IMG/VR virus record: IMGVR_UViG_3300012348_000120
Source of the DNA: a virus
Taxonomy: Duplodnaviria; Heunggongvirae; Uroviricota; Caudoviricetes
Length of the DNA stretch: 46,205 nucleotides
Direction: 5' to 3' (one strand)
Shown: positions 1 through 46,205 of the stretch, piece after piece
How positions within the stretch are numbered: the stretch's first letter is position 1
How the letters are laid out: each line of letters starts with the position of its first letter
Translations under genes and position numbers: made by a program
Notes under the pieces: generated by a model
What the model was told of the DNA's origin: nothing
What the model saw: only the letters and a program-made list of their open reading frames with translations
Database searches by the model: none

Positions 1-17
1 GCCGAAGCCTCTTTTTC

Positions 18-560
18 TTATTGTCCGTTTACGTTGTCGAGTGGGAACGGCGAAACGATGATTTCAGGTTCAAGGTAAACCGCTTTCACATCTTCTGAGG
101 TTCCATCCACACACATAACGTAGGTGGCAGCAAGACCTTCTGGCATAAACAGACCATTCGGTTCTGCTTGTGGAAGAGTCCCAACATGTGCATCAATACG
201 ATCACCAACGAATTCTTCGTAGTCAACAACCTTGTCTGGGTTGCTGTATTGAATTGAAGCGTTGATACCATAACCAACCGAGTCGCAAATTTTGATCAGG
301 GTGCCATTCATCGTGACAATGTAAGTATAGGTCCGATAGTTTGGCTGATCACGAAGTTCATACAGCCATTTCACCATACGCTTTTCTGTAAAGTTGGTGA
401 TTGCTGGAAGACCAGTTTGCCGTTCACCTTCTTTTAGCAGTTTTTCCATCTGATCAGCAACCGCTTCATCACTTGATGGTGCTGGCTCATCAAACCAACC
501 AGCATTTGCGGTAGTGGCAGTCATCGCTGCAATTGCAGCCGCAATCAAAAACTTTTTCAT
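18..560 (-). CDS. Secreted/periplasmic phage protein of unknown function
   Basis: 180-aa ORF with a Sec-type signal peptide (MKKFLIAAAIAAMTATTANA-G) and phage-like codon usage. Confidence 0.6.
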   Translation of the reverse strand: MKKFLIAAAIAAMTATTANAGWFDEPAPSSDEAVADQMEKLLKEGERQTGLPAITNFTEKRMVKWLYELRDQPNYRTYTYIVTMNGTLIKICDSVGYGINASIQYSNPDKVVDYEEFVGDRIDAHVGTLPQAEPNGLFMPEGLAATYVMCVDGTSEDVKAVYLEPEIIVSPFPLDNVNGQ

Positions 561-574
561 ATCAGTTTCCTTTA

Positions 575-736
575 TTAAGCGTTTTTCGGAAGGATGCGGG
601 GAAATTGAGAAGGATGATTATCTGAGTCGAGGCACGATCCAGCAATCAGAATTTTGTGATTTTCAGCTTTCTTTTTTTTGAAAAATGCTGGAAATTCAAC
701 AACAGCTTTCATAACTTTGATCAGAGTGTTTTTCAT
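575..736 (-). CDS. Small hypothetical protein (53 aa)
   Basis: ATG at 736 overlaps the upstream stop (TAATG) and the ORF fills the gap in a co-directional operon. Confidence 0.4.
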   Translation of the reverse strand: MKNTLIKVMKAVVEFPAFFKKKKAENHKILIAGSCLDSDNHPSQFPRILPKNA

Positions 737-1044
737 TAGCGAACACCCATGCTCTGAAGGCACTGTTGCAAATGAGTTGGGTAATCACTGGTGTCAATCG
801 ATGCAAACGTATCTTGCACCATATTTTTGATACCAACACGGCCCGCCGTATCTGCTTTGTTGTATTCAACGCATTGGTTGTTCAGTTGCAGACGCATGCC
901 ATCATTGTATGCTTGCGATTCTTGAAACACTTTTGTTCGTTGTGCTTCGCGTTCTGCATTGAAGAAACCATTCACATAAATACCGCCCCATGTTAGTAGA
1001 CCAATGCCTACTACCGCAGATACACCAATCAGTAGTTCTTTCAT
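736..1044 (-). CDS. Membrane-anchored hypothetical protein
   Basis: 102 aa with one N-terminal hydrophobic helix (LLIGVSAVVGIGLLTWGGIYV). Confidence 0.6.
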   Translation of the reverse strand: MKELLIGVSAVVGIGLLTWGGIYVNGFFNAEREAQRTKVFQESQAYNDGMRLQLNNQCVEYNKADTAGRVGIKNMVQDTFASIDTSDYPTHLQQCLQSMGVR

Positions 1045-1078
1045 TTTAAATCCTCATGATAAGTTATGTAGCGCACCA

Positions 1079-1546
1079 TTACGCCACTTTTTTGTAAACA
1101 CCTTCGCCGTTGCTCATCACAGCAACTTTGACATACTCGCCAAACAGTTTTTCAAAGTTCTTGGCAATCCGTTTGCACCAGTTTTCCGAAAGATTTGCCA
1201 TTGCCGCATCTTCGCTATAACCAGTGTTCAACAGTGCTTCGGTTTTGGGAAGCAACCAGACCGCAGCAAGACCACAATATTCGCTCACGCCGATATAGGC
1301 GAAGTTATTTTCAAGAATGGCGCGATCTTCACGACCAACCCACTCGTTGCATTCGGAGAACGAAGACCACTTGTCGGTGGCATCATTCTTGATGCTTTCA
1401 ACAAACCAGTCCCAGTCGTCTTGGCCCTGCCACTCATCGTGTTCGTCAGTGACATTACCATCATCGTCCATCACATACCCAAAGCTGGACACGTCACGAA
1501 AGCAAACAGCGGCGGTATTGGAAGGATACGAAACTGAACGGCCCAT
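1079..1546 (-). CDS. Early hypothetical protein
   Basis: 155-aa acidic ORF with a GAGG Shine-Dalgarno, directly downstream of the promoter at 1577-1605. Confidence 0.6.
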   Translation of the reverse strand: MGRSVSYPSNTAAVCFRDVSSFGYVMDDDGNVTDEHDEWQGQDDWDWFVESIKNDATDKWSSFSECNEWVGREDRAILENNFAYIGVSEYCGLAAVWLLPKTEALLNTGYSEDAAMANLSENWCKRIAKNFEKLFGEYVKVAVMSNGEGVYKKVA

Positions 1547-1576
1547 AGTGATTTCCTCTCTCTTGGCTACAGTGTA

Positions 1577-1605
1577 TGTATATCGCGATTCGTCTCAGTT
1601 GTCAA
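1577..1605 (-). promoter_or_regulatory. Sigma70-type early promoter with GANTC in the spacer
   Basis: TTGACA-17 nt-TATACA; GAATC at 1587-1591, 8 nt from the -35 box. Confidence 0.75.
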
Positions 1606-1608
1606 GAG

Positions 1609-1812
1609 TTATTTGTAATATTTCTGCCCGACTCCGAGAATTCCCAATTCAACGGATTTCACATGATTGCATTTGGTTGTATGTTTTGTTTTGCAAGTGC
1701 AGGATAGTCCTTCATTGAACATTTCCACTACACAATTTCTGAATGTCCACACTGTTCCGACAAGATGGTTTCCTGCGGTAGAAATCTTATTATGTTGAAA
1801 GTATGTAATCAT
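1609..1812 (-). CDS. SWIM-type zinc-finger small protein
   Basis: CxC-x6-CxH motif (CTCKTKHTTKCNHV); SD GAGGG before ATG 1812. Confidence 0.55.
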   Translation of the reverse strand: MITYFQHNKISTAGNHLVGTVWTFRNCVVEMFNEGLSCTCKTKHTTKCNHVKSVELGILGVGQKYYK

Positions 1813-1833
1813 GTTTCCCTCGTTGATCACCTA

Positions 1834-1862
1834 TGAGTATACTGATTCGCAGAGAAAGTCAA
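1834..1862 (-). promoter_or_regulatory. Sigma70-type early promoter with GANTC in the spacer
   Basis: TTGACT at 1857-1862; GAATC at 1844-1848, 8 nt away; -10 is TACTCA (17-nt spacer) or TATACT (15-nt spacer). Confidence 0.6.
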
Positions 1863-1876
1863 GAGCCATTTTGTAG

Positions 1877-1913
1877 AAAAACCGAGTATACTGCGTCCAG
1901 TATCTCGGCTTTT
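1877..1913. terminator. Probable intrinsic terminator hairpin
   Basis: AAAAA-CCGAG(T)ATACTG-cgtc-CAGTATCTCGG-cTTTT, an imperfect stem with A/T runs on both sides. Confidence 0.5.
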
Positions 1914-2166
1914 CTTATGTTTAAGTTTTCTATATAAGGGTTCCTATCTATTAAGATAGTTAGATCGTTACCCTGTTATTCGGTATGATATGCAGTGACC
2001 GAACCAATACTATATAAAGTTTATGATATAATGATATAGAATGAAAAGCAGTGTCTACATCTGATATAAGTAAGTTTGTATGTTAGATTTATAATACAGC
2101 GACATATGATGTATACTATTATATCGCTCTATTATTTATTCAATATATCCTATTCGTAGTGATTCG

Positions 2167-3039
2167 TCAAGGACTTTGTTTGAATATTTCGGCATCAATG
2201 ATTGACTTGATATGCTCAAACATAAGCTGGTTTGATCTTATCCCTGGGTGTGGAAGGCTGGTGACCGATGAAAAATGGGTAAGATCATATTTTTTGTGGT
2301 TTGTATTTTTCAATATTTCGTATACTTCAATGGGAACATCACACGCAAAGTCTTGATAGAAATTGTGCCACCCATCTTTTGGACTTAACATATCGACATG
2401 AAAACTTGGACACTGAATTGTTTCCAATAGTGAAATGTAGTATTCTTCCTTTTCCAAGTATAGATCGTGTGTCGGTTTGTATTTTGGTGTTGTATTATAC
2501 TTTGCAAAATAGTAGGTTTCGTCATTGTTTAGTGAATTCATTTCAAGACGATCTGGATAAAATCCATACGACACCACTAAACTTGGCATGTTTTTGGTAT
2601 TCTTTAACCACGTTTGCAATAAACGTGTGGCAGTGTCTATTCCTGCGCCGCATACTGAGAAGTTATATAATTTAAGCGAGTAGTTATTTGCTAATTTATA
2701 TGCCCACGTATCTTCAAACCTTAAACCATGACCATAAGATATACTATCTCCAAACACCCATATGGTCTTATCGGGTTCATCGTATGTATACTGATGGGTG
2801 GAACGAAATCCAAATTTATTCTCTATGTATCTGACTGGGCCTTTTTCAATGGTAAGGTCTGTCACATTTTCAAAGTCAAATGAAAACAGCGACGACAGCG
2901 CATGTTTCTTTTCGTGTGATGAGTTTTTGTAAAGTTCTATTACTTTTTTGAAATTTTCATCGTTAGATTGTTTTCCACGTGTGAACAAATCACCATCTAT
3001 CGCACCTTTTGCGGTGTGTCTGTTCTCTGTGAATTCCAT
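2167..3039 (-). CDS. SGNH/GDSL-like hydrolase family protein
   Basis: Block I WVFGDSISYGHG, block II NFSVCGAG and a C-terminal xxHPG; start moved to ATG 3039 (purine-rich SD, downstream of the late promoter) from the ORF-track start at 3117. Confidence 0.6.
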   Translation of the reverse strand: MEFTENRHTAKGAIDGDLFTRGKQSNDENFKKVIELYKNSSHEKKHALSSLFSFDFENVTDLTIEKGPVRYIENKFGFRSTHQYTYDEPDKTIWVFGDSISYGHGLRFEDTWAYKLANNYSLKLYNFSVCGAGIDTATRLLQTWLKNTKNMPSLVVSYGFYPDRLEMNSLNNDETYYFAKYNTTPKYKPTHDLYLEKEEYYISLLETIQCPSFHVDMLSPKDGWHNFYQDFACDVPIEVYEILKNTNHKKYDLTHFSSVTSLPHPGIRSNQLMFEHIKSIIDAEIFKQSP

Positions 3040-3095
3040 ACCATTTTCCCCCTTCCCCATAACAAAAATAGTTATAGAGTGTTTCTCTCTATAAC

Positions 3096-3103
3096 TATTT
3101 ATG
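3096..3103 (-). promoter_or_regulatory. T4-like late promoter motif (CATAAATA)
   Basis: NATAAATA upstream of the SGNH gene. Confidence 0.5.
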
Positions 3104-3133
3104 GGCTTCAAGGACAATAATAAAGTAAGTTTA

Positions 3134-3448
3134 TTATTTCTTTTGAGATGCGTTATTGATGAAGTCGTAGAACTTCTGTGCAGATGTCAGAACATCATCG
3201 GCGGTTGGAATCTTTGGCATCTCAACTTGAGTTAGGATTTCACCAGTCTGTGGATCACGAGTTACAGTTTGTTCCCATCCTGCGAATTTTGCGTGAAACT
3301 CAAATTGTTCCATATCTTTTGCGATTTCAAGAACCTTAGTGCGAATTTCATAGCCATTCTTATTTGGCTTGAACTTTGGCATTGAATTTACCATAACTTC
3401 GCTCATCTGTGTCATAAAGTCTTGCATTTGTTTTTGCATGTCAGTCAT
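3134..3448 (-). CDS. Conserved phage hypothetical protein (KNGYEIR motif)
   Basis: SD GGAG before ATG 3448; late promoter upstream. Confidence 0.6.
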   Translation of the reverse strand: MTDMQKQMQDFMTQMSEVMVNSMPKFKPNKNGYEIRTKVLEIAKDMEQFEFHAKFAGWEQTVTRDPQTGEILTQVEMPKIPTADDVLTSAQKFYDFINNASQKK

Positions 3449-3499
3449 ATAATTTCTCCATATCTGTGTGTGTAAATAATTGCTCATCAATTATTTCTA

Positions 3500-3507
3500 T
3501 ATTTATA
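3500..3507 (-). promoter_or_regulatory. T4-like late promoter (TATAAATA)
   Basis: Exact T4 late consensus in an intergenic position. Confidence 0.65.
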
Positions 3508-3531
3508 CCAAATGGGTTGATTCGAGTCAAT

Positions 3532-3558
3532 AAAAAAGTCGCCCGAAGGCGACTTTTT
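3532..3558 (-). terminator. Rho-independent terminator after the porin gene
   Basis: AAAAAAGTCGCC-cgaa-GGCGACTTTTT. Confidence 0.85.
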
Positions 3559-3576
3559 AGGTCAATTCTGATTGGA

Positions 3577-4338
3577 TCAGAAGCGTAGAGCAGCACCAAG
3601 AGCGACAGTGGTGTCTTCGGTGTTGAAGTCATAACCAGCTTCAGCAAACAGGTCTGCGTTTTCGCTTACGTTATGAGTGTATCCAACGCCAAGAACATCT
3701 GCGCCTTCGTCGTCAAAGGTGACAAATGCTGATGCATTCTTGTATGAACCATTTAGTTCAACTGCATAGTCTTCTGCATAAGTCAGAACACCACCAAGGA
3801 CAACGCCGTTTCCGACTTTTGTATTTGCAGCGACACCAAGGGTCACGTCTTCGGTTGTAGTATTGTAATCAATACCAACGCGAGAATCAATGCCATTGAA
3901 AGTCGGAATAGCATAAGCTGCTTGGACGTTCTCAACATCGCCATCATTTAGACCAACTGATGCTGAGTATGCAAGACCAGAAACAACAAAAGTGCGATCA
4001 GTCGCAGCAGGATCAGCAAGAACGTTGCCAGAAATCTTGGTTAGGCCACCAGTGAAGTCAAAGACGCCATCCTGTTCGCCATAAGAAAGAGTGGTGTTAC
4101 CAACAATCGCACCAACATAGAAGTCGGTTAGGTCGGTTGCAATAATGTCATAGGTTGAGCCAGCAATAACGGTAAAGCCACCCAGATCATGCTTGCTATC
4201 AACAGAGAATTCGGAAGAAGAAGTTTCAACGCCTTCAGTTGATAGAACAGACACGTCAGTTCCGAATGATAGGTCAAGAGCGGATACTTGAGTCGCGATA
4301 AGACCGCATACTGCGGCTGCAATAAGTGTAGTTTTCAT
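3577..4338 (-). CDS. Outer-membrane beta-barrel porin-like protein (Rhodobacter porin style)
   Basis: Signal peptide MKTTLIAAAVCGLIATQVSA, alternating amphipathic beta-strands, acidic composition and C-terminal Phe (ALGAALRF); SD AAGGA before ATG 4338. Confidence 0.75.
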   Translation of the reverse strand: MKTTLIAAAVCGLIATQVSALDLSFGTDVSVLSTEGVETSSSEFSVDSKHDLGGFTVIAGSTYDIIATDLTDFYVGAIVGNTTLSYGEQDGVFDFTGGLTKISGNVLADPAATDRTFVVSGLAYSASVGLNDGDVENVQAAYAIPTFNGIDSRVGIDYNTTTEDVTLGVAANTKVGNGVVLGGVLTYAEDYAVELNGSYKNASAFVTFDDEGADVLGVGYTHNVSENADLFAEAGYDFNTEDTTVALGAALRF

Positions 4339-4459
4339 TTGTAAGTGATTCCTTTTTTGTATTCCAAATGAACTCATTGGTTCATTTGTATTAATATAAT
4401 CCATATGTGATGTGATTACAAGACTTATTTATACGAAGTCGCAAAGTGTGACATTTTTG

Positions 4460-5578
4460 TCACTGCTTTGGTTGGTTGCCCTGCAACGCTTCTGTAACTT
4501 CTTTGACAATTTGTTTAGCATTTTTTCCGTTCCAGTTTACATCAGACTTGAATATTTCCTGCATAGTATACTTTGTTTTCAAATAGTTCCAAGCCTTGAT
4601 ATTCTCAACCATCTGCTCAATACTTACATTTTCACCACCAAACTGTTTGTATGTAATGAAACTCATAATGTGCGATGGCGGTATGCGACCTTTATATCCA
4701 AATAGTTCGCCATGTTTCCACATACGTTCTGGATTCTTTTTCCCTTTGGTAGAATCTGGTTGGCCTTCTTCCCTGTCTTTAAATGGAAGATGCTTGTAAT
4801 CTGGGTTTGCTTGTGCTGCTTGTTTACCGTATAGATTATGTGCCACGTCAACGTCAGGCTTTATTCTGTTTTGATCTGGAACTTTGAAGTGAACAATGAT
4901 TGGAATACTGTTCATTGTCCATAGCCCACCTGATGAATGCATAGCATATCTGTGAACCAAAGATGATTTATCAGCAGCGAAAAATACATAACCAGGAGTG
5001 TGAACATCGCCGTAGTTTCCAGCTTTTTGTGGAACAATACCTTTTGACAACATAGATGCGACTGCATCAATATTTGTTCCATGCCATCCTTCTCTTGGAA
5101 GTTCGCCTCTGAATGTAGATGGGTCAGCATCTTGTCTGCTTCCTGTATCCATTTGCACACCCATAGAGAACGGACGTGGGTTGATACCAAATGCTTGCTT
5201 TATGTAAGAAGCAACTTTCTTGAACAACGGCGAAGTTTGCGGCGATTGTCCATATGTATGACGACGATATAGCAACCTTCCTTCATCCATACTGAACGCA
5301 ACTACGTCAGAACGGGTATCGCCTAAGTCCATCAATACTTCTAATGACCACCCCGCTTTTAGTTCGCTTTCATCCAATCCCATTTTTTGGCGTATGTCTG
5401 CCACAATCTGTTCTTTGTTTTCTTTCCAATCTGTTCGAGTAACTACCCAAATACTATCTGCATAGCCAAACACAACCGATCCTTCTGGAAGTTCACTACC
5501 TTGTGAAACTCGGTTCAAGCGAACTCTCATTTCAAAAAGGCCAACTCTACTTTCGGTGATGATTTCGTTTATCTTCAT
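4460..5578 (-). CDS. ADP-ribosyltransferase-fold (Tpt1/ART-like) protein, paralog 1
   Basis: WHGTN-x7-KGI, aromatic strand GYVFFAAD and IIVHFKVP; paralogous to 5828-6874. Confidence 0.55.
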   Translation of the reverse strand: MKINEIITESRVGLFEMRVRLNRVSQGSELPEGSVVFGYADSIWVVTRTDWKENKEQIVADIRQKMGLDESELKAGWSLEVLMDLGDTRSDVVAFSMDEGRLLYRRHTYGQSPQTSPLFKKVASYIKQAFGINPRPFSMGVQMDTGSRQDADPSTFRGELPREGWHGTNIDAVASMLSKGIVPQKAGNYGDVHTPGYVFFAADKSSLVHRYAMHSSGGLWTMNSIPIIVHFKVPDQNRIKPDVDVAHNLYGKQAAQANPDYKHLPFKDREEGQPDSTKGKKNPERMWKHGELFGYKGRIPPSHIMSFITYKQFGGENVSIEQMVENIKAWNYLKTKYTMQEIFKSDVNWNGKNAKQIVKEVTEALQGNQPKQ

Positions 5579-5588
5579 TTGAACTTCC

Positions 5589-5831
5589 TTATCGTATTCT
5601 GTAAGTGGTATGATAGTCTCTTATGTCGGAATGCCAAAACTTTCCTTTTGACATCGCACTTACCCATTCAGTAAACAAAGGTTTCCCAACATCAGAAACT
5701 ACATATCTTCGTCCACTGTGTAATGTCATCACAACGTCACCAGACCCGTCTTTAGCCAAACTCAAATCGTCAATCCAACTTGAAAATACGGCTTCTTCAT
5801 CCAGCATACGTTCTATTTCATTTATTTTCAT
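5589..5831 (-). CDS. KTSC-domain protein
   Basis: 80 aa with the pattern SSWI...LHSGRRY...W.SA.SKGKFW...IR..Y typical of KTSC. Confidence 0.7.
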   Translation of the reverse strand: MKINEIERMLDEEAVFSSWIDDLSLAKDGSGDVVMTLHSGRRYVVSDVGKPLFTEWVSAMSKGKFWHSDIRDYHTTYRIR

Positions 5832-6874
5832 AGGTCTTCTTCATCTTCTTCTGGTTCGAAATCAGCAATAATGTCGTCTGCACTGTAATGCAACCAGTTG
5901 TCATTTACATAATCCTGAACATCACCAAAGTTGTCAGCAACGTATACATATGCTTTCATATAGTCATTCATTTCTTCTCGGCTACGTTCTACATACCCAT
6001 CTTCTTCTGGGTATTCACTTGGTGGCATAGAGGTGGTATAGAACTCGACAAACATTGCTGGCGGTATTCTACCTTTGTAACCAAAAATTCCCATATCTTT
6101 CCATAGATTTTGAGGACGTTTTTGGTTTTTTATATAGTCATTGCCTCTTGCTGGCATAGTGGATGAGTTGCTATATTCCGAAGGCAAGTGTGGACTCCAA
6201 GAACCATACAATTCAGAAGCAACGTCATAGTCAGCAAATATTTTTGATTGGTCTGGAAGTTTGAACTTTATGATTACTGGAATGTCACTGTCTTTTGTTG
6301 CGGTTCTATGCGCATGAAATCGTGGAATACTATCGCCAACCGCAAAAAATATTGCGCCAGAAGTGTGGATATTCCCCCAGTTCCCCATATTCTGAGCGGC
6401 GATGCCTGTTTTTAGAATGCCACGCAATCTGCGAAGGCTCGTGCCATGATACCCATACTCTGGAAGTTTTCCTTTTATTTCATTTGGTGAATATGTAGAA
6501 TCAACATCACCAGCCATATTTCCATATTCTACATTTTTTATACCAAGTTGCTTCACAACTTTTTGTATAAGTTTAGACGTGACTGGATGCTGACGAAGGT
6601 CTGAGCCTTCAATAGTAAGAGTGTTGTCTATTTCGTTGTAGTTTCCAACCAATACATCTGGTCTTGCGTCAGCTATATCCGACACATTAGATGGCATCTT
6701 TCCAGCTACTTTCTGAATTTCGGTTCGAATTCCGTCATCATCGTTGTCGTATTCGTCATAGTTTACAATCCATATACTATCTTTGAATGCTATAAGCAAA
6801 TCTCCACTTTCAGTCTTGTGGCGAATAATCATTTCTGACAGCATCGTTTCTGTAATTTCACTGAATCGCATCAT
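5828..6874 (-). CDS. ADP-ribosyltransferase-fold (Tpt1/ART-like) protein, paralog 2
   Basis: YHGTS-x7-TGI, GAIFFAVG and VIIKFKLP; shares the GELFGYKGRIPP/DMGIFGYKGRIPP motif with paralog 1. Confidence 0.55.
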   Translation of the reverse strand: MMRFSEITETMLSEMIIRHKTESGDLLIAFKDSIWIVNYDEYDNDDDGIRTEIQKVAGKMPSNVSDIADARPDVLVGNYNEIDNTLTIEGSDLRQHPVTSKLIQKVVKQLGIKNVEYGNMAGDVDSTYSPNEIKGKLPEYGYHGTSLRRLRGILKTGIAAQNMGNWGNIHTSGAIFFAVGDSIPRFHAHRTATKDSDIPVIIKFKLPDQSKIFADYDVASELYGSWSPHLPSEYSNSSTMPARGNDYIKNQKRPQNLWKDMGIFGYKGRIPPAMFVEFYTTSMPPSEYPEEDGYVERSREEMNDYMKAYVYVADNFGDVQDYVNDNWLHYSADDIIADFEPEEDEEDL

Positions 6875-6892
6875 GTTTCTCCATGTTTAGTG

Positions 6893-6900
6893 TATTTATC
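6893..6900 (-). promoter_or_regulatory. Late promoter motif (GATAAATA)
   Basis: Immediately upstream of the ART-KTSC-ART operon. Confidence 0.6.
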
Positions 6901-6906
6901 AAAAAC

Positions 6907-6931
6907 AAAAGGGTGGCAAATGCCACCCTTC
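6907..6931 (-). terminator. Rho-independent terminator after aox
   Basis: AAAAGGGTGGC-aaat-GCCACCCTT. Confidence 0.8.
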
Positions 6932-6951
6932 ACTTCAATCTAACGATGAAT

Positions 6952-7551
6952 TTACTTGCTGATTAGTTCATCTGCCATTTGGTGGTTTACATCAGCATGA
7001 CCTTGCTCGTCCAACCTTACTGCTATAATTACATCCCGTAAAGTTGCATTAGGTTTCAAAGTATAGTAGTCTATTGCTATTTTTGGTGCTGGTATATTCT
7101 CTGTTCTACCAGAGTCAATTTCGTCTAAGTATTGTGTGTAACTCACAACTGCTTGGTTTTCAAAGTAACCAATCATTCGGTGTGCAGTTTTTGGAAAGAA
7201 AACATATAGAACGAAGTAGAAGTGCCAAAACACAAATTGAGCAAACAGAACCAGCAATCGTTCAAACCAGTTTGGTTTTGCAATCTCAATAAAAATCATC
7301 AGATGCATACGCTCGTTTTCTGCTTCGTCCAATAAGGTTTTGATCCATCCACGTTCATCTGGTTTCATCTTACGAAGGCTTCGCAAGTGTTGCCACATTC
7401 CAGCCACCATTCCTGGAACTCCCGCGACAGTTTCTAACACTACGGCTCTATGTCCATATCGTTTTGCAAAAAATGTATCTGCAAACCAACGGAAACTCAT
7501 AGTCAAACCGTAAGCTATTTTATCCGAAAATCCAGTAGGTGTTGGTTCCAT
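6952..7551 (-). CDS. aox: Alternative oxidase (ubiquinol oxidase, di-iron carboxylate)
   Basis: All di-iron ligand motifs are present: LETVAGVPGMV, DEAENERMHL, FENQAVVSY and RLDEQGH. Confidence 0.93.
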   Translation of the reverse strand: MEPTPTGFSDKIAYGLTMSFRWFADTFFAKRYGHRAVVLETVAGVPGMVAGMWQHLRSLRKMKPDERGWIKTLLDEAENERMHLMIFIEIAKPNWFERLLVLFAQFVFWHFYFVLYVFFPKTAHRMIGYFENQAVVSYTQYLDEIDSGRTENIPAPKIAIDYYTLKPNATLRDVIIAVRLDEQGHADVNHQMADELISK

Positions 7552-7612
7552 TTATTGGCATAAATCCTCATATTTTGATTGATGCACTCTGTGCATACTT
7601 CTATCACCTGAA

Positions 7613-7620
7613 TATTTATC
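7613..7620 (-). promoter_or_regulatory. Late promoter motif (GATAAATA) upstream of aox
   Basis: Same motif as the other intergenic copies. Confidence 0.6.
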
Positions 7621-7659
7621 CAACGAAAGTAGTTTGAGTATATACTTCATCTGATTCTT

Positions 7660-8008
7660 TCTAAGTTGTGGTGTGAGTGTCACCGTTTCTGTTTCGAGGT
7701 AGGTGACCCACCCAAGTAGATTAGGCAGCTAGTGCGTAAGCTACAGGAGCAAAGTTTTCGTTTGCATTTAGTTTTTTGGCTGAATAACGTAGGCCAACAC
7801 GGTAATCTCCACTTGCTTTCAACACCTGTCGATCCTATTTCGAGCCCATCAAAGATACACTTCCTACATTTCGTAGTTGCGTCTAACTGCCTTTGACTGT
7901 CCATACGGTTAGACCTAGTTTTCGTATGCGTCATCAAAGTGTATCTGTGGTGGACCCGCTGGGTACTGCCCCCAGGTCCAGAATGTCTATCGTCTGCTTC
8001 AACGATTA
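7660..8008 (-). ncRNA. ssrA: Circularly permuted (two-piece) tmRNA, alphaproteobacterial type
   Basis: Order on the minus strand: T-arm CTGGG-GGCAGTA-CCCAG plus CGGGTCC-ACCA (CCA ends 7948); 100-nt intervening segment; 5' acceptor strand GGGCTCG-AAATAGGATCGAC (starts 7847) giving G3.U70; pk1-like TTGGC/GCCAA; resume context TAAAT-GCA; tag ANENFAPVAYALAA* (7765-7721). Outer boundaries are approximate. Confidence 0.92.
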
Positions 8009-8014
8009 CAATAC

Positions 8015-8045
8015 TATTTATGCCACAATGTTGATCAAATGTCAA
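8015..8045 (-). promoter_or_regulatory. tmRNA promoter (TTGACA-17-CATAAA, overlapping a CATAAATA late motif)
   Basis: -35 at 8040-8045 and late-type element at 8015-8022. Confidence 0.55.
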
Positions 8046-9406
8046 GAAAAACTTGAACGATTGCTAACATAATTTTCCACACAAACCTTTTTTTTGTTGT
8101 AAAATTCCTCTGTGTAGAAATCAACATGACGAATATGTATCATATCTTTCCAGTCATACCCAACTCCACCAAACATACTAAGCGCAAATGCAGCCAAGGT
8201 TGTTCGGTTTTGATTCTGTATTCTAAACTCATCTGCTATGTTATTTGCAGTGTCTAAGTTCCATATGCCATTTTCCCAATAACTATCATCATGAGGAAAA
8301 ACGAAACCGTATTTTTCTGCGTTCACGGCAAACTCGGACTTCTTTGAACTCAGATCAAGACCTATGAAATAACCGTTCAAATCATTATCTTGTAGCCATT
8401 TGTTATCATCTCGTAGTTGCTGCGGGGTTTGACCAGGCAAACCAGCGATGAACCCCATTTCCCAGTTTATATCTGGATACCACTGTTTTTTCAGATGCAG
8501 TAAAAATTCTTTTCCATGTTGACCGCTCCATCCTTTTCCAATTAATTTTGAACTCTGCGTCTCAAAGGATTCTATTCCAAAAAAGCAACTTCTCATTCCG
8601 CTTTTTCGTAATGAGTTTATCATAGATGGATACCGCCAAATTAAATCCGCTCTACAATACCCAACCCATTCTAACTCAAACGGCATTCTTTTGGCAATGC
8701 TGACTAACGCCTCAACTTTCTCTTCGCTTTCGTTTACTGTGTCATCAACATAGCTAAACCGAGTTACACCAAAATTCTCATAATAATACAGTATTTCTTG
8801 TTCTACTATATTAAAGTTACGAAGGTAAGTTCCTGGCCTTTTGCCTATCAGTCTATAATCACAAAACTTGCATTTGAATTTGCAACCCCGTCCTAATTCA
8901 ATAGGCAAAACCTCAGTCGGCAATATGGCATCGTTTTTAGTGAATACGGTTCCTGCTGTCTTAATGTCAAATTGACTATGGGTCAAATTGAAAAATATTG
9001 ACAAGTCTTCTTCTGCAAAGCTCTCAAACTTTATCCACGATTCATCAAACAAATGTGTTTTATGCCCGCCGACTATCCATTTTATTTTAGGATATTCATT
9101 TTCAATTTCTGATTTGTTGCTGTATAGCCACTGTGGATGTTTTTCAGAATCCTTAATGAAGGTAGAACTTACTCCGATATATTCTGTTTCGTCGGTGATA
9201 AAACTTTTGGTAAGATGCAGTAATTGATCTTGCGACATTGAATTGGCGAAATCAATAACGATTGTATTGAAATTGTGTTGTCTCAACCAACTCGCGATTC
9301 GATGCGGCCCCAAATACCTACTGAAATGAGCGCCATTATTATTGACAGTAAAACGATTGTCGTCAAAATTTGAACTCGTTATATTCCATATGATAAACTT
9401 TGCCAT
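8042..9406 (-). CDS. Cobalamin-binding radical SAM protein (class B methyltransferase-like)
   Basis: CxxxCxxC (ELGRGCKFKCKFC); N-terminal B12-binding-like domain (GPHRIAS, YIGVSSTF, IVGGH); FFGIESF and FIAGLPGQT. Confidence 0.85.
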   Translation of the reverse strand: MAKFIIWNITSSNFDDNRFTVNNNGAHFSRYLGPHRIASWLRQHNFNTIVIDFANSMSQDQLLHLTKSFITDETEYIGVSSTFIKDSEKHPQWLYSNKSEIENEYPKIKWIVGGHKTHLFDESWIKFESFAEEDLSIFFNLTHSQFDIKTAGTVFTKNDAILPTEVLPIELGRGCKFKCKFCDYRLIGKRPGTYLRNFNIVEQEILYYYENFGVTRFSYVDDTVNESEEKVEALVSIAKRMPFELEWVGYCRADLIWRYPSMINSLRKSGMRSCFFGIESFETQSSKLIGKGWSGQHGKEFLLHLKKQWYPDINWEMGFIAGLPGQTPQQLRDDNKWLQDNDLNGYFIGLDLSSKKSEFAVNAEKYGFVFPHDDSYWENGIWNLDTANNIADEFRIQNQNRTTLAAFALSMFGGVGYDWKDMIHIRHVDFYTEEFYNKKKVCVENYVSNRSSFS

Positions 9407-9420
9407 CTTAATGCCAACAG

Positions 9421-9585
9421 TCAGTCAAAATGGTTCCAACTCGATGGAGCATTTTTGACATCGCCATACTTGCGCAAGAATTCGTCAACTGCTTTTTCAC
9501 GATCAAATTTTTCTTCTTTCGGTGGAACGTTGGAAGACTTTTCTTTCTTTCGTTTCACTTTGGATATGAGGTCTGTTATTTTCAT
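9421..9585 (-). CDS. Small basic protein (54 aa, MKITDLISK...), missed by the ORF track
   Basis: Hand-translated ATG 9585 to TGA 9421, with a late motif upstream at 9613-9620. Confidence 0.55.
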   Translation of the reverse strand: MKITDLISKVKRKKEKSSNVPPKEEKFDREKAVDEFLRKYGDVKNAPSSWNHFD

Positions 9586-9612
9586 ATGGCAGCTTTCCTA
9601 TTTTATTATGGG

Positions 9613-9648
9613 TATTTATCGTAAACCAGACAAATTCAAGCATAAATA
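9613..9648. promoter_or_regulatory. Divergent pair of late promoter motifs
   Basis: GATAAATA on minus (9613-9620) and CATAAATA on plus (9641-9648). Confidence 0.6.
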
Positions 9649-9668
9649 TTAGTACAGAAGGTGGCAAT

Positions 9669-10199
9669 ATGATACACAAAGAAATAGATATTAAAATTGA
9701 TATTCAACAATTACTTGACGATGTTACAAAAATCAGTAATGTCGCGGGATGGAAATTAAATCAAATAGCACTTCAATATCACAATGAAATTGACTGGCAC
9801 TCTGGTGTTGGTAAATCTGACTTTTTAAGTGGCAACGAAGAAGAATACATTCATTACCATCCATTTTTAGACGGAATGTATATTAAAGAATTACTAGAAA
9901 GTTTTGATTTTCCAGTCGCACATTCAAGAATTATGCTATTACCTCCCAAGACTTGCTATACTACCCATGTAGATTATTATACACGGTATCATATTCCAGT
10001 GACAAGTAAACCACTTCAAACGTTTATGTTATTCCCAGACAAAGGTGAAATTCTTAGAATGTATCCAGGAAAAGCATATTGGACAAATACGTATGAATTG
10101 CATAATTTTGTCAATGGAACGTATGAAGATAGAATACATATTGTTTTTAACAGCGCATTAGAAAAAAAGAACCTTGACAATCCATATTTGAGTATGTAA
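9669..10199 (+). CDS. Asp/Asn beta-hydroxylase-like 2OG-Fe(II) oxygenase
   Basis: RIMLL..CYTTHVD (HxD), distal LHNFVNG and RIHIVF. Confidence 0.8.
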   Translation: MIHKEIDIKIDIQQLLDDVTKISNVAGWKLNQIALQYHNEIDWHSGVGKSDFLSGNEEEYIHYHPFLDGMYIKELLESFDFPVAHSRIMLLPPKTCYTTHVDYYTRYHIPVTSKPLQTFMLFPDKGEILRMYPGKAYWTNTYELHNFVNGTYEDRIHIVFNSALEKKNLDNPYLSM

Positions 10200-10200
10200 A

Positions 10201-10770
10201 ATGATAGTATGTGAAAAAATTAATGTAGATTTTGATTTCAACAGATTACTGGCAGAATCATTAGATATTATAAATGATATTGGCTGGCATAATGATCAGA
10301 TTTCTTTGCAATATAGTAATGTAGTTGATAGTTGGACTGATGATGTTGATCACTATGGGTATACAAGAAAAGAACACGAATGTGTGAATTGGAATAGTAA
10401 GCTAAATAATTCATACATAAAAGAGGTGATTGAAAGTATTCATCCATATGTATCAAGTGCCAGAATAATGAAATTGCCTGGGCCTGGTTGTTATATAACA
10501 CACGTTGACTTGTATACTAGATTTCAAATTCCACTCATTTTGGACCCGCTAAAAAGCTATATGATTTGGCCAGAGCACAGTCTGGTTGTTCCGTTAAAAC
10601 CTGGCGAAGCCTATTATTGTAATACCCATGAAATACACAATTATGTAAATGGCGAATACGAAGACCGAATAAATATAATTTTTAACGATGCAAGAGAACA
10701 GCCATATTTGGACAATCCGCACATCGACCGACTTTTCAAAAACTTCATAGAGGATATGAAATGGAAATAA
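10201..10770 (+). CDS. Asp/Asn beta-hydroxylase-like 2OG-Fe(II) oxygenase (close paralog of the previous gene)
   Basis: CYITHVD, IHNYVNG and EDRINIIF. Confidence 0.8.
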   Translation: MIVCEKINVDFDFNRLLAESLDIINDIGWHNDQISLQYSNVVDSWTDDVDHYGYTRKEHECVNWNSKLNNSYIKEVIESIHPYVSSARIMKLPGPGCYITHVDLYTRFQIPLILDPLKSYMIWPEHSLVVPLKPGEAYYCNTHEIHNYVNGEYEDRINIIFNDAREQPYLDNPHIDRLFKNFIEDMKWK

Positions 10771-11534
10771 CACTACATGGGAAATTGAAAGATATAAAAA
10801 ATGCTCCTGCATTTGATCACTCCTGTAATCCACGATGCGAACCTGAAAGAGCAGTTCATCCCGCAGCAAAAAAGTTACTATACGTTCCTCACTACAACGT
10901 GGCAAGAGGAATTGACATTGATGTTGACCAAGTAAACCGAGAGATTGAAGTTGCGAACCAAGGTAAATGGGCAAGCTACAACAACGATGTTAAGGGACAG
11001 CGCGGGGCTGGTTTGAGCACCTATTGGAACGCTCGTATGCTACGAAATTTTGTTCCAGATAGTGAATTTGGGTTTGGAGAAACGCTAGACTACCTAGAGC
11101 AAATTGGGCGTCAAGATGAAGTTCATAACGGAAGAGTTCCACCTAGCTCTCTGACCGCAACACCGTTGTTTCACGAAGTGCCATACCTTGTCAGTCTCAT
11201 AGAACGATTTGTAACAATAGAGATGTGCGACCGAATTATGATTTCTCGTGTTGAACACAATCAGAGAATTAACTGGCACAGCCATAATTACTATGAAAAA
11301 ACATACTCACACGCCTATCTTCATATCCCGTTGCGCACAAATGTTGGAACTGAAATGTTAGTGTATATGGATGATACGCTACACCGACAGCATTATGGAG
11401 TTGGTGAAGCATGGGTAATAAACACACAACACAACCATGCTGTAAATAACAAGATAAACGGCGAAGATCGTTATCACATTTTAATACTAGCAAATTTTGA
11501 GGATAAAAAATTTAATGAATTACTTTTGGGTTAA
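10761..11534 (+). CDS. Asp/Asn beta-hydroxylase-like cupin oxygenase with HxH in place of HxD
   Basis: RIMISRV..INWHSH, LHIPL, HNHAVNN and DRYHIL. Confidence 0.7.
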   Translation: MEITLHGKLKDIKNAPAFDHSCNPRCEPERAVHPAAKKLLYVPHYNVARGIDIDVDQVNREIEVANQGKWASYNNDVKGQRGAGLSTYWNARMLRNFVPDSEFGFGETLDYLEQIGRQDEVHNGRVPPSSLTATPLFHEVPYLVSLIERFVTIEMCDRIMISRVEHNQRINWHSHNYYEKTYSHAYLHIPLRTNVGTEMLVYMDDTLHRQHYGVGEAWVINTQHNHAVNNKINGEDRYHILILANFEDKKFNELLLG

Positions 11535-11982
11535 TCCAAATACACAGGTCAAAGAAAGCAGTGTCCATGGACTATGCAGATACGCAACCACACGAGTAAA
11601 AAAAGGTGACGTAATATTTGTGGCTGGCGGCGTTGCTATAAACAATCAAGAAACCACTTGGTATAAAGGCTTGCTTATAGACAAGGATTACGTTCTTGAT
11701 TTGCCAGTCGGAAGCGAATACGAGGCTTACGTGAATCATAGCTGTGATCCAAATTGTTACATAGACGGTCAGATAGTGTTTCGTGCTCTTCGGGACATTG
11801 ACGAAGGCGAATTCATTACAGTTGACTACGGAACATTTTTCCTGACCAAGAAAAATCCAATTGATCCTTGTAAATGTGGTGCTGAAAAATGCAGAGGCAA
11901 AGTGACTGGCGAAGACTACAAGACGTTGGACTTGCCTCTTAGTTGGTATGCACAGAAAAAACTAAAAAGCGAAAGTAGTTGA
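11514..11982 (+). CDS. SET-domain methyltransferase with post-SET cysteines
   Basis: SSVHGLCRYA, YVNHSCDPNC, ALRDIDEGEFITVDYG and CKCGAEKCRG; start taken at ATG 11514. Confidence 0.85.
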
Positions 11983-12563
11983 TAGAACGCATGACACTGT
12001 TGACAACGGGAAATCCAAAATATGGATTGGCATCTGCAATAAAGTATGTATTGGGTGGAGACTTTTCAAGTAGGTCTTCTGGCATCGATTTGGAAACAGA
12101 TGATGGGATGGATGCGTTTGTTGAAAAAAGTATGGCTTACTCACAAGTCATACTAAATTGCTATACAGAAAAAATGAACAATTATAGTCAAGCCAGACTA
12201 CTTCATAAAATTTACATCAAGTGGGTTGAAGAAAATAAGAGTGGTCAAATTGTATGTATCGGCAGTATTAGCGATCACATACACAAAGAACAACCTTGGC
12301 TAAAATACGTAAGTTATGGCGCAGAAAAATTAGCACTCAAAAATCTATGCCAGACCATCAATCACAACAGAGATAGTGTTTCTCCAAAGATACGATGCAC
12401 CTATATAAGTTTAGGTCATATGCACACTCCATACGTTGATCGACTTCATCCTGATGAAGTAAAATTAAAAACTGAAAGCGTGGCTGATGTGATAAAATTC
12501 ATATTGCACCATCAAGAATGCATAGAAGAAATAACACTGACCAAGGATAAAACAAATGGATGA
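11979..12563 (+). CDS. Short-chain dehydrogenase/reductase-like protein
   Basis: TTGNPKYGLA Rossmann-like start, IVCIGSIS and YxxxK (YGAEK); TTG start. Confidence 0.65.
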   Translation: MIERMTLLTTGNPKYGLASAIKYVLGGDFSSRSSGIDLETDDGMDAFVEKSMAYSQVILNCYTEKMNNYSQARLLHKIYIKWVEENKSGQIVCIGSISDHIHKEQPWLKYVSYGAEKLALKNLCQTINHNRDSVSPKIRCTYISLGHMHTPYVDRLHPDEVKLKTESVADVIKFILHHQECIEEITLTKDKTNG

Positions 12564-13308
12564 TTACATATATGCATTTGAAATGAAATACAACAGAGAG
12601 TATTTGTTTGACACAGTTAGACAAATAACTCACTGGCCTGCGTATGCCGATCCAAACACTGCATTCAAAACATCACACCGAGATATTCTGTTTCCAATCG
12701 ATATGGAAGCAATCAAAATAAAAAATTCAATATTGACTTCTACTACATACAGTTTTAGTGTAGTTCCACCTGGTCATGAAACTGGATGGCATACGGATAA
12801 AAACCGAGGATGCACTCTTATACTCCCAATAAATCCAGAACCTCATTTGATAAAATTCAATGTAGATGAAAACATCATAGATTATTACTATGATGGGCCA
12901 GTCATAACAAATGCAAAAACATTACACAATGGAATAAATCATACTGATGTAAATCGTTATAATCTTTTGTTTCATTTTGATTTGCCATATCATGATGTAA
13001 TGGACTTAATAAAAAATAACAATCTAATTGATGATTGGAAACAGACTTACGACATTGCGTTATTTTATGATTCGCCTATGATTTCAGAATACTTCAACAC
13101 TACTACTGATATTGAGAATGCATCAATATTGATTACGGACGATATTGAATTGGCTAATTCATATGAGAATAGAAAGTTCATAATATTCATCGGAGATAGC
13201 AACAAAAAATTCGTTGAAGTAATAGGCAAAAATCACAATGAAATAATAAAAACAATCAAATTCATTCTTGATTGCCCATTTAAAATAAAATCTGTTGTAT
13301 TGGAGTAA
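12556..13308 (+). CDS. 2OG-Fe(II) oxygenase with a C-terminal extension
   Basis: TGWHTD, distal LHNGIN and RYNLLF. Confidence 0.7.
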   Translation: MDDYIYAFEMKYNREYLFDTVRQITHWPAYADPNTAFKTSHRDILFPIDMEAIKIKNSILTSTTYSFSVVPPGHETGWHTDKNRGCTLILPINPEPHLIKFNVDENIIDYYYDGPVITNAKTLHNGINHTDVNRYNLLFHFDLPYHDVMDLIKNNNLIDDWKQTYDIALFYDSPMISEYFNTTTDIENASILITDDIELANSYENRKFIIFIGDSNKKFVEVIGKNHNEIIKTIKFILDCPFKIKSVVLE

Positions 13309-13310
13309 GT

Positions 13311-13889
13311 ATGTTTACGTTTGATTCAAGTATAATAAAGTTTGACTTGCAAAATGAAGAAATATACAAATATCTTTTTTCCGCTGAATGGAGAAAGTCA
13401 GTTATAGATGATGGGTATCATAATTATGGCGGCTTCACAGATGTATTGAAAACGCCTTCTAACAAAGTATTCAATACAGGAAATTACTGCATTGGCGACA
13501 AGCATACCGATTTAGTTGATAGACAGTTCAAAGAAATGTTTGGATGCTTTGTTGAGAGTCACTACATCAGTATTCTTCCAATGTGCAAAGTTGGTGAGCA
13601 CTATGACATATATGATGCAGATGACGAAACTGTGAATGCAACAGAGAATGACTTCATTAACACCAGCATACTATATCCAGTGTTTGGAGATATTGACGTA
13701 ACTGGAAATGGAGTTACAAGACGTTTGATGCCAAACGTATTTACAGTGATTGATACTTCTAAGCTGCATGACGGAATGAATTTAAATAAATCGCTGTCTT
13801 GGTGCACCAGTTCATTATGCTATAATATAACATATTTGGAAGTAAAAGAAAAATTAAAAGACTTTATAGTGGAAGATTTAGATGAGTGA
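13311..13889 (+). CDS. 2OG-Fe(II) oxygenase-like protein
   Basis: VGEHYD and distal LHDGMN. Confidence 0.6.
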   Translation: MFTFDSSIIKFDLQNEEIYKYLFSAEWRKSVIDDGYHNYGGFTDVLKTPSNKVFNTGNYCIGDKHTDLVDRQFKEMFGCFVESHYISILPMCKVGEHYDIYDADDETVNATENDFINTSILYPVFGDIDVTGNGVTRRLMPNVFTVIDTSKLHDGMNLNKSLSWCTSSLCYNITYLEVKEKLKDFIVEDLDE

Positions 13890-14427
13890 ATTATATACAT
13901 TTTTGCCAGAATTAAAAGTTGATCTTGCCGATATTACAAAAACAATTGAAGATAAAAATGGTTGGGTTGAAATAACACCAGAAAAAGAAAACCATGGATA
14001 TGTTCAATACTATAAGAATTATCAACCAGAATGGCTTACGTCACAGCTTCTTCCTATTTGGAGTTATATGGGTCTACTCATAGCGTGTAGAGCGGGCGAG
14101 TATTTAATTCCACATGTGGATACTGGCAGAACAAGTGGCATACTTATTCCTTGCACAAACAGCTATACTGAGAATACATTGGACTTTTGGGATATTCCTG
14201 CGTGGGATGGGACAATTGGAAAACAAGAAAAATTCCATGACTATAGTGATGGCAAGATAATAGATCAAGTTCTATATACCTCCCCCATACTATTTAAAAA
14301 TGTGCCACATGGAGTAGACAACCGAAACAGCACAGACGGTAGAATTAATCTGAGTGTATGCTTTATGGAACCATACACATATGAAGTCGTAAAATCACTA
14401 TATGAAAAGGGACTGTTGATAAGATAA
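13882..14427 (+). CDS. 2OG-Fe(II) oxygenase-like protein
   Basis: LIPHVD, distal PHGVDN and RINLSV. Confidence 0.7.
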   Translation: MSELYTFLPELKVDLADITKTIEDKNGWVEITPEKENHGYVQYYKNYQPEWLTSQLLPIWSYMGLLIACRAGEYLIPHVDTGRTSGILIPCTNSYTENTLDFWDIPAWDGTIGKQEKFHDYSDGKIIDQVLYTSPILFKNVPHGVDNRNSTDGRINLSVCFMEPYTYEVVKSLYEKGLLIR

Positions 14428-15197
14428 TGAAAGAATATTGGAATGACTTTTTGCCTGGTCCGCTCCCTCTACCACAGTATAGAAAAAACTTGCCCTATTT
14501 TCTATCACAGTCTGAGAAAACCTCATTCGAAGAAGCCCTGAAGGTCCAACCTACCGATTGGAAATACAGAACCAAGCCAATAAGATACGATCTAAATAGA
14601 TCAGACTACCGAACAAAAGAATGGGATATGATTGATTGGGGGCAAGCAATAGTTGTTCTTGGTTGCTCACACGTGTTCGGAGAAGGAAATTCAATAGACG
14701 AAACACTGTGTCACCAACTTGAAAAAATTACTGGACATGATGTAGTCAATTTGGGAGTCACTGGTAGTAGTCCGCTATTCAGTTGGCACAACAGTCTTAT
14801 TCTCAACAAGAAATACCCAACTCCATATGCGGTAGTTCAGGTATGGTCCAGTCCATCCAGAATACCATACTACGCTGAAACCATATGCAAAAGAATTGGA
14901 CCTTGGAGTGGATCAATATGGGATGAGTATGACACTTCTGCAAAAAACTTGTTTGAACTATGGAATGAATCAGAATCTCACACCTATAATAGTTTGTATT
15001 TCACATCGGAAGCAAGTCAAGTGTTCTGGTCAGACAAAACAAGATATGCACAAGGTAGTTACTTTAAAGACGTATCCGACTTTTTGAATATTTCTTTCTA
15101 TCAAGAGATAGATTTGGCAAGAGATTTAATTCACTATGGAGAAATGACACACCGAATTGCCGCAGAAGATATTGCGACTCAAATAGAAAGAATGTAA
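14427..15197 (+). CDS. SGNH-like hydrolase family protein
   Basis: VVLGCSHVFGEG (Ser in block I), VNLGVTGSS and C-terminal DLIHYG (DxxH). Confidence 0.65.
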   Translation: MKEYWNDFLPGPLPLPQYRKNLPYFLSQSEKTSFEEALKVQPTDWKYRTKPIRYDLNRSDYRTKEWDMIDWGQAIVVLGCSHVFGEGNSIDETLCHQLEKITGHDVVNLGVTGSSPLFSWHNSLILNKKYPTPYAVVQVWSSPSRIPYYAETICKRIGPWSGSIWDEYDTSAKNLFELWNESESHTYNSLYFTSEASQVFWSDKTRYAQGSYFKDVSDFLNISFYQEIDLARDLIHYGEMTHRIAAEDIATQIERM

Positions 15198-15198
15198 A

Positions 15199-15708
15199 TT
15201 GAAAATTGCAATTACAGGCCATACCAAAGGATTAGGAAAAACAATATGCGATATTCATGGACAACATAATATCGTTGGATTTTCAAGATCAAATGGATTT
15301 GATATAACTGTGAAAGAACACAGAGAAAGAATGATAGACCTTTCGCAAGACTGCGATGTTTTTATCAATAATGCGTATGATAAGTTTGGCCAAATAGAAT
15401 TGCTATACGATCTTTATGGCAATTGGAAAAACAAGAACAAGACGATTGTAACCATAGGAAGCTATGCATCAAATGCTGCCGAATGGAGATTACAACCATG
15501 TTTATACAGCACAGTGAAAAAAGCATTAGACGTAGTTACGTATCAATTAGTAAACAGCCATGATAGAAATGGCTGCAAATTGATGATATTTAAACCAAGT
15601 TATATTGGAGATGGGGAAAACAAAATACCATATCAATTTGCAGCGAAATATTTGCTTGATGCGATAAAAAATAACACACATCAAACGATTGAGTTAGTTT
15701 TAAGATAA
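15199..15708 (+). CDS. Short-chain dehydrogenase/reductase
   Basis: IAITGHTKGLG, DVFINNA, IVTIGS and YSTVK; TTG start. Confidence 0.8.
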   Translation: MKIAITGHTKGLGKTICDIHGQHNIVGFSRSNGFDITVKEHRERMIDLSQDCDVFINNAYDKFGQIELLYDLYGNWKNKNKTIVTIGSYASNAAEWRLQPCLYSTVKKALDVVTYQLVNSHDRNGCKLMIFKPSYIGDGENKIPYQFAAKYLLDAIKNNTHQTIELVLR

Positions 15709-16362
15709 AACCTGATTCCTAATGTCGTCTGTAATCTCGCCATTGTGTTCAATGTAAATTATTGTATCATGAGTTGGTTTCCAACTAAACCCTTCCTCCA
15801 ATATATTTGCATACACATATTGTAACAGATCACTTTTTTTGCTGACCTTAAAAATCATATTCGGTTGTATCTTAAAAGACTGATAGGTTTCTGTCATAAA
15901 ATACGGAACTGCATCGCCACGAAATGGCATCTTTTTCTTGTGTTGATACATTGCATTCAACGCCTTATTATTGACATTATGTGTCCAGTATAAGACTTTC
16001 AGCCCTTGTTGTTTTGCCCAAGATACCTGCTTTTCTAACATTCTGAATCCTGCGTTGCTATGGCGGAACTTTTTAAGAATGTGATACCTACATATTCTTC
16101 CAGCAATATCTGGATCACCAGTGTAGTGACTTCTTTCCACTACACTGATACTTGCAAGTTCATCGCCAACAAATGTCATCCAAGTCTGCCCGTTCAAATT
16201 GTCTGGATCATACTTTTCGTAACTTAAAGAATCATTGCCTTCTGCAAATGTCTGTTGTCTGAAATCCTCAATCGCTTGTCTATAACTTGGATCATACTCC
16301 ACGACATAGACGTTTTCATAAACTACTATGTCCAAATTTACATTTGTCTCTACGTTGCTCAT
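15700..16362 (-). CDS. GNAT-family acyl/acetyltransferase
   Basis: RYHILKKFRHSNAG acetyl-CoA-binding-like motif A, then WAKQQG and NKALNAMY. Confidence 0.65.
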   Translation of the reverse strand: MSNVETNVNLDIVVYENVYVVEYDPSYRQAIEDFRQQTFAEGNDSLSYEKYDPDNLNGQTWMTFVGDELASISVVERSHYTGDPDIAGRICRYHILKKFRHSNAGFRMLEKQVSWAKQQGLKVLYWTHNVNNKALNAMYQHKKKMPFRGDAVPYFMTETYQSFKIQPNMIFKVSKKSDLLQYVYANILEEGFSWKPTHDTIIYIEHNGEITDDIRNQVLS

Positions 16363-16389
16363 TCTTCTGTCCTTGTTGTTTGAGGTATA

Positions 16390-17010
16390 TTATACTTCAA
16401 AATTTTCAACGTCTGCTTGTCCGTCAAGACTAAACATAAGAGCGATGCGTGGCTTGTCACTTCTGTTAAAGACTGCGTGTGGATAAGCAATATTTAAAAA
16501 GTATGCATTTCCTGGTTTTAGAATGTATTCTTCAATTTGACCATCTCGCTTAAACTGATTAATAACCAAGTCGTCAGAATAAATTGGGCAGATACAACGA
16601 ACTGCGTAACTTACGTCATAGTCAACATGAAATGGGATTTCTTTTCCTGCTGCCAGTTTTGTAATACGAACTCTACTCGCAGGAGCCTTGCACTGATTTA
16701 CAATATTCTCAAACACGCTGCCTATGAACTCTTCTGTTGGAACATTATACAAATGTTCTTCCTTGCGACGAAGGCGTTCTTTTACGTTGTCAGTGTATGG
16801 TAGAATTTTGCTTGGCTTTGTCAAGTTAATCTGTTCAAAGTTGTCGTATACTTGCTCAACTAATGCCATATGATTATCACAGAGCATCGGATTCGCGGTG
16901 CGAACATCAACAAATTTGGCGGCAAGCGCGTCTGTCTCTCTTTGCAATCTTTCTAAATCAATGTCAAGATTTAAATTTGCAATCGTTGGAAGTTGGTGTT
17001 TTTTCTTCAT
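16390..17010 (-). CDS. Asp/Asn beta-hydroxylase-like 2OG-Fe(II) oxygenase
   Basis: RVRITKL..IPFHVD, PHAVFN and RIALMF. Confidence 0.85.
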   Translation of the reverse strand: MKKKHQLPTIANLNLDIDLERLQRETDALAAKFVDVRTANPMLCDNHMALVEQVYDNFEQINLTKPSKILPYTDNVKERLRRKEEHLYNVPTEEFIGSVFENIVNQCKAPASRVRITKLAAGKEIPFHVDYDVSYAVRCICPIYSDDLVINQFKRDGQIEEYILKPGNAYFLNIAYPHAVFNRSDKPRIALMFSLDGQADVENFEV

Positions 17011-17765
17011 AGTTTATATATCCCTGATAAGCAAAGTCTTGCTATGTTGTTTTTTCTTCTGAATTTCTGATAATCGTCATGAGTGGATGTGGCCAACCAA
17101 ACACTATCACTTGGAACCGCATCCAATTCTTGACAGACCATCTTTTGTTGATTTTTAAACATATTATGTATGTAGTTAATACCGTAACTATTTATGATTT
17201 TTTCTGCCACATGATGGGCATTGTAGTTGTAATACTTGGCGTTGTAAGTTAAATCATGAAGTCGTTTATCTTCTTTACGAGTGAATATCCATCCTGTTCG
17301 TATGTTTCGGACACCAAATGGTTTACTCAAACTGTAAAACACATATTCAATATTATCTGTCATTGGAATTTGACGAACTTCTGTGCTTCCTACATATGCC
17401 AAATCTAATGCAACTGGCATATGTGTGGGGATATTTACGAAATTTCCATCAATAGAACTTGGACATGACATATATAAAATGTCTCCGTTACCACTCTTTG
17501 GCTGAACCCATTGATAGTCTCCCTTCTCAATATGAATTGATCGGGATTCATTTGCCATCCACCAGTTCAGTCCTTCTGTGATTCCATTGACAGGATACAC
17601 GAAAAACATTGATAGGTCAATGACTGGACTCAACCACTCCTTGATGTTTGTTTTGTAGTGTTCTACACTGTCATAATCAAATTCAAGAGACGAGAGTGTG
17701 TTTCTAACTTCGGGTAGGCAAGGAGTTCTAATCGCGGTTGACAGGCTTAGTATTGAGTCTTTCAA
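17007..17765 (-). CDS. PLP-dependent (fold type I) aminotransferase/decarboxylase-like protein
   Basis: DLAY and FYSLSKPFG (PLP lysine); probable TTG start at 17765 behind a GGAGG SD, overlapping the desaturase 3' end. Confidence 0.65.
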   Translation of the reverse strand: MKDSILSLSTAIRTPCLPEVRNTLSSLEFDYDSVEHYKTNIKEWLSPVIDLSMFFVYPVNGITEGLNWWMANESRSIHIEKGDYQWVQPKSGNGDILYMSCPSSIDGNFVNIPTHMPVALDLAYVGSTEVRQIPMTDNIEYVFYSLSKPFGVRNIRTGWIFTRKEDKRLHDLTYNAKYYNYNAHHVAEKIINSYGINYIHNMFKNQQKMVCQELDAVPSDSVWLATSTHDDYQKFRRKNNIARLCLSGIYKL

Positions 17766-18477
17766 TAAACCATCCTCCCATATCAAACTCCCACCATCTG
17801 TCTTTAAATGACCATTTATTAGGATGAGCATGGTGATTGTTATGCCAGCCTTCTCCCCACATCAAATATCCAAGTGCATAAATGTTTGTGCTGTCGTCAC
17901 TTGTGTTATGATTACGATACCCAATCATATGTGTCAGTGTGTTAATGAAACTTCCTGCATTCCACAAAATAGCTGCTGGAAGCAGATACGCACTCACTAA
18001 CAGCATCGGATCAATAATGAACCATAGCACGAAGATGCCGAGATGAAGCAACATATAATTTTTATGCAGGAAAGTATGAAATTCACTACGCAATAAATGT
18101 GCGGCATACTTTGGCTTTGGTTTGTCAAACATACTTAGCCACTGAACATGAAAGAATCCTTTGTGCTTTGGACTATGGGGGTCACCTTCGCCATCCGTAT
18201 GGTGATGATGCTCTCTGTGTATAGCAACCCATCCAATACTACTTCCAGTCAAGCCATATGTGCCAGCGAGTGTTCCAAAGTATTCAAACCAGAATGGTGG
18301 TTCCCAACTTTTGTGCGAAAGCAACCGATGGTATGTCATGGTCATACCAAAACAACCTGTGATGAAATATACAAAAAACGATATGATCCAATGATACCAT
18401 TCGCCATATATTATCATTGGAATTATACTTAGGTGTGCTATGATTTGAGCAAAAAGAAGTCTATATGGAGTAATCAT
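17728..18477 (-). CDS. Membrane acyl-CoA (delta-9-type) fatty acid desaturase
   Basis: His boxes YHRLLSH, HREHH and HNNHH; GEGWHNNHH motif; hydrophobic segments. Confidence 0.92.
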   Translation of the reverse strand: MITPYRLLFAQIIAHLSIIPMIIYGEWYHWIISFFVYFITGCFGMTMTYHRLLSHKSWEPPFWFEYFGTLAGTYGLTGSSIGWVAIHREHHHHTDGEGDPHSPKHKGFFHVQWLSMFDKPKPKYAAHLLRSEFHTFLHKNYMLLHLGIFVLWFIIDPMLLVSAYLLPAAILWNAGSFINTLTHMIGYRNHNTSDDSTNIYALGYLMWGEGWHNNHHAHPNKWSFKDRWWEFDMGGWFIERLNTKPVNRD

Positions 18478-18532
18478 TTAAAGGTAATTATCTTTCTGAA
18501 TAAAATACAATTCAATACTACCACAAATTGTA

Positions 18533-19462
18533 TTATGTGTCAACGACATTGTTTGAAAATATGGAAAAATACAGTAGGTGTATTCCATCGTGCGGAGAAA
18601 CTTTGTGCTTCCATCCCAGTAGTTTTCTTGTTTTTGAAGTGTCGGATAGAGTAGAACTCGCATATCCTTTTGGTTTCGGTATATAACTTATATTTAGTTC
18701 TGGCTTGTATTGTCGTAATATTTCAACTACTTCATTGATTGAGATATTTTGTTCAGTTCCAACATTGAAAACTTCATTCTTAACTTTGCTTTCAATTGCA
18801 GTATAAAATGCATTCGCAACATCATAAACATGAATGAAATCTCTGCGAAAATTACCGTCACCATGAATAGTCAACGGCAAATTTTCTGCCGCGAGTCTTG
18901 CGAATTTCGCAATCATAAGACCGTTCATATCATCAGATGGTTGTCCATCACCATACACCGTAAACAGTCTCAGTATGGTGTATTCCAGCCCATATAAATT
19001 ACGAAACTGTTTGCAAAGATGCTCACCAAACAGTTTCGTCATAGCGTAATAGTTTAGTGGATTTGGCTTGTGGTATGGCTTATTTGGGGTTGGATGATTT
19101 CCATACACGCTTGAACTACTTGCGTAGACTACTTTTTTTATACTTTTTGCTGCCGCCGCCGCCAAGAGGTTTTGTGTTCCAACTACATTATTCAAAAAGT
19201 ATGCGCTTGGATTTGTGAAACTTTCAGGTATTCTTGCCTTGGCGGCGAGATGGATTATGTAATCTTGGTTTTCACAAGCAGACAAACACTGTGATATGTC
19301 TATGATGTCGCCCTGAATGTATCTCACGAACTGCAAATCATCTGGTTGCGGTTTCAAATCAATAACTGTTACATTGTAACCTTCAAATTGTAGTTTCTTG
19401 ACTACTTCTTTGCCAATGAAACCAGCACCGCCAGTTACTAACACATTTCCATTAAACTTCAT
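18533..19462 (-). CDS. NAD-dependent nucleotide-sugar epimerase/dehydratase
   Basis: VTGGAGFIG, HLAA, YASSSSVYG, YAMTK and RDFIHVYD. Confidence 0.92.
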   Translation of the reverse strand: MKFNGNVLVTGGAGFIGKEVVKKLQFEGYNVTVIDLKPQPDDLQFVRYIQGDIIDISQCLSACENQDYIIHLAAKARIPESFTNPSAYFLNNVVGTQNLLAAAAAKSIKKVVYASSSSVYGNHPTPNKPYHKPNPLNYYAMTKLFGEHLCKQFRNLYGLEYTILRLFTVYGDGQPSDDMNGLMIAKFARLAAENLPLTIHGDGNFRRDFIHVYDVANAFYTAIESKVKNEVFNVGTEQNISINEVVEILRQYKPELNISYIPKPKGYASSTLSDTSKTRKLLGWKHKVSPHDGIHLLYFSIFSNNVVDT

Positions 19463-19483
19463 GGTTCCCCCAAACTGATAATA

Positions 19484-19578
19484 TATTTATCTATCCATAG
19501 ATATGCGTTTTATGCAACTCGAGTCTTCCAAAATGTGGGTTGATATAGGTCAATTTTACTGATATATTCATATAAATA
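19484..19578. promoter_or_regulatory. Divergent pair of late promoter motifs
   Basis: GATAAATA on minus (19484-19491) and TATAAATA on plus (19571-19578). Confidence 0.6.
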
Positions 19579-19635
19579 CTTGTAGATGCCGCAACGCAGC
19601 ATGTATTTTTTACTCACACATATACGGAGACTAAA

Positions 19636-19809
19636 ATGACTAATATGTTTTTTGATACATTTGTAAAAATGTTTTCCAGCAAAAATATGTCACCTCGTAA
19701 CGACCTATTGACTTTGGCAAAAATCGAATACGGAAATGATTGGGAATGGGCCTATGACAAGCTGTTGACCTCAAACGGAAAAATGCCAAGACTTGGAGGA
19801 AAGCTATGA
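19636..19809 (+). CDS. Small hypothetical protein (57 aa; AKIEYGNDWEWAY)
   Basis: Hand-translated; SD GGAGA; the stop overlaps the next ATG (ATGA). Confidence 0.65.
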   Translation: MTNMFFDTFVKMFSSKNMSPRNDLLTLAKIEYGNDWEWAYDKLLTSNGKMPRLGGKL

Positions 19810-19970
19810 TTTCTAAACTAATCCTATGGTTTCATAGAAGATCGGTATACAACCAAACATTTAAAGAACTGGCGTCAATGAGTGACCGAGATTTGTATGA
19901 TCTTGGAATAACAAGAGGCGACATTTCTACTTTGGCATACGAAGCAACATACGGGAAAACACACAAATGA
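19806..19970 (+). CDS. DUF1127 (YjiS-like) small protein, 54 aa
   Basis: RRSVYNQTFKELASMSDRDLYDLGITRGDI matches the DUF1127 pattern R..Y..T..EL..LSDR.L.DIGI.R.DI. Confidence 0.85.
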   Translation: MISKLILWFHRRSVYNQTFKELASMSDRDLYDLGITRGDISTLAYEATYGKTHK

Positions 19971-20140
19971 TTAACTTTTTCAAATCACTATTCACAAAGC
20001 AAGACGAAAAGTCTGTAATAGAAGAATACTTGGCTGACAGTCTAAGTCTAGAAGACTTGGAACGCCGCCAGAGACTTATTGCACGAGGCGAAGCGCCTTG
20101 GCAACTTAGAGCAAATCAAAACGTGAAAGGATGGATATAA
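19967..20140 (+). CDS. DUF3563-like small protein, 57 aa
   Basis: EEYLADSLSLEDLERRQRLIARG resembles the YLA.S.D..DLERR.R pattern; ATGA coupling. Confidence 0.6.
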   Translation: MINFFKSLFTKQDEKSVIEEYLADSLSLEDLERRQRLIARGEAPWQLRANQNVKGWI

Positions 20141-20202
20141 TGCTAGACCCAGATCACACTTATTTTCGAGACAACACCGAAAAGAAAAAAGGAGGGAAGT
20201 AA
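20140..20202 (+). CDS. Putative 20-aa peptide MLDPDHTYFRDNTEKKKGGK
   Basis: TAATG coupling at both ends; its 3' end supplies a GGAGG SD for the next ORF. Confidence 0.4.
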   Translation: MLDPDHTYFRDNTEKKKGGK

Positions 20203-20279
20203 TGTCACACATACCTTATTACGGAGAAGACGAAAACACATCGGCTAAGAAAGCCAAAGAGAAAAAAGCGGGGAACTAA
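20202..20279 (+). CDS. Putative 25-aa peptide MSHIPYYGEDENTSAKKAKEKKAGN
   Basis: GGAGG SD, TAATG coupling, and a stop inside the terminator. Confidence 0.45.
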   Translation: MSHIPYYGEDENTSAKKAKEKKAGN

Positions 20280-20292
20280 CCCCGCTTTTTTT
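20262..20292. terminator. Bidirectional rho-independent terminator
   Basis: AAAAAAGCGGGG-aactaa-CCCCGCTTTTTT between convergent genes. Confidence 0.9.
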
Positions 20293-21127
20293 ATATCTTA
20301 CGAAACATTTTACTTACATCGCCATTGAAGTTGAAACTTCCCATGTGATCTAACTTCACCAGTGGGTCTAACCAAACTTCTCCACCAATGTTCTGCCATC
20401 TTCTGCAAAAGGCATAATCTTCGGACAAGTATCGTTTTGATTCTGGATCGTGCATACAGTCAAAAAACAAGTATGTCCATTTTGCTGCGTCTTCTGGTAG
20501 GTTCAAGTCATTGTTGAAATATAGCTCTGGGTAGGCTTCAATCATCTTCTCAATGACTTCTCGCTTTATAAGCATAAAACCAGTAGCACCGTCCTTCAGT
20601 TTTACCAAACCTTTTTCAATTTTGAGAGTTCTTTTTACTGAACCATCATCTTGCGTTGCCAAATCCCAATCGTAGTTGATTGCATAAGATGCGCCTGTAT
20701 TGCGAAGCTGATCACCTGTAATGCCACTATCTATTGCAGATTTGACGCTATTCCAGTCTATTTCTTTTTTGGGATATGCGCCAACAATAACATCCTTATC
20801 ATGTTGGATCATATGCAAAATATCAATTGGGTCAAACGTAATGTCTGCGTCAATAAACATCATATGAGTTGCGCTTGGGTTTGCCATAAAATAAGCAACC
20901 ATATGGCATCGTGCACGAGGAATCAAAGATTCATTTGCACTCGTTGTCACAGAATATGGAATTCCATATTTTGTGAACAAAATGTTTCCCTTGCTCCAAG
21001 AGCGGAAAAAACCTTCAGTAAGCATCCCTGCATAACAAGGTGTGAAATAATGAACGTGTGTCTGCTTCAGTTTTTCTAAGTCAAACGGTTTTCTGTATTT
21101 TTTTAGTTGTTCTATAATGTCTGTCAT
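20291..21127 (-). CDS. GT-A-fold glycosyltransferase-like protein
   Basis: MMFIDADITF (DxD), GATGFMLIKR, YLSEDYAFCRRW and LDHMG. Confidence 0.75.
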   Translation of the reverse strand: MTDIIEQLKKYRKPFDLEKLKQTHVHYFTPCYAGMLTEGFFRSWSKGNILFTKYGIPYSVTTSANESLIPRARCHMVAYFMANPSATHMMFIDADITFDPIDILHMIQHDKDVIVGAYPKKEIDWNSVKSAIDSGITGDQLRNTGASYAINYDWDLATQDDGSVKRTLKIEKGLVKLKDGATGFMLIKREVIEKMIEAYPELYFNNDLNLPEDAAKWTYLFFDCMHDPESKRYLSEDYAFCRRWQNIGGEVWLDPLVKLDHMGSFNFNGDVSKMFRKI

Positions 21128-21165
21128 TTAATACCTATTAGAATTTCATTTTATAACACAGACGA

Positions 21166-21888
21166 TTAAATGTCAAGTGTTTGGTCGCTTGATTTGATTT
21201 CTCTTGCCGCACGTATCCATTTTTTTGCTTGTGGCTTACGAGGAGGAGTCGCCAAGAATTTGTCAATGTTTAGTTCAACCTTTGCGAACTGCTCTGCTCT
21301 ACTGTCATCTTCAAGACCACCTGAATTGTCAACCACGTGGAAGTCTTTTGCACCAAACAGTTGCTGAAACTTCATGATGTTGTCTTGAACAGCTTTCCAC
21401 ATTTTAGAAACTTCTTTTGCACCAACTGAACGTTCACGCGAAGCATCACGAGCGATAGCAATATCTTCGCTGGTGTTGATAAACAGCATCATAGTATCAT
21501 AGCCAAGTTCTTCCAGCTTTTCTTTTTGTGCACGAACTTTGTCTACGTCCTTACCAGTTCCGTCTATGATAAGTCCAAGACGCCCATCAGTATACATTTT
21601 TTCACGGGATTTCGTAAGTTCCTTTGCATGTTGGCGCAAGTCCTGTCCTTTTGGACTGAAAATATTGTCGGGAGACATTGCCATACCTTCTTTACTCATC
21701 AGGTATTCATACATATCATCCGAGTTCACAACCTTTAAACCAGTTCTAACATGCTTCTGACCTGTCATCTTTCCAGAAACATAACTTTTCCCAGAACCAG
21801 GGCCACCAGCCAAGAAAAGGGCTTTAAAGATATGGGGATCGTCAACCCCTTCTTCTAACTGACGATTTAATACTTCATCAATACGCAT
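21166..21888 (-). CDS. Zeta-toxin-like P-loop kinase (AAA_33 type)
   Basis: FLAGGPGSGKS Walker A, VVNSDD, LIIDGTG and RDASRERSV. Confidence 0.75.
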   Translation of the reverse strand: MRIDEVLNRQLEEGVDDPHIFKALFLAGGPGSGKSYVSGKMTGQKHVRTGLKVVNSDDMYEYLMSKEGMAMSPDNIFSPKGQDLRQHAKELTKSREKMYTDGRLGLIIDGTGKDVDKVRAQKEKLEELGYDTMMLFINTSEDIAIARDASRERSVGAKEVSKMWKAVQDNIMKFQQLFGAKDFHVVDNSGGLEDDSRAEQFAKVELNIDKFLATPPRKPQAKKWIRAAREIKSSDQTLDI

Positions 21889-21910
21889 TTATATTGCTCC
21901 TTGTTTACGG

Positions 21911-21918
21911 TATTTATC
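21911..21918 (-). promoter_or_regulatory. Late promoter motif (GATAAATA)
   Basis: Overlaps the upstream stop, ~25 nt before the kinase ATG. Confidence 0.55.
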
Positions 21919-23635
21919 CGATCTTGACGGAGTTCCACCAAGCAAGAGACGTATCATACACTCGTTGCGTATTCGCAAGTATGCCTGTCATTGTTGGGGA
22001 TATTACCGTTTCGTATTCATTTTTTGCATACGCTTCAAGTTCTTCGTTGCGCTTGCCATCAGCCGTTACATAGGTAAGAAGCCGAGTATGGCCATCCAGT
22101 GTTGACGATATTGAACGTTCTGCGACTGCCAAAGTTTCAATAATTGACTTAGACTGTCCTTTTGCAGAGGTTGAATAGTTTACACCAGATGCATTCATTC
22201 CATCAGTTATTTCTATTCTTAAAGTTTTAAGATCAGTCTTTCGTCTTAGAATTTGGTTCATATATGTAGCAGAATATGTTTTGAACGCTTTACTTTTTAC
22301 CATTGTCGGAGATGATGTGTTGTATGCATAATCGGTTGTTGACATTCCACCCAATGATCCTGCCGACTGAAAGTCAGTCAAAATGTTCTTAACCAAACTG
22401 ATCTGCCCAGTGATTGATTGAATAGTGGAAAATGCTTCTCCAAGTGGAGCCATCAAGGAACTCAACGGCGAAGTCAGGTATGCACTCATAGGTTCATACA
22501 GCATCGCAGATGGAATTGTTGGTGATTGAGGGACACCAGGAGCCGTTAATGTGTTCTGACGTGCCGCAGAAATAGCACTTTTCACTGTTGTTGGATTCGC
22601 ACGTGGGTCAATAGAAGTTGAGATTGCCGATGGAATACTTGGCAACGGAGTAGAAAATTGCTGTAACGCTGAAGTCAACGTCGAGCTTCCAGTTCTCATC
22701 AGAACTGCCATCTGACAAACGTCAAATGATGAAGATGCTATTGCCAACGCTTGTGCCATCTGTGCCAAGTTAGAAATTAATCCAAGAAGTCCTGCAACTT
22801 CATTTGCGATTTGACTTGTAATTGAAGATATGAAACTTGTTGCTTTTGAAACAAGTGATGCAACCGAATTCATTGCACTTGTGAATGGTGCCAACACAGG
22901 GGCCAAAGCCTGACTTATAAGTCCTATGATTCCTGCTGGTCCTGCTGCGATAATTGACAAAATATCATTGATTGGACCCATAAATGGCTTTATAAAGTCT
23001 ATTACTGGTTTTGCCATTCCTTCTAAGAATCCAAATATCCCATCAAACGATCCTGACAATAGACCCATCAATGCATTAAATCTGTTACAAGAACTATCCT
23101 GTTCGCCAAACTGTTGCGACATACTGACAAGACTATTCACGTCCTGAATTGTTTGAACAAGATTTGAAACCTGAGAATCGGTATGAGTTTGAACTTGACC
23201 ATACATTGGATACGCAAGTCCAGATAATGACGACACTGCCATAAACGATGGATCAATCCCAACGCTCACAAAATAATCAAGAATGTCTTGCTGATATGGG
23301 CTTGCGGTTATAGCGGAATACAGGTTTCCAACTAAAATTACTCCTTCATCTGCATCCATAACATTGAATGCATTGATGCCAGATTGTGTAATTGAAGATA
23401 GTGGATTTGTAAATGCCCCATTTGCCAATTCTTGACTAATGGTATTAAGTGCAGCTTGACGATTGTATTGTTCTTGTGCTGCATCCAATCTTGCTCTTTC
23501 CTCTGGACTAAGTTCAGTGAGAGATGCAATATCATAATATTCTGCTGGCGTTTGAGATGTGCCATCAAACGTGTATTTGCCGCCGCCTTTTCTTACAAAT
23601 TCTTGGTATAATCGTTCATATTCAGATTCGCTCAT
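21914..23635 (-). CDS. Probable virion (baseplate/tail-associated) protein, 573 aa
   Basis: Adjacent to the PAAR gene; long Ala/Ser/Gln-rich amphipathic helical region; function inferred from context only. Confidence 0.45.
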   Translation of the reverse strand: MSESEYERLYQEFVRKGGGKYTFDGTSQTPAEYYDIASLTELSPEERARLDAAQEQYNRQAALNTISQELANGAFTNPLSSITQSGINAFNVMDADEGVILVGNLYSAITASPYQQDILDYFVSVGIDPSFMAVSSLSGLAYPMYGQVQTHTDSQVSNLVQTIQDVNSLVSMSQQFGEQDSSCNRFNALMGLLSGSFDGIFGFLEGMAKPVIDFIKPFMGPINDILSIIAAGPAGIIGLISQALAPVLAPFTSAMNSVASLVSKATSFISSITSQIANEVAGLLGLISNLAQMAQALAIASSSFDVCQMAVLMRTGSSTLTSALQQFSTPLPSIPSAISTSIDPRANPTTVKSAISAARQNTLTAPGVPQSPTIPSAMLYEPMSAYLTSPLSSLMAPLGEAFSTIQSITGQISLVKNILTDFQSAGSLGGMSTTDYAYNTSSPTMVKSKAFKTYSATYMNQILRRKTDLKTLRIEITDGMNASGVNYSTSAKGQSKSIIETLAVAERSISSTLDGHTRLLTYVTADGKRNEELEAYAKNEYETVISPTMTGILANTQRVYDTSLAWWNSVKIG

Positions 23636-23636
23636 T

Positions 23637-23930
23637 TTATCCCAACATCACCTTCGCTGAACCAGATACAATAACTACTCCACACGCATGCGCATCCCCA
23701 ACTCTTCCGACCTGTTTTCCTTCAACGAATACTTTTGATGATCCATTAGTCAATACAGTAACATGAGGAATGCAAAAAGGTGGAACACCATGTGGGAACG
23801 TGCTATCGCCCACACGGTAAACCATCTTGTTTTCAACAAGAACCTTTGATGACCCAACACCACATTGCCCTGGCCCGCAGGGAGAGTGTGGAGAAATAGG
23901 ATCAGTGGTTCTTGCTATTTGTCTTGCCAT
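23637..23930 (-). CDS. PAAR-repeat spike-tip protein (gp5.4-like)
   Basis: Repeated GSSKV(L/F)VE(N/G)K-V-RVGD units with His/Cys zinc ligands. Confidence 0.9.
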   Translation of the reverse strand: MARQIARTTDPISPHSPCGPGQCGVGSSKVLVENKMVYRVGDSTFPHGVPPFCIPHVTVLTNGSSKVFVEGKQVGRVGDAHACGVVIVSGSAKVMLG

Positions 23931-24241
23931 TACAAAATAAGTCCTGACGCTTCTGGAACTACAAGTCCAGATGTTGCAGCACTATAAGCGGTCGCAATCT
24001 CACCACGTGCTGATAGAATTGAAACTACTGCTGACAAGCGAATGTTTACTTCGGCATCGCTATTTCCAGTCATAGTGAAAGGTTGGAATGCTGCGCCTTG
24101 TGGACCAATAACCAACGTTAGTGGTTTTTTAATAATGACATTATACATATCCTCTTTTACGTAACGTCCAATAAGTTCTTGGCCATTAATGAGAGATACA
24201 GTAACCGTATCATTTGAATTGTGCTTTTTCTCTGTAAACAT
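23930..24241 (-). CDS. Hypothetical protein, possibly Sm/LSm-like fold
   Basis: VTVSLINGQELIGRY...IIKKPLTL beta-rich pattern. Confidence 0.5.
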   Translation of the reverse strand: MFTEKKHNSNDTVTVSLINGQELIGRYVKEDMYNVIIKKPLTLVIGPQGAAFQPFTMTGNSDAEVNIRLSAVVSILSARGEIATAYSAATSGLVVPEASGLIL

Positions 24242-24243
24242 TT

Positions 24244-24690
24244 TTATCCCTGATTGTTATACTTGATTGCGTCTATGATTTTATATTTATGATGAACTTC
24301 CATTATACTCAGATCATTTTTTATATCTTCGTAAACTTCAACTTCACCACTTGCTCTATTTAATATGTATCCATCTACGTATACAACCAAATAGATATTT
24401 GAATAATATAGATCATGGGCCAGCCACAATTCTACATCCTTATCTTCATCGGCGTAAAATATGGTGAAAAATATTCCCAATCCATTTCCGCTTTTGGTGT
24501 AATAACCATCATTAATATATTGCCACACATCGGACCAAGTTGACATGTCGTCAAAATTAAAACCGTTGGTAAAATACTTTATTGATTCCCACCAATCCGA
24601 AACTTTTTGTAAATTTTCCTTAGTAAATTCTTTTTGTAGTGCTAGTCTTACTTCACGCCATTTGTATAGCATGTCTGCTTTATCTGTCAT
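24244..24690 (-). CDS. Conserved hypothetical protein
   Basis: 148-aa ORF in a tightly packed operon. Confidence 0.6.
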   Translation of the reverse strand: MTDKADMLYKWREVRLALQKEFTKENLQKVSDWWESIKYFTNGFNFDDMSTWSDVWQYINDGYYTKSGNGLGIFFTIFYADEDKDVELWLAHDLYYSNIYLVVYVDGYILNRASGEVEVYEDIKNDLSIMEVHHKYKIIDAIKYNNQG

Positions 24691-25473
24691 TTACATTGAC
24701 CATCTTTTTACTGTATATGTCATTTGAGTTGAAAAATTTGGAAGTTGAGTATATACTATTTGCATATTGTCACCATCATATGCAACATCAAACGATATGT
24801 TTGAAAATTCTTCATGCTGTGGAAAACTGTCACCGTCATCCTGCCAGATTTCTGTATTTTCGTCGGTCAGTTTTCCTTGTAGAATTCCCTGTGGAACTCC
24901 ATTTATAACCTTTATGTTTCCAACGCGAACATAAGTTATGACACCATTGCTTTGCTTCAATGAATAGTCAATGAAAAAAGAAGTGCATACGTTTTTGTCA
25001 TAACTTAGAAATACTCCACTTTCTTCGCTTAGTATTTTTGAATACAAGCTGGAACGAAGACCAGTGGTTTGATCCAGACTTGATAGATGTTGATCAGCAA
25101 ATAGTTGGTTGAAACTGTTCTCTGTGATGATTTCTACGTTTCTTCGTGCTCTTGCATATAGACCAACGTTGAATGATGCAGAAGTTTGCATTGCAAGCAA
25201 AATCGCATTTACGTCAGTGACGTTTCTTATAACTAAGTCTTCGTCAATTACAAGACCAGCTTGTGGACATTGTGGACTATCAAGCCAAGATTGTATCGTA
25301 GCATGCGCATTTGCAAATGGGTCAAACACAATTTCATTAATCGCATCATCGGTTCCGATGAATAACTGATTTGTGTCAGTAGTAAAACCCTGTTCAGCGG
25401 TTTGTAGAGTATCACCTGTGATTTCTGAACGAAGACCACGGCGTATAATAATTATGTCAAAATCGGCCATCAT
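24691..25473 (-). CDS. Virion structural protein (tail fibre/baseplate-type N-terminal motif)
   Basis: IIIRRG...L..AEQGFTTDTNQLFIG resembles the N-terminal motif of phage fibre/hyaluronidase-type proteins; late promoter upstream. Confidence 0.55.
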   Translation of the reverse strand: MMADFDIIIIRRGLRSEITGDTLQTAEQGFTTDTNQLFIGTDDAINEIVFDPFANAHATIQSWLDSPQCPQAGLVIDEDLVIRNVTDVNAILLAMQTSASFNVGLYARARRNVEIITENSFNQLFADQHLSSLDQTTGLRSSLYSKILSEESGVFLSYDKNVCTSFFIDYSLKQSNGVITYVRVGNIKVINGVPQGILQGKLTDENTEIWQDDGDSFPQHEEFSNISFDVAYDGDNMQIVYTQLPNFSTQMTYTVKRWSM

Positions 25474-25485
25474 ATAACTCCTAAG

Positions 25486-26175
25486 TTATATGTATTTATC
25501 ATAGTAGGCTTGAACTTTTAGCGCCCATTGTTCTGAGTAGTGATCGAATTCTTCACCTTCAATCACAAACTCTTGATAGTTTCCATCATTATCGCCATCC
25601 CAACCAATCATCATGATGACGATGTTGTTGATGTTTGTTCCGTATACGAAGTTATGTGCCGCTGCGTATGCCGCGCCCTGATGGAAATAGTCGGTGATCC
25701 ATTCTTTCTTTTTTGCTTTGCGGCTGGTTTTGAAGTCAATGATGGATTCTTTTCCTTTCCACAGACCAACGCAGTCGGTTGTTCCAGCATATAGTTGTGG
25801 GTAGTATAGTGGAACTTCGGTCCCCCATACTTCATCAACATTTACCAAGCCTTTATCGATCACGATGTCAGACAGTAGCTTTGCTTTTTTGTAGATTAGG
25901 TTTGAACCATCTGGACGAGATTCAGAAAGAATATGCTGCTCAATATGCTTATGGACAATTGTTCCAATATTGGCAGATTCTTTTGTGATTTGTGCGGCAA
26001 CTTCTTCACCTACGGAAGCCCGCCATTCTTTCAAGAATGTTTTGTCCTTCAATGCGTCAAGAATGGTAGTGACGCTTGGGACAGGCTCGTCAGTAGACTC
26101 TTCAAGAGCATACCGACGAGACCCATTTTTTTCAATTCGTTTTAGTTTTTGATATGTGAATTTTTGATTTAGCAT
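25486..26175 (-). CDS. PD-(D/E)XK RecB/Cas4-like phage exonuclease
   Basis: PSVTTIL, GTIVHKHIE, YAGTTDCVG, IIDFKTS and QGAAYA. Confidence 0.85.
   Translation of the reverse strand: MLNQKFTYQKLKRIEKNGSRRYALEESTDEPVPSVTTILDALKDKTFLKEWRASVGEEVAAQITKESANIGTIVHKHIEQHILSESRPDGSNLIYKKAKLLSDIVIDKGLVNVDEVWGTEVPLYYPQLYAGTTDCVGLWKGKESIIDFKTSRKAKKKEWITDYFHQGAAYAAAHNFVYGTNINNIVIMMIGWDGDNDGNYQEFVIEGEEFDHYSEQWALKVQAYYDKYI
25493..25500 (-). promoter_or_regulatory. Late promoter motif (GATAAATA)
   Basis: Upstream of the structural operon 25473->21914. Confidence 0.55.
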
Positions 26176-26181
26176 ACGCTC

Positions 26182-26210
26182 AGTATACTACAACCATTTG
26201 GGAATCACAA
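26182..26210 (-). promoter_or_regulatory. Sigma70-like promoter of the exonuclease gene
   Basis: TTGTGA-17-TATACT just before ATG 26175. Confidence 0.45.
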
Positions 26211-26453
26211 GTGTTTTTTCAACTGTTCGATCATTTTAGTTTTGGTTTCACGAATGTCAACTTTTACACCCAATCTTGACATCGCCCACTCTTCAATCGC
26301 AGCCTTGGTCATCTTCTCAAACATAGGAATATCTTCTTTGATTTCCTCTTTGATCTGATTCGCAGTTGTGATAATTGGTGCAGTTTTGATTGCACCAGCT
26401 ATAATTTTCTCAATAATCTTTTTTAGTTTGACGGCGCTCTTGTATATTTGCAT
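26205..26453 (-). CDS. Hypothetical protein, 82 aa
   Basis: ORF fills the operon. Confidence 0.5.
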   Translation of the reverse strand: MQIYKSAVKLKKIIEKIIAGAIKTAPIITTANQIKEEIKEDIPMFEKMTKAAIEEWAMSRLGVKVDIRETKTKMIEQLKKHL

Positions 26454-26455
26454 GA

Positions 26456-26779
26456 TTACATACCCTTTCTAGATGCTGATATTGCCATATTACGAACTTT
26501 CATTCTAGCCTCATCGGGTGATTGATCATTAGTGGTTGGGGAACCATTAAGATCGATACTATCTATCGTAGCATTTTGTATATACTTGTTGTCCGAAAGC
26601 ATGTCCACCAATGCCTCTGGGGTTACACTATGTCCCAAACGATCAAGTTCGTTTGCCAACATATCAGTGGCAATGGTGTATATGCCATTTGCTTTCAAGC
26701 GAGTCAAATACATATTCAAGTCATTGTTTAATTGAACTGCGTAGTTTTCACCCTCGCTCAAAAGTGTGGATATTTTCAT
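26456..26779 (-). CDS. Hypothetical (possible virion) protein, 107 aa
   Basis: Operon position; MKISTLLSE leader. Confidence 0.55.
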   Translation of the reverse strand: MKISTLLSEGENYAVQLNNDLNMYLTRLKANGIYTIATDMLANELDRLGHSVTPEALVDMLSDNKYIQNATIDSIDLNGSPTTNDQSPDEARMKVRNMAISASRKGM

Positions 26780-26780
26780 A

Positions 26781-27923
26781 TTAGCGTCTCGCTCTGCCTA
26801 GTGGCTCTTCTGCTGGTCCTGCCATTGCTTCGTCGCCGCCAACAATATCGGTGTCAACATCAGCTTCAATGTCATCCTCAAAATCGTCAGCCATATCGCC
26901 GCCAATTTCTTCCTCTGATGGTGCCATTGTGTCAGTTGCTGGTTGCTCACCAGACAATACCAACACCGCATTGTTTACTGCATCTTTTGCAGAACGTGCG
27001 TTGTCTAGCAGACTACTGATTGCTTCGTCAACACTTGACTTAAAGGTTGTTGACTGGTCTGCGCCATGTGAGTAAGCCATTTGATCGGTTAGTGGCCCAA
27101 GTTGATCGTTTTGAATCTTGCCTAGCTTTTCAATGATGTCCTGTAGTTCGTCAACAATACCACGAGCCGCCATTGTAATTTCTGCTGATGCCGCATCACC
27201 TTCTAGAAGTGAATTTAGCTGCGAAAGTAGGACACGCTGTAGTGTTACGGATTCGGTGACTTTCTTTACTTTGTAGTCATCTTTTTTGTTTGCTGCTCTC
27301 ATCGCATCGCCATGATTGTCGTGTGACGAAACAACTTTACCTTTGCCGTTCACTACATCATACTTGCCAGATTTTTTGCCAGCTTCATCTTTTTTGTCTT
27401 GTGCTGATTTTGCTTGGCCCATATCAACTTCATTGACTGGTCCTTTTTTCTTTTTGTCAGCAAGTGCTTTTTTCATTGGCTCTTTTTTGTCGCCGTCCTT
27501 ATCCATGTCTAGGAAGTCTGGCTTTGCTGCTTCACCGATACGCTTATTTGCGTTGCTAATACCTTTTGCACGTTTTGCATTTCTATTATGCAATTTGCGA
27601 TTGGTATCTGCATCATTAGTTTTGCCATCACGATCAAGAATTTCGTCATTGATTTCCATATCTACTTTGGCATTTTTCTTATAACGTTTTGCCATGTCAG
27701 CAGAAACTTCGTCAACACGTGCTTTTAGAAGTGCTTTTACCGCTTCTAGCATCATAGTGGTTTCTACGTAGTTTTTGCCAGATTCTTGCATACGTTCTAG
27801 TCTTACCTTTGCCTTCTGTAATTCCTTGATGTCTCCATCAACAGTGTAGCCAAAGTTTTCTCTTAGATAGTCATTCAAGCGTGATGAAACGCGAATGGAT
27901 GTTGGTGTAAAAAATTTGTTCAT
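26781..27923 (-). CDS. Possible prohead core/scaffold-type protein
   Basis: Highly charged and helical, acidic C-terminal tail, DxDxDG motif (PDFLDMDKDGDKKEPMKKA); late promoter upstream. Confidence 0.45.
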   Translation of the reverse strand: MNKFFTPTSIRVSSRLNDYLRENFGYTVDGDIKELQKAKVRLERMQESGKNYVETTMMLEAVKALLKARVDEVSADMAKRYKKNAKVDMEINDEILDRDGKTNDADTNRKLHNRNAKRAKGISNANKRIGEAAKPDFLDMDKDGDKKEPMKKALADKKKKGPVNEVDMGQAKSAQDKKDEAGKKSGKYDVVNGKGKVVSSHDNHGDAMRAANKKDDYKVKKVTESVTLQRVLLSQLNSLLEGDAASAEITMAARGIVDELQDIIEKLGKIQNDQLGPLTDQMAYSHGADQSTTFKSSVDEAISSLLDNARSAKDAVNNAVLVLSGEQPATDTMAPSEEEIGGDMADDFEDDIEADVDTDIVGGDEAMAGPAEEPLGRARR

Positions 27924-27954
27924 GTTGTAACCCCATATATATTACGTGATATAG

Positions 27955-27962
27955 TATTTATC
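27955..27962 (-). promoter_or_regulatory. Late promoter motif (GATAAATA)
   Basis: Upstream of the 380-aa gene. Confidence 0.55.
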
Positions 27963-28575
27963 TTTTATTTTCATACAGTGCTTTGATTTGCATATGTGCA
28001 GCCTGTGCTTCTGACTTGGCACGATCAAATCTTGCTTCAGCTATATCCATCTTAGTAGCATCGCCTCTTTTTTTAGCAGTGTTATATGATCGTTTGTGAG
28101 AAATAGCGTCATAATAATATGTCTCAAACACCGCGTTTGATGAAATGATCTTTGTTACTTCTGCGGAGTTAATTTTTTTACCTTCGTTTAAATACTTTGC
28201 CAACAAATATGCAGTCTCATACAAACGAAGACCTTCAAACAACGTATCTTGTGAACGAACATCTCTAATGTCGTAAAGCTCTTTGGAATTCTTTTCAATA
28301 TTGAAAACCCCAACTGCAACACCGTTCTCTATTTTGGTGGATTCGTTTATTGTGCTTACTACTTTTTTGGCAACATTTTTACTTGCACCATAAAAATTCT
28401 TCAATATGTTTTCCATCGCCTTTACATCATCTGATGAAACGCCTGGGGTCAAGTCAATTGGACTTCCAGATGGCGTAGATGGGGTTGGTTGGGATTTTAT
28501 TCCCGATGTATCTCCATTCAGCGCCCTTAGTATATTTGCCATTGCATCTACATCTTGTCTGTTTGGTGCAGTCAT
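27958..28575 (-). CDS. Hypothetical (late) protein, 205 aa
   Basis: SD GGAGG; operon position. Confidence 0.6.
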   Translation of the reverse strand: MTAPNRQDVDAMANILRALNGDTSGIKSQPTPSTPSGSPIDLTPGVSSDDVKAMENILKNFYGASKNVAKKVVSTINESTKIENGVAVGVFNIEKNSKELYDIRDVRSQDTLFEGLRLYETAYLLAKYLNEGKKINSAEVTKIISSNAVFETYYYDAISHKRSYNTAKKRGDATKMDIAEARFDRAKSEAQAAHMQIKALYENKR

Positions 28576-28587
28576 ATTATCCTCCGA

Positions 28588-28782
28588 TTATACCATTTTA
28601 AAACCTCGTAAAGTTGGGTTTAGAACACCCTTCTTTACAAGTCCTTCTGCAAGCAAGACTTGACGATCTGATAGTTGTGCTTCACTCACATAATCAGCTT
28701 CAGTGAAAAATTCTTCAATCAAGTCATATTCTTCTTCGGAAATCATAACGTATAGACCTCCTAAAACTTCGGTTAGACGCAT
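28588..28782 (-). CDS. Small hypothetical protein, 64 aa
   Basis: Operon position; MRLTEVL leader. Confidence 0.55.
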   Translation of the reverse strand: MRLTEVLGGLYVMISEEEYDLIEEFFTEADYVSEAQLSDRQVLLAEGLVKKGVLNPTLRGFKMV

Positions 28783-29343
28783 TTATGTCCCCTTGTTCAA
28801 TCTATTTAGCAGTTGTCTAAACTGTGATGCAGTGCGAGGGTCTTGTGCCAGTGCATCCACTGCGGCAGCTTGTGTCGCAAGTGTCTTTCGTTGTTGTGGG
28901 TTTAGAGGCTTTGCGTTTGATGCAGCATCAATCGCACTTGCTGCTTGCTGTGCAGATGCACCACCAAGGTTCTTCTTTCCTAGTTTTTGCATAGCCATAA
29001 CACGCTGCTGTTGTGATTGCATCGGTGTAGCGGCAGCATCAACATCTGCTACCCCTTGACTTGCTGCATTGCCAACAGGCTGACCACGCTGTGCTCTCAT
29101 TTCAGATGGAGATACGGTTCCACCCATATTGTATTCAAGAGTCACTCCAAGCAACTCTTTTAGAGTTTCAACATCTTGCTTTTTCAATGCATTCATTATA
29201 TCAATATAATCAGTGAATGAAGCGGTTTTCATCTTCTGTCGTATATCTTCAATCTTCATTCCAACAAGCTGAGAAATATCTTCATAGTTTCTCTCTATGC
29301 CCTCAGACAACATTTTCATCTTTATCTTGTTTGCTAGTTCCAT
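28783..29343 (-). CDS. Hypothetical protein, 186 aa (Q/A-rich C-terminal half)
   Basis: Operon position. Confidence 0.6.
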   Translation of the reverse strand: MELANKIKMKMLSEGIERNYEDISQLVGMKIEDIRQKMKTASFTDYIDIMNALKKQDVETLKELLGVTLEYNMGGTVSPSEMRAQRGQPVGNAASQGVADVDAAATPMQSQQQRVMAMQKLGKKNLGGASAQQAASAIDAASNAKPLNPQQRKTLATQAAAVDALAQDPRTASQFRQLLNRLNKGT

Positions 29344-29351
29344 AGTTTATC

Positions 29352-29630
29352 TCACTTGTTTAATGTCTTCAGCATACGGCTGGCAGGATTTAATTTTTTG
29401 GTCGCCTTTGATTTTTTAGCAATTCTAGCGCCCATTTTTGCTTTTGTTTTCGCAAGAACAAATCTTTTTTTAATGTCAACTGGCTTAAAGCATGCAGATG
29501 GGTTTGACACCGTTTTGCCAGCTAATCTTCCAGAACCACAGCGATACTTACGAACTATCTGCTTGCCTTTTCTGGCATACACAAGTTTCGCTTCATCTAG
29601 TTGTTCTTCGAAAAGTTCTTCTAAAATCAT
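29352..29630 (-). CDS. Small basic conserved protein (RKYRC...C)
   Basis: Acidic leader MILEELFEEQLDE followed by a very basic domain. Confidence 0.6.
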   Translation of the reverse strand: MILEELFEEQLDEAKLVYARKGKQIVRKYRCGSGRLAGKTVSNPSACFKPVDIKKRFVLAKTKAKMGARIAKKSKATKKLNPASRMLKTLNK

Positions 29631-29879
29631 TTACAATACCTTGAATACAGTTGAAAGTAGAGCAATCAGCATAGTTGCAAATAAAGTAGATGCAGTCCAA
29701 ATGATTATCTTCTTAATCTCACCGAACTCTTCTTTCGTATCAGATGCTAGTTTTTCAACAGACTTTTCAATTCTTGCCTGCCCTTGTTCTAAATTCTGGT
29801 ATCGCATATGAGATGCCGCAACATGCACCTCAAGGTTTTTCATTTCTATTTCTGCTAACTTTGGATCAATCGGTTCCAT
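29631..29879 (-). CDS. Coiled-coil protein with a C-terminal transmembrane helix
   Basis: IIIWTASTLFATMLIALLSTVF; SD GGGAG; late promoter at 29916-29923. Confidence 0.6.
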   Translation of the reverse strand: MEPIDPKLAEIEMKNLEVHVAASHMRYQNLEQGQARIEKSVEKLASDTKEEFGEIKKIIIWTASTLFATMLIALLSTVFKVL

Positions 29880-29915
29880 ATCAAACTCCCATCTTGGCCA
29901 CTAAGCCTATAACAG

Positions 29916-29923
29916 TATTTATC
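29916..29923 (-). promoter_or_regulatory. Late promoter motif (GATAAATA)
   Basis: Intergenic, upstream of the operon 29879->27958. Confidence 0.55.
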
Positions 29924-29950
29924 ATTTGGAATCGCGAATAATATTCCAAT

Positions 29951-29980
29951 AAAAAGCCCAGAGGCCGAAACCTCTGGGTT
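29951..29980 (-). terminator. Rho-independent terminator
   Basis: On minus: AACCCAGAGG-tttc-GGCCTCTGGGCTTTTT. Confidence 0.8.
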
Positions 29981-30041
29981 GTATCATTGACTAGCATACT
30001 ATATTGGTAGGGAGTTGCCCAACAATAATACGGGGGTTCGA

Positions 30042-30437
30042 TTATAGAAGATCAGACATTAAGAATTCAATGTTTGATCCAACTTCAAGCAACACTCCAT
30101 CGATTGTGACGCCATCAAACAATTCCGCAAGTATCGCTACGTTGTTTCCATTACGAGAAAAAACGTGTCCATGCTCAACTGCAAATTTAAAGATATAACC
30201 GTCACCAGTCAGAGTTGGGGCATAGTCGTCTAGCAATACTGAAATAGGACTATTCATCAAAACTGGTTGCGCAACCAAGTTAATTAGGTTTACCACATCA
30301 TCAAAATTCTGTTGTGATTGATCAAGTATGTTTCCTGTTGCAGTAATGTCAACTGCATCAGTGATATACAAAGTGTAAAAGTTTAAATTGCCAGTTAGAT
30401 GCTCACTTGCACTGGCGGCTCCATGTATTCTTGACAT
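30042..30437 (-). CDS. Probable virion structural protein (paralog of 30531-30833)
   Basis: SRIHG...LTGNLNFY matches TKVHE...LTGNLNHF; has its own late promoter and terminator. Confidence 0.55.
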   Translation of the reverse strand: MSRIHGAASASEHLTGNLNFYTLYITDAVDITATGNILDQSQQNFDDVVNLINLVAQPVLMNSPISVLLDDYAPTLTGDGYIFKFAVEHGHVFSRNGNNVAILAELFDGVTIDGVLLEVGSNIEFLMSDLL

Positions 30438-30458
30438 TTTTCATCTCCTTATATATCA

Positions 30459-30466
30459 TATTTATC
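30459..30466 (-). promoter_or_regulatory. Late promoter motif (GATAAATA)
   Basis: Followed by an AGGAG SD. Confidence 0.6.
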
Positions 30467-30479
30467 CAGATTAGTCAAC

Positions 30480-30508
30480 AAAAAAGACCTAGCCGAAGCT
30501 AGGTCTTT
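30480..30508 (-). terminator. Rho-independent terminator
   Basis: AAAAAAGACCTAGC-cgaa-GCTAGGTCTTT. Confidence 0.85.
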
Positions 30509-30530
30509 ATTTTTCAATACCAATTCTGTA

Positions 30531-30833
30531 TTAGTATACGAATGCTTCTACTGTCCAACCAGCACCTAGTGCTGCTTCTAGGGTGTCTGCATCCCATGCG
30601 CCGTTGTTTTCAACGCCGATACGAATTGTGCCTTCGCCTGTGCCGTCAACTAGCGCACCTAGTAGAACTACTGTTGCACGTGTGCCAGCAGTTTCAACTA
30701 GTTTTTTCTTAGCTGCATGGAATGGCGCGTCAGCGGTTGATGCGTCAAAGTTTGCAGTTGTCACTGAAAAGTGATTTAGGTTGCCTGTTAGAAACTGGCC
30801 AGCGTTGAATTCTTCATGAACTTTAGTTACCAT
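30531..30833 (-). CDS. Probable abundant virion protein (head decoration-like), 100 aa
   Basis: Monocistronic with late promoter, AGGAG SD and terminator; biased codon usage. Confidence 0.55.
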   Translation of the reverse strand: MVTKVHEEFNAGQFLTGNLNHFSVTTANFDASTADAPFHAAKKKLVETAGTRATVVLLGALVDGTGEGTIRIGVENNGAWDADTLEAALGAGWTVEAFVY

Positions 30834-30879
30834 TTTATTTCTCCTGTAAATCTATGAAGGATACTACCTTCTATACTTT

Positions 30880-30887
30880 TATTTATC
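30880..30887 (-). promoter_or_regulatory. Late promoter motif (GATAAATA)
   Basis: Intergenic. Confidence 0.5.
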
Positions 30888-30900
30888 TTTTTTAGACTGT

Positions 30901-31665
30901 TTATTTGCTTTTGGATGGAAATCTGCTTGGTATTTCTGACCCCGCAGAATCCAATCCTGTCTTTCCTAAGTATTGTCCGAGCTTTTTAGCACCATATACC
31001 ATTGCGATTCCTTTGGCTACGGTTGCTATTGGGCTGTCCCATACGTTCTTCTTAGTATCGTTACTGTCGTCCACCTTGTATCCTTTGTGTGATTGAAATG
31101 CCAATAACGGAGAATATGCATCACTACGTATTGCTCTTAGTTTAATATACTGTGTCAATCGTGTTACTACAAGAGCACGTTGCGACTGACTGATATTATC
31201 CCAATCTGCAACCAATCTTCTCATTGAACGAAGCATACTGTCCTGAATGTTTAGGTCACGCTGAAACTTCATTAGCATTGTGTTTTCAAACGAAGGATCA
31301 TTATTGCTATTTGCAATGTGCGCCAAATATCTTTTTATATCAAGATGCTTAATATGTATTCTTTTTATCGCAATCTCATCTTTTTCATCAGAATAGGTTT
31401 GGTCTGTTCCGATTAGTCTATTAAGGGAAATGTATAAATCAGTTGCACTTGTTCTAAACGTATTGAAATTTGAAAACATTGTTGTTCTCTGCGCATACTC
31501 TTTTGCCAGTGGTGCAAATTCGTAATCCTTATTCCAAACATTCAGGATCATAAAATATACAAAAGCCAACTCAGCGGCGTCATCAACTTTTAAGTCTGCG
31601 ACCACCTGTTTGGTTCTGAACATTTTACTTTCACATAGTGTGTTTATAAACTGCAACTCATCCAT
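30901..31665 (-). CDS. Conserved hypothetical protein
   Basis: Probable start MDELQFINTLCE at 31665, just after the upstream stop. Confidence 0.6.
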   Translation of the reverse strand: MDELQFINTLCESKMFRTKQVVADLKVDDAAELAFVYFMILNVWNKDYEFAPLAKEYAQRTTMFSNFNTFRTSATDLYISLNRLIGTDQTYSDEKDEIAIKRIHIKHLDIKRYLAHIANSNNDPSFENTMLMKFQRDLNIQDSMLRSMRRLVADWDNISQSQRALVVTRLTQYIKLRAIRSDAYSPLLAFQSHKGYKVDDSNDTKKNVWDSPIATVAKGIAMVYGAKKLGQYLGKTGLDSAGSEIPSRFPSKSK

Positions 31666-31666
31666 A

Positions 31667-32608
31667 TTACTTCCCCGCATATTTCTGTATTTCGGTTGGA
31701 ACACCCAACTCTTTTGTTAGGTCTGCATTTGCGAAGTCAGTGAATATTTTTGTTGCGGTAGCAGCATCGTAATTTTTTTTGACTGCATTGTATAATGTTT
31801 CAAAACTATCCAAATCTTTTCCATTACCAAGATTTAGAACGTCCGCTATTTCATCTGTCTTTTTCCATGGTCCACCAATAACTTCGTTATTATTCTGTTT
31901 TGTGTATCCACCGCCAGTTTTTTTCGGAACTGGTGTTCTTTTCACTCGTATAAGTCCGTCTTTTGGACTAAACATAAATCGCTGACTTTCAAGTGGTCTT
32001 CCATCATCAGTCGTCTCTGATGAATTTTTTTGATTAGCGATGGCAGCAATTGTGGCCAAGAAAGTAGTTCTCATCACGCCTTTGTATTTCGAGTCTTTTT
32101 CGTGTGGAGCATGATAGAATACCTTCATCCATTCTGGGTCGCCCGGCATAAAATCAAGTTGAACATATCCAGTGCGTTGTTTATCAGTAGGAACAGAAGG
32201 ATCATATTTTCCAATTTTGAGTTTGGTCATAATGACACTGCTTTGAGCAATATCTAATATTTGTGGAAGGCTTTTCAGTTTTTCAAGAAACGCTGGAATA
32301 TCTTCTCTTTGCATATTCAGCGCCACATCTATATCACCCGAAAACTCTTTCTTGCCAACCGAACCCAATACGTTGTTCATCAAATCAATACCAAGTGCTT
32401 TTTCCAGTGGGCGCAATGTTGGCTCAATTTCAGAAATGTGAATCGCACCAACACCAGGCATTGATCCGCTTTCACTGATGACTTTACCGCTTGAATTGGC
32501 AACTTCACCAGTTCTACTGTGAAACTCAATGCGTTTATCCCAAGGTGGACGGGGGCCACGTTTCTTACGGTCTCTGCCTTTGTTTAGTATGATTTCACTT
32601 ATTTTCAT
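31667..32608 (-). CDS. Pol-beta superfamily nucleotidyltransferase
   Basis: LGSVGKKEFSGDIDV (hGS...DxD) and third carboxylate VQLDFM. Confidence 0.75.
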   Translation of the reverse strand: MKISEIILNKGRDRKKRGPRPPWDKRIEFHSRTGEVANSSGKVISESGSMPGVGAIHISEIEPTLRPLEKALGIDLMNNVLGSVGKKEFSGDIDVALNMQREDIPAFLEKLKSLPQILDIAQSSVIMTKLKIGKYDPSVPTDKQRTGYVQLDFMPGDPEWMKVFYHAPHEKDSKYKGVMRTTFLATIAAIANQKNSSETTDDGRPLESQRFMFSPKDGLIRVKRTPVPKKTGGGYTKQNNNEVIGGPWKKTDEIADVLNLGNGKDLDSFETLYNAVKKNYDAATATKIFTDFANADLTKELGVPTEIQKYAGK

Positions 32609-32832
32609 TTTGACTTCCCAAATGGATTTTCACCTGTAAGATATGGACGTGAGAACCATAGTTTAAACCATTCATCTGTCCCCGGTTCAATCTTATGTTT
32701 TTTCATATACAACGATTTTTCAGTTCCAGTGTGTGATATATTCTCCTGAGTCTTAGAAGGATCATCTGGTTTATATACTTTGTATATACCCGCCAATCTT
32801 TTCAACTCTTGAAGCTGTTGTTCAAAATCCAT
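32605..32832 (-). CDS. Small conserved protein (IEPGTDEWFKLWF)
   Basis: Operon position; ATGA coupling. Confidence 0.6.
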   Translation of the reverse strand: MDFEQQLQELKRLAGIYKVYKPDDPSKTQENISHTGTEKSLYMKKHKIEPGTDEWFKLWFSRPYLTGENPFGKSK

Positions 32833-32833
32833 T

Positions 32834-33079
32834 TTAGTTCTTCTTTACAGTTTCAATGCCTCTCTTAAATTTACGAGGGTCTTGGGTGCGAATGCTATTC
32901 ACTAAACGTTTAGTCAAATCACTTGCAGTATCCTCATCGTAATGAGAATTGATGTATTCCATCAAATTTATAGCACTGGCAATGATATTCTCTGCCTTCT
33001 GTTCGACAATTCTGTCCTTGTCTTTTGACACAGCAATGCTGCTGAGTTCTTCAAACAAACTTTTACGAATTTTGGTCAT
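32834..33079 (-). CDS. Small conserved protein downstream of the helicase
   Basis: SD GGAG; late motif at 33098-33105. Confidence 0.6.
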   Translation of the reverse strand: MTKIRKSLFEELSSIAVSKDKDRIVEQKAENIIASAINLMEYINSHYDEDTASDLTKRLVNSIRTQDPRKFKRGIETVKKN

Positions 33080-33097
33080 AGCATTTCTCCCGTTATG

Positions 33098-33105
33098 TAT
33101 TTATC
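33098..33105 (-). promoter_or_regulatory. Late promoter motif (GATAAATA)
   Basis: Overlaps the helicase stop codon. Confidence 0.55.
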
Positions 33106-34552
33106 ACACTTCGTCAAATGCAGAACGGGTTTTTGTTTTTAGCATTGCACGTAGGCTTTCAGTTGCTTTATTCTTGCCACCATCCATTATTGGTGTGTCA
33201 TCGTCTTCCGCTGCTTTTTTGTTGACTACCGTTTTCTTTCGCAGAGTGTCAACCATACTCGCGGTAGAATTATCAGTAGTATCAAACGCGGTCCCTGTAG
33301 TGTCATCAGTAATACGCAAGCTGTCCACATCAAACACTAAGTTTACCTTACTGCCGACACCGTTGCTTGAACGTGTTTTTAGTAACTGCAACTGATATTG
33401 GCCACGCTCTCTCATTGCATTGGAAGTGAAAATACCAATCACGTTGTCGGCGGTTTGAATTTTAGAAATACCACCAGCGATGTGCGAGTGATCAAACTCA
33501 ACTTCTTCAACCGCAGATCGGTTCAACTGCGATGCAGTAACGACTACCATATTCGTTTCCATTGAGAAGTTACGAACTTCTTCAGTGACATACTTGTCTT
33601 TGATGAATAGATCACTCGCAGGAACTTTCTTGGTTGCTGGCATAAGCAAGTCAAGATAATCTACACATATACAATCAACTTTGACGCCAGTTTGGATTTG
33701 TAGTTCTTTGAGATAGGATCGTAGATCATTGACCGTTGAACCAGATGGCAAGTATTTCACTCGTAGCATACCAGACTTTTTTGCTTTCATCTTGACTTGT
33801 AGTTCAACGTCATCAAGTTCTTTGAAAATCTTCTTAGTGCCACGATCAGTCTGCATAGCATACATACGCATACAAGACAAGCCTTCGCTTAGTTCCAACG
33901 TAAAGTAAACGCAGTTCAATCCCATTTCTGCCCAGTTCAGCGACATATTCTGCATGAACAGCGACTTGCCCGCACCAGAACCACCAGCAAAGATTGTCAC
34001 TTCGCCACGGTTGATGCCACCATAAAGTTTATCGTCAAGTGATGTCCACCCAGTTGTGATTTGGCCATTCTTACTTTTCAACGTCTCCAAAATTCCTCGT
34101 GGATCAGCATAATAGTCAGTTCCAAGTGATCTTGCCAATCCGATTTGCACTGCTTCTTTGATTCTGGATTCTACCTCTCCGTATTTTCCAGCTTCCAACA
34201 AATCAGTGCTGTCAATGATTGCTTTTTCAATCGCCTTGTGGCGGCAAAAAATCTCAAACTCGTCAACAAACCACTCTGAGTGTTGAGCGATGTTTTCAAG
34301 TTTTTCAATTGTTTGTCCAGTTTCGGCCTTGATCATTTGTTGGCTTGGAAGCGATGAATACTTTTCACTATACCTAATAATTTCCGATACGACTGGTCGT
34401 ATGCTACGATCAAAATATTCAGGCTTGATGATTCCCCGAACTCGTGTATATAGTTCTGGGTCAGTCATCATAAACTGAACAAATAGTTTTTGCAAATCTG
34501 GGGTGTAATTTTTAATATCTGACACTATCTCTCCTTCGTGAATCAGAATCAC
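33104..34552 (-). CDS. dnaB: Replicative DnaB-family helicase (T4 gp41-like)
   Basis: Walker A FAGGSGAGKS, YFTLELSE, CVDYLDLL and TASQLNRS; true start probably GTG of VSDIK behind GAAGGAG. Confidence 0.92.
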   Translation of the reverse strand: MILIHEGEIVSDIKNYTPDLQKLFVQFMMTDPELYTRVRGIIKPEYFDRSIRPVVSEIIRYSEKYSSLPSQQMIKAETGQTIEKLENIAQHSEWFVDEFEIFCRHKAIEKAIIDSTDLLEAGKYGEVESRIKEAVQIGLARSLGTDYYADPRGILETLKSKNGQITTGWTSLDDKLYGGINRGEVTIFAGGSGAGKSLFMQNMSLNWAEMGLNCVYFTLELSEGLSCMRMYAMQTDRGTKKIFKELDDVELQVKMKAKKSGMLRVKYLPSGSTVNDLRSYLKELQIQTGVKVDCICVDYLDLLMPATKKVPASDLFIKDKYVTEEVRNFSMETNMVVVTASQLNRSAVEEVEFDHSHIAGGISKIQTADNVIGIFTSNAMRERGQYQLQLLKTRSSNGVGSKVNLVFDVDSLRITDDTTGTAFDTTDNSTASMVDTLRKKTVVNKKAAEDDDTPIMDGGKNKATESLRAMLKTKTRSAFDEV

Positions 34553-35559
34553 TTTATTTTTAGTTTAACGTTTATCTTGGTAGTATTGGAAATTCTACCG
34601 TCAATTATACTCTTCAGCGTATAAAACTTTCCATATCGGTTTACAGCATCCGCCGCATCTTTTATATCAGATTGCCACTCTGGAAACGAAACACTCCATC
34701 CATTTTCGATGGCTTGCTTTGCCAATTTCTTTCCTGCATTATCTCGGTCGGGACATACAATGATCTCTCCCTTATATTGATTCAGATAATCAATCTGTGC
34801 CTGTCCAGCCTCGTTTGATAGAACTCCTACACAATCAAGAGCGGCAGCGTCTATCACACCTTCAACCACGATAAGAAATTTGGTTGGCTCTAAGATTTTA
34901 TGAATGTTATACAAATACCCATTGGGTGCTTGAGCAAGATATTTAGTTTCTGATCTACCCGTAAAGTCTCTTGCTGCGTATCCAACAATCGTGCTTCCCT
35001 GCCAATATGGGAATATAACTCGCTTACGAAACTTCATATCATTGCACCAATATGCATCAACATGATCGTAAACACCACGATCAATAAGATACTTTGCGGC
35101 ATATATGGAATTCTCTGGCGGTTCGTCTGCCTTCATGAGCCATTCAGTTAATGGAAATGTTCCTTTCGGTAATTGAACTTCTGGGAAAGCGGGAAGCGAA
35201 ATCGTATTATGTGTTGGAACAAAAAAACTTGGACCGCTTGATAGTTCTTTTTCACGAATACTATCAAGTTGCAATCTTTTTATATCGCTGTCTGGTATTC
35301 CCAATAGCTTCATAAACCGAAGAAACTTCTTGTTTACTGTTCTTCCCTTACGATGTGATGCAGTGAAACCACAGTTGAAGCAATGGTATGAAATCAAATC
35401 AGTTTCAAACCGAATTCCACCACGCTGTCGGGTGTCGGGTCTTGGTTCTCCATTGTCAACGCAGCAAGGACAGTTGAATGACCTCCAACCGCCCGAACTG
35501 TTCCTGCTATTGCTTGGAATATAAGATAAAACTACTTCTTGAATATTCATACTCACCAA
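34549..35559 (-). CDS. dnaG: DNA primase (T4 gp61-like)
   Basis: Zn finger CPCC...CFNC, Toprim VVEGVIDA and CPDRDNAG. Confidence 0.88.
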   Translation of the reverse strand: MVSMNIQEVVLSYIPSNSRNSSGGWRSFNCPCCVDNGEPRPDTRQRGGIRFETDLISYHCFNCGFTASHRKGRTVNKKFLRFMKLLGIPDSDIKRLQLDSIREKELSSGPSFFVPTHNTISLPAFPEVQLPKGTFPLTEWLMKADEPPENSIYAAKYLIDRGVYDHVDAYWCNDMKFRKRVIFPYWQGSTIVGYAARDFTGRSETKYLAQAPNGYLYNIHKILEPTKFLIVVEGVIDAAALDCVGVLSNEAGQAQIDYLNQYKGEIIVCPDRDNAGKKLAKQAIENGWSVSFPEWQSDIKDAADAVNRYGKFYTLKSIIDGRISNTTKINVKLKIK

Positions 35560-35586
35560 TATATATCACTGGCAACGAAAAGTCAA
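35558..35586 (-). promoter_or_regulatory. Sigma70-like promoter of the primase-helicase operon
   Basis: TTGACT-17-TATATT; no GANTC in the spacer. Confidence 0.55.
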
Positions 35587-35589
35587 GAG

Positions 35590-36390
35590 TTAGTTTCTGA
35601 GAAGAATCTTAGATATTGAGCCTGTGGTGCTGGTGTATATGACTCTTAGCCAATTTACGTTGGCTTGGACCACGTATGCCTGAACCCCTGTCTCATTGTT
35701 CACTGTGATGGATGAATCATATAGAAGACGAGGAGTCAGATCAAACCAATCATAGTCGCTTGAACTTGGCTGAACACTCAAATCACCTTGAATGGTGACT
35801 GTCCCTGTAAATCCTTCATAGTATATTGCAATGGTATGAAGCGATTTTGACTTGATTGTGTTTCCAGAACCATCAAACACAGTTGATATATGCTTCAATC
35901 CATCATTAAAGAATATTGAGGTTTCCTGAGAATCATCAAACTCTGGATACACATCGTCTATTACTTCAATCACACCTTTTGCATTATCGTAAGTGTCAGT
36001 GTATATAATCTGTTCTACGCCATCTTCTACTGTATACATTGCAAAGGTATAAAATCCTTCTGGTAAAAGAATGGTGTCGGAAGTTGGTATGACTAACGAT
36101 GCCAAACCTTTTGTAGCATTTTCTACATCAGGATACATGAACAATACGTTTTCTCTTGACTGACGATCATACATTTTGAATATTAGTGTCTTACCAGTCA
36201 AATCAACTGGTTTACGGTCGGTGTCTCGTATACGAAATCGTAAGGTGTTGTCTATACCCTTATGTAGTTTGTGATGTCCATCATACATCGGCATGTTCCC
36301 CAAATATGCTGTTGCACTGGAAGTGTTGCTTGCATCCAGACACACCAGTTCTATTTCTCTATTATATTGAAATACGTTTACATTTATCAT
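35590..36390 (-). CDS. BppU-like baseplate/structural protein
   Basis: GIDNTLRFRIRDTDRKPVDLTG resembles a BppU N-terminal Ig-like domain; late motif at 36396-36403. Confidence 0.55.
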   Translation of the reverse strand: MINVNVFQYNREIELVCLDASNTSSATAYLGNMPMYDGHHKLHKGIDNTLRFRIRDTDRKPVDLTGKTLIFKMYDRQSRENVLFMYPDVENATKGLASLVIPTSDTILLPEGFYTFAMYTVEDGVEQIIYTDTYDNAKGVIEVIDDVYPEFDDSQETSIFFNDGLKHISTVFDGSGNTIKSKSLHTIAIYYEGFTGTVTIQGDLSVQPSSSDYDWFDLTPRLLYDSSITVNNETGVQAYVVQANVNWLRVIYTSTTGSISKILLRN

Positions 36391-36395
36391 AGATA

Positions 36396-36403
36396 TATTT
36401 ATG
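36396..36403 (-). promoter_or_regulatory. Late promoter motif (CATAAATA)
   Basis: Immediately upstream of ATG 36390. Confidence 0.5.
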
Positions 36404-36805
36404 CTAAATATCTTTATGTTTGATAATGAAAAAAAAGAATGGATACAAGAGAACTACCCATACTTCTCTTATATTCAATATGGCAAAAAAGATTATACGT
36501 ATTATCTTGGTATTTTGATTAATACCGATTCTACAATCACGTCTTTATATAACTTTGAAAAGATTTCAACCCCCGACCAACGAAAAAGTTTTATTGAACT
36601 TGGCGAACAATGGTGGTGGGAATCAAATAGACTTATTCCCATCAACATATTTTTAGGAGCACAAATTTCCTCTTTTAAATATTCAATAGTGAATATGAAT
36701 ACAAAAGATGTTGAGATATTATGGGGACCAGAAACAAGTCTGACAAATATTATACAGAAGCGTGTGAAGCGGCGTTCAATACAGCTTGTTCGCAAATTAG
36801 ATTAA
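36401..36805 (+). CDS. Conserved hypothetical protein (QWWWESNRLIPINIFL)
   Basis: 134-aa ORF, the only plus-strand gene in the right half; overlaps the mini-dnaE 3' end convergently. Confidence 0.7.
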   Translation: MLNIFMFDNEKKEWIQENYPYFSYIQYGKKDYTYYLGILINTDSTITSLYNFEKISTPDQRKSFIELGEQWWWESNRLIPINIFLGAQISSFKYSIVNMNTKDVEILWGPETSLTNIIQKRVKRRSIQLVRKLD

Positions 36806-37361
36806 GTTGGACAACTACCGCAGTCGCGTAGGAAACTGCGTGGCTTTTTTTGAAGTAGTAACCGTTGTCGTCGTCTGGCTTAATCCATACTTCTTTCATA
36901 ATCGCTTGCCATCCTTGCCGAATAAGATGTTTCTTTGCTGGACGTATAACGGCCAGAACCGCAGCCAATTGTTCAATTGACTTCGGCTTCAAAAGGTTTA
37001 CCGTATCATAATGATTATGAATGTGGGCCAGTTGAGAAACCACATCTTTTTCTTCTAATAATTCCCACAATGGTTCTGTCGCAATCAATCTATCCAAATG
37101 ATCTTCATTCCGAATACCAGTATATAGACTGTTATTCAGAAAGTCTATCTTGAAATATCCGCGATCTTCCGCTTCTCGAAAGTCAATTGACGCAAATCCA
37201 GTCAATGGATCATGTGGAATAGGATTGAAATATACTCCACTGTTATGCTTCTTTAGTGTGTTTTCTTGACGGGTCGTTGCTGGAATATGCTTAATGAACC
37301 GAAGAATATCATCTCGGTTCACAAAGTCAATATCAATGTCAGTTGAAATCTTCATTGCCAT
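36750..37361 (-). CDS. Minimal DnaE (DNA Pol III alpha) catalytic-core protein
   Basis: TDIDIDF (=PDIDIDF), KHNSGV (=HAAGV), KIDFL (=KFDFL) and YFKKSHAVSYA (=FNKSHAAAYA), all within 203 aa. Confidence 0.8.
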   Translation of the reverse strand: MAMKISTDIDIDFVNRDDILRFIKHIPATTRQENTLKKHNSGVYFNPIPHDPLTGFASIDFREAEDRGYFKIDFLNNSLYTGIRNEDHLDRLIATEPLWELLEEKDVVSQLAHIHNHYDTVNLLKPKSIEQLAAVLAVIRPAKKHLIRQGWQAIMKEVWIKPDDDNGYYFKKSHAVSYATAVVVQLNLICEQAVLNAASHASV

Positions 37362-37639
37362 ATCACCAGAAAGTATGCCGCATCATCTGGATTTTTGAAG
37401 TATATGCACTTTCGGTAAAATACAAACTCATCTTGACAGTTGTCCTCGCACCACACCACATTACTATTCACTGAATTTGGTATGAGAGTTTCTTTTTTTG
37501 AAAGTTTATTCAGGTCAATCATTGTCCACGAGGTATACTCAAAATTATTAAACTCACTTACATACCTACGTTGGTTCTTCGATCTCTTTGCGAGAGATCG
37601 AAGACGTTCAAGTGTAGATTGTGTGCGGGAAGAAGCCAT
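37352..37639 (-). CDS. Hypothetical protein, 95 aa
   Basis: ATG 37639 overlaps the PRT stop (TGATG). Confidence 0.5.
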   Translation of the reverse strand: MASSRTQSTLERLRSLAKRSKNQRRYVSEFNNFEYTSWTMIDLNKLSKKETLIPNSVNSNVVWCEDNCQDEFVFYRKCIYFKNPDDAAYFLVIWQ

Positions 37640-38181
37640 CAACGTTCCCAAGGAAACGATACCCAAGTATCGTTGTCAACATCGTTGAACTCTTCGCACT
37701 GATAGTCCATTGAAACCTTGGAATTTGCATTGTCAATCAGTGCAGCAAAGCGAACATTTGTATGCCATACTTCATCCCACGCATCGGAGTTGGGCAGACA
37801 AGACGAACTCCAGTCCTTCATAATCCATTCCATAGCGTCACCGCCACGGTTAATGTCATCAATGATTAGAATCTGCTTGCGTGACTTCAAGTCAGAAAAT
37901 CCACCAGTGGTCTGTCCTTCGGGAAGTTTATACCCAAATGCATCTTCACTCATCCAACAATTAGTCTCGGTGTTTTCTTCAAGACCTTCATTGGCCAGTT
38001 GAACACACAGTGTGTGCATTGGTATACCAGTCATATGAGACAACATTACGGCTGGAACCAATCCACCCCTTGTAATACCAACGATATAATCAGGTCGCCA
38101 GTTGTCTTTATACATTTGCATGGCGAGGTCACGAACAGCACGTTCAACATCGTCCCAATCATAATTTACTACTTTTGTCAT
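37639..38181 (-). CDS. Type I phosphoribosyltransferase (Gpt/xanthine-PRT-like)
   Basis: VGITRGGLVPA, PRPP loop LIIDDINRGG and C-terminal WVSFPWE. Confidence 0.85.
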   Translation of the reverse strand: MTKVVNYDWDDVERAVRDLAMQMYKDNWRPDYIVGITRGGLVPAVMLSHMTGIPMHTLCVQLANEGLEENTETNCWMSEDAFGYKLPEGQTTGGFSDLKSRKQILIIDDINRGGDAMEWIMKDWSSSCLPNSDAWDEVWHTNVRFAALIDNANSKVSMDYQCEEFNDVDNDTWVSFPWER

Positions 38182-38639
38182 TTTTCATCCTCAATTTCAG
38201 GTCCAAATAATAGAGATTCGGCAGCCTTATATTGTGCATACAAATCTTGCAAAACTTGGTATTGTTCTAATAGTTTAGCATCTGGAACAAGAATTGTCAA
38301 GCGTTTCTCAATGGTTTCCAATCTATCATTCAGGTCTGTCAGACTAAATGGCTTTCCAGTGTAAGGGTCAGAAATACTAATATCAGTCGCAGACCAATCT
38401 CCTGCATAAGCATAAGCAGCCCCATCGTTTATATCGATAGCACTCACATCAAGGTTATAGTTAGTTTGAAAGATAATGTCTTTCTCTTCGTCTGGAAATT
38501 CAGGAGTTCCATAATATGCTTCCTTGGTAAAACTTCCAAACTCTCGGCGCGTGACCGTCTTGCCACCATCGGGCGACTCGTATATATACTTTACTTCTTC
38601 ACTCATCTGCATCATGTCCATAAAGTAGTGCTTCTGCAA
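38178..38639 (-). CDS. Hypothetical protein, paralog A
   Basis: YIYESPDGGKTVTRR N-terminus; C-terminal L..Y..YK.AE.LL.G shared with the next gene. Confidence 0.6.
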   Translation of the reverse strand: MQKHYFMDMMQMSEEVKYIYESPDGGKTVTRREFGSFTKEAYYGTPEFPDEEKDIIFQTNYNLDVSAIDINDGAAYAYAGDWSATDISISDPYTGKPFSLTDLNDRLETIEKRLTILVPDAKLLEQYQVLQDLYAQYKAAESLLFGPEIEDEK

Positions 38640-39009
38640 CCTTATATTGGTTGTAGATTTCTTGTAGAATTTCCCACTTCTTCAGCATTTCTGGATTTGG
38701 TTTCAAAACGCAAAGGCGTTCTTCCAACATCTTTTCCATTTTATCGATGCGATTAGTGAGTTCACGATGTCTAATTTCATCAAGTGATGTGGTAGATGTG
38801 GTAGTTCCAGTGTAAGTGTAAGTTTTACGATCATCCCATTGCTTACCGTAATAGTCAGATGGGTAATAAACCGAACTTACGCCCAAATAACTATTTGGGT
38901 CATATGACCCCAAAGAACTGGTGGTTGATGCGGCGTTTATCTTATTGCTATTTGATTGAACCATTTGTTGCATATTTGCAATTAGTTCCTGAAGGGTGTA
39001 ATCATTGTC
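38599..39009 (-). CDS. Hypothetical protein, paralog B
   Basis: Probable start MDNDYTL near 39009; C-terminal domain homologous to paralog A. Confidence 0.55.
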   Translation of the reverse strand, partial: DNDYTLQELIANMQQMVQSNSNKINAASTTSSLGSYDPNSYLGVSSVYYPSDYYGKQWDDRKTYTYTGTTTSTTSLDEIRHRELTNRIDKMEKMLEERLCVLKPNPEMLKKWEILQEIYNQYKVAEALLYGHDADE

Positions 39010-39199
39010 CATTGTCATTCTCCTTTTTTTTAAGAGTGAAAGTTCCATCGGAATTATCAAACCATTCGATAACATCCCCTGGCTCCCAACCAACTTGGTT
39101 GAGTATATCTTCACTGAACTCTATAACTAAATCTTCTTCTTTGCCATTCTTCATGACAGTCGCCAACCAGCGATTGTCTCCTATTTTTTCTACGTTCAT
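39002..39199 (-). CDS. AbrB/MazE-like swapped-hairpin small DNA-binding protein
   Basis: DLVIEFSEDILNQVGWEPGDVIEW. Confidence 0.7.
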   Translation of the reverse strand: MNVEKIGDNRWLATVMKNGKEEDLVIEFSEDILNQVGWEPGDVIEWFDNSDGTFTLKKKENDNGQ

Positions 39200-39897
39200 A
39201 ACCCGGCTTTCTCCAATACATTCCGAACAAACTTAACATCATCACTCCGAACTTGAAACTTTCGTGTCCAGAACTCTGGGTCCATATAATCATTCACCAA
39301 CTTCAACTCCTGATCAGAAAACTCACTTAGGAGTTCAACACCAGAATTGCAGTTAAAAATAATCCAAGGACTAATACGTCCAGATCGTATCCAGTAGATA
39401 ATGCGCGACCGACTATTCTCCCGAAAGAATACATTAAACGGTTTATCATTTTCAGTCCCCCAATCTTGCATCAACATGATGCCACGTTCTAACGCCCGTT
39501 CCGCAGTTTCTTTTTTATTCAATTCATGAATATATGTTTCATATACTGCTTCATTGCACCATTTGTCAACCGCAATGCTGGAACGAATAACAAAGTCAAT
39601 GAAGTTTTCTGGGTCAACTGCATTGATTTGTAGCATATGCCTTCCAAACTTCGTGAAGGCTGTGTAATACTGGGAACTCGCAAACTGCTCATAGGTCTTC
39701 TCTTTCTTTTCGCCCATAGAGATTTCATAAAATCTACGAAACGCTAAGAAGCCAAGAACAACATACTTCTCGTCTTTGTTAAGCCATCTACGCTTTTGTT
39801 CGCATAAATGCGCAGACAAAGTTCGTTCTCTCTGAAATGTTTTGCTGCAAAACTGACACGTAAAACTCATTAACTCAACACACCCACTCGGTTGCAA
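39196..39897 (-). CDS. C2H2 zinc-finger-containing conserved phage protein
   Basis: CQFCSKTF-x7-SAHLC; start may be MSFTC. Confidence 0.7.
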   Translation of the reverse strand: MQPSGCVELMSFTCQFCSKTFQRERTLSAHLCEQKRRWLNKDEKYVVLGFLAFRRFYEISMGEKKEKTYEQFASSQYYTAFTKFGRHMLQINAVDPENFIDFVIRSSIAVDKWCNEAVYETYIHELNKKETAERALERGIMLMQDWGTENDKPFNVFFRENSRSRIIYWIRSGRISPWIIFNCNSGVELLSEFSDQELKLVNDYMDPEFWTRKFQVRSDDVKFVRNVLEKAGL

Positions 39898-40058
39898 ATT
39901 GTAGTTGTGCGAACATAATTGATATGATGCAAAAGCATATAGCCATTCTCAAAAGTATGATTTCCAATGGTAAGCGTGTTATTATTTTCGTCATACACAA
40001 TGCTTGGTATGCCGTCTACTTCACTTGTATAAACACGGTCCTTGACTGTAACTGTCAT
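39870..40058 (-). CDS. Small hypothetical protein
   Basis: 62 aa; coupled to its neighbours. Confidence 0.4.
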   Translation of the reverse strand: MTVTVKDRVYTSEVDGIPSIVYDENNNTLTIGNHTFENGYMLLHHINYVRTTTICNRVGVLS

Positions 40059-40540
40059 TTTGCCTTGCCCTTCTTTGATGTTTTGCCAAATATATCATTT
40101 ATTTCGCCATCTGTCAATCCAATACTGATTGCCAGTGACTTTAATTCTGCGGTTGAGTTCATCTTACAAAACAACTCCACTTCGTCCGACTTGAAGTGTG
40201 GATATACCGACATAACAAACTGTGACACTTTGTCTTTGGTCTTGTTGCTATGTGGCGGCTTGATCCATTCATGATACTGGCCTTTACCTGTGCCAGTGAG
40301 ACACATCAGCCGCCACATCAAATCGTCGTCTTTGTAAAGGTCAAGATAGTGCTTATTGACAAACTCATTGGTGTTTAGCAATGCATCATCCTGCCCTTTA
40401 CCTTTTACACTGCTTGCATAACGCAGAGTAAGCCAACTTGACCATGACTTTCTTTCTTCGTCGGTCAGGTTCTTATACCAATCAAAGTCCTGACGATCTA
40501 ACGCAGAAAGCATATCATTGAGAGGAATTTGTTTAGTCAA
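40055..40540 (-). CDS. Clamp-loader small subunit-like (gp62-like) protein
   Basis: L..LS-like N-terminus, W.TLRYAS, N-N...HY..L...L.W pattern and replication context; the call is by resemblance. Confidence 0.5.
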   Translation of the reverse strand: MTKQIPLNDMLSALDRQDFDWYKNLTDEERKSWSSWLTLRYASSVKGKGQDDALLNTNEFVNKHYLDLYKDDDLMWRLMCLTGTGKGQYHEWIKPPHSNKTKDKVSQFVMSVYPHFKSDEVELFCKMNSTAELKSLAISIGLTDGEINDIFGKTSKKGKAK

Positions 40541-40769
40541 AGTTTATTACTCCTTGCATCTTTTCTATTATTACATCAAACATAAATGAAATGTATGAAC
40601 AATCTTGTAGGGCCATCTTCTCAAAGTGATATGTAAACCCATAGGATGATTCCGTTATTTTTGAATAAGGACGGATGCTATGTGCATACAAAAAGGCTTC
40701 AAACGAAGCTGATGCTGTAGACGAAACAAATAAACTTACATCATACAAAGTGTCGTTGACCACTGACAT
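40533..40769 (-). CDS. Hypothetical protein, 78 aa
   Basis: Operon position. Confidence 0.45.
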   Translation of the reverse strand: MSVVNDTLYDVSLFVSSTASASFEAFLYAHSIRPYSKITESSYGFTYHFEKMALQDCSYISFMFDVIIEKMQGVINFD

Positions 40770-40989
40770 AGTTTATTCTCCCTCCAAACATCATACAAAA
40801 CGTAGCCGCATCTAACTCATGTTCGAATGCGAAGTAACAAGCAAGTTCCATATTATCCGCTGATCCAGGCCAATACCCATCATAAATGTTGTCTTTGTAT
40901 GACGTAGCATAAGCAATACCAGCGTTTTCACACCAATCTTTTGCTTCTCGCATGCCAGTTCTGTTTACTTTGAGTATGATCTTATACAT
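40741..40989 (-). CDS. Hypothetical protein
   Basis: ATG 40989 overlaps the upstream TGA (TGATG). Confidence 0.5.
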   Translation of the reverse strand: MYKIILKVNRTGMREAKDWCENAGIAYATSYKDNIYDGYWPGSADNMELACYFAFEHELDAATFCMMFGGRINYVSGQRHFV

Positions 40990-41489
40990 CAGAAAAAGTC
41001 GTAGCTGTTCAATACATCTGGAATACGGTTCATATCTTTTACAAAATATGCACAACGAGGGTTTTGTCTATGTTCAAGTGGTATTGCCAGTATATGCCCA
41101 TATTTGAGTTTTGGCAAGAACCATTTCACATCTGCAAAGATATTATTTACACGAATGGGTGCCCATTCCTGAGAAAATCCATTCAATGGATTCGTGATGA
41201 TCGTTTGAAAGTCTCTTTCATTTATACTGGTGAGAGGAACAAATTCCAACTGTCCCAAGTCACGGTCGCCAATCAGAATATTCCAGTCAAGCGGCATCTC
41301 TATTACATGGTTTCCAATTGACAAACTGATGCTTGGAGTGTTAAACGTTTCAATAAACACCAACGGTATGAAAAAGAAGTCGGGTTCTGACTTGTCTGTC
41401 ACATCCATGACACAGTAACGAATGTCTTCTATTTCATCTGGAAGATCATTCATCTCAAAACAAGTGTTTTCGGGGGTTAGTATTTTAAT
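40989..41489 (-). CDS. Conserved protein downstream of uvsW, possibly a degenerate Hint fold; probable ATT start
   Basis: GGAG SD 7 nt before an in-frame ATT (41489) gives xKILTPENTCFEMND; the first ATG is at 41453; an in-frame stop lies at 41508-41510. Confidence 0.65.
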   Translation of the reverse strand: MKILTPENTCFEMNDLPDEIEDIRYCVMDVTDKSEPDFFFIPLVFIETFNTPSISLSIGNHVIEMPLDWNILIGDRDLGQLEFVPLTSINERDFQTIITNPLNGFSQEWAPIRVNNIFADVKWFLPKLKYGHILAIPLEHRQNPRCAYFVKDMNRIPDVLNSYDFF

Positions 41490-41500
41490 TTTTCTTCTCC

Positions 41501-42952
41501 TTAGTAATTAACTTTGTTGACACGATAGGGATACTGCGCATCCGCATAATATTTCTTTCGTTCCGTCAAATGACGCTTACTGAACTTACACCGACTTGTG
41601 AAGTCCCATACCTGAACAAAGTCTTTGTCTTTCGCTGTCCGAACACCCCGTCCAATAGACTGAATGACACGAACAAACGACTTTCCTGGTTCTATCATAA
41701 TTAGATTGAAAATGCGTGGAATGTTTAGCCCAACCGCAGCAACGCCATAGGTGGCAACTGTAATGCTGTTGACAGACTGGTTGATTTCATCATATTCATT
41801 TTGACGGTCATCTGTTTTCATTTTTCCACTAACAAAAACAGTTCCAGGTGGAAGTCGTTCAATTAGGGCATTGCCAGCCGCCAAACGGTCTACAAGAACA
41901 AGCGTGTTGCCCGTCTTTGAGATTTCCATAATTTTCTGTGCCATAAAATCGGCACGTTTAGAATCTTCCAACAGAAATTTGAGTTCAGACTGATAGTTGT
42001 TATACTCGGCAGTCTCCTGCGTCTGTATAATCTCTACATGGCACTTAGACAATACGCCTTCGTCTTGAAGGGTCTTTGCAGTGAGTTGGTGAATTACTTT
42101 TCCAAGACTCGCATTGATAGATGCAACGTCCCAATCACCCTTTGGAATAGTTCCAGTCAGCCCCCAACGCAATGGAACATTCGCAAATACACCAGTCAAC
42201 AGTTCTTTCAGCACATCTGCTTTTGCCTGATGCACCTCATCAACAATGACACATACCACATCGGCAATAAAACTCTCAATGTCAGCCTTACCTTCTTTGG
42301 TTTGCTTCAGTAGCGAGTTCAGGGATTGCCAAGTGCAAATAGTATGAGTTTTTCCAATGTCCTTCTTGTCGCCAAAGTAAACACCATAATCCAATCCGCA
42401 GTTTTCATAATCCTTGGCGGTCTGTTTCACAAGGTCTTTGTTTGGAACGATTACAATTGATCTACCATACTTCTCTACCATACTCGCCATAGTGGCGGTC
42501 ATGATGGTCTTACCAGCACCCGTGGCGACTTCCTGCAATGCCTGTGGGTTCTCAATGAACTTGTTGATGATTTCAACCTGATAATCACGAAGCCGAATGA
42601 GTTCGCCTTCATGCTTGTGACCTATTGGCCAAGTCTTGTCACCCCAGTAGTCTTCTGCGATTTGGTCAAATTCAAGTGTGCCATGATTCAAACGATTATC
42701 TTCAATGTCGAACTCATAGCCAGCATCAACAATAATCGGAACAATATCATCCAGTAGGTTCAAGTAAGTTCTTCCACCCACATCACAGAACCTAACTGTG
42801 CCATCCCATCTGCCAAGTTTATAGGCAGGGGTGTGGTAGGCATGCGGAAGAAAGAATTTCAGCTTGTCGGAACACTTTCGCCGTGTAGATGGGTCAAGCC
42901 CATCCAACTTAATGTTTACCTCATCTTTGATTACAATTTTACATTTTTTCAT
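41501..42952 (-). CDS. uvsW: UvsW-like superfamily 2 DNA helicase
   Basis: RLRDYQ, VATGAGKT, VIVDEVH, WGLTGT and QSIGRGVR; start probably MKKCK. Confidence 0.9.
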   Translation of the reverse strand: MKKCKIVIKDEVNIKLDGLDPSTRRKCSDKLKFFLPHAYHTPAYKLGRWDGTVRFCDVGGRTYLNLLDDIVPIIVDAGYEFDIEDNRLNHGTLEFDQIAEDYWGDKTWPIGHKHEGELIRLRDYQVEIINKFIENPQALQEVATGAGKTIMTATMASMVEKYGRSIVIVPNKDLVKQTAKDYENCGLDYGVYFGDKKDIGKTHTICTWQSLNSLLKQTKEGKADIESFIADVVCVIVDEVHQAKADVLKELLTGVFANVPLRWGLTGTIPKGDWDVASINASLGKVIHQLTAKTLQDEGVLSKCHVEIIQTQETAEYNNYQSELKFLLEDSKRADFMAQKIMEISKTGNTLVLVDRLAAGNALIERLPPGTVFVSGKMKTDDRQNEYDEINQSVNSITVATYGVAAVGLNIPRIFNLIMIEPGKSFVRVIQSIGRGVRTAKDKDFVQVWDFTSRCKFSKRHLTERKKYYADAQYPYRVNKVNY

Positions 42953-42974
42953 GTGTATCCTCAACGTTTCGTAT

Positions 42975-43003
42975 AATATACCATATTAAGTCCTTGATTT
43001 CAA
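42975..43003 (-). promoter_or_regulatory. Sigma70-like promoter of the uvsW operon
   Basis: TTGAAA-17-TATATT; no GANTC in the spacer. Confidence 0.55.
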
Positions 43004-43006
43004 TAG

Positions 43007-43033
43007 AAAAACGATCCCCGAAGGGATCGTTTT
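43007..43033 (-). terminator. Rho-independent terminator after the AAA ATPase
   Basis: AAAAACGATCCC-cgaa-GGGATCGTTTT. Confidence 0.85.
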
Positions 43034-43054
43034 GAAGATTATTTCAACCAATGG

Positions 43055-44044
43055 TTACTTGCAGCAAGTCAAGTTGGCAGTCCGTTCCCAAGATTGCGGC
43101 ATTGCCTTGCGAAGATCGGCAATCTTGGTGATCATACGCAGCGAGATTTCGCGCAGACGAGATTGGTTGTTTTCCATATAGGACATAATCTCATCTTGAT
43201 CTTGATCAGAGAACCCGTAGGATTTCAGCATACCTTGACGGACAATCTGCTTACACCGCAGAAGTTTATCGCGAGTCGTGCTGATGGTCAAATCCAGATA
43301 GTGGCAGCGCGACATAATAGCTTCAAGGTGATCTTTGATCTTAGACGACTTCACCTTGTCAAACTTCAAGTTGGTGATGAAGATCACCGAACCCTTGAAC
43401 TCAAATTGATCAGGAACGCCTTCACGGCGCAGGAAGTGCGAGTCGGAGTGCCAAGAGATTTTACGCTTCTTACCACTGTCCAGAGCGGCTTTGAGAATGT
43501 TCAAAGCATCTTCGTTGAACAGAATCGAGTCGCAGTCATCAAGCACCACGATATTCTTTTCATCGCTGTATTTGTAGAGCGTGGAATACAGACCGATGGG
43601 CGACATGGTTCCCTTCACAAACGTGTGGCGCAGAGGACGGTCAGCCATAATGTCAAACAAGGAGTCTTGTTCAAGAACCTGTTCAACGCCATAGGTTTTA
43701 CCAACGCCGGGAGGACCAGAAACAACCATACCGCGCACAACACCGTCAATGGTGGCACCAGTCATATCATCAAGAATCTTGAAACGTTCCGCAATGCGTT
43801 CAATTGCTTCTTCATCGCTCTCAGTCACACAAACGGTTTCGCCGCTTGCTTCACCATCAATCGTAACGTCATCTTCCGATTCGACACGAATACGAATTTT
43901 GGGCTTCTTGACCGCACTGTCAGACGCATCAACCGTAACGAAAAATCCACCCTTGGCAGAAGGTTTCAACCCCTGCACCAAGGGAAACGAACCAGAAATC
44001 GGTTGGTTGTTATACGAACCGTTTTCAACATGGGCAATCTGCAT
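43055..44044 (-). CDS. AAA+ ATPase with an N-terminal extension
   Basis: Walker A GPPGVGKT, Walker B VLDDCD, FITN and SRC; early promoter upstream. Confidence 0.85.
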   Translation of the reverse strand: MQIAHVENGSYNNQPISGSFPLVQGLKPSAKGGFFVTVDASDSAVKKPKIRIRVESEDDVTIDGEASGETVCVTESDEEAIERIAERFKILDDMTGATIDGVVRGMVVSGPPGVGKTYGVEQVLEQDSLFDIMADRPLRHTFVKGTMSPIGLYSTLYKYSDEKNIVVLDDCDSILFNEDALNILKAALDSGKKRKISWHSDSHFLRREGVPDQFEFKGSVIFITNLKFDKVKSSKIKDHLEAIMSRCHYLDLTISTTRDKLLRCKQIVRQGMLKSYGFSDQDQDEIMSYMENNQSRLREISLRMITKIADLRKAMPQSWERTANLTCCK

Positions 44045-44074
44045 CGTGTTCCTCTTTCTCTTGCTTACAGGATA

Positions 44075-44103
44075 TGTATACAGTGATTCGTAGAGATTGT
44101 CAA
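44075..44103 (-). promoter_or_regulatory. Sigma70-type early promoter with GANTC in the spacer
   Basis: TTGACA-17-TATACA; GAATC at 44085-44089. Confidence 0.8.
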
Positions 44104-44106
44104 GTG

Positions 44107-44259
44107 TTAATCATCGCACATTCCAGTGAGCGCAGCTATTGTCGCAGACTTTCCATAAAGAAATGTCTCCCATCCACACTTACTGAATGTATAAAATATC
44201 GCAGAAAATCCAAGAAACAACACAAAGGCAATCATCATTGCGGCGGCAAATCGAGTCAT
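44107..44259 (-). CDS. Small membrane protein (50 aa), missed by the ORF track
   Basis: MTRFAAAMMIAFVLFLGFSAIFYTFSKCGW...; AAGGA SD. Confidence 0.6.
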   Translation of the reverse strand: MTRFAAAMMIAFVLFLGFSAIFYTFSKCGWETFLYGKSATIAALTGMCDD

Positions 44260-44286
44260 TATATTTTCCTTATTAATTGTGTTGAT

Positions 44287-44571
44287 TTAGCCGACCTGTC
44301 CGTCAATAATGCGAACAAGGTCTTCAACGTATACCCCGTTTACTTCTTTATCAACCTTCCAGTCGAGGTTGCGAATACGGGCGAATACCACGTTGTAGAG
44401 GTCCATTCCTTCGTCATACTTGACGTAGACATAACCTTTCCATTTGACAAGTCCAGAGGTCTTGAACTTCAACCCATCGCCCATTGCGACAAAATCTTTT
44501 GCGCCCCATGCCATGAAGGCGCGGCGGTCAAGAGCACGAATTTGGTCACGAATGATGGTGGCTACGTTCAT
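44287..44571 (-). CDS. Early hypothetical protein (MNVATIIRDQIRALD...)
   Basis: GAGG SD before ATG 44571, downstream of the promoter. Confidence 0.7.
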   Translation of the reverse strand: MNVATIIRDQIRALDRRAFMAWGAKDFVAMGDGLKFKTSGLVKWKGYVYVKYDEGMDLYNVVFARIRNLDWKVDKEVNGVYVEDLVRIIDGQVG

Positions 44572-44597
44572 ATGTTTTTCCTCTTGGTTACAGATCA

Positions 44598-44626
44598 TGT
44601 ATACAGTGATTCGTAGGGAATGTCAA
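44598..44626 (-). promoter_or_regulatory. Sigma70-type early promoter with GANTC in the spacer
   Basis: TTGACA-17-TATACA; GAATC at 44608-44612; near-identical to 44075-44103. Confidence 0.8.
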
Positions 44627-44628
44627 TG

Positions 44629-44652
44629 AAAAATCGCCCAGATGGGCGATTT
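44629..44652 (-). terminator. Rho-independent terminator after the methylase
   Basis: AAAAATCGCCC-agat-GGGCGATTT. Confidence 0.8.
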
Positions 44653-45550
44653 AAAATTCAAATAAATTAACATCGGGGTTGGGCATATTGTCTTTTATTC
44701 TTTTTTCTGTGATTTCACAATATTCTTGCGACAAATCCATGCCGATATATTTATGACCGAGCGATATCGCTGCCACACCAGTTGAGCCACTTCCGTTGAA
44801 AGGATCAAGAATTATAGAATTTTTTTTCGGTGCGTATACATTTATTAACCATTTCATTAAGTCTATCGGTTTTGGGGTAGGGTGAGTATTATATTCTCCT
44901 CGCTCGTTCCTTGAAACTCTGGGAGCATAAAAGTATTTTTGATGATCTTGAATATCAAACAATCCAATAATATTACTTGGGTGCCGACCATTTGGGTTTG
45001 CATCTACTTTTTCAGTGTCCTGATCCGTAGACTTCATCACTGTACCACCGAAAGCCCTGCGATTTGCGCCACCGCTTACCCAACCAGTTGGTGGTTTTTT
45101 ATCCCAAGGAATACGATTATCTTCAATGTTAATTGTTCCAGTCCCCCACCGTTCAATGTTTTCTTTAATTGTTTTTTCACTAATTGGCTTCTGCGCCACC
45201 GCAATAGGTTCGTGCGCTGGCTTTAATTTATTTGCTTTAGCCATTTTTGTGGTGATCATCCAGATCACTTGATCTTTAATTTGGAATCCACCGTCTTCCA
45301 TTTTAGTTGCCATTCTGTGATATAATTCGGGAGAACAAAAACTCAACGCCCATCCACCCGGTTTTAATACTCTTAACACCTCTCTCCATGTTTCAATCGG
45401 AGGAACATCTTTGTCCCATCCAACGCCCGCAATATCCATACCATATGGTGGATCAGTCACTACTAAATCTACACTGTTTTCATCTAACTCTCTTAGAAGG
45501 GTTTGGTTGTCACCGCACTGAATATGATATTTCTCATTAGTAAACTGCAT
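44651..45550 (-). CDS. N6-A/N4-C DNA methyltransferase (beta class)
   Basis: VVTDPPY, HPTPKP and ILDPFNGSGSTG. Confidence 0.92.
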   Translation of the reverse strand: MQFTNEKYHIQCGDNQTLLRELDENSVDLVVTDPPYGMDIAGVGWDKDVPPIETWREVLRVLKPGGWALSFCSPELYHRMATKMEDGGFQIKDQVIWMITTKMAKANKLKPAHEPIAVAQKPISEKTIKENIERWGTGTINIEDNRIPWDKKPPTGWVSGGANRRAFGGTVMKSTDQDTEKVDANPNGRHPSNIIGLFDIQDHQKYFYAPRVSRNERGEYNTHPTPKPIDLMKWLINVYAPKKNSIILDPFNGSGSTGVAAISLGHKYIGMDLSQEYCEITEKRIKDNMPNPDVNLFEF

Positions 45551-46070
45551 TTAATACACTCTCTTCACAAATTTTTCGTTCTTCGTGGGCAAAGTAATCA
45601 ACCTTTTTTTTCCCACCAGATTGAGTATACATCGATCTAATGTAAAAGTCAAATCCTCTCTTGTCCTGCCACCCGTCCATTTTTTTATATTTTGTCAGAA
45701 CCTCATTCATTTCAATTAACATAGAATCATACAATTTTCTTTTTTGCAAGGTAAGAATGTCGTTTGCGTTATATAAAGTGGTAGAATTATACTTTTTAGA
45801 TGAAAAAATATAGATGGTATCAGGTTTGGGTAATCCACCATTATACATTGGATAATGCCCTTTGCTGCTTTTACATTCAATGCTGTATCTTTTCTCGCCA
45901 CAAAATACATAAAAATCGGGAGAATTTTGAATTCCATTTGGCTGTGACAAATAATTCAATTTATGTTTAATTAGTAATTGTTCTACCTGATTCTCGTGTT
46001 CTGGGTTATCTTGCGAATTCGGTTTATATGGCAGTGCCAAACAATCAGAAAAAAATTTATTAAGAGACAT
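45537..46070 (-). CDS. PD-(D/E)XK type II restriction-endonuclease-like protein
   Basis: QNSPDF-x9-IECKSS and YNGGLP; overlaps the methylase start. Confidence 0.7.
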   Translation of the reverse strand: MSLNKFFSDCLALPYKPNSQDNPEHENQVEQLLIKHKLNYLSQPNGIQNSPDFYVFCGEKRYSIECKSSKGHYPMYNGGLPKPDTIYIFSSKKYNSTTLYNANDILTLQKRKLYDSMLIEMNEVLTKYKKMDGWQDKRGFDFYIRSMYTQSGGKKKVDYFAHEERKICEESVLNAVY

Positions 46071-46108
46071 CGTTCTTCGGCTCCCACCGTTTCTTGAATT
46101 ACATTGAT

Positions 46109-46137
46109 AAGATAAGGTGATTCGTTACAATTGTCAA
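46109..46137 (-). promoter_or_regulatory. Sigma70-type early promoter with GANTC in the spacer
   Basis: TTGACA-17-TATCTT; GAATC at 46119-46123. Confidence 0.7.
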
Positions 46138-46205
46138 GTGAAATCAAAAAACTTTGTTTCTTCTTTTACTTCGCCAATCCGCGTCTTGGCAATCTCAAAA
46201 TACTT

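Follow-up and report, generated by a model that had tools for sequence, protein, structure and literature searches.

Sigma70-type promoters carrying a conserved box that resembles the GcrA site in a clade of uncultured freshwater jumbo phages

In Alphaproteobacteria CcrM methylates GANTC, and the sigma70 cofactor GcrA, as worked out in Caulobacter, prefers methylated YGAKTCG-type sites near promoters. That phage transcription can read host adenine methylation has a precedent in the Dam-sensitive mom promoter of Mu, where GATC is read through OxyR; there, however, the site and the host class are different from those considered here, and OxyR is no sigma70 cofactor. Early promoters of T4-type phages are strong, sigma70-type and conserved beyond the two hexamers. 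The GcrA consensus is TGATTCG, or more broadly YGAKTCK, with sites narrowly centered at -20, and GcrA stimulates open-complex formation (Haakonsen 2015, PMC4647560). Boxes were later placed at -20+/-1 and -30+/-2, and the PcsM scaffold used for cryo-EM reads TTGACA-N6-CGAATC-N5-TATAAT on the non-template strand (Wu 2023, PMC9976885). Phages have been connected to such circuits in two ways. The phiCbK-like Caulobacter phages are linked to the GcrA circuit by encoding GcrA homologs (Gill 2012, PMC3556154), whereas the phage clade described here has DNA sites and no detectable gcrA. In "lytic deferment", promoters of alphaproteobacterial phages are regulated by CtrA through TTAA-N7-TTAA without methylation (Mascolo 2022, PMC9437464); the likeness is that in both cases phage expression would be tied to a host cell-cycle master regulator. 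We found no published description of a phage promoter class built on GcrA boxes.

The window analyzed here comprises 46,205 nucleotides (IMG/VR record IMGVR_UViG_3300012348_000120) from an uncultured jumbo phage of freshwater origin, which is ~350 kb in size and has PA5oct and Phosso among its relatives. A preliminary description of this DNA reported five promoters reading TTGAC(A/T)-N8-GAATC, always with C before GAATC. Both statements hold: TTGACW-N8-GAATC has exactly these five matches in the window, all on the minus strand, against 0.13 on average and never more than 2 in 100 dinucleotide-preserving shuffles, and the preceding base is C in 5/5, the following one being A (4) or G (1). P1 (1577..1605) has its -35 TTGACA at 1600-1605, the box at 1587-1592 (CGAATCG) and the -10 TATACA at 1577-1582, and drives the ORF at 1079-1546. 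P2 (1834..1862; -35 TTGACT, box CGAATCA at 1844-1849) drives the ORF at 1609-1830; its -10 is TACTCA if placed 4 nt from the box, or TATACT if the spacer is taken as 15 nt. P3 (44075..44103) reads TTGACA-N7-CGAATCA-N3-TATACA, with the box at 44085-44090, and drives an AAA ATPase gene (43055..44044, minus strand; phrog_1250, weakly clamp-loader-like). P4 (44598..44626, box 44608-44613) is directly preceded by a terminator hairpin and drives the ORF at 44287-44598 (phrog_9437). P5 (46109..46137; box 46119-46124, -10 TATCTT), whose -35 contains the stop codon of the upstream gene, drives the ORF at 45537-46070 and an overlapping methyltransferase gene. TATACA and a downstream CTGTA are common to P1, P3 and P4, as had also been described.

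The pattern is real and extends further than first reported, with a sixth box, a single-strand distribution of CGAATC and 71 matches in related phages. All 18 CGAATC hexamers of the window lie on the minus strand; 7 of the 18 are intergenic, against an intergenic share of ~6% of the sequence, and a TTGAC -35 adjoins each of these seven. The sixth promoter (2142..2170, minus strand; TTGACGAATCAC) differs in that its box, at 2161-2166 and centered near -28, overlaps the -35 TTGACG, with TATATT as the -10. It precedes a 271-nt structured stretch without an ORF, and its box is kept in the close relative G001 while the adjacent spacer differs. The seventh site (3502..3530, minus strand), where TTGACT is directly followed by CGAATCA (box 3519-3524), overlaps the late-type TATAAATA; since the box is absent from the orthologous G001 site, it was dropped as a firm member and its place in the class is doubtful.

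Two other sigma70-type promoters lack the box, as originally stated: those of the primase/helicase (35558..35586, minus strand; TTGACT-N17-TATATT) and uvsW (42975..43003, minus strand; TTGAAA-N17-TATATT), both with a -7T. No class of downstream boxes (+5 to +30) was seen within the window. The box promoters probably drive early genes, given their sigma70-type sequence, the small unknown ORFs and DNA-metabolism genes behind them, and the contrast with 12 late-type (G/T)ATAAATA promoters.

Conservation was followed in five related IMG/VR phage contigs, retrieved through the AAA ATPase gene behind P3. They hold the 71 matches, on one strand, against none for the reversed pattern. Where the AAA protein is 62-97% identical, the promoter of the orthologous gene retains CGAATC, always 4 nt from the -10, while the first 6-7 bases of its spacer vary freely; at 50-53% identity the gene has a plain TTGACT-N17-TATAAT. 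Comparison of these sequences indicates that the box is under purifying selection. The typical promoter has a good -35 (often CTTGACA), a spacer of 16-17 nt and CGAATC(A/G) 4 nt 5' of a weakened -10 (TATAnn); the distance from box to -10 is fixed and that to the -35 varies by 1 nt. The middle base of the box is always A and the 5' flank almost always C. In 72 clade promoters the base after the box, which lay outside the search pattern, is A in 61 and G in 10, that is, Y on the other strand in 71/72. Similar promoters were sought more widely as well. A blastn search of the consensus promoter cassette against cultured phages gave chance matches only; no exact promoter match was found in IMG/VR and no DNA near-identical to the window among cultured phages. 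No clear enrichment of TTGAC-N-GANTC was seen in the cultured relatives Phosso, Atu_ph07 and PA5oct.

Compared with the GcrA promoters of Caulobacter crescentus (PMC4647560, PMC5887438, PMC9976885), the phage promoters share the heptamer, the strand of CGAATC, the spacer location near -20, a second box class near -30 and a sigma70-type core. On the template strand the five window sites read (T/C)GATTCG, so that GANTC stands in a YGAKTCK/YGAKTCG context, and TGATTCG is the top published consensus. CGAATC lies on the non-template strand in the PcsM scaffold and in all phage copies. Box positions were counted from the -10 hexamer; GAATC ends 4 nt 5' of it, which gives a center of ~-19, and we infer the transcription starts and with them the -21 to -17 placement first proposed. 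Counted in this way, five boxes (~-19) and the sixth (~-28) agree with the published -20+/-1 and -30+/-2. The phage box is 4 nt from the -10, that of PcsM 5 nt. Unlike their Caulobacter counterparts, these boxes are nearly invariant rather than degenerate and lie on a phage genome. In the 342-kb relative G003, 26/31 TTGAC-N-NGANTC matches are CGAATC, which implies a reader that depends on flank and middle base, like GcrA, rather than on the CcrM site alone.

Two further features accompany the box. Among intergenic candidates of G003, a -7T is found in 4/16 box promoters vs 26/30 box-less ones (Fisher p = 5e-5), and about half of the sigma70-type promoters in box-bearing genomes are box-less, with a consensus -10 instead. 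The scarcity of -7T in box promoters fits dependence on an activator; GcrA is known to stimulate open-complex formation. A low -7T share was also considered as a marker of an alphaproteobacterial host and dropped, because most of the box-less promoters in that genome carry it. GAATC/GATTC, for its part, ranks as the most strongly depleted among all 512 pentamers, both in the window (O/E 0.71) and in G003 (O/E 0.60, z = -14.5); Agrobacterium phage Atu_ph07 shows depletion too, Pseudomonas phage PA5oct does not. As support for reading by GcrA, this avoidance is weakened by the fact that HinfI- or TfiI-type restriction could also produce it.

A two-piece (permuted) tmRNA of alphaproteobacterial type lies at 7678..8049 on the minus strand (RF01849, 112.6 bits against a gathering score of 50, over model positions 1-355; RF04321, 120 bits; tag predicted by ARAGORN: ANENFAPVAYALAA). 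RF01849 reaches its gathering score in the window and in 5/5 relatives, which points to an alphaproteobacterial host, an argument calibrated on one cultured phage, since only Sinorhizobium phage Phosso among three cultured relatives has this RNA. It had no match in five box-less distant relatives, represented by fragments of 5-14% that are too small to be informative, and genome contigs gave no match to two back-translated tag patterns, which were too specific. The nearest protein-atlas cluster of the nucleotide-sugar epimerase is viral and so gives no hint of the host. DNA datasets sharing <=0.41 with the window are freshwater and microbial-mat metagenomes and probably contain relatives; no RNA dataset was among the matches listed.

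PHROGs and Pfam assigned no function to most of ~40 ORFs. The second gene of the P5 unit (44651..45550, minus strand) encodes a predicted beta-class DNA methyltransferase (N6_N4_Mtase; PF01555, 127 bits) with an N6-adenine fold and a TDPPY motif. It was rejected as a CcrM ortholog: it scores 80 bits on the CcrM equivalog NF050803 (NCBIfam) against a cut-off of 830, over the catalytic and SAM motifs only, DpnA-type enzymes head its PDB matches, and the alignment to CcrM is confined to residues 221-290. It is not orthologous to the methyltransferases of the relatives either. The 3' end of a second methyltransferase gene (46138..46205, minus strand), cut by the window end, resembles the end of a 222-aa methyltransferase of G001. 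No PF07750 (gcrA) match was found in the five relatives, one of them a 92%-complete genome, and no PF01555 methyltransferase in the latter. A phage-encoded GcrA, left as an option in the preliminary description, is therefore unlikely. A relaxed Pfam scan of the ORFs behind box promoters found no HTH, GcrA-like or other DNA-binding family.

We lean towards the view that these are sigma70-type phage promoters built as GcrA-box promoters and read by host GcrA on CcrM-methylated DNA. The host would be an alphaproteobacterium whose CcrM methylates GANTC. Its GcrA, accompanying RNA polymerase through sigma70 domain 2, would read the methylated box near -20 and aid open-complex formation at promoters that open poorly, so that the class, with its probably early genes, would fire best on methylated phage DNA in replicating, GcrA-containing S-phase cells. 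The original suggestion of GcrA and CcrM is in this form partly supported: an enriched, promoter-confined and conserved motif equals TGATTCG at the position and on the strand used by GcrA, GANTC is avoided elsewhere, and the tmRNA points to an alphaproteobacterial host. Several observations speak against it. Neither Phosso nor Atu_ph07, both cultured relatives that infect alphaproteobacteria, uses the box, and the 92%-complete relative, with no PF01555 methyltransferase and no gcrA, would need the cell-cycle-limited CcrM of the host for methylation of its packaged DNA. A published scan of cultured alphaproteobacterial phages with a GcrA matrix showed no positional signal (Mascolo 2022, PMC9437464).

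The box is also more invariant than YGAKTCK, which could mean a different, more sequence-specific reader. It is possible, though unlikely, that the box is the operator of another DNA-binding protein, from phage or host, and that its likeness to the GcrA site is coincidental or convergent; such a phage factor, the alternative named in the preliminary description, might be packaged in the virion or made early, and could activate the promoters or shut them off later. The extended motif across 72 copies, A-CGAATC-A-C-T, does exceed the degenerate GcrA consensus in length and invariance, it is missing from cultured alphaproteobacterial phages, and a site between -35 and -10 is a classical repressor position too. 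Yet under this reading a 7-mer would coincide by chance with the top GcrA consensus, share its strand and lie no more than 1 nt from where published boxes lie. In addition, the ORFs behind box promoters yielded no DNA-binding family, -10 elements without -7T fit activation better than repression, and genome-wide avoidance of GANTC suggests that the site is of consequence inside the host. Promoters of the sigma70 type can be influenced by the sequence of their spacer, and the fixed distance to the -10, with 1 nt of play towards the -35, would suit an intrinsic element contacted by RNA polymerase or sigma70, or adenine methylation that alters polymerase binding directly. We consider this improbable: to our knowledge there is no intrinsic spacer element of sequence CGAATC, about half of the sigma70-type promoters in the same genomes do without it and have a consensus -10, and the conserved second position class (2161-2166, over the -35) suits a tethered reader better than a fixed polymerase contact. 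Mobile early-promoter cassettes are known in T4-type phages, and here the copies resemble one another over the full cassette, with an A/T-rich stretch upstream, TGTAAT near the start and a CAAGAGA leader, as expected if the box were a functionless by-product of one cassette copied around the genome. Such common descent is very improbable as the explanation, because 72 distinct copies share an invariant box next to N6-7 of nearly random sequence, because the box is kept in orthologous promoters at 62-69% protein identity, and because GAATC is otherwise the most avoided pentamer.

Reading by host GcrA could be taken further, to an epigenetic gate or timer. The incoming DNA, fully methylated, would switch the class on in an S-phase cell that contains GcrA; progeny replication would then outpace cell-cycle-limited CcrM, and under-methylated progeny would lose activation, so that the class would be shut off with no need for a phage repressor. 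Some members might also use methyltransferases under the control of box promoters (here P5) to re-arm the DNA before packaging. This extension is speculative and quite unlikely.

If host GcrA is the reader, an environmental giant phage clade would use a host m6A reader as the built-in activator of one promoter class, and this would be the first phage regulon to be coupled to the epigenetic cell-cycle circuit of CcrM and GcrA. The clade would then offer dozens of natural, compact and near-identical GcrA-box promoters for studying how GcrA compensates for a weak -10, and a sequence signature for assigning uncultured phages to alphaproteobacterial hosts bearing CcrM and GcrA. For the phages themselves, the outcome of infection would depend on the cell-cycle stage of the host and on how the phage DNA had previously been methylated.

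Five promoters on the minus strand of the window (1577-1605, 1834-1862, 44075-44103, 44598-44626 and 46109-46137, here P1 to P5) each carry TTGACW-N8-GAATC, exactly as a preliminary description had reported. Dinucleotide-preserving shuffles of the window gave a mean of 0.13 and a maximum of 2 matches to this motif, compared with the 5 observed. A C precedes GAATC in all five, and the coding-strand form is TTGAC(A/T)-N7-CGAATC(A/G)-N3-(-10 hexamer), of which CGAATC(A/G) is called the box below. It also proved correct that P1, P3 and P4 have TATACA and a downstream CTGTA in common, and that the site is missing from the promoters of primase and uvsW. All 18 copies of the CGAATC hexamer in the window have the minus-strand orientation. 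Intergenic DNA, about 6% of the sequence, holds seven of them, all adjoining TTGAC. A sixth box site (TTGACGAATCAC, 2161-2170, minus strand) has its box overlapping the -35; this box (2161-2166) is kept in the close relative G001, where the adjacent spacer differs. The seventh site (TTGACT-CGAATCA, 3519-3530, minus strand) overlaps a late-type promoter, and its box is absent from the orthologous site of G001.

An ORF-free stretch of 271 nt (1866-2136, minus strand) separates the box promoter at 2142-2170 from a strong terminator hairpin. It folds much better than its shuffles (z = -5.9), is 81% identical in G001 and has no Rfam family match; we regard it as a candidate for a small RNA of the phage. 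In the window and its relatives, a conserved start region and leader occupy the 7-30 nt past the -10 of box promoters: T/A-G-T-A-A/G at the predicted +1, then C-AAGAGA, then a ribosome-binding site.

Comparison with related phages indicates that selection maintains the box as a promoter element across the clade. Relatives were fetched with the AAA ATPase gene behind P3 (43055-44044), which gave 63 IMG/VR loci. In all relatives at 62-97% protein identity the ortholog promoter reads TTGACA, 6 or 7 free bases, CGAATC, 4 bases and TATAnn, with TGAATC replacing CGAATC once; at 50-53% identity it is a plain TTGACT-N17-TATAAT. Five larger contigs of the clade hold 7, 14, 26, 11 and 13 copies of TTGACN-N6-8-CGAATC, all on one strand, and the reversed pattern, used as a control, had 0 matches in them. 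In a box-anchored alignment of 72 distinct copies, the spacer was 17 nt long in 60 and 16 nt in 12, with a constant distance from box to -10. The base 3' of the box, a position outside the search pattern, was A in 61 copies and G in a further 10. In the 342-kb relative (G003), CGAATC makes up 26 of the 31 TTGAC-N-NGANTC matches, which argues that the reader of the site recognises more than GANTC, requiring its flank and middle base as well. Two other arrangements were seen in this relative. One promoter, at about G003:C1 253145 (minus strand), has an inverted box, which reads TGATTCG in coding orientation and immediately follows the -10; another has a CGAATCA some 20 nt past its -10. Both may belong to a downstream box class.

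Box promoters also differ from others in their -10. In an unbiased candidate list from the 342-kb relative (intergenic TTGACW-N16-18-TAnnnn), 4 of 16 box promoters have -7T, the key base of the -10, versus 26 of 30 without the box (Fisher p = 5e-5). The window has the same tendency, with TATACA at three box promoters versus TATATT at primase and uvsW. Judged from sequence, this combination of a strong -35 with a defective -10 and a site fixed at -20 is the architecture of an activator-dependent promoter. Alphaproteobacterial promoters without -7T depend on helpers (PMC7703639), and GcrA, the sigma70 cofactor of this class that reads methylated GANTC, binds sigma70 domain 2 and stimulates open-complex formation (PMC4647560).

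The recognition motif of GcrA is TGATTCG, or more broadly YGAKTCK, and its sites in regulated promoters are either tightly centred at -20 or scattered from +2 to +30 (Haakonsen et al., 2015, PMC4647560). Upstream GcrA boxes were placed at -20±1 and -30±2 by Wu et al. (2023, PMC9976885), whose PcsM-derived scaffold has the non-template sequence TTGACA-CCCGGG-CGAATC-CCTGC-TATAAT. Reverse-complemented, the phage box becomes TGATTCG or CGATTCG. It lies on the same strand as in the PcsM scaffold, although 1 nt nearer to the -10, with its centre at about -19; the sixth box has its centre at about -28. The phage boxes thus agree with published GcrA boxes in sequence, strand and position.

GANTC is scarce in the window, with 109 sites observed versus 174±13 expected. 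Under a maximal-order Markov model, GAATC/GATTC has an observed/expected ratio of 0.71 in the window (rank 1 of 512 pentamers) and 0.60 in the 342-kb relative (rank 1, z = -14.5), with GACTC/GAGTC at 0.61 (rank 4) and 0.76 (rank 42), respectively. In 120-kb samples of cultured phages the two ratios are 0.78 and 0.99 for Atu_ph07, 0.95 and 0.93 for Phosso, and 1.16 and 1.22 for PA5oct. That GANTC is avoided nearly everywhere outside promoters suggests that the site matters in the host, and this avoidance is compatible both with a regulatory cause and with HinfI- or TfiI-type restriction. Short palindromes are avoided to an extreme degree throughout the window: GTAC is the most depleted 4-mer (3 sites versus about 124 expected), TCGA, CATG and CCGG come next, and AAGCTT, CAGCTG, CTGCAG and AGATCT have 0 sites. 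Such a pattern is typical of restriction avoidance.

The preliminary description had allowed for a GcrA of host or phage origin. A phage origin seems unlikely: no PF07750 (GcrA) match was found in the five relatives. The methyltransferase of the window is no CcrM equivalog. This beta-class enzyme with a DPPY motif, encoded in the P5 transcription unit (44651-45550), scored 80 bits against the CcrM equivalog cut-off of 830, and it is not orthologous to the enzymes of the relatives, which number two in G001, two in G002, one in G005 and none in G003 and G004. The window also contains the 3' end of another DNA methyltransferase gene (46128-46205, minus strand), which resembles a 222-aa G001 enzyme; its TGA stop falls within the P5 -35 hexamer. 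Because methyltransferase content varies and the enzymes are not orthologous, the box goes with no single phage methyltransferase. If these sites carry methylation, host CcrM would be needed for it in some members at least.

The window (39% GC) encodes UvsW, a DnaB-like helicase, a Toprim primase and the AAA ATPase, together with the methyltransferase genes and numerous unknown ORFs. The T4-type late promoter pattern (G/T)ATAAATA, whose first position prefers G, has 12 intergenic occurrences 10-58 nt ahead of start codons (for example 3500-3507, 4426-4433, 6893-6900, 19484-19491, 21911-21918, 27955-27962, 30459-30466 and 33098-33105). Amino-acid identity to the closest cultured relatives is 52-57% for Sinorhizobium phage Phosso and 39-53% for PA5oct-like Pseudomonas phages; no near-identical DNA was found among cultured phages. 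Uncultured related contigs reach 342 kb (estimated completeness 92%), and sequencing runs with probable relatives are freshwater and microbial-mat metagenomes, with shares of at most 0.41. Adjacent paralogous genes at 4460-5578 and 5828-6874 (minus strand) both belong to phrog_11974, a PHROG family of unknown function, and a 233-aa ORF (39196-39897, minus strand) is weakly C2H2 zinc-finger-like, below threshold, at residues 11-47 of its N-terminus. Long plus-strand open frames at 43094-44086, 44074-44616 and 1004-1537, opposite the AAA ATPase gene and ORFs 44287-44598 and 1079-1546, are probably by-products of composition rather than genes.

Sequence features of the phage are suggestive of an alphaproteobacterial host. 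A two-piece tmRNA (7678-8049, minus strand) matches Rfam alpha_tmRNA with 112.6 bits versus a gathering score of 50, and its predicted tag is ANENFAPVAYALAA. The family occurs in all five relatives and, among three cultured relatives, in Phosso only (host Sinorhizobium); it was not found in PA5oct or Atu_ph07. The tmRNA promoter has a box 3 nt ahead of the -10 in G001 and G002 and none in the window. A GC content such as that of the window is possible in this setting, as Atu_ph07, a jumbo phage infecting an alphaproteobacterium, has 38%. Two scans for host genomes with very specific back-translated tag patterns gave no match.

On balance, we regard as probable the explanation that best fits these sequences, a promoter class that recruits host GcrA at the methylated box. 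A different reader of the same sequence, possibly phage-encoded, is the main alternative and seems rather unlikely. Intrinsic contact of RNA polymerase with the box, at its constant distance from the -10, is improbable, and a functionless box that hitch-hiked on cassette duplication is very hard to credit for an element kept across the clade. GcrA homologs are encoded by phiCbK-like phages (PMC3556154). Alphaproteobacterial phages are known to carry CtrA sites, and a scan of them for GcrA sites was negative (PMC9437464); we found no description of GcrA-box promoters in phages in the literature searched. According to the GcrA reading, host GcrA would be recruited to phage promoters through the methylated box.

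What the first reader, a model, noticed from the sequence alone, without database searches (positions are those of the whole stretch)
7660..8008. Phage-encoded circularly permuted (two-piece) tmRNA
Seen in the sequence: every tmRNA hallmark is present on the minus strand in permuted order. The T-arm (CTGGG/CCCAG, loop GGCAGTA) and CGGGTCC-ACCA come first. GGGCTCG at 7847 then pairs 7/7 with CGGGTCC, including the G3.U70 alanyl determinant. It is followed by a pk1-like element, TAAAT-GCA and the tag ANENFAPVAYALAA*. Established: permuted tmRNAs are characteristic of Alphaproteobacteria (and a few other lineages), a C-terminal AA is the ClpXP degron, and some phages carry one-piece tmRNAs. Inference: the phage took a host-type permuted ssrA and expresses it from its own promoter (sigma70 -35 plus a late motif). 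This could keep ribosome rescue working or redirect tagging during infection. No smpB lies in this window, so host SmpB is presumably used.
Basis: partly seen in the sequence, partly recalled or inferred. Interest (0 to 1): 0.85.

Follow-up and report, generated by a model that had tools for sequence, protein, structure and literature searches.

The report
Phage-borne two-piece tmRNA gene
A large uncultured freshwater phage carries a complete, rearranged ("two-piece") gene for tmRNA, the RNA that frees stalled ribosomes and tags the unfinished protein for destruction; the gene is real and looks functional, but phage genes of this kind have been described before.

Summary
ARAGORN calls a permuted tmRNA at 7630-8043 (-) with the tag ANENFAPVAYALAA. 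Two Rfam models match well above their cut-offs: tmRNA_permuted 120 bits, alpha_tmRNA 113 bits.

Alignment with relatives from viral contigs shows compensatory changes in the acceptor stem, T arm, both P2 helices, PK1 and the 3' hairpin. The tag codons vary mostly at third positions, so the peptide is under selection.

The surrounding DNA is a jumbo phage of the PA5oct/Atu_ph07/Phosso kind, and its DNA is found in freshwater metagenomes. I found no smpB in the window, in the 137-kb contig of its closest relative, or in phage Phosso.

The interpretation needs two corrections:
- Phage two-piece tmRNAs are already published (Melnitz and 53 phage genomes, PMC9004378; huge phages, PMC7162821; Sinorhizobium jumbo phage AP-J-162, PMC11242549). 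This scan has also noted them many times on other DNA.
- The gene is not a recent host copy. It sits in an all-viral clade, scores far below tmRNAs from alphaproteobacterial genomes, and has no close match in 401 alphaproteobacterial genomes.

Expression and processing could not be tested. Verdict: new member of a known kind, modest interest.

The parts
8015..8045 (-). Promoter: -35 TTGACA (8045-8040), 17-nt spacer, then TG-n-CATAAATA (8025-8015). This reads both as an extended -10 and as the phage ATAAATA motif. The stop codon TGA (8044-8042) of the upstream radical-SAM ORF lies inside the -35.
   Evidence: Sequence. It is the only TTGACA-N15-19-ATAAATA in the window, with 0.03 expected. ATAAATA occurs 24 times against 14.8 expected, mostly just upstream of genes. 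The same TTGACA...TATAAATA layout precedes the tmRNA in relatives.
7948..8010 (-). Acceptor piece, about 63 nt. It holds the outer P2 strand 8009-8004, the inner P2 strand 7987-7979, the T arm 7975-7959, the acceptor 3' strand 7958-7952, discriminator A 7951 and CCA 7950-7948. The 5' end is inferred from the promoter spacing and the start of the Rfam match.
   Evidence: Compensatory changes in P2, T arm and acceptor stem.
7848..7947 (-). 100-nt intervening segment, presumably excised. A 10-14-bp closing stem brings the CCA end next to G1. The conserved UGAU leader (7851-7848) can pair with ACCA in the precursor.
   Evidence: Fold -24.2 kcal/mol, z -3.1. The two ends pair in 75 of 79 distinct phage spacers: mean 11.1 end-to-end pairs against 2.95 in shuffles. 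RNAalifold pairs 60-63 with 187-190 and 65-75 with 175-185, with many compensatory changes.
7668..7847 (-). Coding piece, about 180 nt. It holds the acceptor 5' strand GGGCUCG 7847-7841, the inner P2 strand 7828-7821, the outer P2 strand 7807-7802, PK1 7801-7776, the tag frame 7765-7724 (ANENFAPVAYALAA), stop 7723-7721, and a 3' hairpin 7713-7670 with the conserved loop ACCUCGAAACAGAA. The 3' end is inferred from where conservation with relatives stops.
   Evidence: Codon-periodic variation of the tag.
6952..7551 (-). Alternative oxidase (AOX) gene directly downstream. No terminator separates it from the tmRNA, so it may be co-transcribed. It also has its own GATAAATA motif at 7620-7613. The same tmRNA-AOX neighbourhood occurs in three viral contigs.
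   Evidence: Pfam PF01786, 268 bits. No terminator-like site between the tmRNA and AOX. AOX lies next to the tmRNA in L006 (96% aa), L026 (87%) and L013 (84%).
6908..6931 (-). Intrinsic terminator-like hairpin after AOX, the first on this strand downstream of the tmRNA promoter.
   Evidence: 10-bp stem with 6 G-C pairs, followed by a T run.

Best explanation
This is a functional two-piece (circularly permuted) tmRNA gene of the alphaproteobacterial structural type. It is carried by a jumbo phage and belongs to a tmRNA lineage that circulates in phages.

Inferred course of events:
1. One promoter (TTGACA plus TG-n-CATAAATA) drives a precursor.
2. In the precursor the acceptor stem, an ACCA/UGAU pairing and the closing stem of the 100-nt spacer stack into one stalk.
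3. Host RNase P cuts 5' of G7847, and 3' trimming exposes CCA at 7948.
4. This leaves an acceptor piece of about 63 nt and a coding piece of about 180 nt, held together by the acceptor stem and two P2 helices.
5. Host AlaRS charges the RNA through G3.U70 and A73.
6. Host SmpB and EF-Tu deliver it to ribosomes stalled on broken mRNAs.
7. Translation resumes at GCA and adds ANENFAPVAYALAA.
8. The terminal LAA sends the product to ClpXP, which this phage lineage also encodes.

The net effect would be more ribosome rescue and amino-acid recycling during infection.

Shown here: the gene, its structure with covariation, selection on the tag peptide, the phage context, and no smpB among the window ORFs scanned. 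Inferred: transcription, processing, charging, and the benefit to the phage.
For: - Two independent programs call it.
- RNAalifold on 12 related viral sequences predicts 65 pairs, 31 of them with compensatory double changes. It recovers outer and inner P2, the T arm, the acceptor stem, the precursor stalk and the 3' hairpin.
- The acceptor stem covaries across viral contigs: GGGGGCG, GGGCUCG, GGGCCCG, GGGGUCG, GGGGCCG and GGGGACG, each with its matching 3' strand.
- The outer T-stem shows 12 different fully complementary combinations in 106 distinct genes. Inner P2 is 88.5% paired against 68% after shuffling.
- The second stem of PK1 is kept with five different sequences in 9 of 12 relatives.
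- In the tag frame the last two Ala codons use all four GCN codons. Third-position entropy is 1.8-1.95 bits against 0.3-0.4 at positions 1 and 2.
- Phage context: DnaB-like helicase, primase, DNA helicase, methylase, and tail and virion PHROGs. The DnaB is 50-53% identical to PA5oct-like phages, Phosso and Atu_ph07. The closest tmRNA (89% nt) is on a 137-kb IMG/VR contig with the same AOX neighbour.
- ClpX occurs in Phosso, Atu_ph07 and PA5oct. ClpP occurs in those three and in the relative's contig.
Against: - There is no direct evidence of transcription or processing. No public RNA run holds this gene; only conserved pieces of relatives' tmRNAs were found, and only as contigs.
- No SmpB was found in the window ORFs scanned, the relative's contig or Phosso, so function depends on an unknown host's SmpB accepting this RNA.
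- The host is unknown.
- The alpha_tmRNA score is low for the family.
- The 3' end of the coding piece is not marked by a terminator.
Confidence: 0.85

Rival explanations
1. Recent capture of the host's own ssrA. On this reading the gene is essentially a host-type copy and reports the host's identity as an alphaproteobacterium.
For: The structural type is alphaproteobacterial. The tag resembles bacterial alpha tags such as ANDNFAPVALAA. The cultured relatives Phosso and Atu_ph07 infect Alphaproteobacteria. Earlier notes of this scan report CcrM-type GANTC sites in the phage's promoters (not tested here).
Against: - The window's gene falls in a 78-row all-viral clade (SH-aLRT 96). The 38 bacterial sequences form a separate group (98) with one small viral contig inside it.
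- The alpha_tmRNA score is 113 bits, against about 158-313 bits for nearly all of 151 sampled Alphaproteobacteria.
- BLAST against 401 alphaproteobacterial genomes gave only 30-50-nt matches of the universal core, apart from a 62-nt and a 178-nt match on contigs of the contaminated bin G001.
- The tag pattern AN[DE]N[FY][AV]PxxYALAA occurs in only 2 of 185,579 species genomes. Both are 35%-GC contigs in bins that carry several extra alpha-type tmRNAs and look like mis-binned phage DNA.
- Melnitz shows that a phage's tmRNA type need not match its host.
Confidence: 0.08
2. The RNA is made but serves the phage in a way other than general ribosome rescue. It might tag host nascent chains selectively for the phage's own ClpXP, titrate host SmpB away from the host tmRNA, or act as a sensor of stalled ribosomes.
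For: The phage lineage encodes ClpX and ClpP. Phage tags are on average two residues longer than bacterial ones and mostly end in [YFM]ALAA. Buchholz et al. propose selective degradation of host proteins.
Against: Nothing in the sequence separates this from ordinary trans-translation. All canonical elements are kept under selection. The degron LAA is the ordinary ClpX signal (established knowledge).
Confidence: 0.12
3. A decaying or hitch-hiking copy, such as a remnant of an integration site, with no function for the phage.
For: tmRNA genes are common prophage integration sites, and fragments occur in phage genomes (stated in PMC9004378). No expression data exist.
Against: The gene is complete, not a 3' fragment. 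It has a consensus promoter. Structure and tag are maintained by compensatory and synonymous changes across many phages. No integrase domain turned up in the window ORFs scanned.
Confidence: 0.03

Closest known systems
Two-piece tmRNA (ssrA) of Methylophilales phage Melnitz and related marine T4-like myophages (Buchholz et al. 2022, PMC9004378)
   Same: Phage-borne, permuted and alpha-type. Similar Rfam scores (113 and 107 bits). Similar tag (ANDNYVPVDYALAA against ANENFAPVAYALAA). Long stem-closed spacer (142 nt). Own promoter, and followed by a protein gene without an intervening terminator. Same all-viral clade in my tree.
   Different: - Melnitz is a 141-kb T4-like myophage of a marine OM43 host. 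This phage is a PA5oct/Atu_ph07-like jumbo phage found in freshwater.
- Melnitz has a glutamine riboswitch and the late-transcription coactivator gene downstream. Here there is no riboswitch and the downstream gene is an alternative oxidase.
- Only 22% of the 501-nt query centred on the gene aligns, at 74% identity.
tmRNA of Sinorhizobium jumbo phages AP-J-162 (PMC11242549) and Phosso (PV764938)
   Same: Same broad jumbo-phage group: DnaB 52% identical to Phosso, with ClpX and ClpP present. Phosso has a permuted alpha-type tmRNA scoring 113 bits, with the same short post-tag hairpin and ACCUCGAAACAGAA loop. No SmpB in the complete Phosso genome.
   Different: - Phosso's spacer is about 410 nt and its tag is ANDNVSTKVALAA.
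- In my tree Phosso does not group with the window's gene.
- In the Phosso record the gene lies in a 750-bp gap with no annotated feature.
- AP-J-162's tmRNA is listed only in a table and is not described as permuted.
Bacterial two-piece tmRNA of Alphaproteobacteria (Rfam RF01849; Keiler, Shapiro and Williams 2000, as cited in PMC9004378)
   Same: Gene order (acceptor piece, spacer, coding piece), G3.U70, the T loop GGCNGUA, P2, PK1, resume codon GCA, an ANDN-type tag ending in LAA, and the ACAGAA 3' motif.
   Different: - Lower score: 113 bits against about 158-313.
- It lacks the 5' hairpin of the model, and about 40 nt after the stop codon that many alpha tmRNAs have. Stop to ACAGAA is 27 nt here. 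In bacteria it is about 34-37 or 68-72 nt.
- Longer spacer: 100 nt, against a bacterial median of 28.
- Tag two residues longer than the bacterial median.

Membership tests
tmRNA, two-piece (circularly permuted) type | Scores above the curated threshold of a covariance model of the family | tested here: met
   RF04321 scores 120.1 bits (cut-off 47) and RF01849 scores 112.6 bits (cut-off 50), both full length. ARAGORN flags it as permuted.
tmRNA, two-piece (circularly permuted) type | tRNA-like domain: 7-bp acceptor stem with G3.U70, discriminator A and an encoded CCA, plus a T arm | tested here: met
   GGGCUCG pairs with CGGGUCC, followed by ACCA. The stem covaries across viral contigs. The outer T-stem pairs covary in 12 complementary combinations. 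U70 was fixed by my search pattern, so its invariance among the hits is not evidence.
tmRNA, two-piece (circularly permuted) type | Permuted gene order: the CCA-bearing 3' half comes first, then a spacer, then the 5' acceptor strand and the coding part | tested here: met
   ACCA ends at 7948, upstream of G1 at 7847 on the minus strand.
tmRNA, two-piece (circularly permuted) type | P2 pairing that holds the two pieces together | tested here: met
   Outer P2 is 8009-8004 with 7807-7802. Inner P2 is 7987-7979 with 7828-7821. Both show compensatory changes.
tmRNA, two-piece (circularly permuted) type | Pseudoknot PK1 upstream of the resume codon | tested here: met
   Stem CGUG/UACG, with loop UUGGC pairing with GCCAA. 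The second stem is kept with five different sequences in 9 of 12 relatives, read by eye from the alignments. Three relatives have a different arrangement that I could not resolve.
tmRNA, two-piece (circularly permuted) type | Tag reading frame that starts at an Ala resume codon and ends in a hydrophobic degron plus a stop codon, under selection as a peptide | tested here: met
   The frame GCA...GCC TAA encodes ANENFAPVAYALAA. In 97 distinct phage tag frames the variation is concentrated at third codon positions.
tmRNA, two-piece (circularly permuted) type | Transcribed, cut into two RNAs, charged with alanine, and active with SmpB | not testable with these tools
   No public RNA run holds this gene. 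The runs available are contigs, which cannot show RNA ends.
Phage-encoded (rather than bacterial) gene | Lies inside phage DNA, among phage genes, and not at a prophage border | tested here: met
   Phage replication, tail and virion genes lie across the 46-kb window. The nearest relatives are jumbo phages. A relative with the same neighbours sits on a 137-kb IMG/VR contig. No integrase domain was found. No whole bacterial genome is held for the window.
Self-sufficient trans-translation module (tmRNA plus SmpB), as reported for some huge phages (PMC7162821) | An smpB gene in the phage | tested here: not met
   - No PF01668 hit in the window ORFs of 100 aa or more that I scanned with Pfam.
- Eight of the larger ORFs had only a PHROGs scan, which gave other identities or none.
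- None in the relative's 137-kb contig or in the complete Phosso genome.
- The rest of this phage's genome could not be read.

The most novel reading that the evidence does not exclude
Alpha-type two-piece tmRNAs in phages form a lineage of their own, passed between unrelated phages (T4-like marine myophages, freshwater and soil jumbo phages) rather than copied from each host. In jumbo phages that also encode ClpX, ClpP and ClpS, the tmRNA may be the tagging arm of a phage-owned pathway. That pathway would mark products of broken host mRNAs with a phage-type ...[YF]ALAA tag and feed them to the phage's own protease.
Probability: 0.2. Interest if true: 0.6.

Novelty: new member of a known kind. 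Interest (0 to 1): 0.3.

Why it matters
The gene adds one more large phage to the list of those that bring their own ribosome-rescue RNA. It shows that the same phage tmRNA lineage reaches from marine T4-like phages to freshwater jumbo phages.

Three points may be useful beyond this case:
- These RNAs cluster apart from the sampled bacterial tmRNAs, so they are poor host predictors.
- In the precursor the CCA end appears to pair with a conserved UGAU leader, on top of a stem-closed spacer. This is a testable model of how two-piece tmRNAs are cut.
- The gene co-occurs with phage ClpX and ClpP, which suggests a phage-owned tag-and-degrade route.

None of this has been tested at the bench.

Tried and rejected
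- Expression and processing. Two searches of public runs found the DNA in freshwater metagenomes of 16 studies, but no RNA run holds this gene. RNA contigs laid on the stretch matched only conserved parts of other tmRNAs. One such contig ends 3-4 nt before the position equivalent to G1. Contigs cannot show RNA ends, so I do not count this.
- Glutamine riboswitch, as in Melnitz. None was found at E up to 1 in 6800-9600.
- The 121-codon ORF 7680-8045 (-) that covers the tmRNA, and an AUG in the spacer that opens the same frame. The frame is not kept in the closest relative, whose spacer is 22 nt shorter and which gives two separate tblastn pieces. I take it to be spurious. No conserved small gene lies in this spacer, unlike those noted elsewhere in this scan.
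- tmRNA in close cultured relatives. None was found in Atu_ph07, PA5oct or Vibrio phage 2.275.O; the RF00023 hits there are tRNA-sized and below the cut-off.
- Near-identical phage genome. None in 50,697 phage records by megablast.
- Reduced 3' domain as a phage-only trait. Rejected, because some bacterial alpha tmRNAs are nearly as short after the stop codon.
- Host identification from the tmRNA. Not possible, because there is no close bacterial match.
- Formal pair counting for PK1. Not run, because the MAFFT alignment is out of register there. The covariation was read by eye.
- Structure prediction of protein complexes. Not used, because no binding claim is made.

Full report
**1. The observation**

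ARAGORN reports a single gene in the 46-kb window: a permuted tmRNA at 7630-8043 on the minus strand, with the tag ANENFAPVAYALAA. Rfam gives two full-length matches well above their curated cut-offs:
- tmRNA_permuted RF04321: 120.1 bits, E 5e-23, at 7721-8010.
- alpha_tmRNA RF01849: 112.6 bits, E 5e-30, at 7678-8049.

- T arm CUGGG/CCCAG with loop GGCAGUA, 7975-7959.
- Acceptor 3' strand CGGGUCC 7958-7952, then ACCA 7951-7948.
- GGGCUCG 7847-7841, which pairs 7/7 with that strand, including G3.U70 and a second wobble pair U5.G.
- Resume codon GCA 7765-7763 after UAAAU, and stop TAA 7723-7721.

**2. Anatomy**

*Promoter.* TTGACA lies at 8045-8040, followed by a 17-nt spacer and TG-n-CATAAATA at 8025-8015. 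This is the only place in the window where a consensus -35 is joined to the ATAAATA motif (0.03 expected). ATAAATA itself occurs 24 times against 14.8 expected, mostly 20-30 nt upstream of gene starts. It is therefore plausibly a phage promoter element, and the tmRNA promoter looks like a hybrid of host-type and phage-type signals. The stop codon of the upstream radical-SAM ORF lies inside the -35 hexamer.

*Acceptor piece.* The usual spacing puts the transcription start at about 8010, exactly where the Rfam match and the outer P2 helix begin. The acceptor piece (about 8010-7948, 63 nt) may therefore need no 5' processing.

*Spacer.* The 100-nt spacer (7947-7848) folds with a 10-14-bp closing stem (z -3.1).

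*Coding piece.* It runs from G7847 to about 7668 and carries:
- the inner P2 strand (7828-7821) and the outer P2 strand (7807-7802);
- PK1 (7801-7776), with stem CGUG/UACG and loop UUGGC pairing with GCCAA;
- the tag frame;
- a 13-bp hairpin (7713-7670) whose loop ACCUCGAAACAGAA is conserved.

*Downstream.* No terminator follows the coding piece. The next gene, 6952-7551, is an alternative oxidase (Pfam PF01786, 268 bits). The first terminator on this strand is at 6931-6908.

**3. Is it more than a look-alike?**

ARAGORN finds permuted tmRNAs in 74 of those 120 contigs (75 loci when the window itself is counted), and in Melnitz as well. My own parser finds 112 in all among the viral contigs and phage records. 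Four lines of evidence across these point to a working gene.

*Helices covary.*
- The acceptor stem covaries: GGGGGCG, GGGCUCG, GGGCCCG, GGGGUCG, GGGGCCG and GGGGACG, each with its matching partner.
- The two outer T-stem pairs occur in 12 different complementary combinations.
- Inner P2 is 88.5% paired, against 68% after shuffling partners.
- RNAalifold on the 12 nearest sequences predicts 65 pairs, 31 with compensatory double changes. It recovers both P2 helices, the T arm, the acceptor stem and the 3' hairpin.

*PK1 is kept.* Its second stem is kept with five different sequences in 9 of 12 relatives, read by eye.

*The tag is selected as a peptide.* In 97 distinct tag frames the terminal Ala-Ala codons use all four GCN codons. 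Third-position entropy is 1.8-1.95 bits, against 0.3-0.4 at the first two positions.

*The spacer is conserved in structure, not sequence.* Its ends pair in 75 of 79 distinct spacers. The alignment also pairs ACCA with a conserved UGAU just before G1. In the precursor, the acceptor stem, this short pairing and the spacer stem would form one continuous stalk.

**4. Context**

The window is phage DNA:
- DnaB-like helicase, primase, a second helicase, DNA methylase, and tail-fibre-like and virion proteins.
- DnaB is 50-53% identical to PA5oct-like Pseudomonas jumbo phages, Sinorhizobium phage Phosso and Agrobacterium phage Atu_ph07.
- No near-identical phage record exists, and no bacterial genome is held for the window.
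- The closest tmRNA (89% nt, same tag) is on a 137-kb IMG/VR contig. That contig has the same AOX gene next door (96% aa identity), and two more viral contigs share this pairing.

The DNA occurs in freshwater metagenomes from 16 studies, so this is a freshwater phage.

No SmpB domain was found in the window ORFs of 100 aa or more that I scanned with Pfam. Eight of the larger ORFs had only a PHROGs scan, which gave other identities or none. None was found in the relative's contig or in the complete Phosso genome.

The lineage does encode the protease that reads the tag. A ClpX zinc finger is found in Phosso, Atu_ph07 and PA5oct. ClpP is found in those three and in the relative's contig. I could not read that stretch.

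**5. Origin**

The evidence points instead to a phage-borne lineage:
- On the alpha_tmRNA model, 151 evenly sampled Alphaproteobacteria score about 158-313 bits, with one reduced 0.5-Mb genome at 123. The window scores 113, like Melnitz (107) and Phosso (108).
- BLAST of the gene against 401 sampled alphaproteobacterial genomes finds only 30-50-nt matches of the universal core, apart from a 62-nt and a 178-nt match on contigs of the contaminated bin G001. Viral contigs match over 350-420 nt at 77-89% identity.
- The tag pattern AN[DE]N[FY][AV]PxxYALAA occurs in only 2 of 185,579 species genomes. Both are 35%-GC contigs in bins that carry several extra alpha-type tmRNAs, and they are most likely mis-binned phage DNA.
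- In a quick maximum-likelihood tree of 109 viral and 38 bacterial sequences, the window lies in a 78-row all-viral group (SH-aLRT 96) that includes Melnitz. The bacteria form a separate group (98) holding one small viral contig.

Caveats on the tree: the bacterial sample is anonymous and limited, the tree is unrooted and short, and Pelagibacterales may be under-sampled. Buchholz et al. place Melnitz's gene near SAR11 and its phages.

Compared with the sampled bacteria, phage genes have longer spacers (median 86 against 28 nt) and longer tags (14 against 12 residues). A short post-tag region is not unique to phages.

**6. What is known**

- Buchholz et al. 2022 (PMC9004378) describe Melnitz's two-piece ssrA. 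They count 53 two-piece tmRNAs in phage genomes, 50 of them aquatic.
- Al-Shayeb et al. 2020 (PMC7162821) list tmRNAs and SmpB among huge-phage translation genes.
- The Sinorhizobium jumbo phage AP-J-162 is reported with one tmRNA, and Atu_ph07 with none (PMC11242549). This agrees with my searches.
- This scan already holds over 400 notes on phage permuted tmRNAs in other genomes.

The gene is therefore a new member of a known kind.

**7. Mechanism and verdict**

The most likely mechanism is ordinary trans-translation run with host RNase P, AlaRS, EF-Tu and SmpB. It would raise rescue capacity when infection produces many broken mRNAs, and the tagged products would go to ClpXP of phage or host origin (confidence 0.85).

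Less likely readings:
- a specialised tagging, decoy or sensor role (0.12);
- a recent host capture (0.08);
- a functionless passenger (0.03).

Expression, processing and charging remain untested. Interest is modest (0.3). The points worth keeping are the phage-only clade, the precursor stalk model and the link to phage ClpXP.

Noticed in passing
Locus L136 = PV764938.1 (Sinorhizobium phage Phosso) 349596-350198, minus strand: Phosso, a cultured 469-kb jumbo phage, has a permuted alpha-type tmRNA: RF04321 113 bits, tag ANDNVSTKVALAA, spacer of about 410 nt. It lies in a 750-bp gap with no annotated feature, and ARAGORN misses it.
   Followed up: partly
window 6952-7551 (-), with GATAAATA at 7620-7613 and a terminator at 6931-6908: An intact alternative oxidase gene (PF01786, 268 bits) lies directly downstream of the tmRNA with no terminator between them. 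The tmRNA-AOX pairing recurs in viral contigs L006, L013 and L026, with 84-96% aa identity.
   Followed up: partly
window 8042-19462: A dense block of tailoring-type enzyme genes: radical SAM, five Asp/Arg-hydroxylase-like cupins, a SET domain, short-chain dehydrogenase-like proteins, GNAT, a fatty-acid desaturase and a nucleotide-sugar epimerase. The product is unknown.
   Followed up: no
window 21166-21888 (-): An ORF with a Zeta-toxin/AAA_33 kinase-like N-terminal part and a PGP-phosphatase-like C-terminal part. It may be a polynucleotide kinase-phosphatase-like repair enzyme rather than a toxin.
   Followed up: no
window 24691-25473 (-): The N terminus matches Mtd_N, the N-terminal domain of the major tropism determinant of diversity-generating retroelement phages. 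No retroelement was looked for.
   Followed up: no
window 25486-26175 (-) and about 50 viral loci (for example L001 4637-5206): A 229-aa protein with no Pfam hit has homologues within 1-2 kb of the tmRNA in about 50 of the viral contigs. In Melnitz the homologue is annotated as a PDDEXK nuclease. In this window it lies 17 kb away from the tmRNA.
   Followed up: no
G001 (Rhodobacteraceae bacterium Water_Bin34) and G002 (Verrucomicrobiales MAG CPC23); loci L122-L131: Two metagenome bins hold 8 and 3 alpha-type tmRNA matches. All but one are weak, on low-GC contigs, and one sits next to a phage-type gene. These bins look contaminated with phage contigs.
   Followed up: partly
window 4460-5578 and 5828-6874 (-): Two paralogous ORFs match the same uncharacterised family, phrog_11974. 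One has a faint PARP-like hit (E 0.006), in line with another first-reader note that calls them ADP-ribosyltransferase-fold proteins.
   Followed up: no

What the first reader, a model, noticed from the sequence alone, without database searches (positions are those of the whole stretch)
8042..19462. An ~11-kb late-promoter tailoring-enzyme cluster: seven oxygenases plus radical SAM, SET, SDRs, SGNH, GNAT, PLP enzyme, desaturase and epimerase
Seen in the sequence: about 16 contiguous, mostly overlap-coupled enzyme genes in three transcription units. Each unit starts at an NATAAATA motif (9613-, 9641+, 19484-). No NRPS/PKS, nucleotide kinase or obvious DNA-base-modifying enzyme lies in the cluster. 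A GT-A glycosyltransferase-like gene (20291) and a second SGNH gene (2167) are nearby. Established: AspH-like 2OG-Fe(II) enzymes hydroxylate peptides and lipids, SET proteins methylate Lys, and class B radical SAM enzymes methylate unactivated carbons. Inference: because expression appears late, the likeliest product is a decorated virion surface (hydroxylated, methylated, acylated or glycosylated tail/capsid proteins or glycans) or a remodelled host envelope, rather than early metabolic support. The pathway itself is unassigned.
Basis: partly seen in the sequence, partly recalled or inferred. Interest (0 to 1): 0.75.

Follow-up and report, generated by a model that had tools for sequence, protein, structure and literature searches.

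The report
Phage tailoring-enzyme island, substrate unknown
A giant uncultured freshwater phage carries a tightly packed block of 16 modifying enzymes behind late-type promoters; the block is built from gene cassettes shared by many aquatic phages (including one cultured SAR11 phage), and it most likely tailors an amino-acid/fatty-acyl compound of the infected cell, though the product is unknown.

Summary
Window 8042-19462 has 16 enzyme-like genes plus one 54-aa ORF, in three units. Each unit lies behind an ATAAATA box, and no early-type promoter lies inside.

Domain calls:
- Confirmed: radical SAM (class-B-like), SET, GNAT, delta-9-type desaturase, GalE-like epimerase and a minimal fold-type I PLP enzyme (AF2 pLDDT 94.7).
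- Supported by motifs: two short SDRs and an SGNH-like protein.
- Of the "seven oxygenases", five are AspH-like by sequence, one by profile comparison, and one by motif only.

The region is a mosaic, not one fixed pathway.
- Two cassettes recur in the same order at 50-84% identity in a 518-kb phage contig and in other contigs.
- A reduced version lies upstream of the tail-fibre genes of cultured Pelagibacter phage Mosig.
- The closest relatives keep the flanks (80-96%) but carry a different island with an acyl-CoA-synthetase-like enzyme, a thiolase and a sulfotransferase.
- The radical SAM and the epimerase have separate histories.

Best reading (about 0.4): late tailoring of an amino-acid-derived, probably acylated, cellular compound. 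Virion decoration is less likely (about 0.2). This scan has noted the same cassette type before on other DNA. It is a new member of a known but uncharacterised kind.

The parts
8042..9406 (-). g8042: radical SAM enzyme of 454 aa with class-B-like architecture. It has an N-terminal Rossmann-like pattern and a CKFKCKFC cluster motif.
   Evidence: Pfam PF04055 5.2e-11. NCBIfam PhpK family 1.3e-19, HpnJ 6e-12 and BchE 2e-9, all far below cut-offs. It is absent from the cassette in L093/L094. Homologues of 26-31% identity sit right after gp59-gp32 in T4-like marine contigs (shown for L008).
9421..9585 (-). g9421: 54-aa Lys-rich ORF, the first gene behind the 9613-9619 box and 14 nt upstream of the radical SAM gene.
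   Evidence: No homologue was found in any fetched locus, so it is not a supported precursor peptide.
9606..9648 (.). Divergent late-type boxes: GATAAATA on the - strand (9613-9619 core) and CATAAATA on the + strand (9642-9648 core).
9669..10199 (+). g9669: AspH-like cupin of 176 aa with an HVD...H...R pattern.
   Evidence: PF05118 0.0033, below cut-off. It is 42% identical to g10201. Orthologues are 64-66% identical in L093/L094.
10201..10770 (+). g10201: AspH-like cupin of 189 aa, a paralogue of g9669.
   Evidence: blastp 4e-48 to g9669 and 7.5e-5 to g16390. 49% identical in L094.
10761..11534 (+). g10761: AspH-like Fe/2OG oxygenase of 257 aa with an extra N-terminal part of about 130 aa. 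It always lies next to the SET gene.
   Evidence: PF05118 4.9e-7, above cut-off. Weak PDB match to L-proline cis-4-hydroxylase 4p7w (0.048). 55-64% identical in L087-89, L093 and L094, adjacent to SET in each.
11497..11982 (+). g11497: SET-domain methyltransferase of 161 aa with NHSC and post-SET Cys motifs.
   Evidence: PF00856 8.5e-13. PDB matches: MLL1 1e-11, ASH1L and NSD, plus the free-methionine methylase BurB at 1.6e-5. 67-84% identical in relatives.
11979..12563 (+). g11979: short SDR-like oxidoreductase of 194 aa with a YGAEK motif.
   Evidence: adh_short 9e-5, below cut-off. NCBIfam SDR families down to 7e-7. 30% paralogue of g15199.
12556..13308 (+). g12556: AspH-like cupin of 250 aa (HTD...H...R) with a C-terminal extension.
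   Evidence: PF05118 5e-4, below cut-off. OlsC model only 0.034. 50-53% identical in relatives.
13311..13889 (+). g13311: unknown protein of 192 aa. It has an HYD...H pattern but no Arg after the second His, so the oxygenase assignment is unverified.
   Evidence: No Pfam or NCBIfam hit. 55% orthologue in L093. Alignment.
13882..14427 (+). g13882: probable Fe/2OG oxygenase of 181 aa (PHVD...PHGVDN...RIN).
   Evidence: No Pfam hit. hhalign to the AspH-like profile gives E 2e-4, probability 46%. One JGI homologue is named a Tpa1-like proline hydroxylase.
14427..15197 (+). g14427: SGNH-like protein of 256 aa (GCSH...DLIH).
   Evidence: DUF6473 3.9e-4, below cut-off. Virus-only atlas clusters, with Lipase_GDSL on 15% of one cluster. 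51% identical in L094.
15199..15708 (+). g15199: minimal SDR of 169 aa (TGHTKGLG, NNA, YSTVK).
   Evidence: adh_short 0.0014. Motifs. 68-69% identical in L094/L095.
15700..16362 (-). g15700: GNAT acyltransferase of 220 aa, from a virus-restricted family with an invariant RxCRYHILKK motif.
   Evidence: PF00583 8e-6. AF2 pLDDT 88 with a generic GNAT fold. 221 metagenomic homologues. Found in only 2 of 185,579 GTDB species. 48% identical in phage Mosig.
16390..17010 (-). g16390: AspH-like Fe/2OG oxygenase of 206 aa, the most conserved member of the cassette.
   Evidence: PF05118 6e-7, above cut-off. 67% identical in Mosig. 69-90% identical in L082, L085-89, L093, L094 and L097. Virus-only atlas clusters.
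17007..17786 (-). g17007: minimal fold-type I PLP enzyme, aminotransferase or lyase-like, with a probable 259-aa form starting at TTG 17786. The SLSK Schiff-base lysine and the Asp and Arg residues are invariant.
   Evidence: AF2 pLDDT 94.7. Foldseek hits TAA1, alliinase, HisC and OvoB from E 4e-9 at TM 0.6. 390 unnamed homologues. Invariant columns.
17728..18477 (-). g17728: membrane di-iron desaturase of 249 aa with delta-9 (SCD/DesC)-type His boxes. It is the only protein of the cluster with transmembrane segments.
   Evidence: PF00487 1.1e-10; NCBIfam DesA family 1.6e-26, below cut-off. 63-77% identical in L002, L081-86 and L094/95. TM scan.
18533..19462 (-). g18533: NAD-dependent sugar epimerase/dehydratase (GalE-like) of 309 aa. 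It is the first gene of the - strand unit but belongs to the conserved flank, not to the mobile cassette.
   Evidence: PF01370 2e-61; GalE 6.6e-48, below cut-off. 80% identical in L091/L092, where it travels with the flanking genes.
19484..19490 (-). Late-type box (GATAAATA) about 21 nt upstream of the epimerase start. A second box at 19571-19578 (+) faces the other way.

Best explanation
The region is a hypervariable accessory island of an uncultured freshwater jumbo phage. The phage has a PA5oct/Atu_ph07-like replication module and probably infects an alphaproteobacterium.

The island is assembled from mobile, virus-restricted enzyme cassettes.
- Cassette A: delta-9-type membrane desaturase, minimal PLP aminotransferase-like enzyme, AspH-like Fe/2OG oxygenase, GNAT and a short SDR.
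- Cassette B: four to six further small Fe/2OG cupins, a SET methyltransferase fixed next to one of them, a second short SDR and an SGNH-like protein.
- A B12-type radical SAM gene and a GalE-like epimerase flank the cassettes and have separate histories.

The island is transcribed from T4-type late boxes.

Proposed mechanism (inferred, not shown): the soluble enzymes tailor an alpha-amino-acid-derived compound of the infected cell. The steps would be transamination, N-acylation by the GNAT, N- or S-methylation by SET, keto reduction, and several regiospecific hydroxylations. The compound would carry or be joined to a fatty acyl chain that the desaturase modifies, giving a lipoamino-acid-like or acyl-amide product in the cell envelope. 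Because the tailoring set varies between close relatives, the product is probably under diversifying selection, as surface molecules are.
For: Shown by tools:
- Domain and fold identities.
- Tight packing.
- Fourteen of the 16 genes recur at 50-84% identity (epimerase only weakly, 25%), the cassette genes in the same order, in a 518-kb contig (L094). Large parts recur in L093, L095, L087-89, L086, L002, L081/84, L085 and L099.
- Each cupin paralogue has its own positional orthologue, so the copies are not redundant.
- Cultured Pelagibacter phage Mosig carries AspH, desaturase, aminotransferase, TauD, methylase, GNAT and AspH as one block behind a TATAAATA box.
- A 121.8-kb contig from an independent study covers 6000-22000 co-linearly. 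It shows substitutions only within the cluster, with no indels in coding sequence.
- The families are virus-only in the atlas. The GNAT is present in 2 of 185,579 GTDB species.

Pointing to a small-molecule or acyl substrate:
- g17007 is a class-I-type aminotransferase fold with an invariant Lys and a C-terminal Arg.
- The desaturase-PLP gene pair overlaps, and its adjacency is kept from Mosig to the jumbo phages.
- The allelic island of the closest relatives (flanks 80-96% identical) holds an AMP-binding acyl-activating enzyme (6e-62), a thiolase, a sulfotransferase (9e-40), a methyltransferase, the same PLP enzyme and an AspH-like protein.
- A SET enzyme acting on a free amino acid has a precedent in BurB (PMC12542666).
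- PF05118 weakly matches a free-proline hydroxylase.
- The GNAT stands alone among housekeeping genes in a Bdellovibrionales chromosome.
- SAR11 and roseobacters make aminolipids, and these affect phage attachment (PMC9938194).

Late-type control.
Against:
- No scaffold-forming enzyme is present. There is no OlsB, OlsA or OlsF-type acyltransferase, no ACP (none in three relatives) and no amide ligase.
- The GNAT fold matches generic N-acetyltransferases such as RimI, RimL, AAC(6') and ArsN. It does not specifically match N-acyl amino acid synthases.
- The OlsC model scores only 13 bits.
- All proteins except the desaturase lack membrane segments, whereas LpxO and OlsC-type lipid hydroxylases are membrane-anchored (from general knowledge).
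- SET is closest to protein lysine methyltransferases.
- The viral delta-9 desaturase could act alone on host lipids, as shown for cyanophage vFADs (PMC5776448).
Confidence: 0.4

Rival explanations
1. Virion decoration. The enzymes hydroxylate, methylate and acylate tail-fibre or capsid proteins, or glycans on them, late in infection. This would alter host recognition or particle stability.
For: - Late-type boxes head all three units.
- A tail-fibre-like Mtd_N protein and a virion structural protein lie 5-8 kb away behind the same box.
- In phage Mosig the cassette lies directly upstream of the tail-fibre genes on the same strand.
- Pelagimyophage host-recognition clusters carry radical SAM cassettes (PMC7029224).
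- SET is closest to protein lysine methyltransferases.
- The GNAT fold is near RimI and RimL.
- AspH itself is a protein hydroxylase (general knowledge).
Against: - A PLP aminotransferase fold, two SDRs and a membrane acyl desaturase have no known role in protein modification.
- The allelic island in the closest relatives has an acyl-CoA-synthetase-like enzyme, a thiolase and a sulfotransferase.
- The GNAT occurs alone in a bacterial chromosome without phage genes.
- There are no collagen-like repeats in the window.
- Hypervariable islands next to fibre genes may only mark a site that tolerates insertions.
Confidence: 0.2
2. Nucleotide-sugar or glycan tailoring. The enzymes make a modified amino sugar (dehydratase/epimerase, aminotransferase, N-acetyltransferase, reductases, C-methylation, hydroxylation) for host LPS or capsule, or for a virion glycan.
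For: - A GalE-like epimerase heads the - strand unit.
- A GT-A-like gene and a zeta-toxin-type kinase/phosphatase lie just beyond it.
- Aminotransferase, GNAT and SDR together is the usual amino-sugar logic (general knowledge).
- LPS genes fill pelagimyophage hypervariable clusters.
Against: - The PLP enzyme resembles TAA1, HisC and alliinase, not the DegT/ArnB sugar aminotransferases.
- The epimerase, the GT-like gene and the kinase belong to the conserved flank. They stay when the island is replaced.
- No glycosyltransferase lies inside the cassettes.
- The desaturase does not fit a sugar pathway.
Confidence: 0.15
3. Not a pathway. The region is a hyperplastic site that has collected independent auxiliary genes, each acting alone on a host substrate. 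Examples would be membrane fluidity through the desaturase and separate protein or metabolite hydroxylations.
For: - The island content differs in the closest relatives.
- The radical SAM and the epimerase have their own distributions. The fixed rSAM-epimerase spacing seen in marine contigs is explained, in the one contig annotated (L008), by gp59 and gp32 lying between them.
- vFADs work alone.
- AspH-like genes are core single genes in pelagimyophages.
Against: - Gene order and overlaps are conserved at 50-84% identity in distant phages.
- The desaturase-PLP-AspH-GNAT core recurs from a 141-kb T4-like phage to 518-kb phages.
- The SET-oxygenase pair is fixed.
- There are only substitutions across 11 kb in independent populations.
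Confidence: 0.15
4. A soluble, non-lipid amino-acid metabolite, such as a hydroxylated and methylated amino acid, a sulfonium or betaine compound, or an antimetabolite. It would be made late, by analogy with the BurB pathway (SET, PLP enzymes and a dehydrogenase).
For: - SET, a PLP enzyme and SDRs are all present, as in the BurB pathway.
- The GNAT fold is close to ArsN.
- The radical SAM is nearest to the PhpK and ArsL families.
- Methyltransferase plus TauD or AspH pairs recur in L002, L099 and Mosig.
Against: - SET is far closer to MLL (1e-11) than to BurB (1.6e-5).
- The desaturase is tightly coupled to the PLP gene.
- All family scores lie far below the cut-offs.
Confidence: 0.1

Closest known systems
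Accessory cassette Mosig_00072-00081 of Pelagibacter phage Mosig EXVC030M (MT647606), within the host-recognition-type hypervariable region of pelagimyophages (Zaragoza-Solas et al. 2020, PMC7029224)
   Same: It has the same families: AspH-like (67% identical to g16390), GNAT (48%), FA desaturase (34%) and a small aminotransferase overlapping the desaturase. It also pairs a methyltransferase with a 2OG oxygenase and sits behind a TATAAATA box. It lies in a variable island near tail-fibre genes.
   Different: Mosig is a 141-kb T4-like phage of marine SAR11. Its methylase is class I rather than SET, and it has TauD, an FMN reductase and a peroxiredoxin. It has two AspH-like genes rather than five to seven. 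Neither cassette has been characterised, and the genome announcement does not discuss the Mosig one.
Cyanophage delta-9 lipid desaturases (vFAD; Roitman et al. 2018, PMC5776448)
   Same: Both are phage-borne membrane desaturases with the three DesC/SCD-type histidine boxes.
   Different: No hit to cyanophage records was found. The protein here is shorter (249 aa) and is fixed next to a PLP enzyme, an oxygenase and a GNAT. Its regiospecificity and lipid substrate are untested.
Ornithine-lipid / aminolipid synthesis and modification (OlsB, OlsA, OlsC, OlsE, OlsG)
   Same: The kinds of chemistry match: N-acylation, acyl and head-group hydroxylation by AspH-family and di-iron enzymes, and N-methylation. 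The likely hosts (alphaproteobacteria, SAR11) make aminolipids, which matter for phage attachment.
   Different: No member passes a family test. The OlsC model scores 13 bits against a cut-off of 450. The GNAT is not OlsB-like. There is no OlsA-type acyltransferase. The hydroxylases are small and soluble.
BurB pathway of DMSP synthesis (SET-domain methionine S-methyltransferase with PLP enzymes and a dehydrogenase; PMC12542666)
   Same: It combines a SET-domain enzyme with PLP enzymes and an oxidoreductase acting on a free amino acid.
   Different: The BurB match is weak (1.6e-5) and covers only the SET core. No decarboxylase or aldehyde dehydrogenase is present.

Membership tests
Asp/Asn beta-hydroxylase-like Fe(II)/2OG oxygenases (Pfam PF05118) | Score above the Pfam gathering cut-off (22.6 bits) | tested here: inconclusive
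   Met for g10761 (30.2 bits) and g16390 (29.9). g9669 (17.7) and g12556 (20.4) score below it. g10201, g13311 and g13882 have no hit. g10201 is linked by 42% paralogy. g13882 is linked by hhalign at E 2e-4.
Asp/Asn beta-hydroxylase-like Fe(II)/2OG oxygenases (Pfam PF05118) | HxD/E...H iron triad, plus an Arg about 10 residues after the distal His for 2OG | tested here: met
   By inspection of the translations, the triad pattern is present in all seven. The Arg is present in six and absent in g13311. Catalysis was not tested.
Cobalamin-dependent (class B) radical SAM methyltransferases | CxxxCxxC cluster motif and radical SAM core | tested here: met
   CKFKCKFC motif; PF04055 43.4 bits against a 29.5-bit cut-off.
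Cobalamin-dependent (class B) radical SAM methyltransferases | N-terminal B12-binding domain, and membership of a named subfamily | tested here: inconclusive
   There is no PF02310 hit. Only a Rossmann-like sequence pattern is visible in residues 1-130. The best subfamily, PhpK, scores 70 bits against a cut-off of 600.
SET-domain methyltransferases | SET domain above cut-off, with the NHSC motif and post-SET cysteines | tested here: met
   PF00856 49.1 bits against 22.4. NHSCDPNC and CKCGAEKC motifs. MLL1 SET at 1e-11. The substrate (protein lysine or small molecule) cannot be tested here.
Delta-9 acyl-lipid / acyl-CoA desaturases (DesC / SCD / vFAD) | FA_desaturase domain with HxxxxH, HxxHH and HxxHH boxes, and membrane segments | tested here: met
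   PF00487 42.2 bits against 29.7; boxes present; transmembrane windows found. The NCBIfam DesA equivalog is not reached (93 bits against 400). Regiospecificity cannot be tested here.
Fold-type I PLP enzymes (aminotransferase class I/II) | The fold, with the Schiff-base Lys in an SxSK motif and the PLP-binding Asp | tested here: met
   AF2 pLDDT 94.7. Foldseek probability 1.00 to TAA1, HisC and alliinase. S154-K155, D128 and R163 are invariant. The Pfam cut-off is not reached (no hit; a relative scores 16.8 bits).
Ornithine-lipid / aminolipid pathway (OlsB, OlsA, OlsC) | An OlsB-type N-acyltransferase, an OlsA-type O-acyltransferase and an OlsC equivalog | tested here: not met
   No NCBIfam or Pfam match to OlsB or OlsA. 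OlsC model NF052565 gives 13.3 bits against 450. The GNAT fold is generic.
RiPP biosynthetic cluster | A conserved precursor peptide gene next to the maturase | tested here: not met
   The 54-aa ORF g9421 has no homologue in any of about 100 fetched loci. Relatives of the radical SAM have unrelated upstream genes.
Host recognition cluster (HRC) of T4-like aquatic myophages | A hypervariable island holding accessory enzymes (radical SAM, LPS-type genes) together with tail-fibre genes, between VrlC and gp14 | tested here: inconclusive
   Hypervariability is met: the island is replaced within 80-96% identical flanks. The enzyme content is similar. A fibre-like gene lies 5 kb away. The VrlC-gp14 landmarks were not found in the window, and the phage is PA5oct-like rather than T4-like in its replication genes.

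The most novel reading that the evidence does not exclude
The cassettes are a virus-specific pathway that builds, late in infection, a new class of hydroxylated, N-methylated and desaturated lipoamino acid (or acyl-amide) in the envelope of infected alphaproteobacteria. Phages vary its decoration to control superinfection, adsorption of progeny to debris, or lysis. The system would be testable in the cultured pair Mosig / Pelagibacter HTCC1062.
Probability: 0.25. Interest if true: 0.8.

Novelty: new member of a known kind. Interest (0 to 1): 0.5.

Why it matters
Hundreds of uncultured aquatic phage contigs, from 140-kb SAR11 phages to contigs above 500 kb, keep the same virus-only enzyme families under strong purifying selection. 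GNAT homologues are about 70% identical across many samples. Yet nobody knows the substrate.

If the product is an envelope lipid or a surface molecule, it would be a new way for phages to rewrite the host surface late in infection. It would then bear on phage-host arms races and on lipid budgets in abundant freshwater and marine bacteria.

This window adds three things:
- a version rich in oxygenases and carrying a SET gene;
- proof that the island is allelic within one phage lineage;
- a pointer to a cultured model in which the question can be tested.

Tried and rejected
- Megablast of the whole cluster, and tblastn of the radical SAM, against 50,697 phage records found nothing.
- PDB sequence and profile searches for g17007, the radical SAM, the GNAT and g13882 gave nothing useful.
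- RiPP reading: rejected, because the small ORF is not conserved.
- Collagen-like substrates: no Gly-X-Y runs in any frame of the window.
- Sphingolipid reading (SPT-like PLP enzyme plus ceramide-synthase-like GNAT): not supported. No alpha-oxoamine synthase appears among the top 50 fold matches, and the GNAT matches are generic.
- Functional link between radical SAM and epimerase, suggested by a fixed 3-kb spacing in about 50 marine contigs: rejected. In the one contig I annotated (L008), gp59 and gp32 lie between them.
- ACP search in three relatives: none found.
- Sigma70-type promoter and terminator scans of the cluster were at chance level.
- The merged profile of g13311 and g13882 against the AspH-like profile gave no significant match.
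- Sequencing runs: no RNA holder was listed, so nothing can be said on expression. Contig gaps in runs X2 and X5 are uninformative.
- The PA5oct paper gave no late-promoter motif to compare with.

Full report
**Setting.** The window comes from an uncultured phage. Its DnaB-type helicase is 52% identical to those of Pseudomonas phage PA5oct and relatives, and 50% identical to Agrobacterium phage Atu_ph07. Other genes of the window are phage replication and structural genes. No whole genome is held. Near-identical DNA occurs in freshwater and microbial-mat metagenomes from several studies. A permuted alphaproteobacterial-type tmRNA lies directly next to the cluster, which fits an alphaproteobacterial host.

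**The observation.**
- Between 8042 and 19462 lie 16 enzyme-like ORFs and one 54-aa ORF. Junctions range from -59 to +55 nt, and nine of the sixteen overlap.
- There are three units. The first is 9585 down to 8042 (-): the small ORF and the radical SAM gene. The second is 9669 to 15708 (+): eleven genes. The third is 19462 down to 15700 (-): five genes.
- Each unit begins 20-30 nt downstream of an ATAAATA box.
- ATAAATA occurs 24 times in the window against 14.8 expected. Fourteen of the 24 sit 5-55 nt upstream of a gene start on the same strand, against a 4% background (P about 5e-14). Control AT-rich heptamers mostly gave 5-25% (range 0-38%).
- The same box precedes the virion structural gene at 27923, the Mtd_N fibre-like gene at 25473 and other genes of the 1-31 kb part of the window.
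- The early-type promoters of this genome (TTGAC...CGAATCA on the - strand) lie at 1.6-1.8 kb and 44-46 kb. None lies in the cluster. The two YGATTCG matches inside it lack the promoter context.
- Three relatives, one of them close, encode a weak match to the T4 late sigma factor gp55 (E about 3e-4).
- So "late-type" is a fair inference from sequence, but timing was not measured.

**What the genes are.**
- Radical SAM g8042 has the cluster motif and the core domain. Its best matches are B12-type enzymes (PhpK, HpnJ, BchE, RiPP C-methylases), all far under the family cut-offs.
- SET g11497 has the NHSC and post-SET motifs. It matches MLL, ASH1L and NSD SET domains at 1e-11 to 1e-8, and more weakly BurB, a SET enzyme that methylates free methionine.
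- g17728 is a membrane desaturase with the three delta-9-type histidine boxes. It is the only protein of the cluster with membrane segments.
- g18533 is a GalE-like epimerase/dehydratase.
- g15700 is a GNAT. Its AF2 model (pLDDT 88) matches ordinary N-acetyltransferases such as RimI, RimL, AAC(6'), ArsN and PaiA at TM about 0.5.
- g17007 had no family hit. Its model (pLDDT 94.7) is a minimal fold-type I PLP enzyme nearest to TAA1, alliinase, HisC and OvoB. The SxSK lysine, an Asp and several Arg residues are invariant. Its family is about 255 aa long, so the gene probably starts at TTG 17786.
- The two SDR-like proteins are short but keep the TGxxxG and YxxxK motifs.
- g14427 is only weakly SGNH-like.
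- Of the seven proposed oxygenases, two pass the PF05118 cut-off and two score below it. One is a 42% paralogue of g9669. g13882 aligns to the AspH-like profile across the metal and 2OG motifs (E 2e-4, probability 46%). g13311 has only a partial motif.

**The region is a mosaic.** I searched IMG/VR with four of the proteins and mapped all cluster proteins onto the loci. This shows two recurring cassettes.
- Cassette A is desaturase, PLP enzyme, AspH-like g16390, GNAT and SDR g15199.
- Cassette B is g9669, g10201, g10761, SET, SDR g11979, g12556, g13311 (where present), g13882 and g14427.
- Both occur in the same order at 50-84% identity in a complete 518-kb contig (L094) and in L093. Parts occur in L095, L087-89, L086 (a 342-kb relative, 77-90% identical), L002, L081/84, L085 and L099.
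- Every cupin paralogue has its own positional orthologue, so the copies are old and not redundant.
- Relatives add further enzymes of the same sort: up to four more radical SAM proteins including a SPASM type, TauD dioxygenases and a TonB-dependent receptor.
- The radical SAM g8042 is not part of the cassettes. Homologues of about 40% identity stand in other contexts. About 75 homologues of 26-31% identity occur in marine contigs; in the one I annotated (L008) the gene sits right after gp59 and gp32 of a T4-like phage, which explains the fixed distance to an epimerase.
- The epimerase, the GT-like gene g20291 and the kinase-like gene g21166 belong to the conserved flank.
- In the closest relatives (L091/L092) the flanks are 80-96% identical on both sides. 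The island between the epimerase and the tmRNA/AOX side is different. It holds a radical SAM, a thiolase, a class I methyltransferase, the PLP enzyme (49%), a sulfotransferase, an AMP-binding acyl-activating enzyme, two unknowns and an AspH-like protein.
- The island is therefore allelic within one lineage, while its cassettes are conserved across lineages.

**Is it maintained?** Yes.
- A 121.8-kb contig from an independent microbial-mat study covers 6000-22000 co-linearly at about 97.6% identity. The only structural change lies inside the tmRNA.
- Across four runs no indel falls in coding sequence of the cluster.
- The GNAT, PLP and g13882 families have 221, 390 and 45 metagenomic homologues, mostly unnamed.
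- Atlas neighbours are almost all viral.
- Only two of 185,579 GTDB species genomes, both Bdellovibrionales MAGs, hold the GNAT. In one of them it stands alone among housekeeping genes.

**A cultured example.** The only phage isolate in 50,697 records with these proteins is Pelagibacter phage Mosig EXVC030M. Its matches are g16390 at 67%, the GNAT at 48% and the desaturase at 34%. Its genes 00072-00081 are AspH, desaturase, an overlapping small aminotransferase, FMN reductase, peroxiredoxin, an unknown, TauD, a methylase, GNAT and AspH. They form one block behind a TATAAATA box, directly upstream of the tail-fibre genes and on the same strand. The genome announcement does not discuss them. Zaragoza-Solas et al. 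describe the hypervariable host recognition cluster of pelagimyophages, with radical SAM cassettes and LPS genes, and list an AspH-like protein as core. I found no paper that describes the cassette as a unit or assigns it a function.

**Reading.** The chemistry present is transamination of an alpha-amino or keto acid, N-acyl transfer, N- or S-methylation, keto reduction, many C-H hydroxylations, acyl-chain desaturation and ester hydrolysis or transfer.
- The allelic island adds acyl activation, Claisen-type condensation and sulfation.
- This points to an amino-acid-derived, probably acylated, small molecule or lipid of the infected cell. It points away from DNA or virion proteins.
- The conserved, overlapping desaturase-PLP pair is the main link between acyl and amino-acid chemistry.
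- Aminolipids are made by SAR11 and roseobacters and affect phage attachment, which gives an ecological rationale.
- Against this reading, no scaffold enzyme, ACP or Ols-type protein is present. The GNAT is generic. The hydroxylases are soluble. SET looks most like protein methyltransferases.
- I therefore hold the lipoamino-acid-like reading at about 0.4. The rivals are virion decoration at 0.2, glycan tailoring at 0.15, unlinked auxiliary genes at 0.15 and a soluble metabolite at 0.1.

**Novelty.** Earlier notes of this scan describe the same cassette type on other DNA. I tested the Mosig and Bdellovibrionales leads and the host-recognition-cluster comparison myself. This copy is a new member of a known but uncharacterised kind. 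Its own features are the SET gene fixed to an oxygenase, five to seven cupins, and the clear allelic replacement in a PA5oct-like jumbo phage lineage.

Noticed in passing
window 7678-8049 (-): A phage-borne permuted alphaproteobacterial-type tmRNA (Rfam alpha_tmRNA 112.6 bits; ARAGORN tag ANENFAPVAYALAA) abuts the radical SAM stop and has an ATAAATA box at 8015-8021. In an independent population, 94 nt inside it (7853-7948) are replaced by 164 other letters. The ORF at 7680-8045 is therefore spurious.
   Followed up: partly
window 6952-7551 (-): An alternative oxidase (AOX/PTOX family, Pfam 5.9e-80) lies behind its own late-type box. It is 96% identical in the closest relatives and is another O2-using di-iron enzyme beside the island.
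   Followed up: partly
window 4460-5578 and 5828-6874 (-): Two paralogous proteins (phrog_11974, about 30% identical to each other). One has a weak PARP/ADP-ribosyltransferase-like hit (0.006). Both are conserved at 81-90% in relatives.
   Followed up: no
window 3577-4404 (-): A 275-aa protein with a signal-peptide-like N-terminus, alternating beta-strand pattern and a C-terminal Phe. It looks like an outer-membrane beta-barrel. It is 89% identical in relatives and has no family hit.
   Followed up: no
window 20291-21888 (-): Conserved flank pair. One is a GT-A-like protein (phrog_1574 5e-40; Anp1 0.004). The other is a zeta-toxin-type kinase fused to a PGP-phosphatase-like part (1.9e-13). Together with the epimerase they may form a separate sugar-nucleotide trio.
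   Followed up: partly
window 19571-20290 (+): A TATAAATA box is followed by four or five very small ORFs and a strong GC hairpin with a T-run terminator at about 20270-20290. The function is unknown.
   Followed up: no
window 24691-25473 (-): A 260-aa protein with an Mtd_N (major tropism determinant N-terminal) domain (3.8e-8). It is a likely receptor-binding fibre protein and lies behind a late-type box.
   Followed up: no
L081 8052-9914 and L084 8056-9918: Phage contigs of 71-75 kb encode a complete TonB-dependent receptor (Plug plus barrel) directly upstream of the desaturase cassette. Four radical SAM genes, one of them SPASM-type, lie in the same block.
   Followed up: no
L008 and about 50 similar marine loci: In L008, a T4-like marine phage contig, a 509-aa radical SAM gene of the g8042 family sits between gp32 and the baseplate genes. 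The matching spacing in about 50 similar loci suggests a conserved position.
   Followed up: partly
L104-L106 (relatives G001, G002, G004): Open frames of 290-328 aa with a weak match (E about 3e-4, 31-34% over 70-95 aa) to T4 late sigma factor gp55. They are candidate late sigma factors of this phage group.
   Followed up: no
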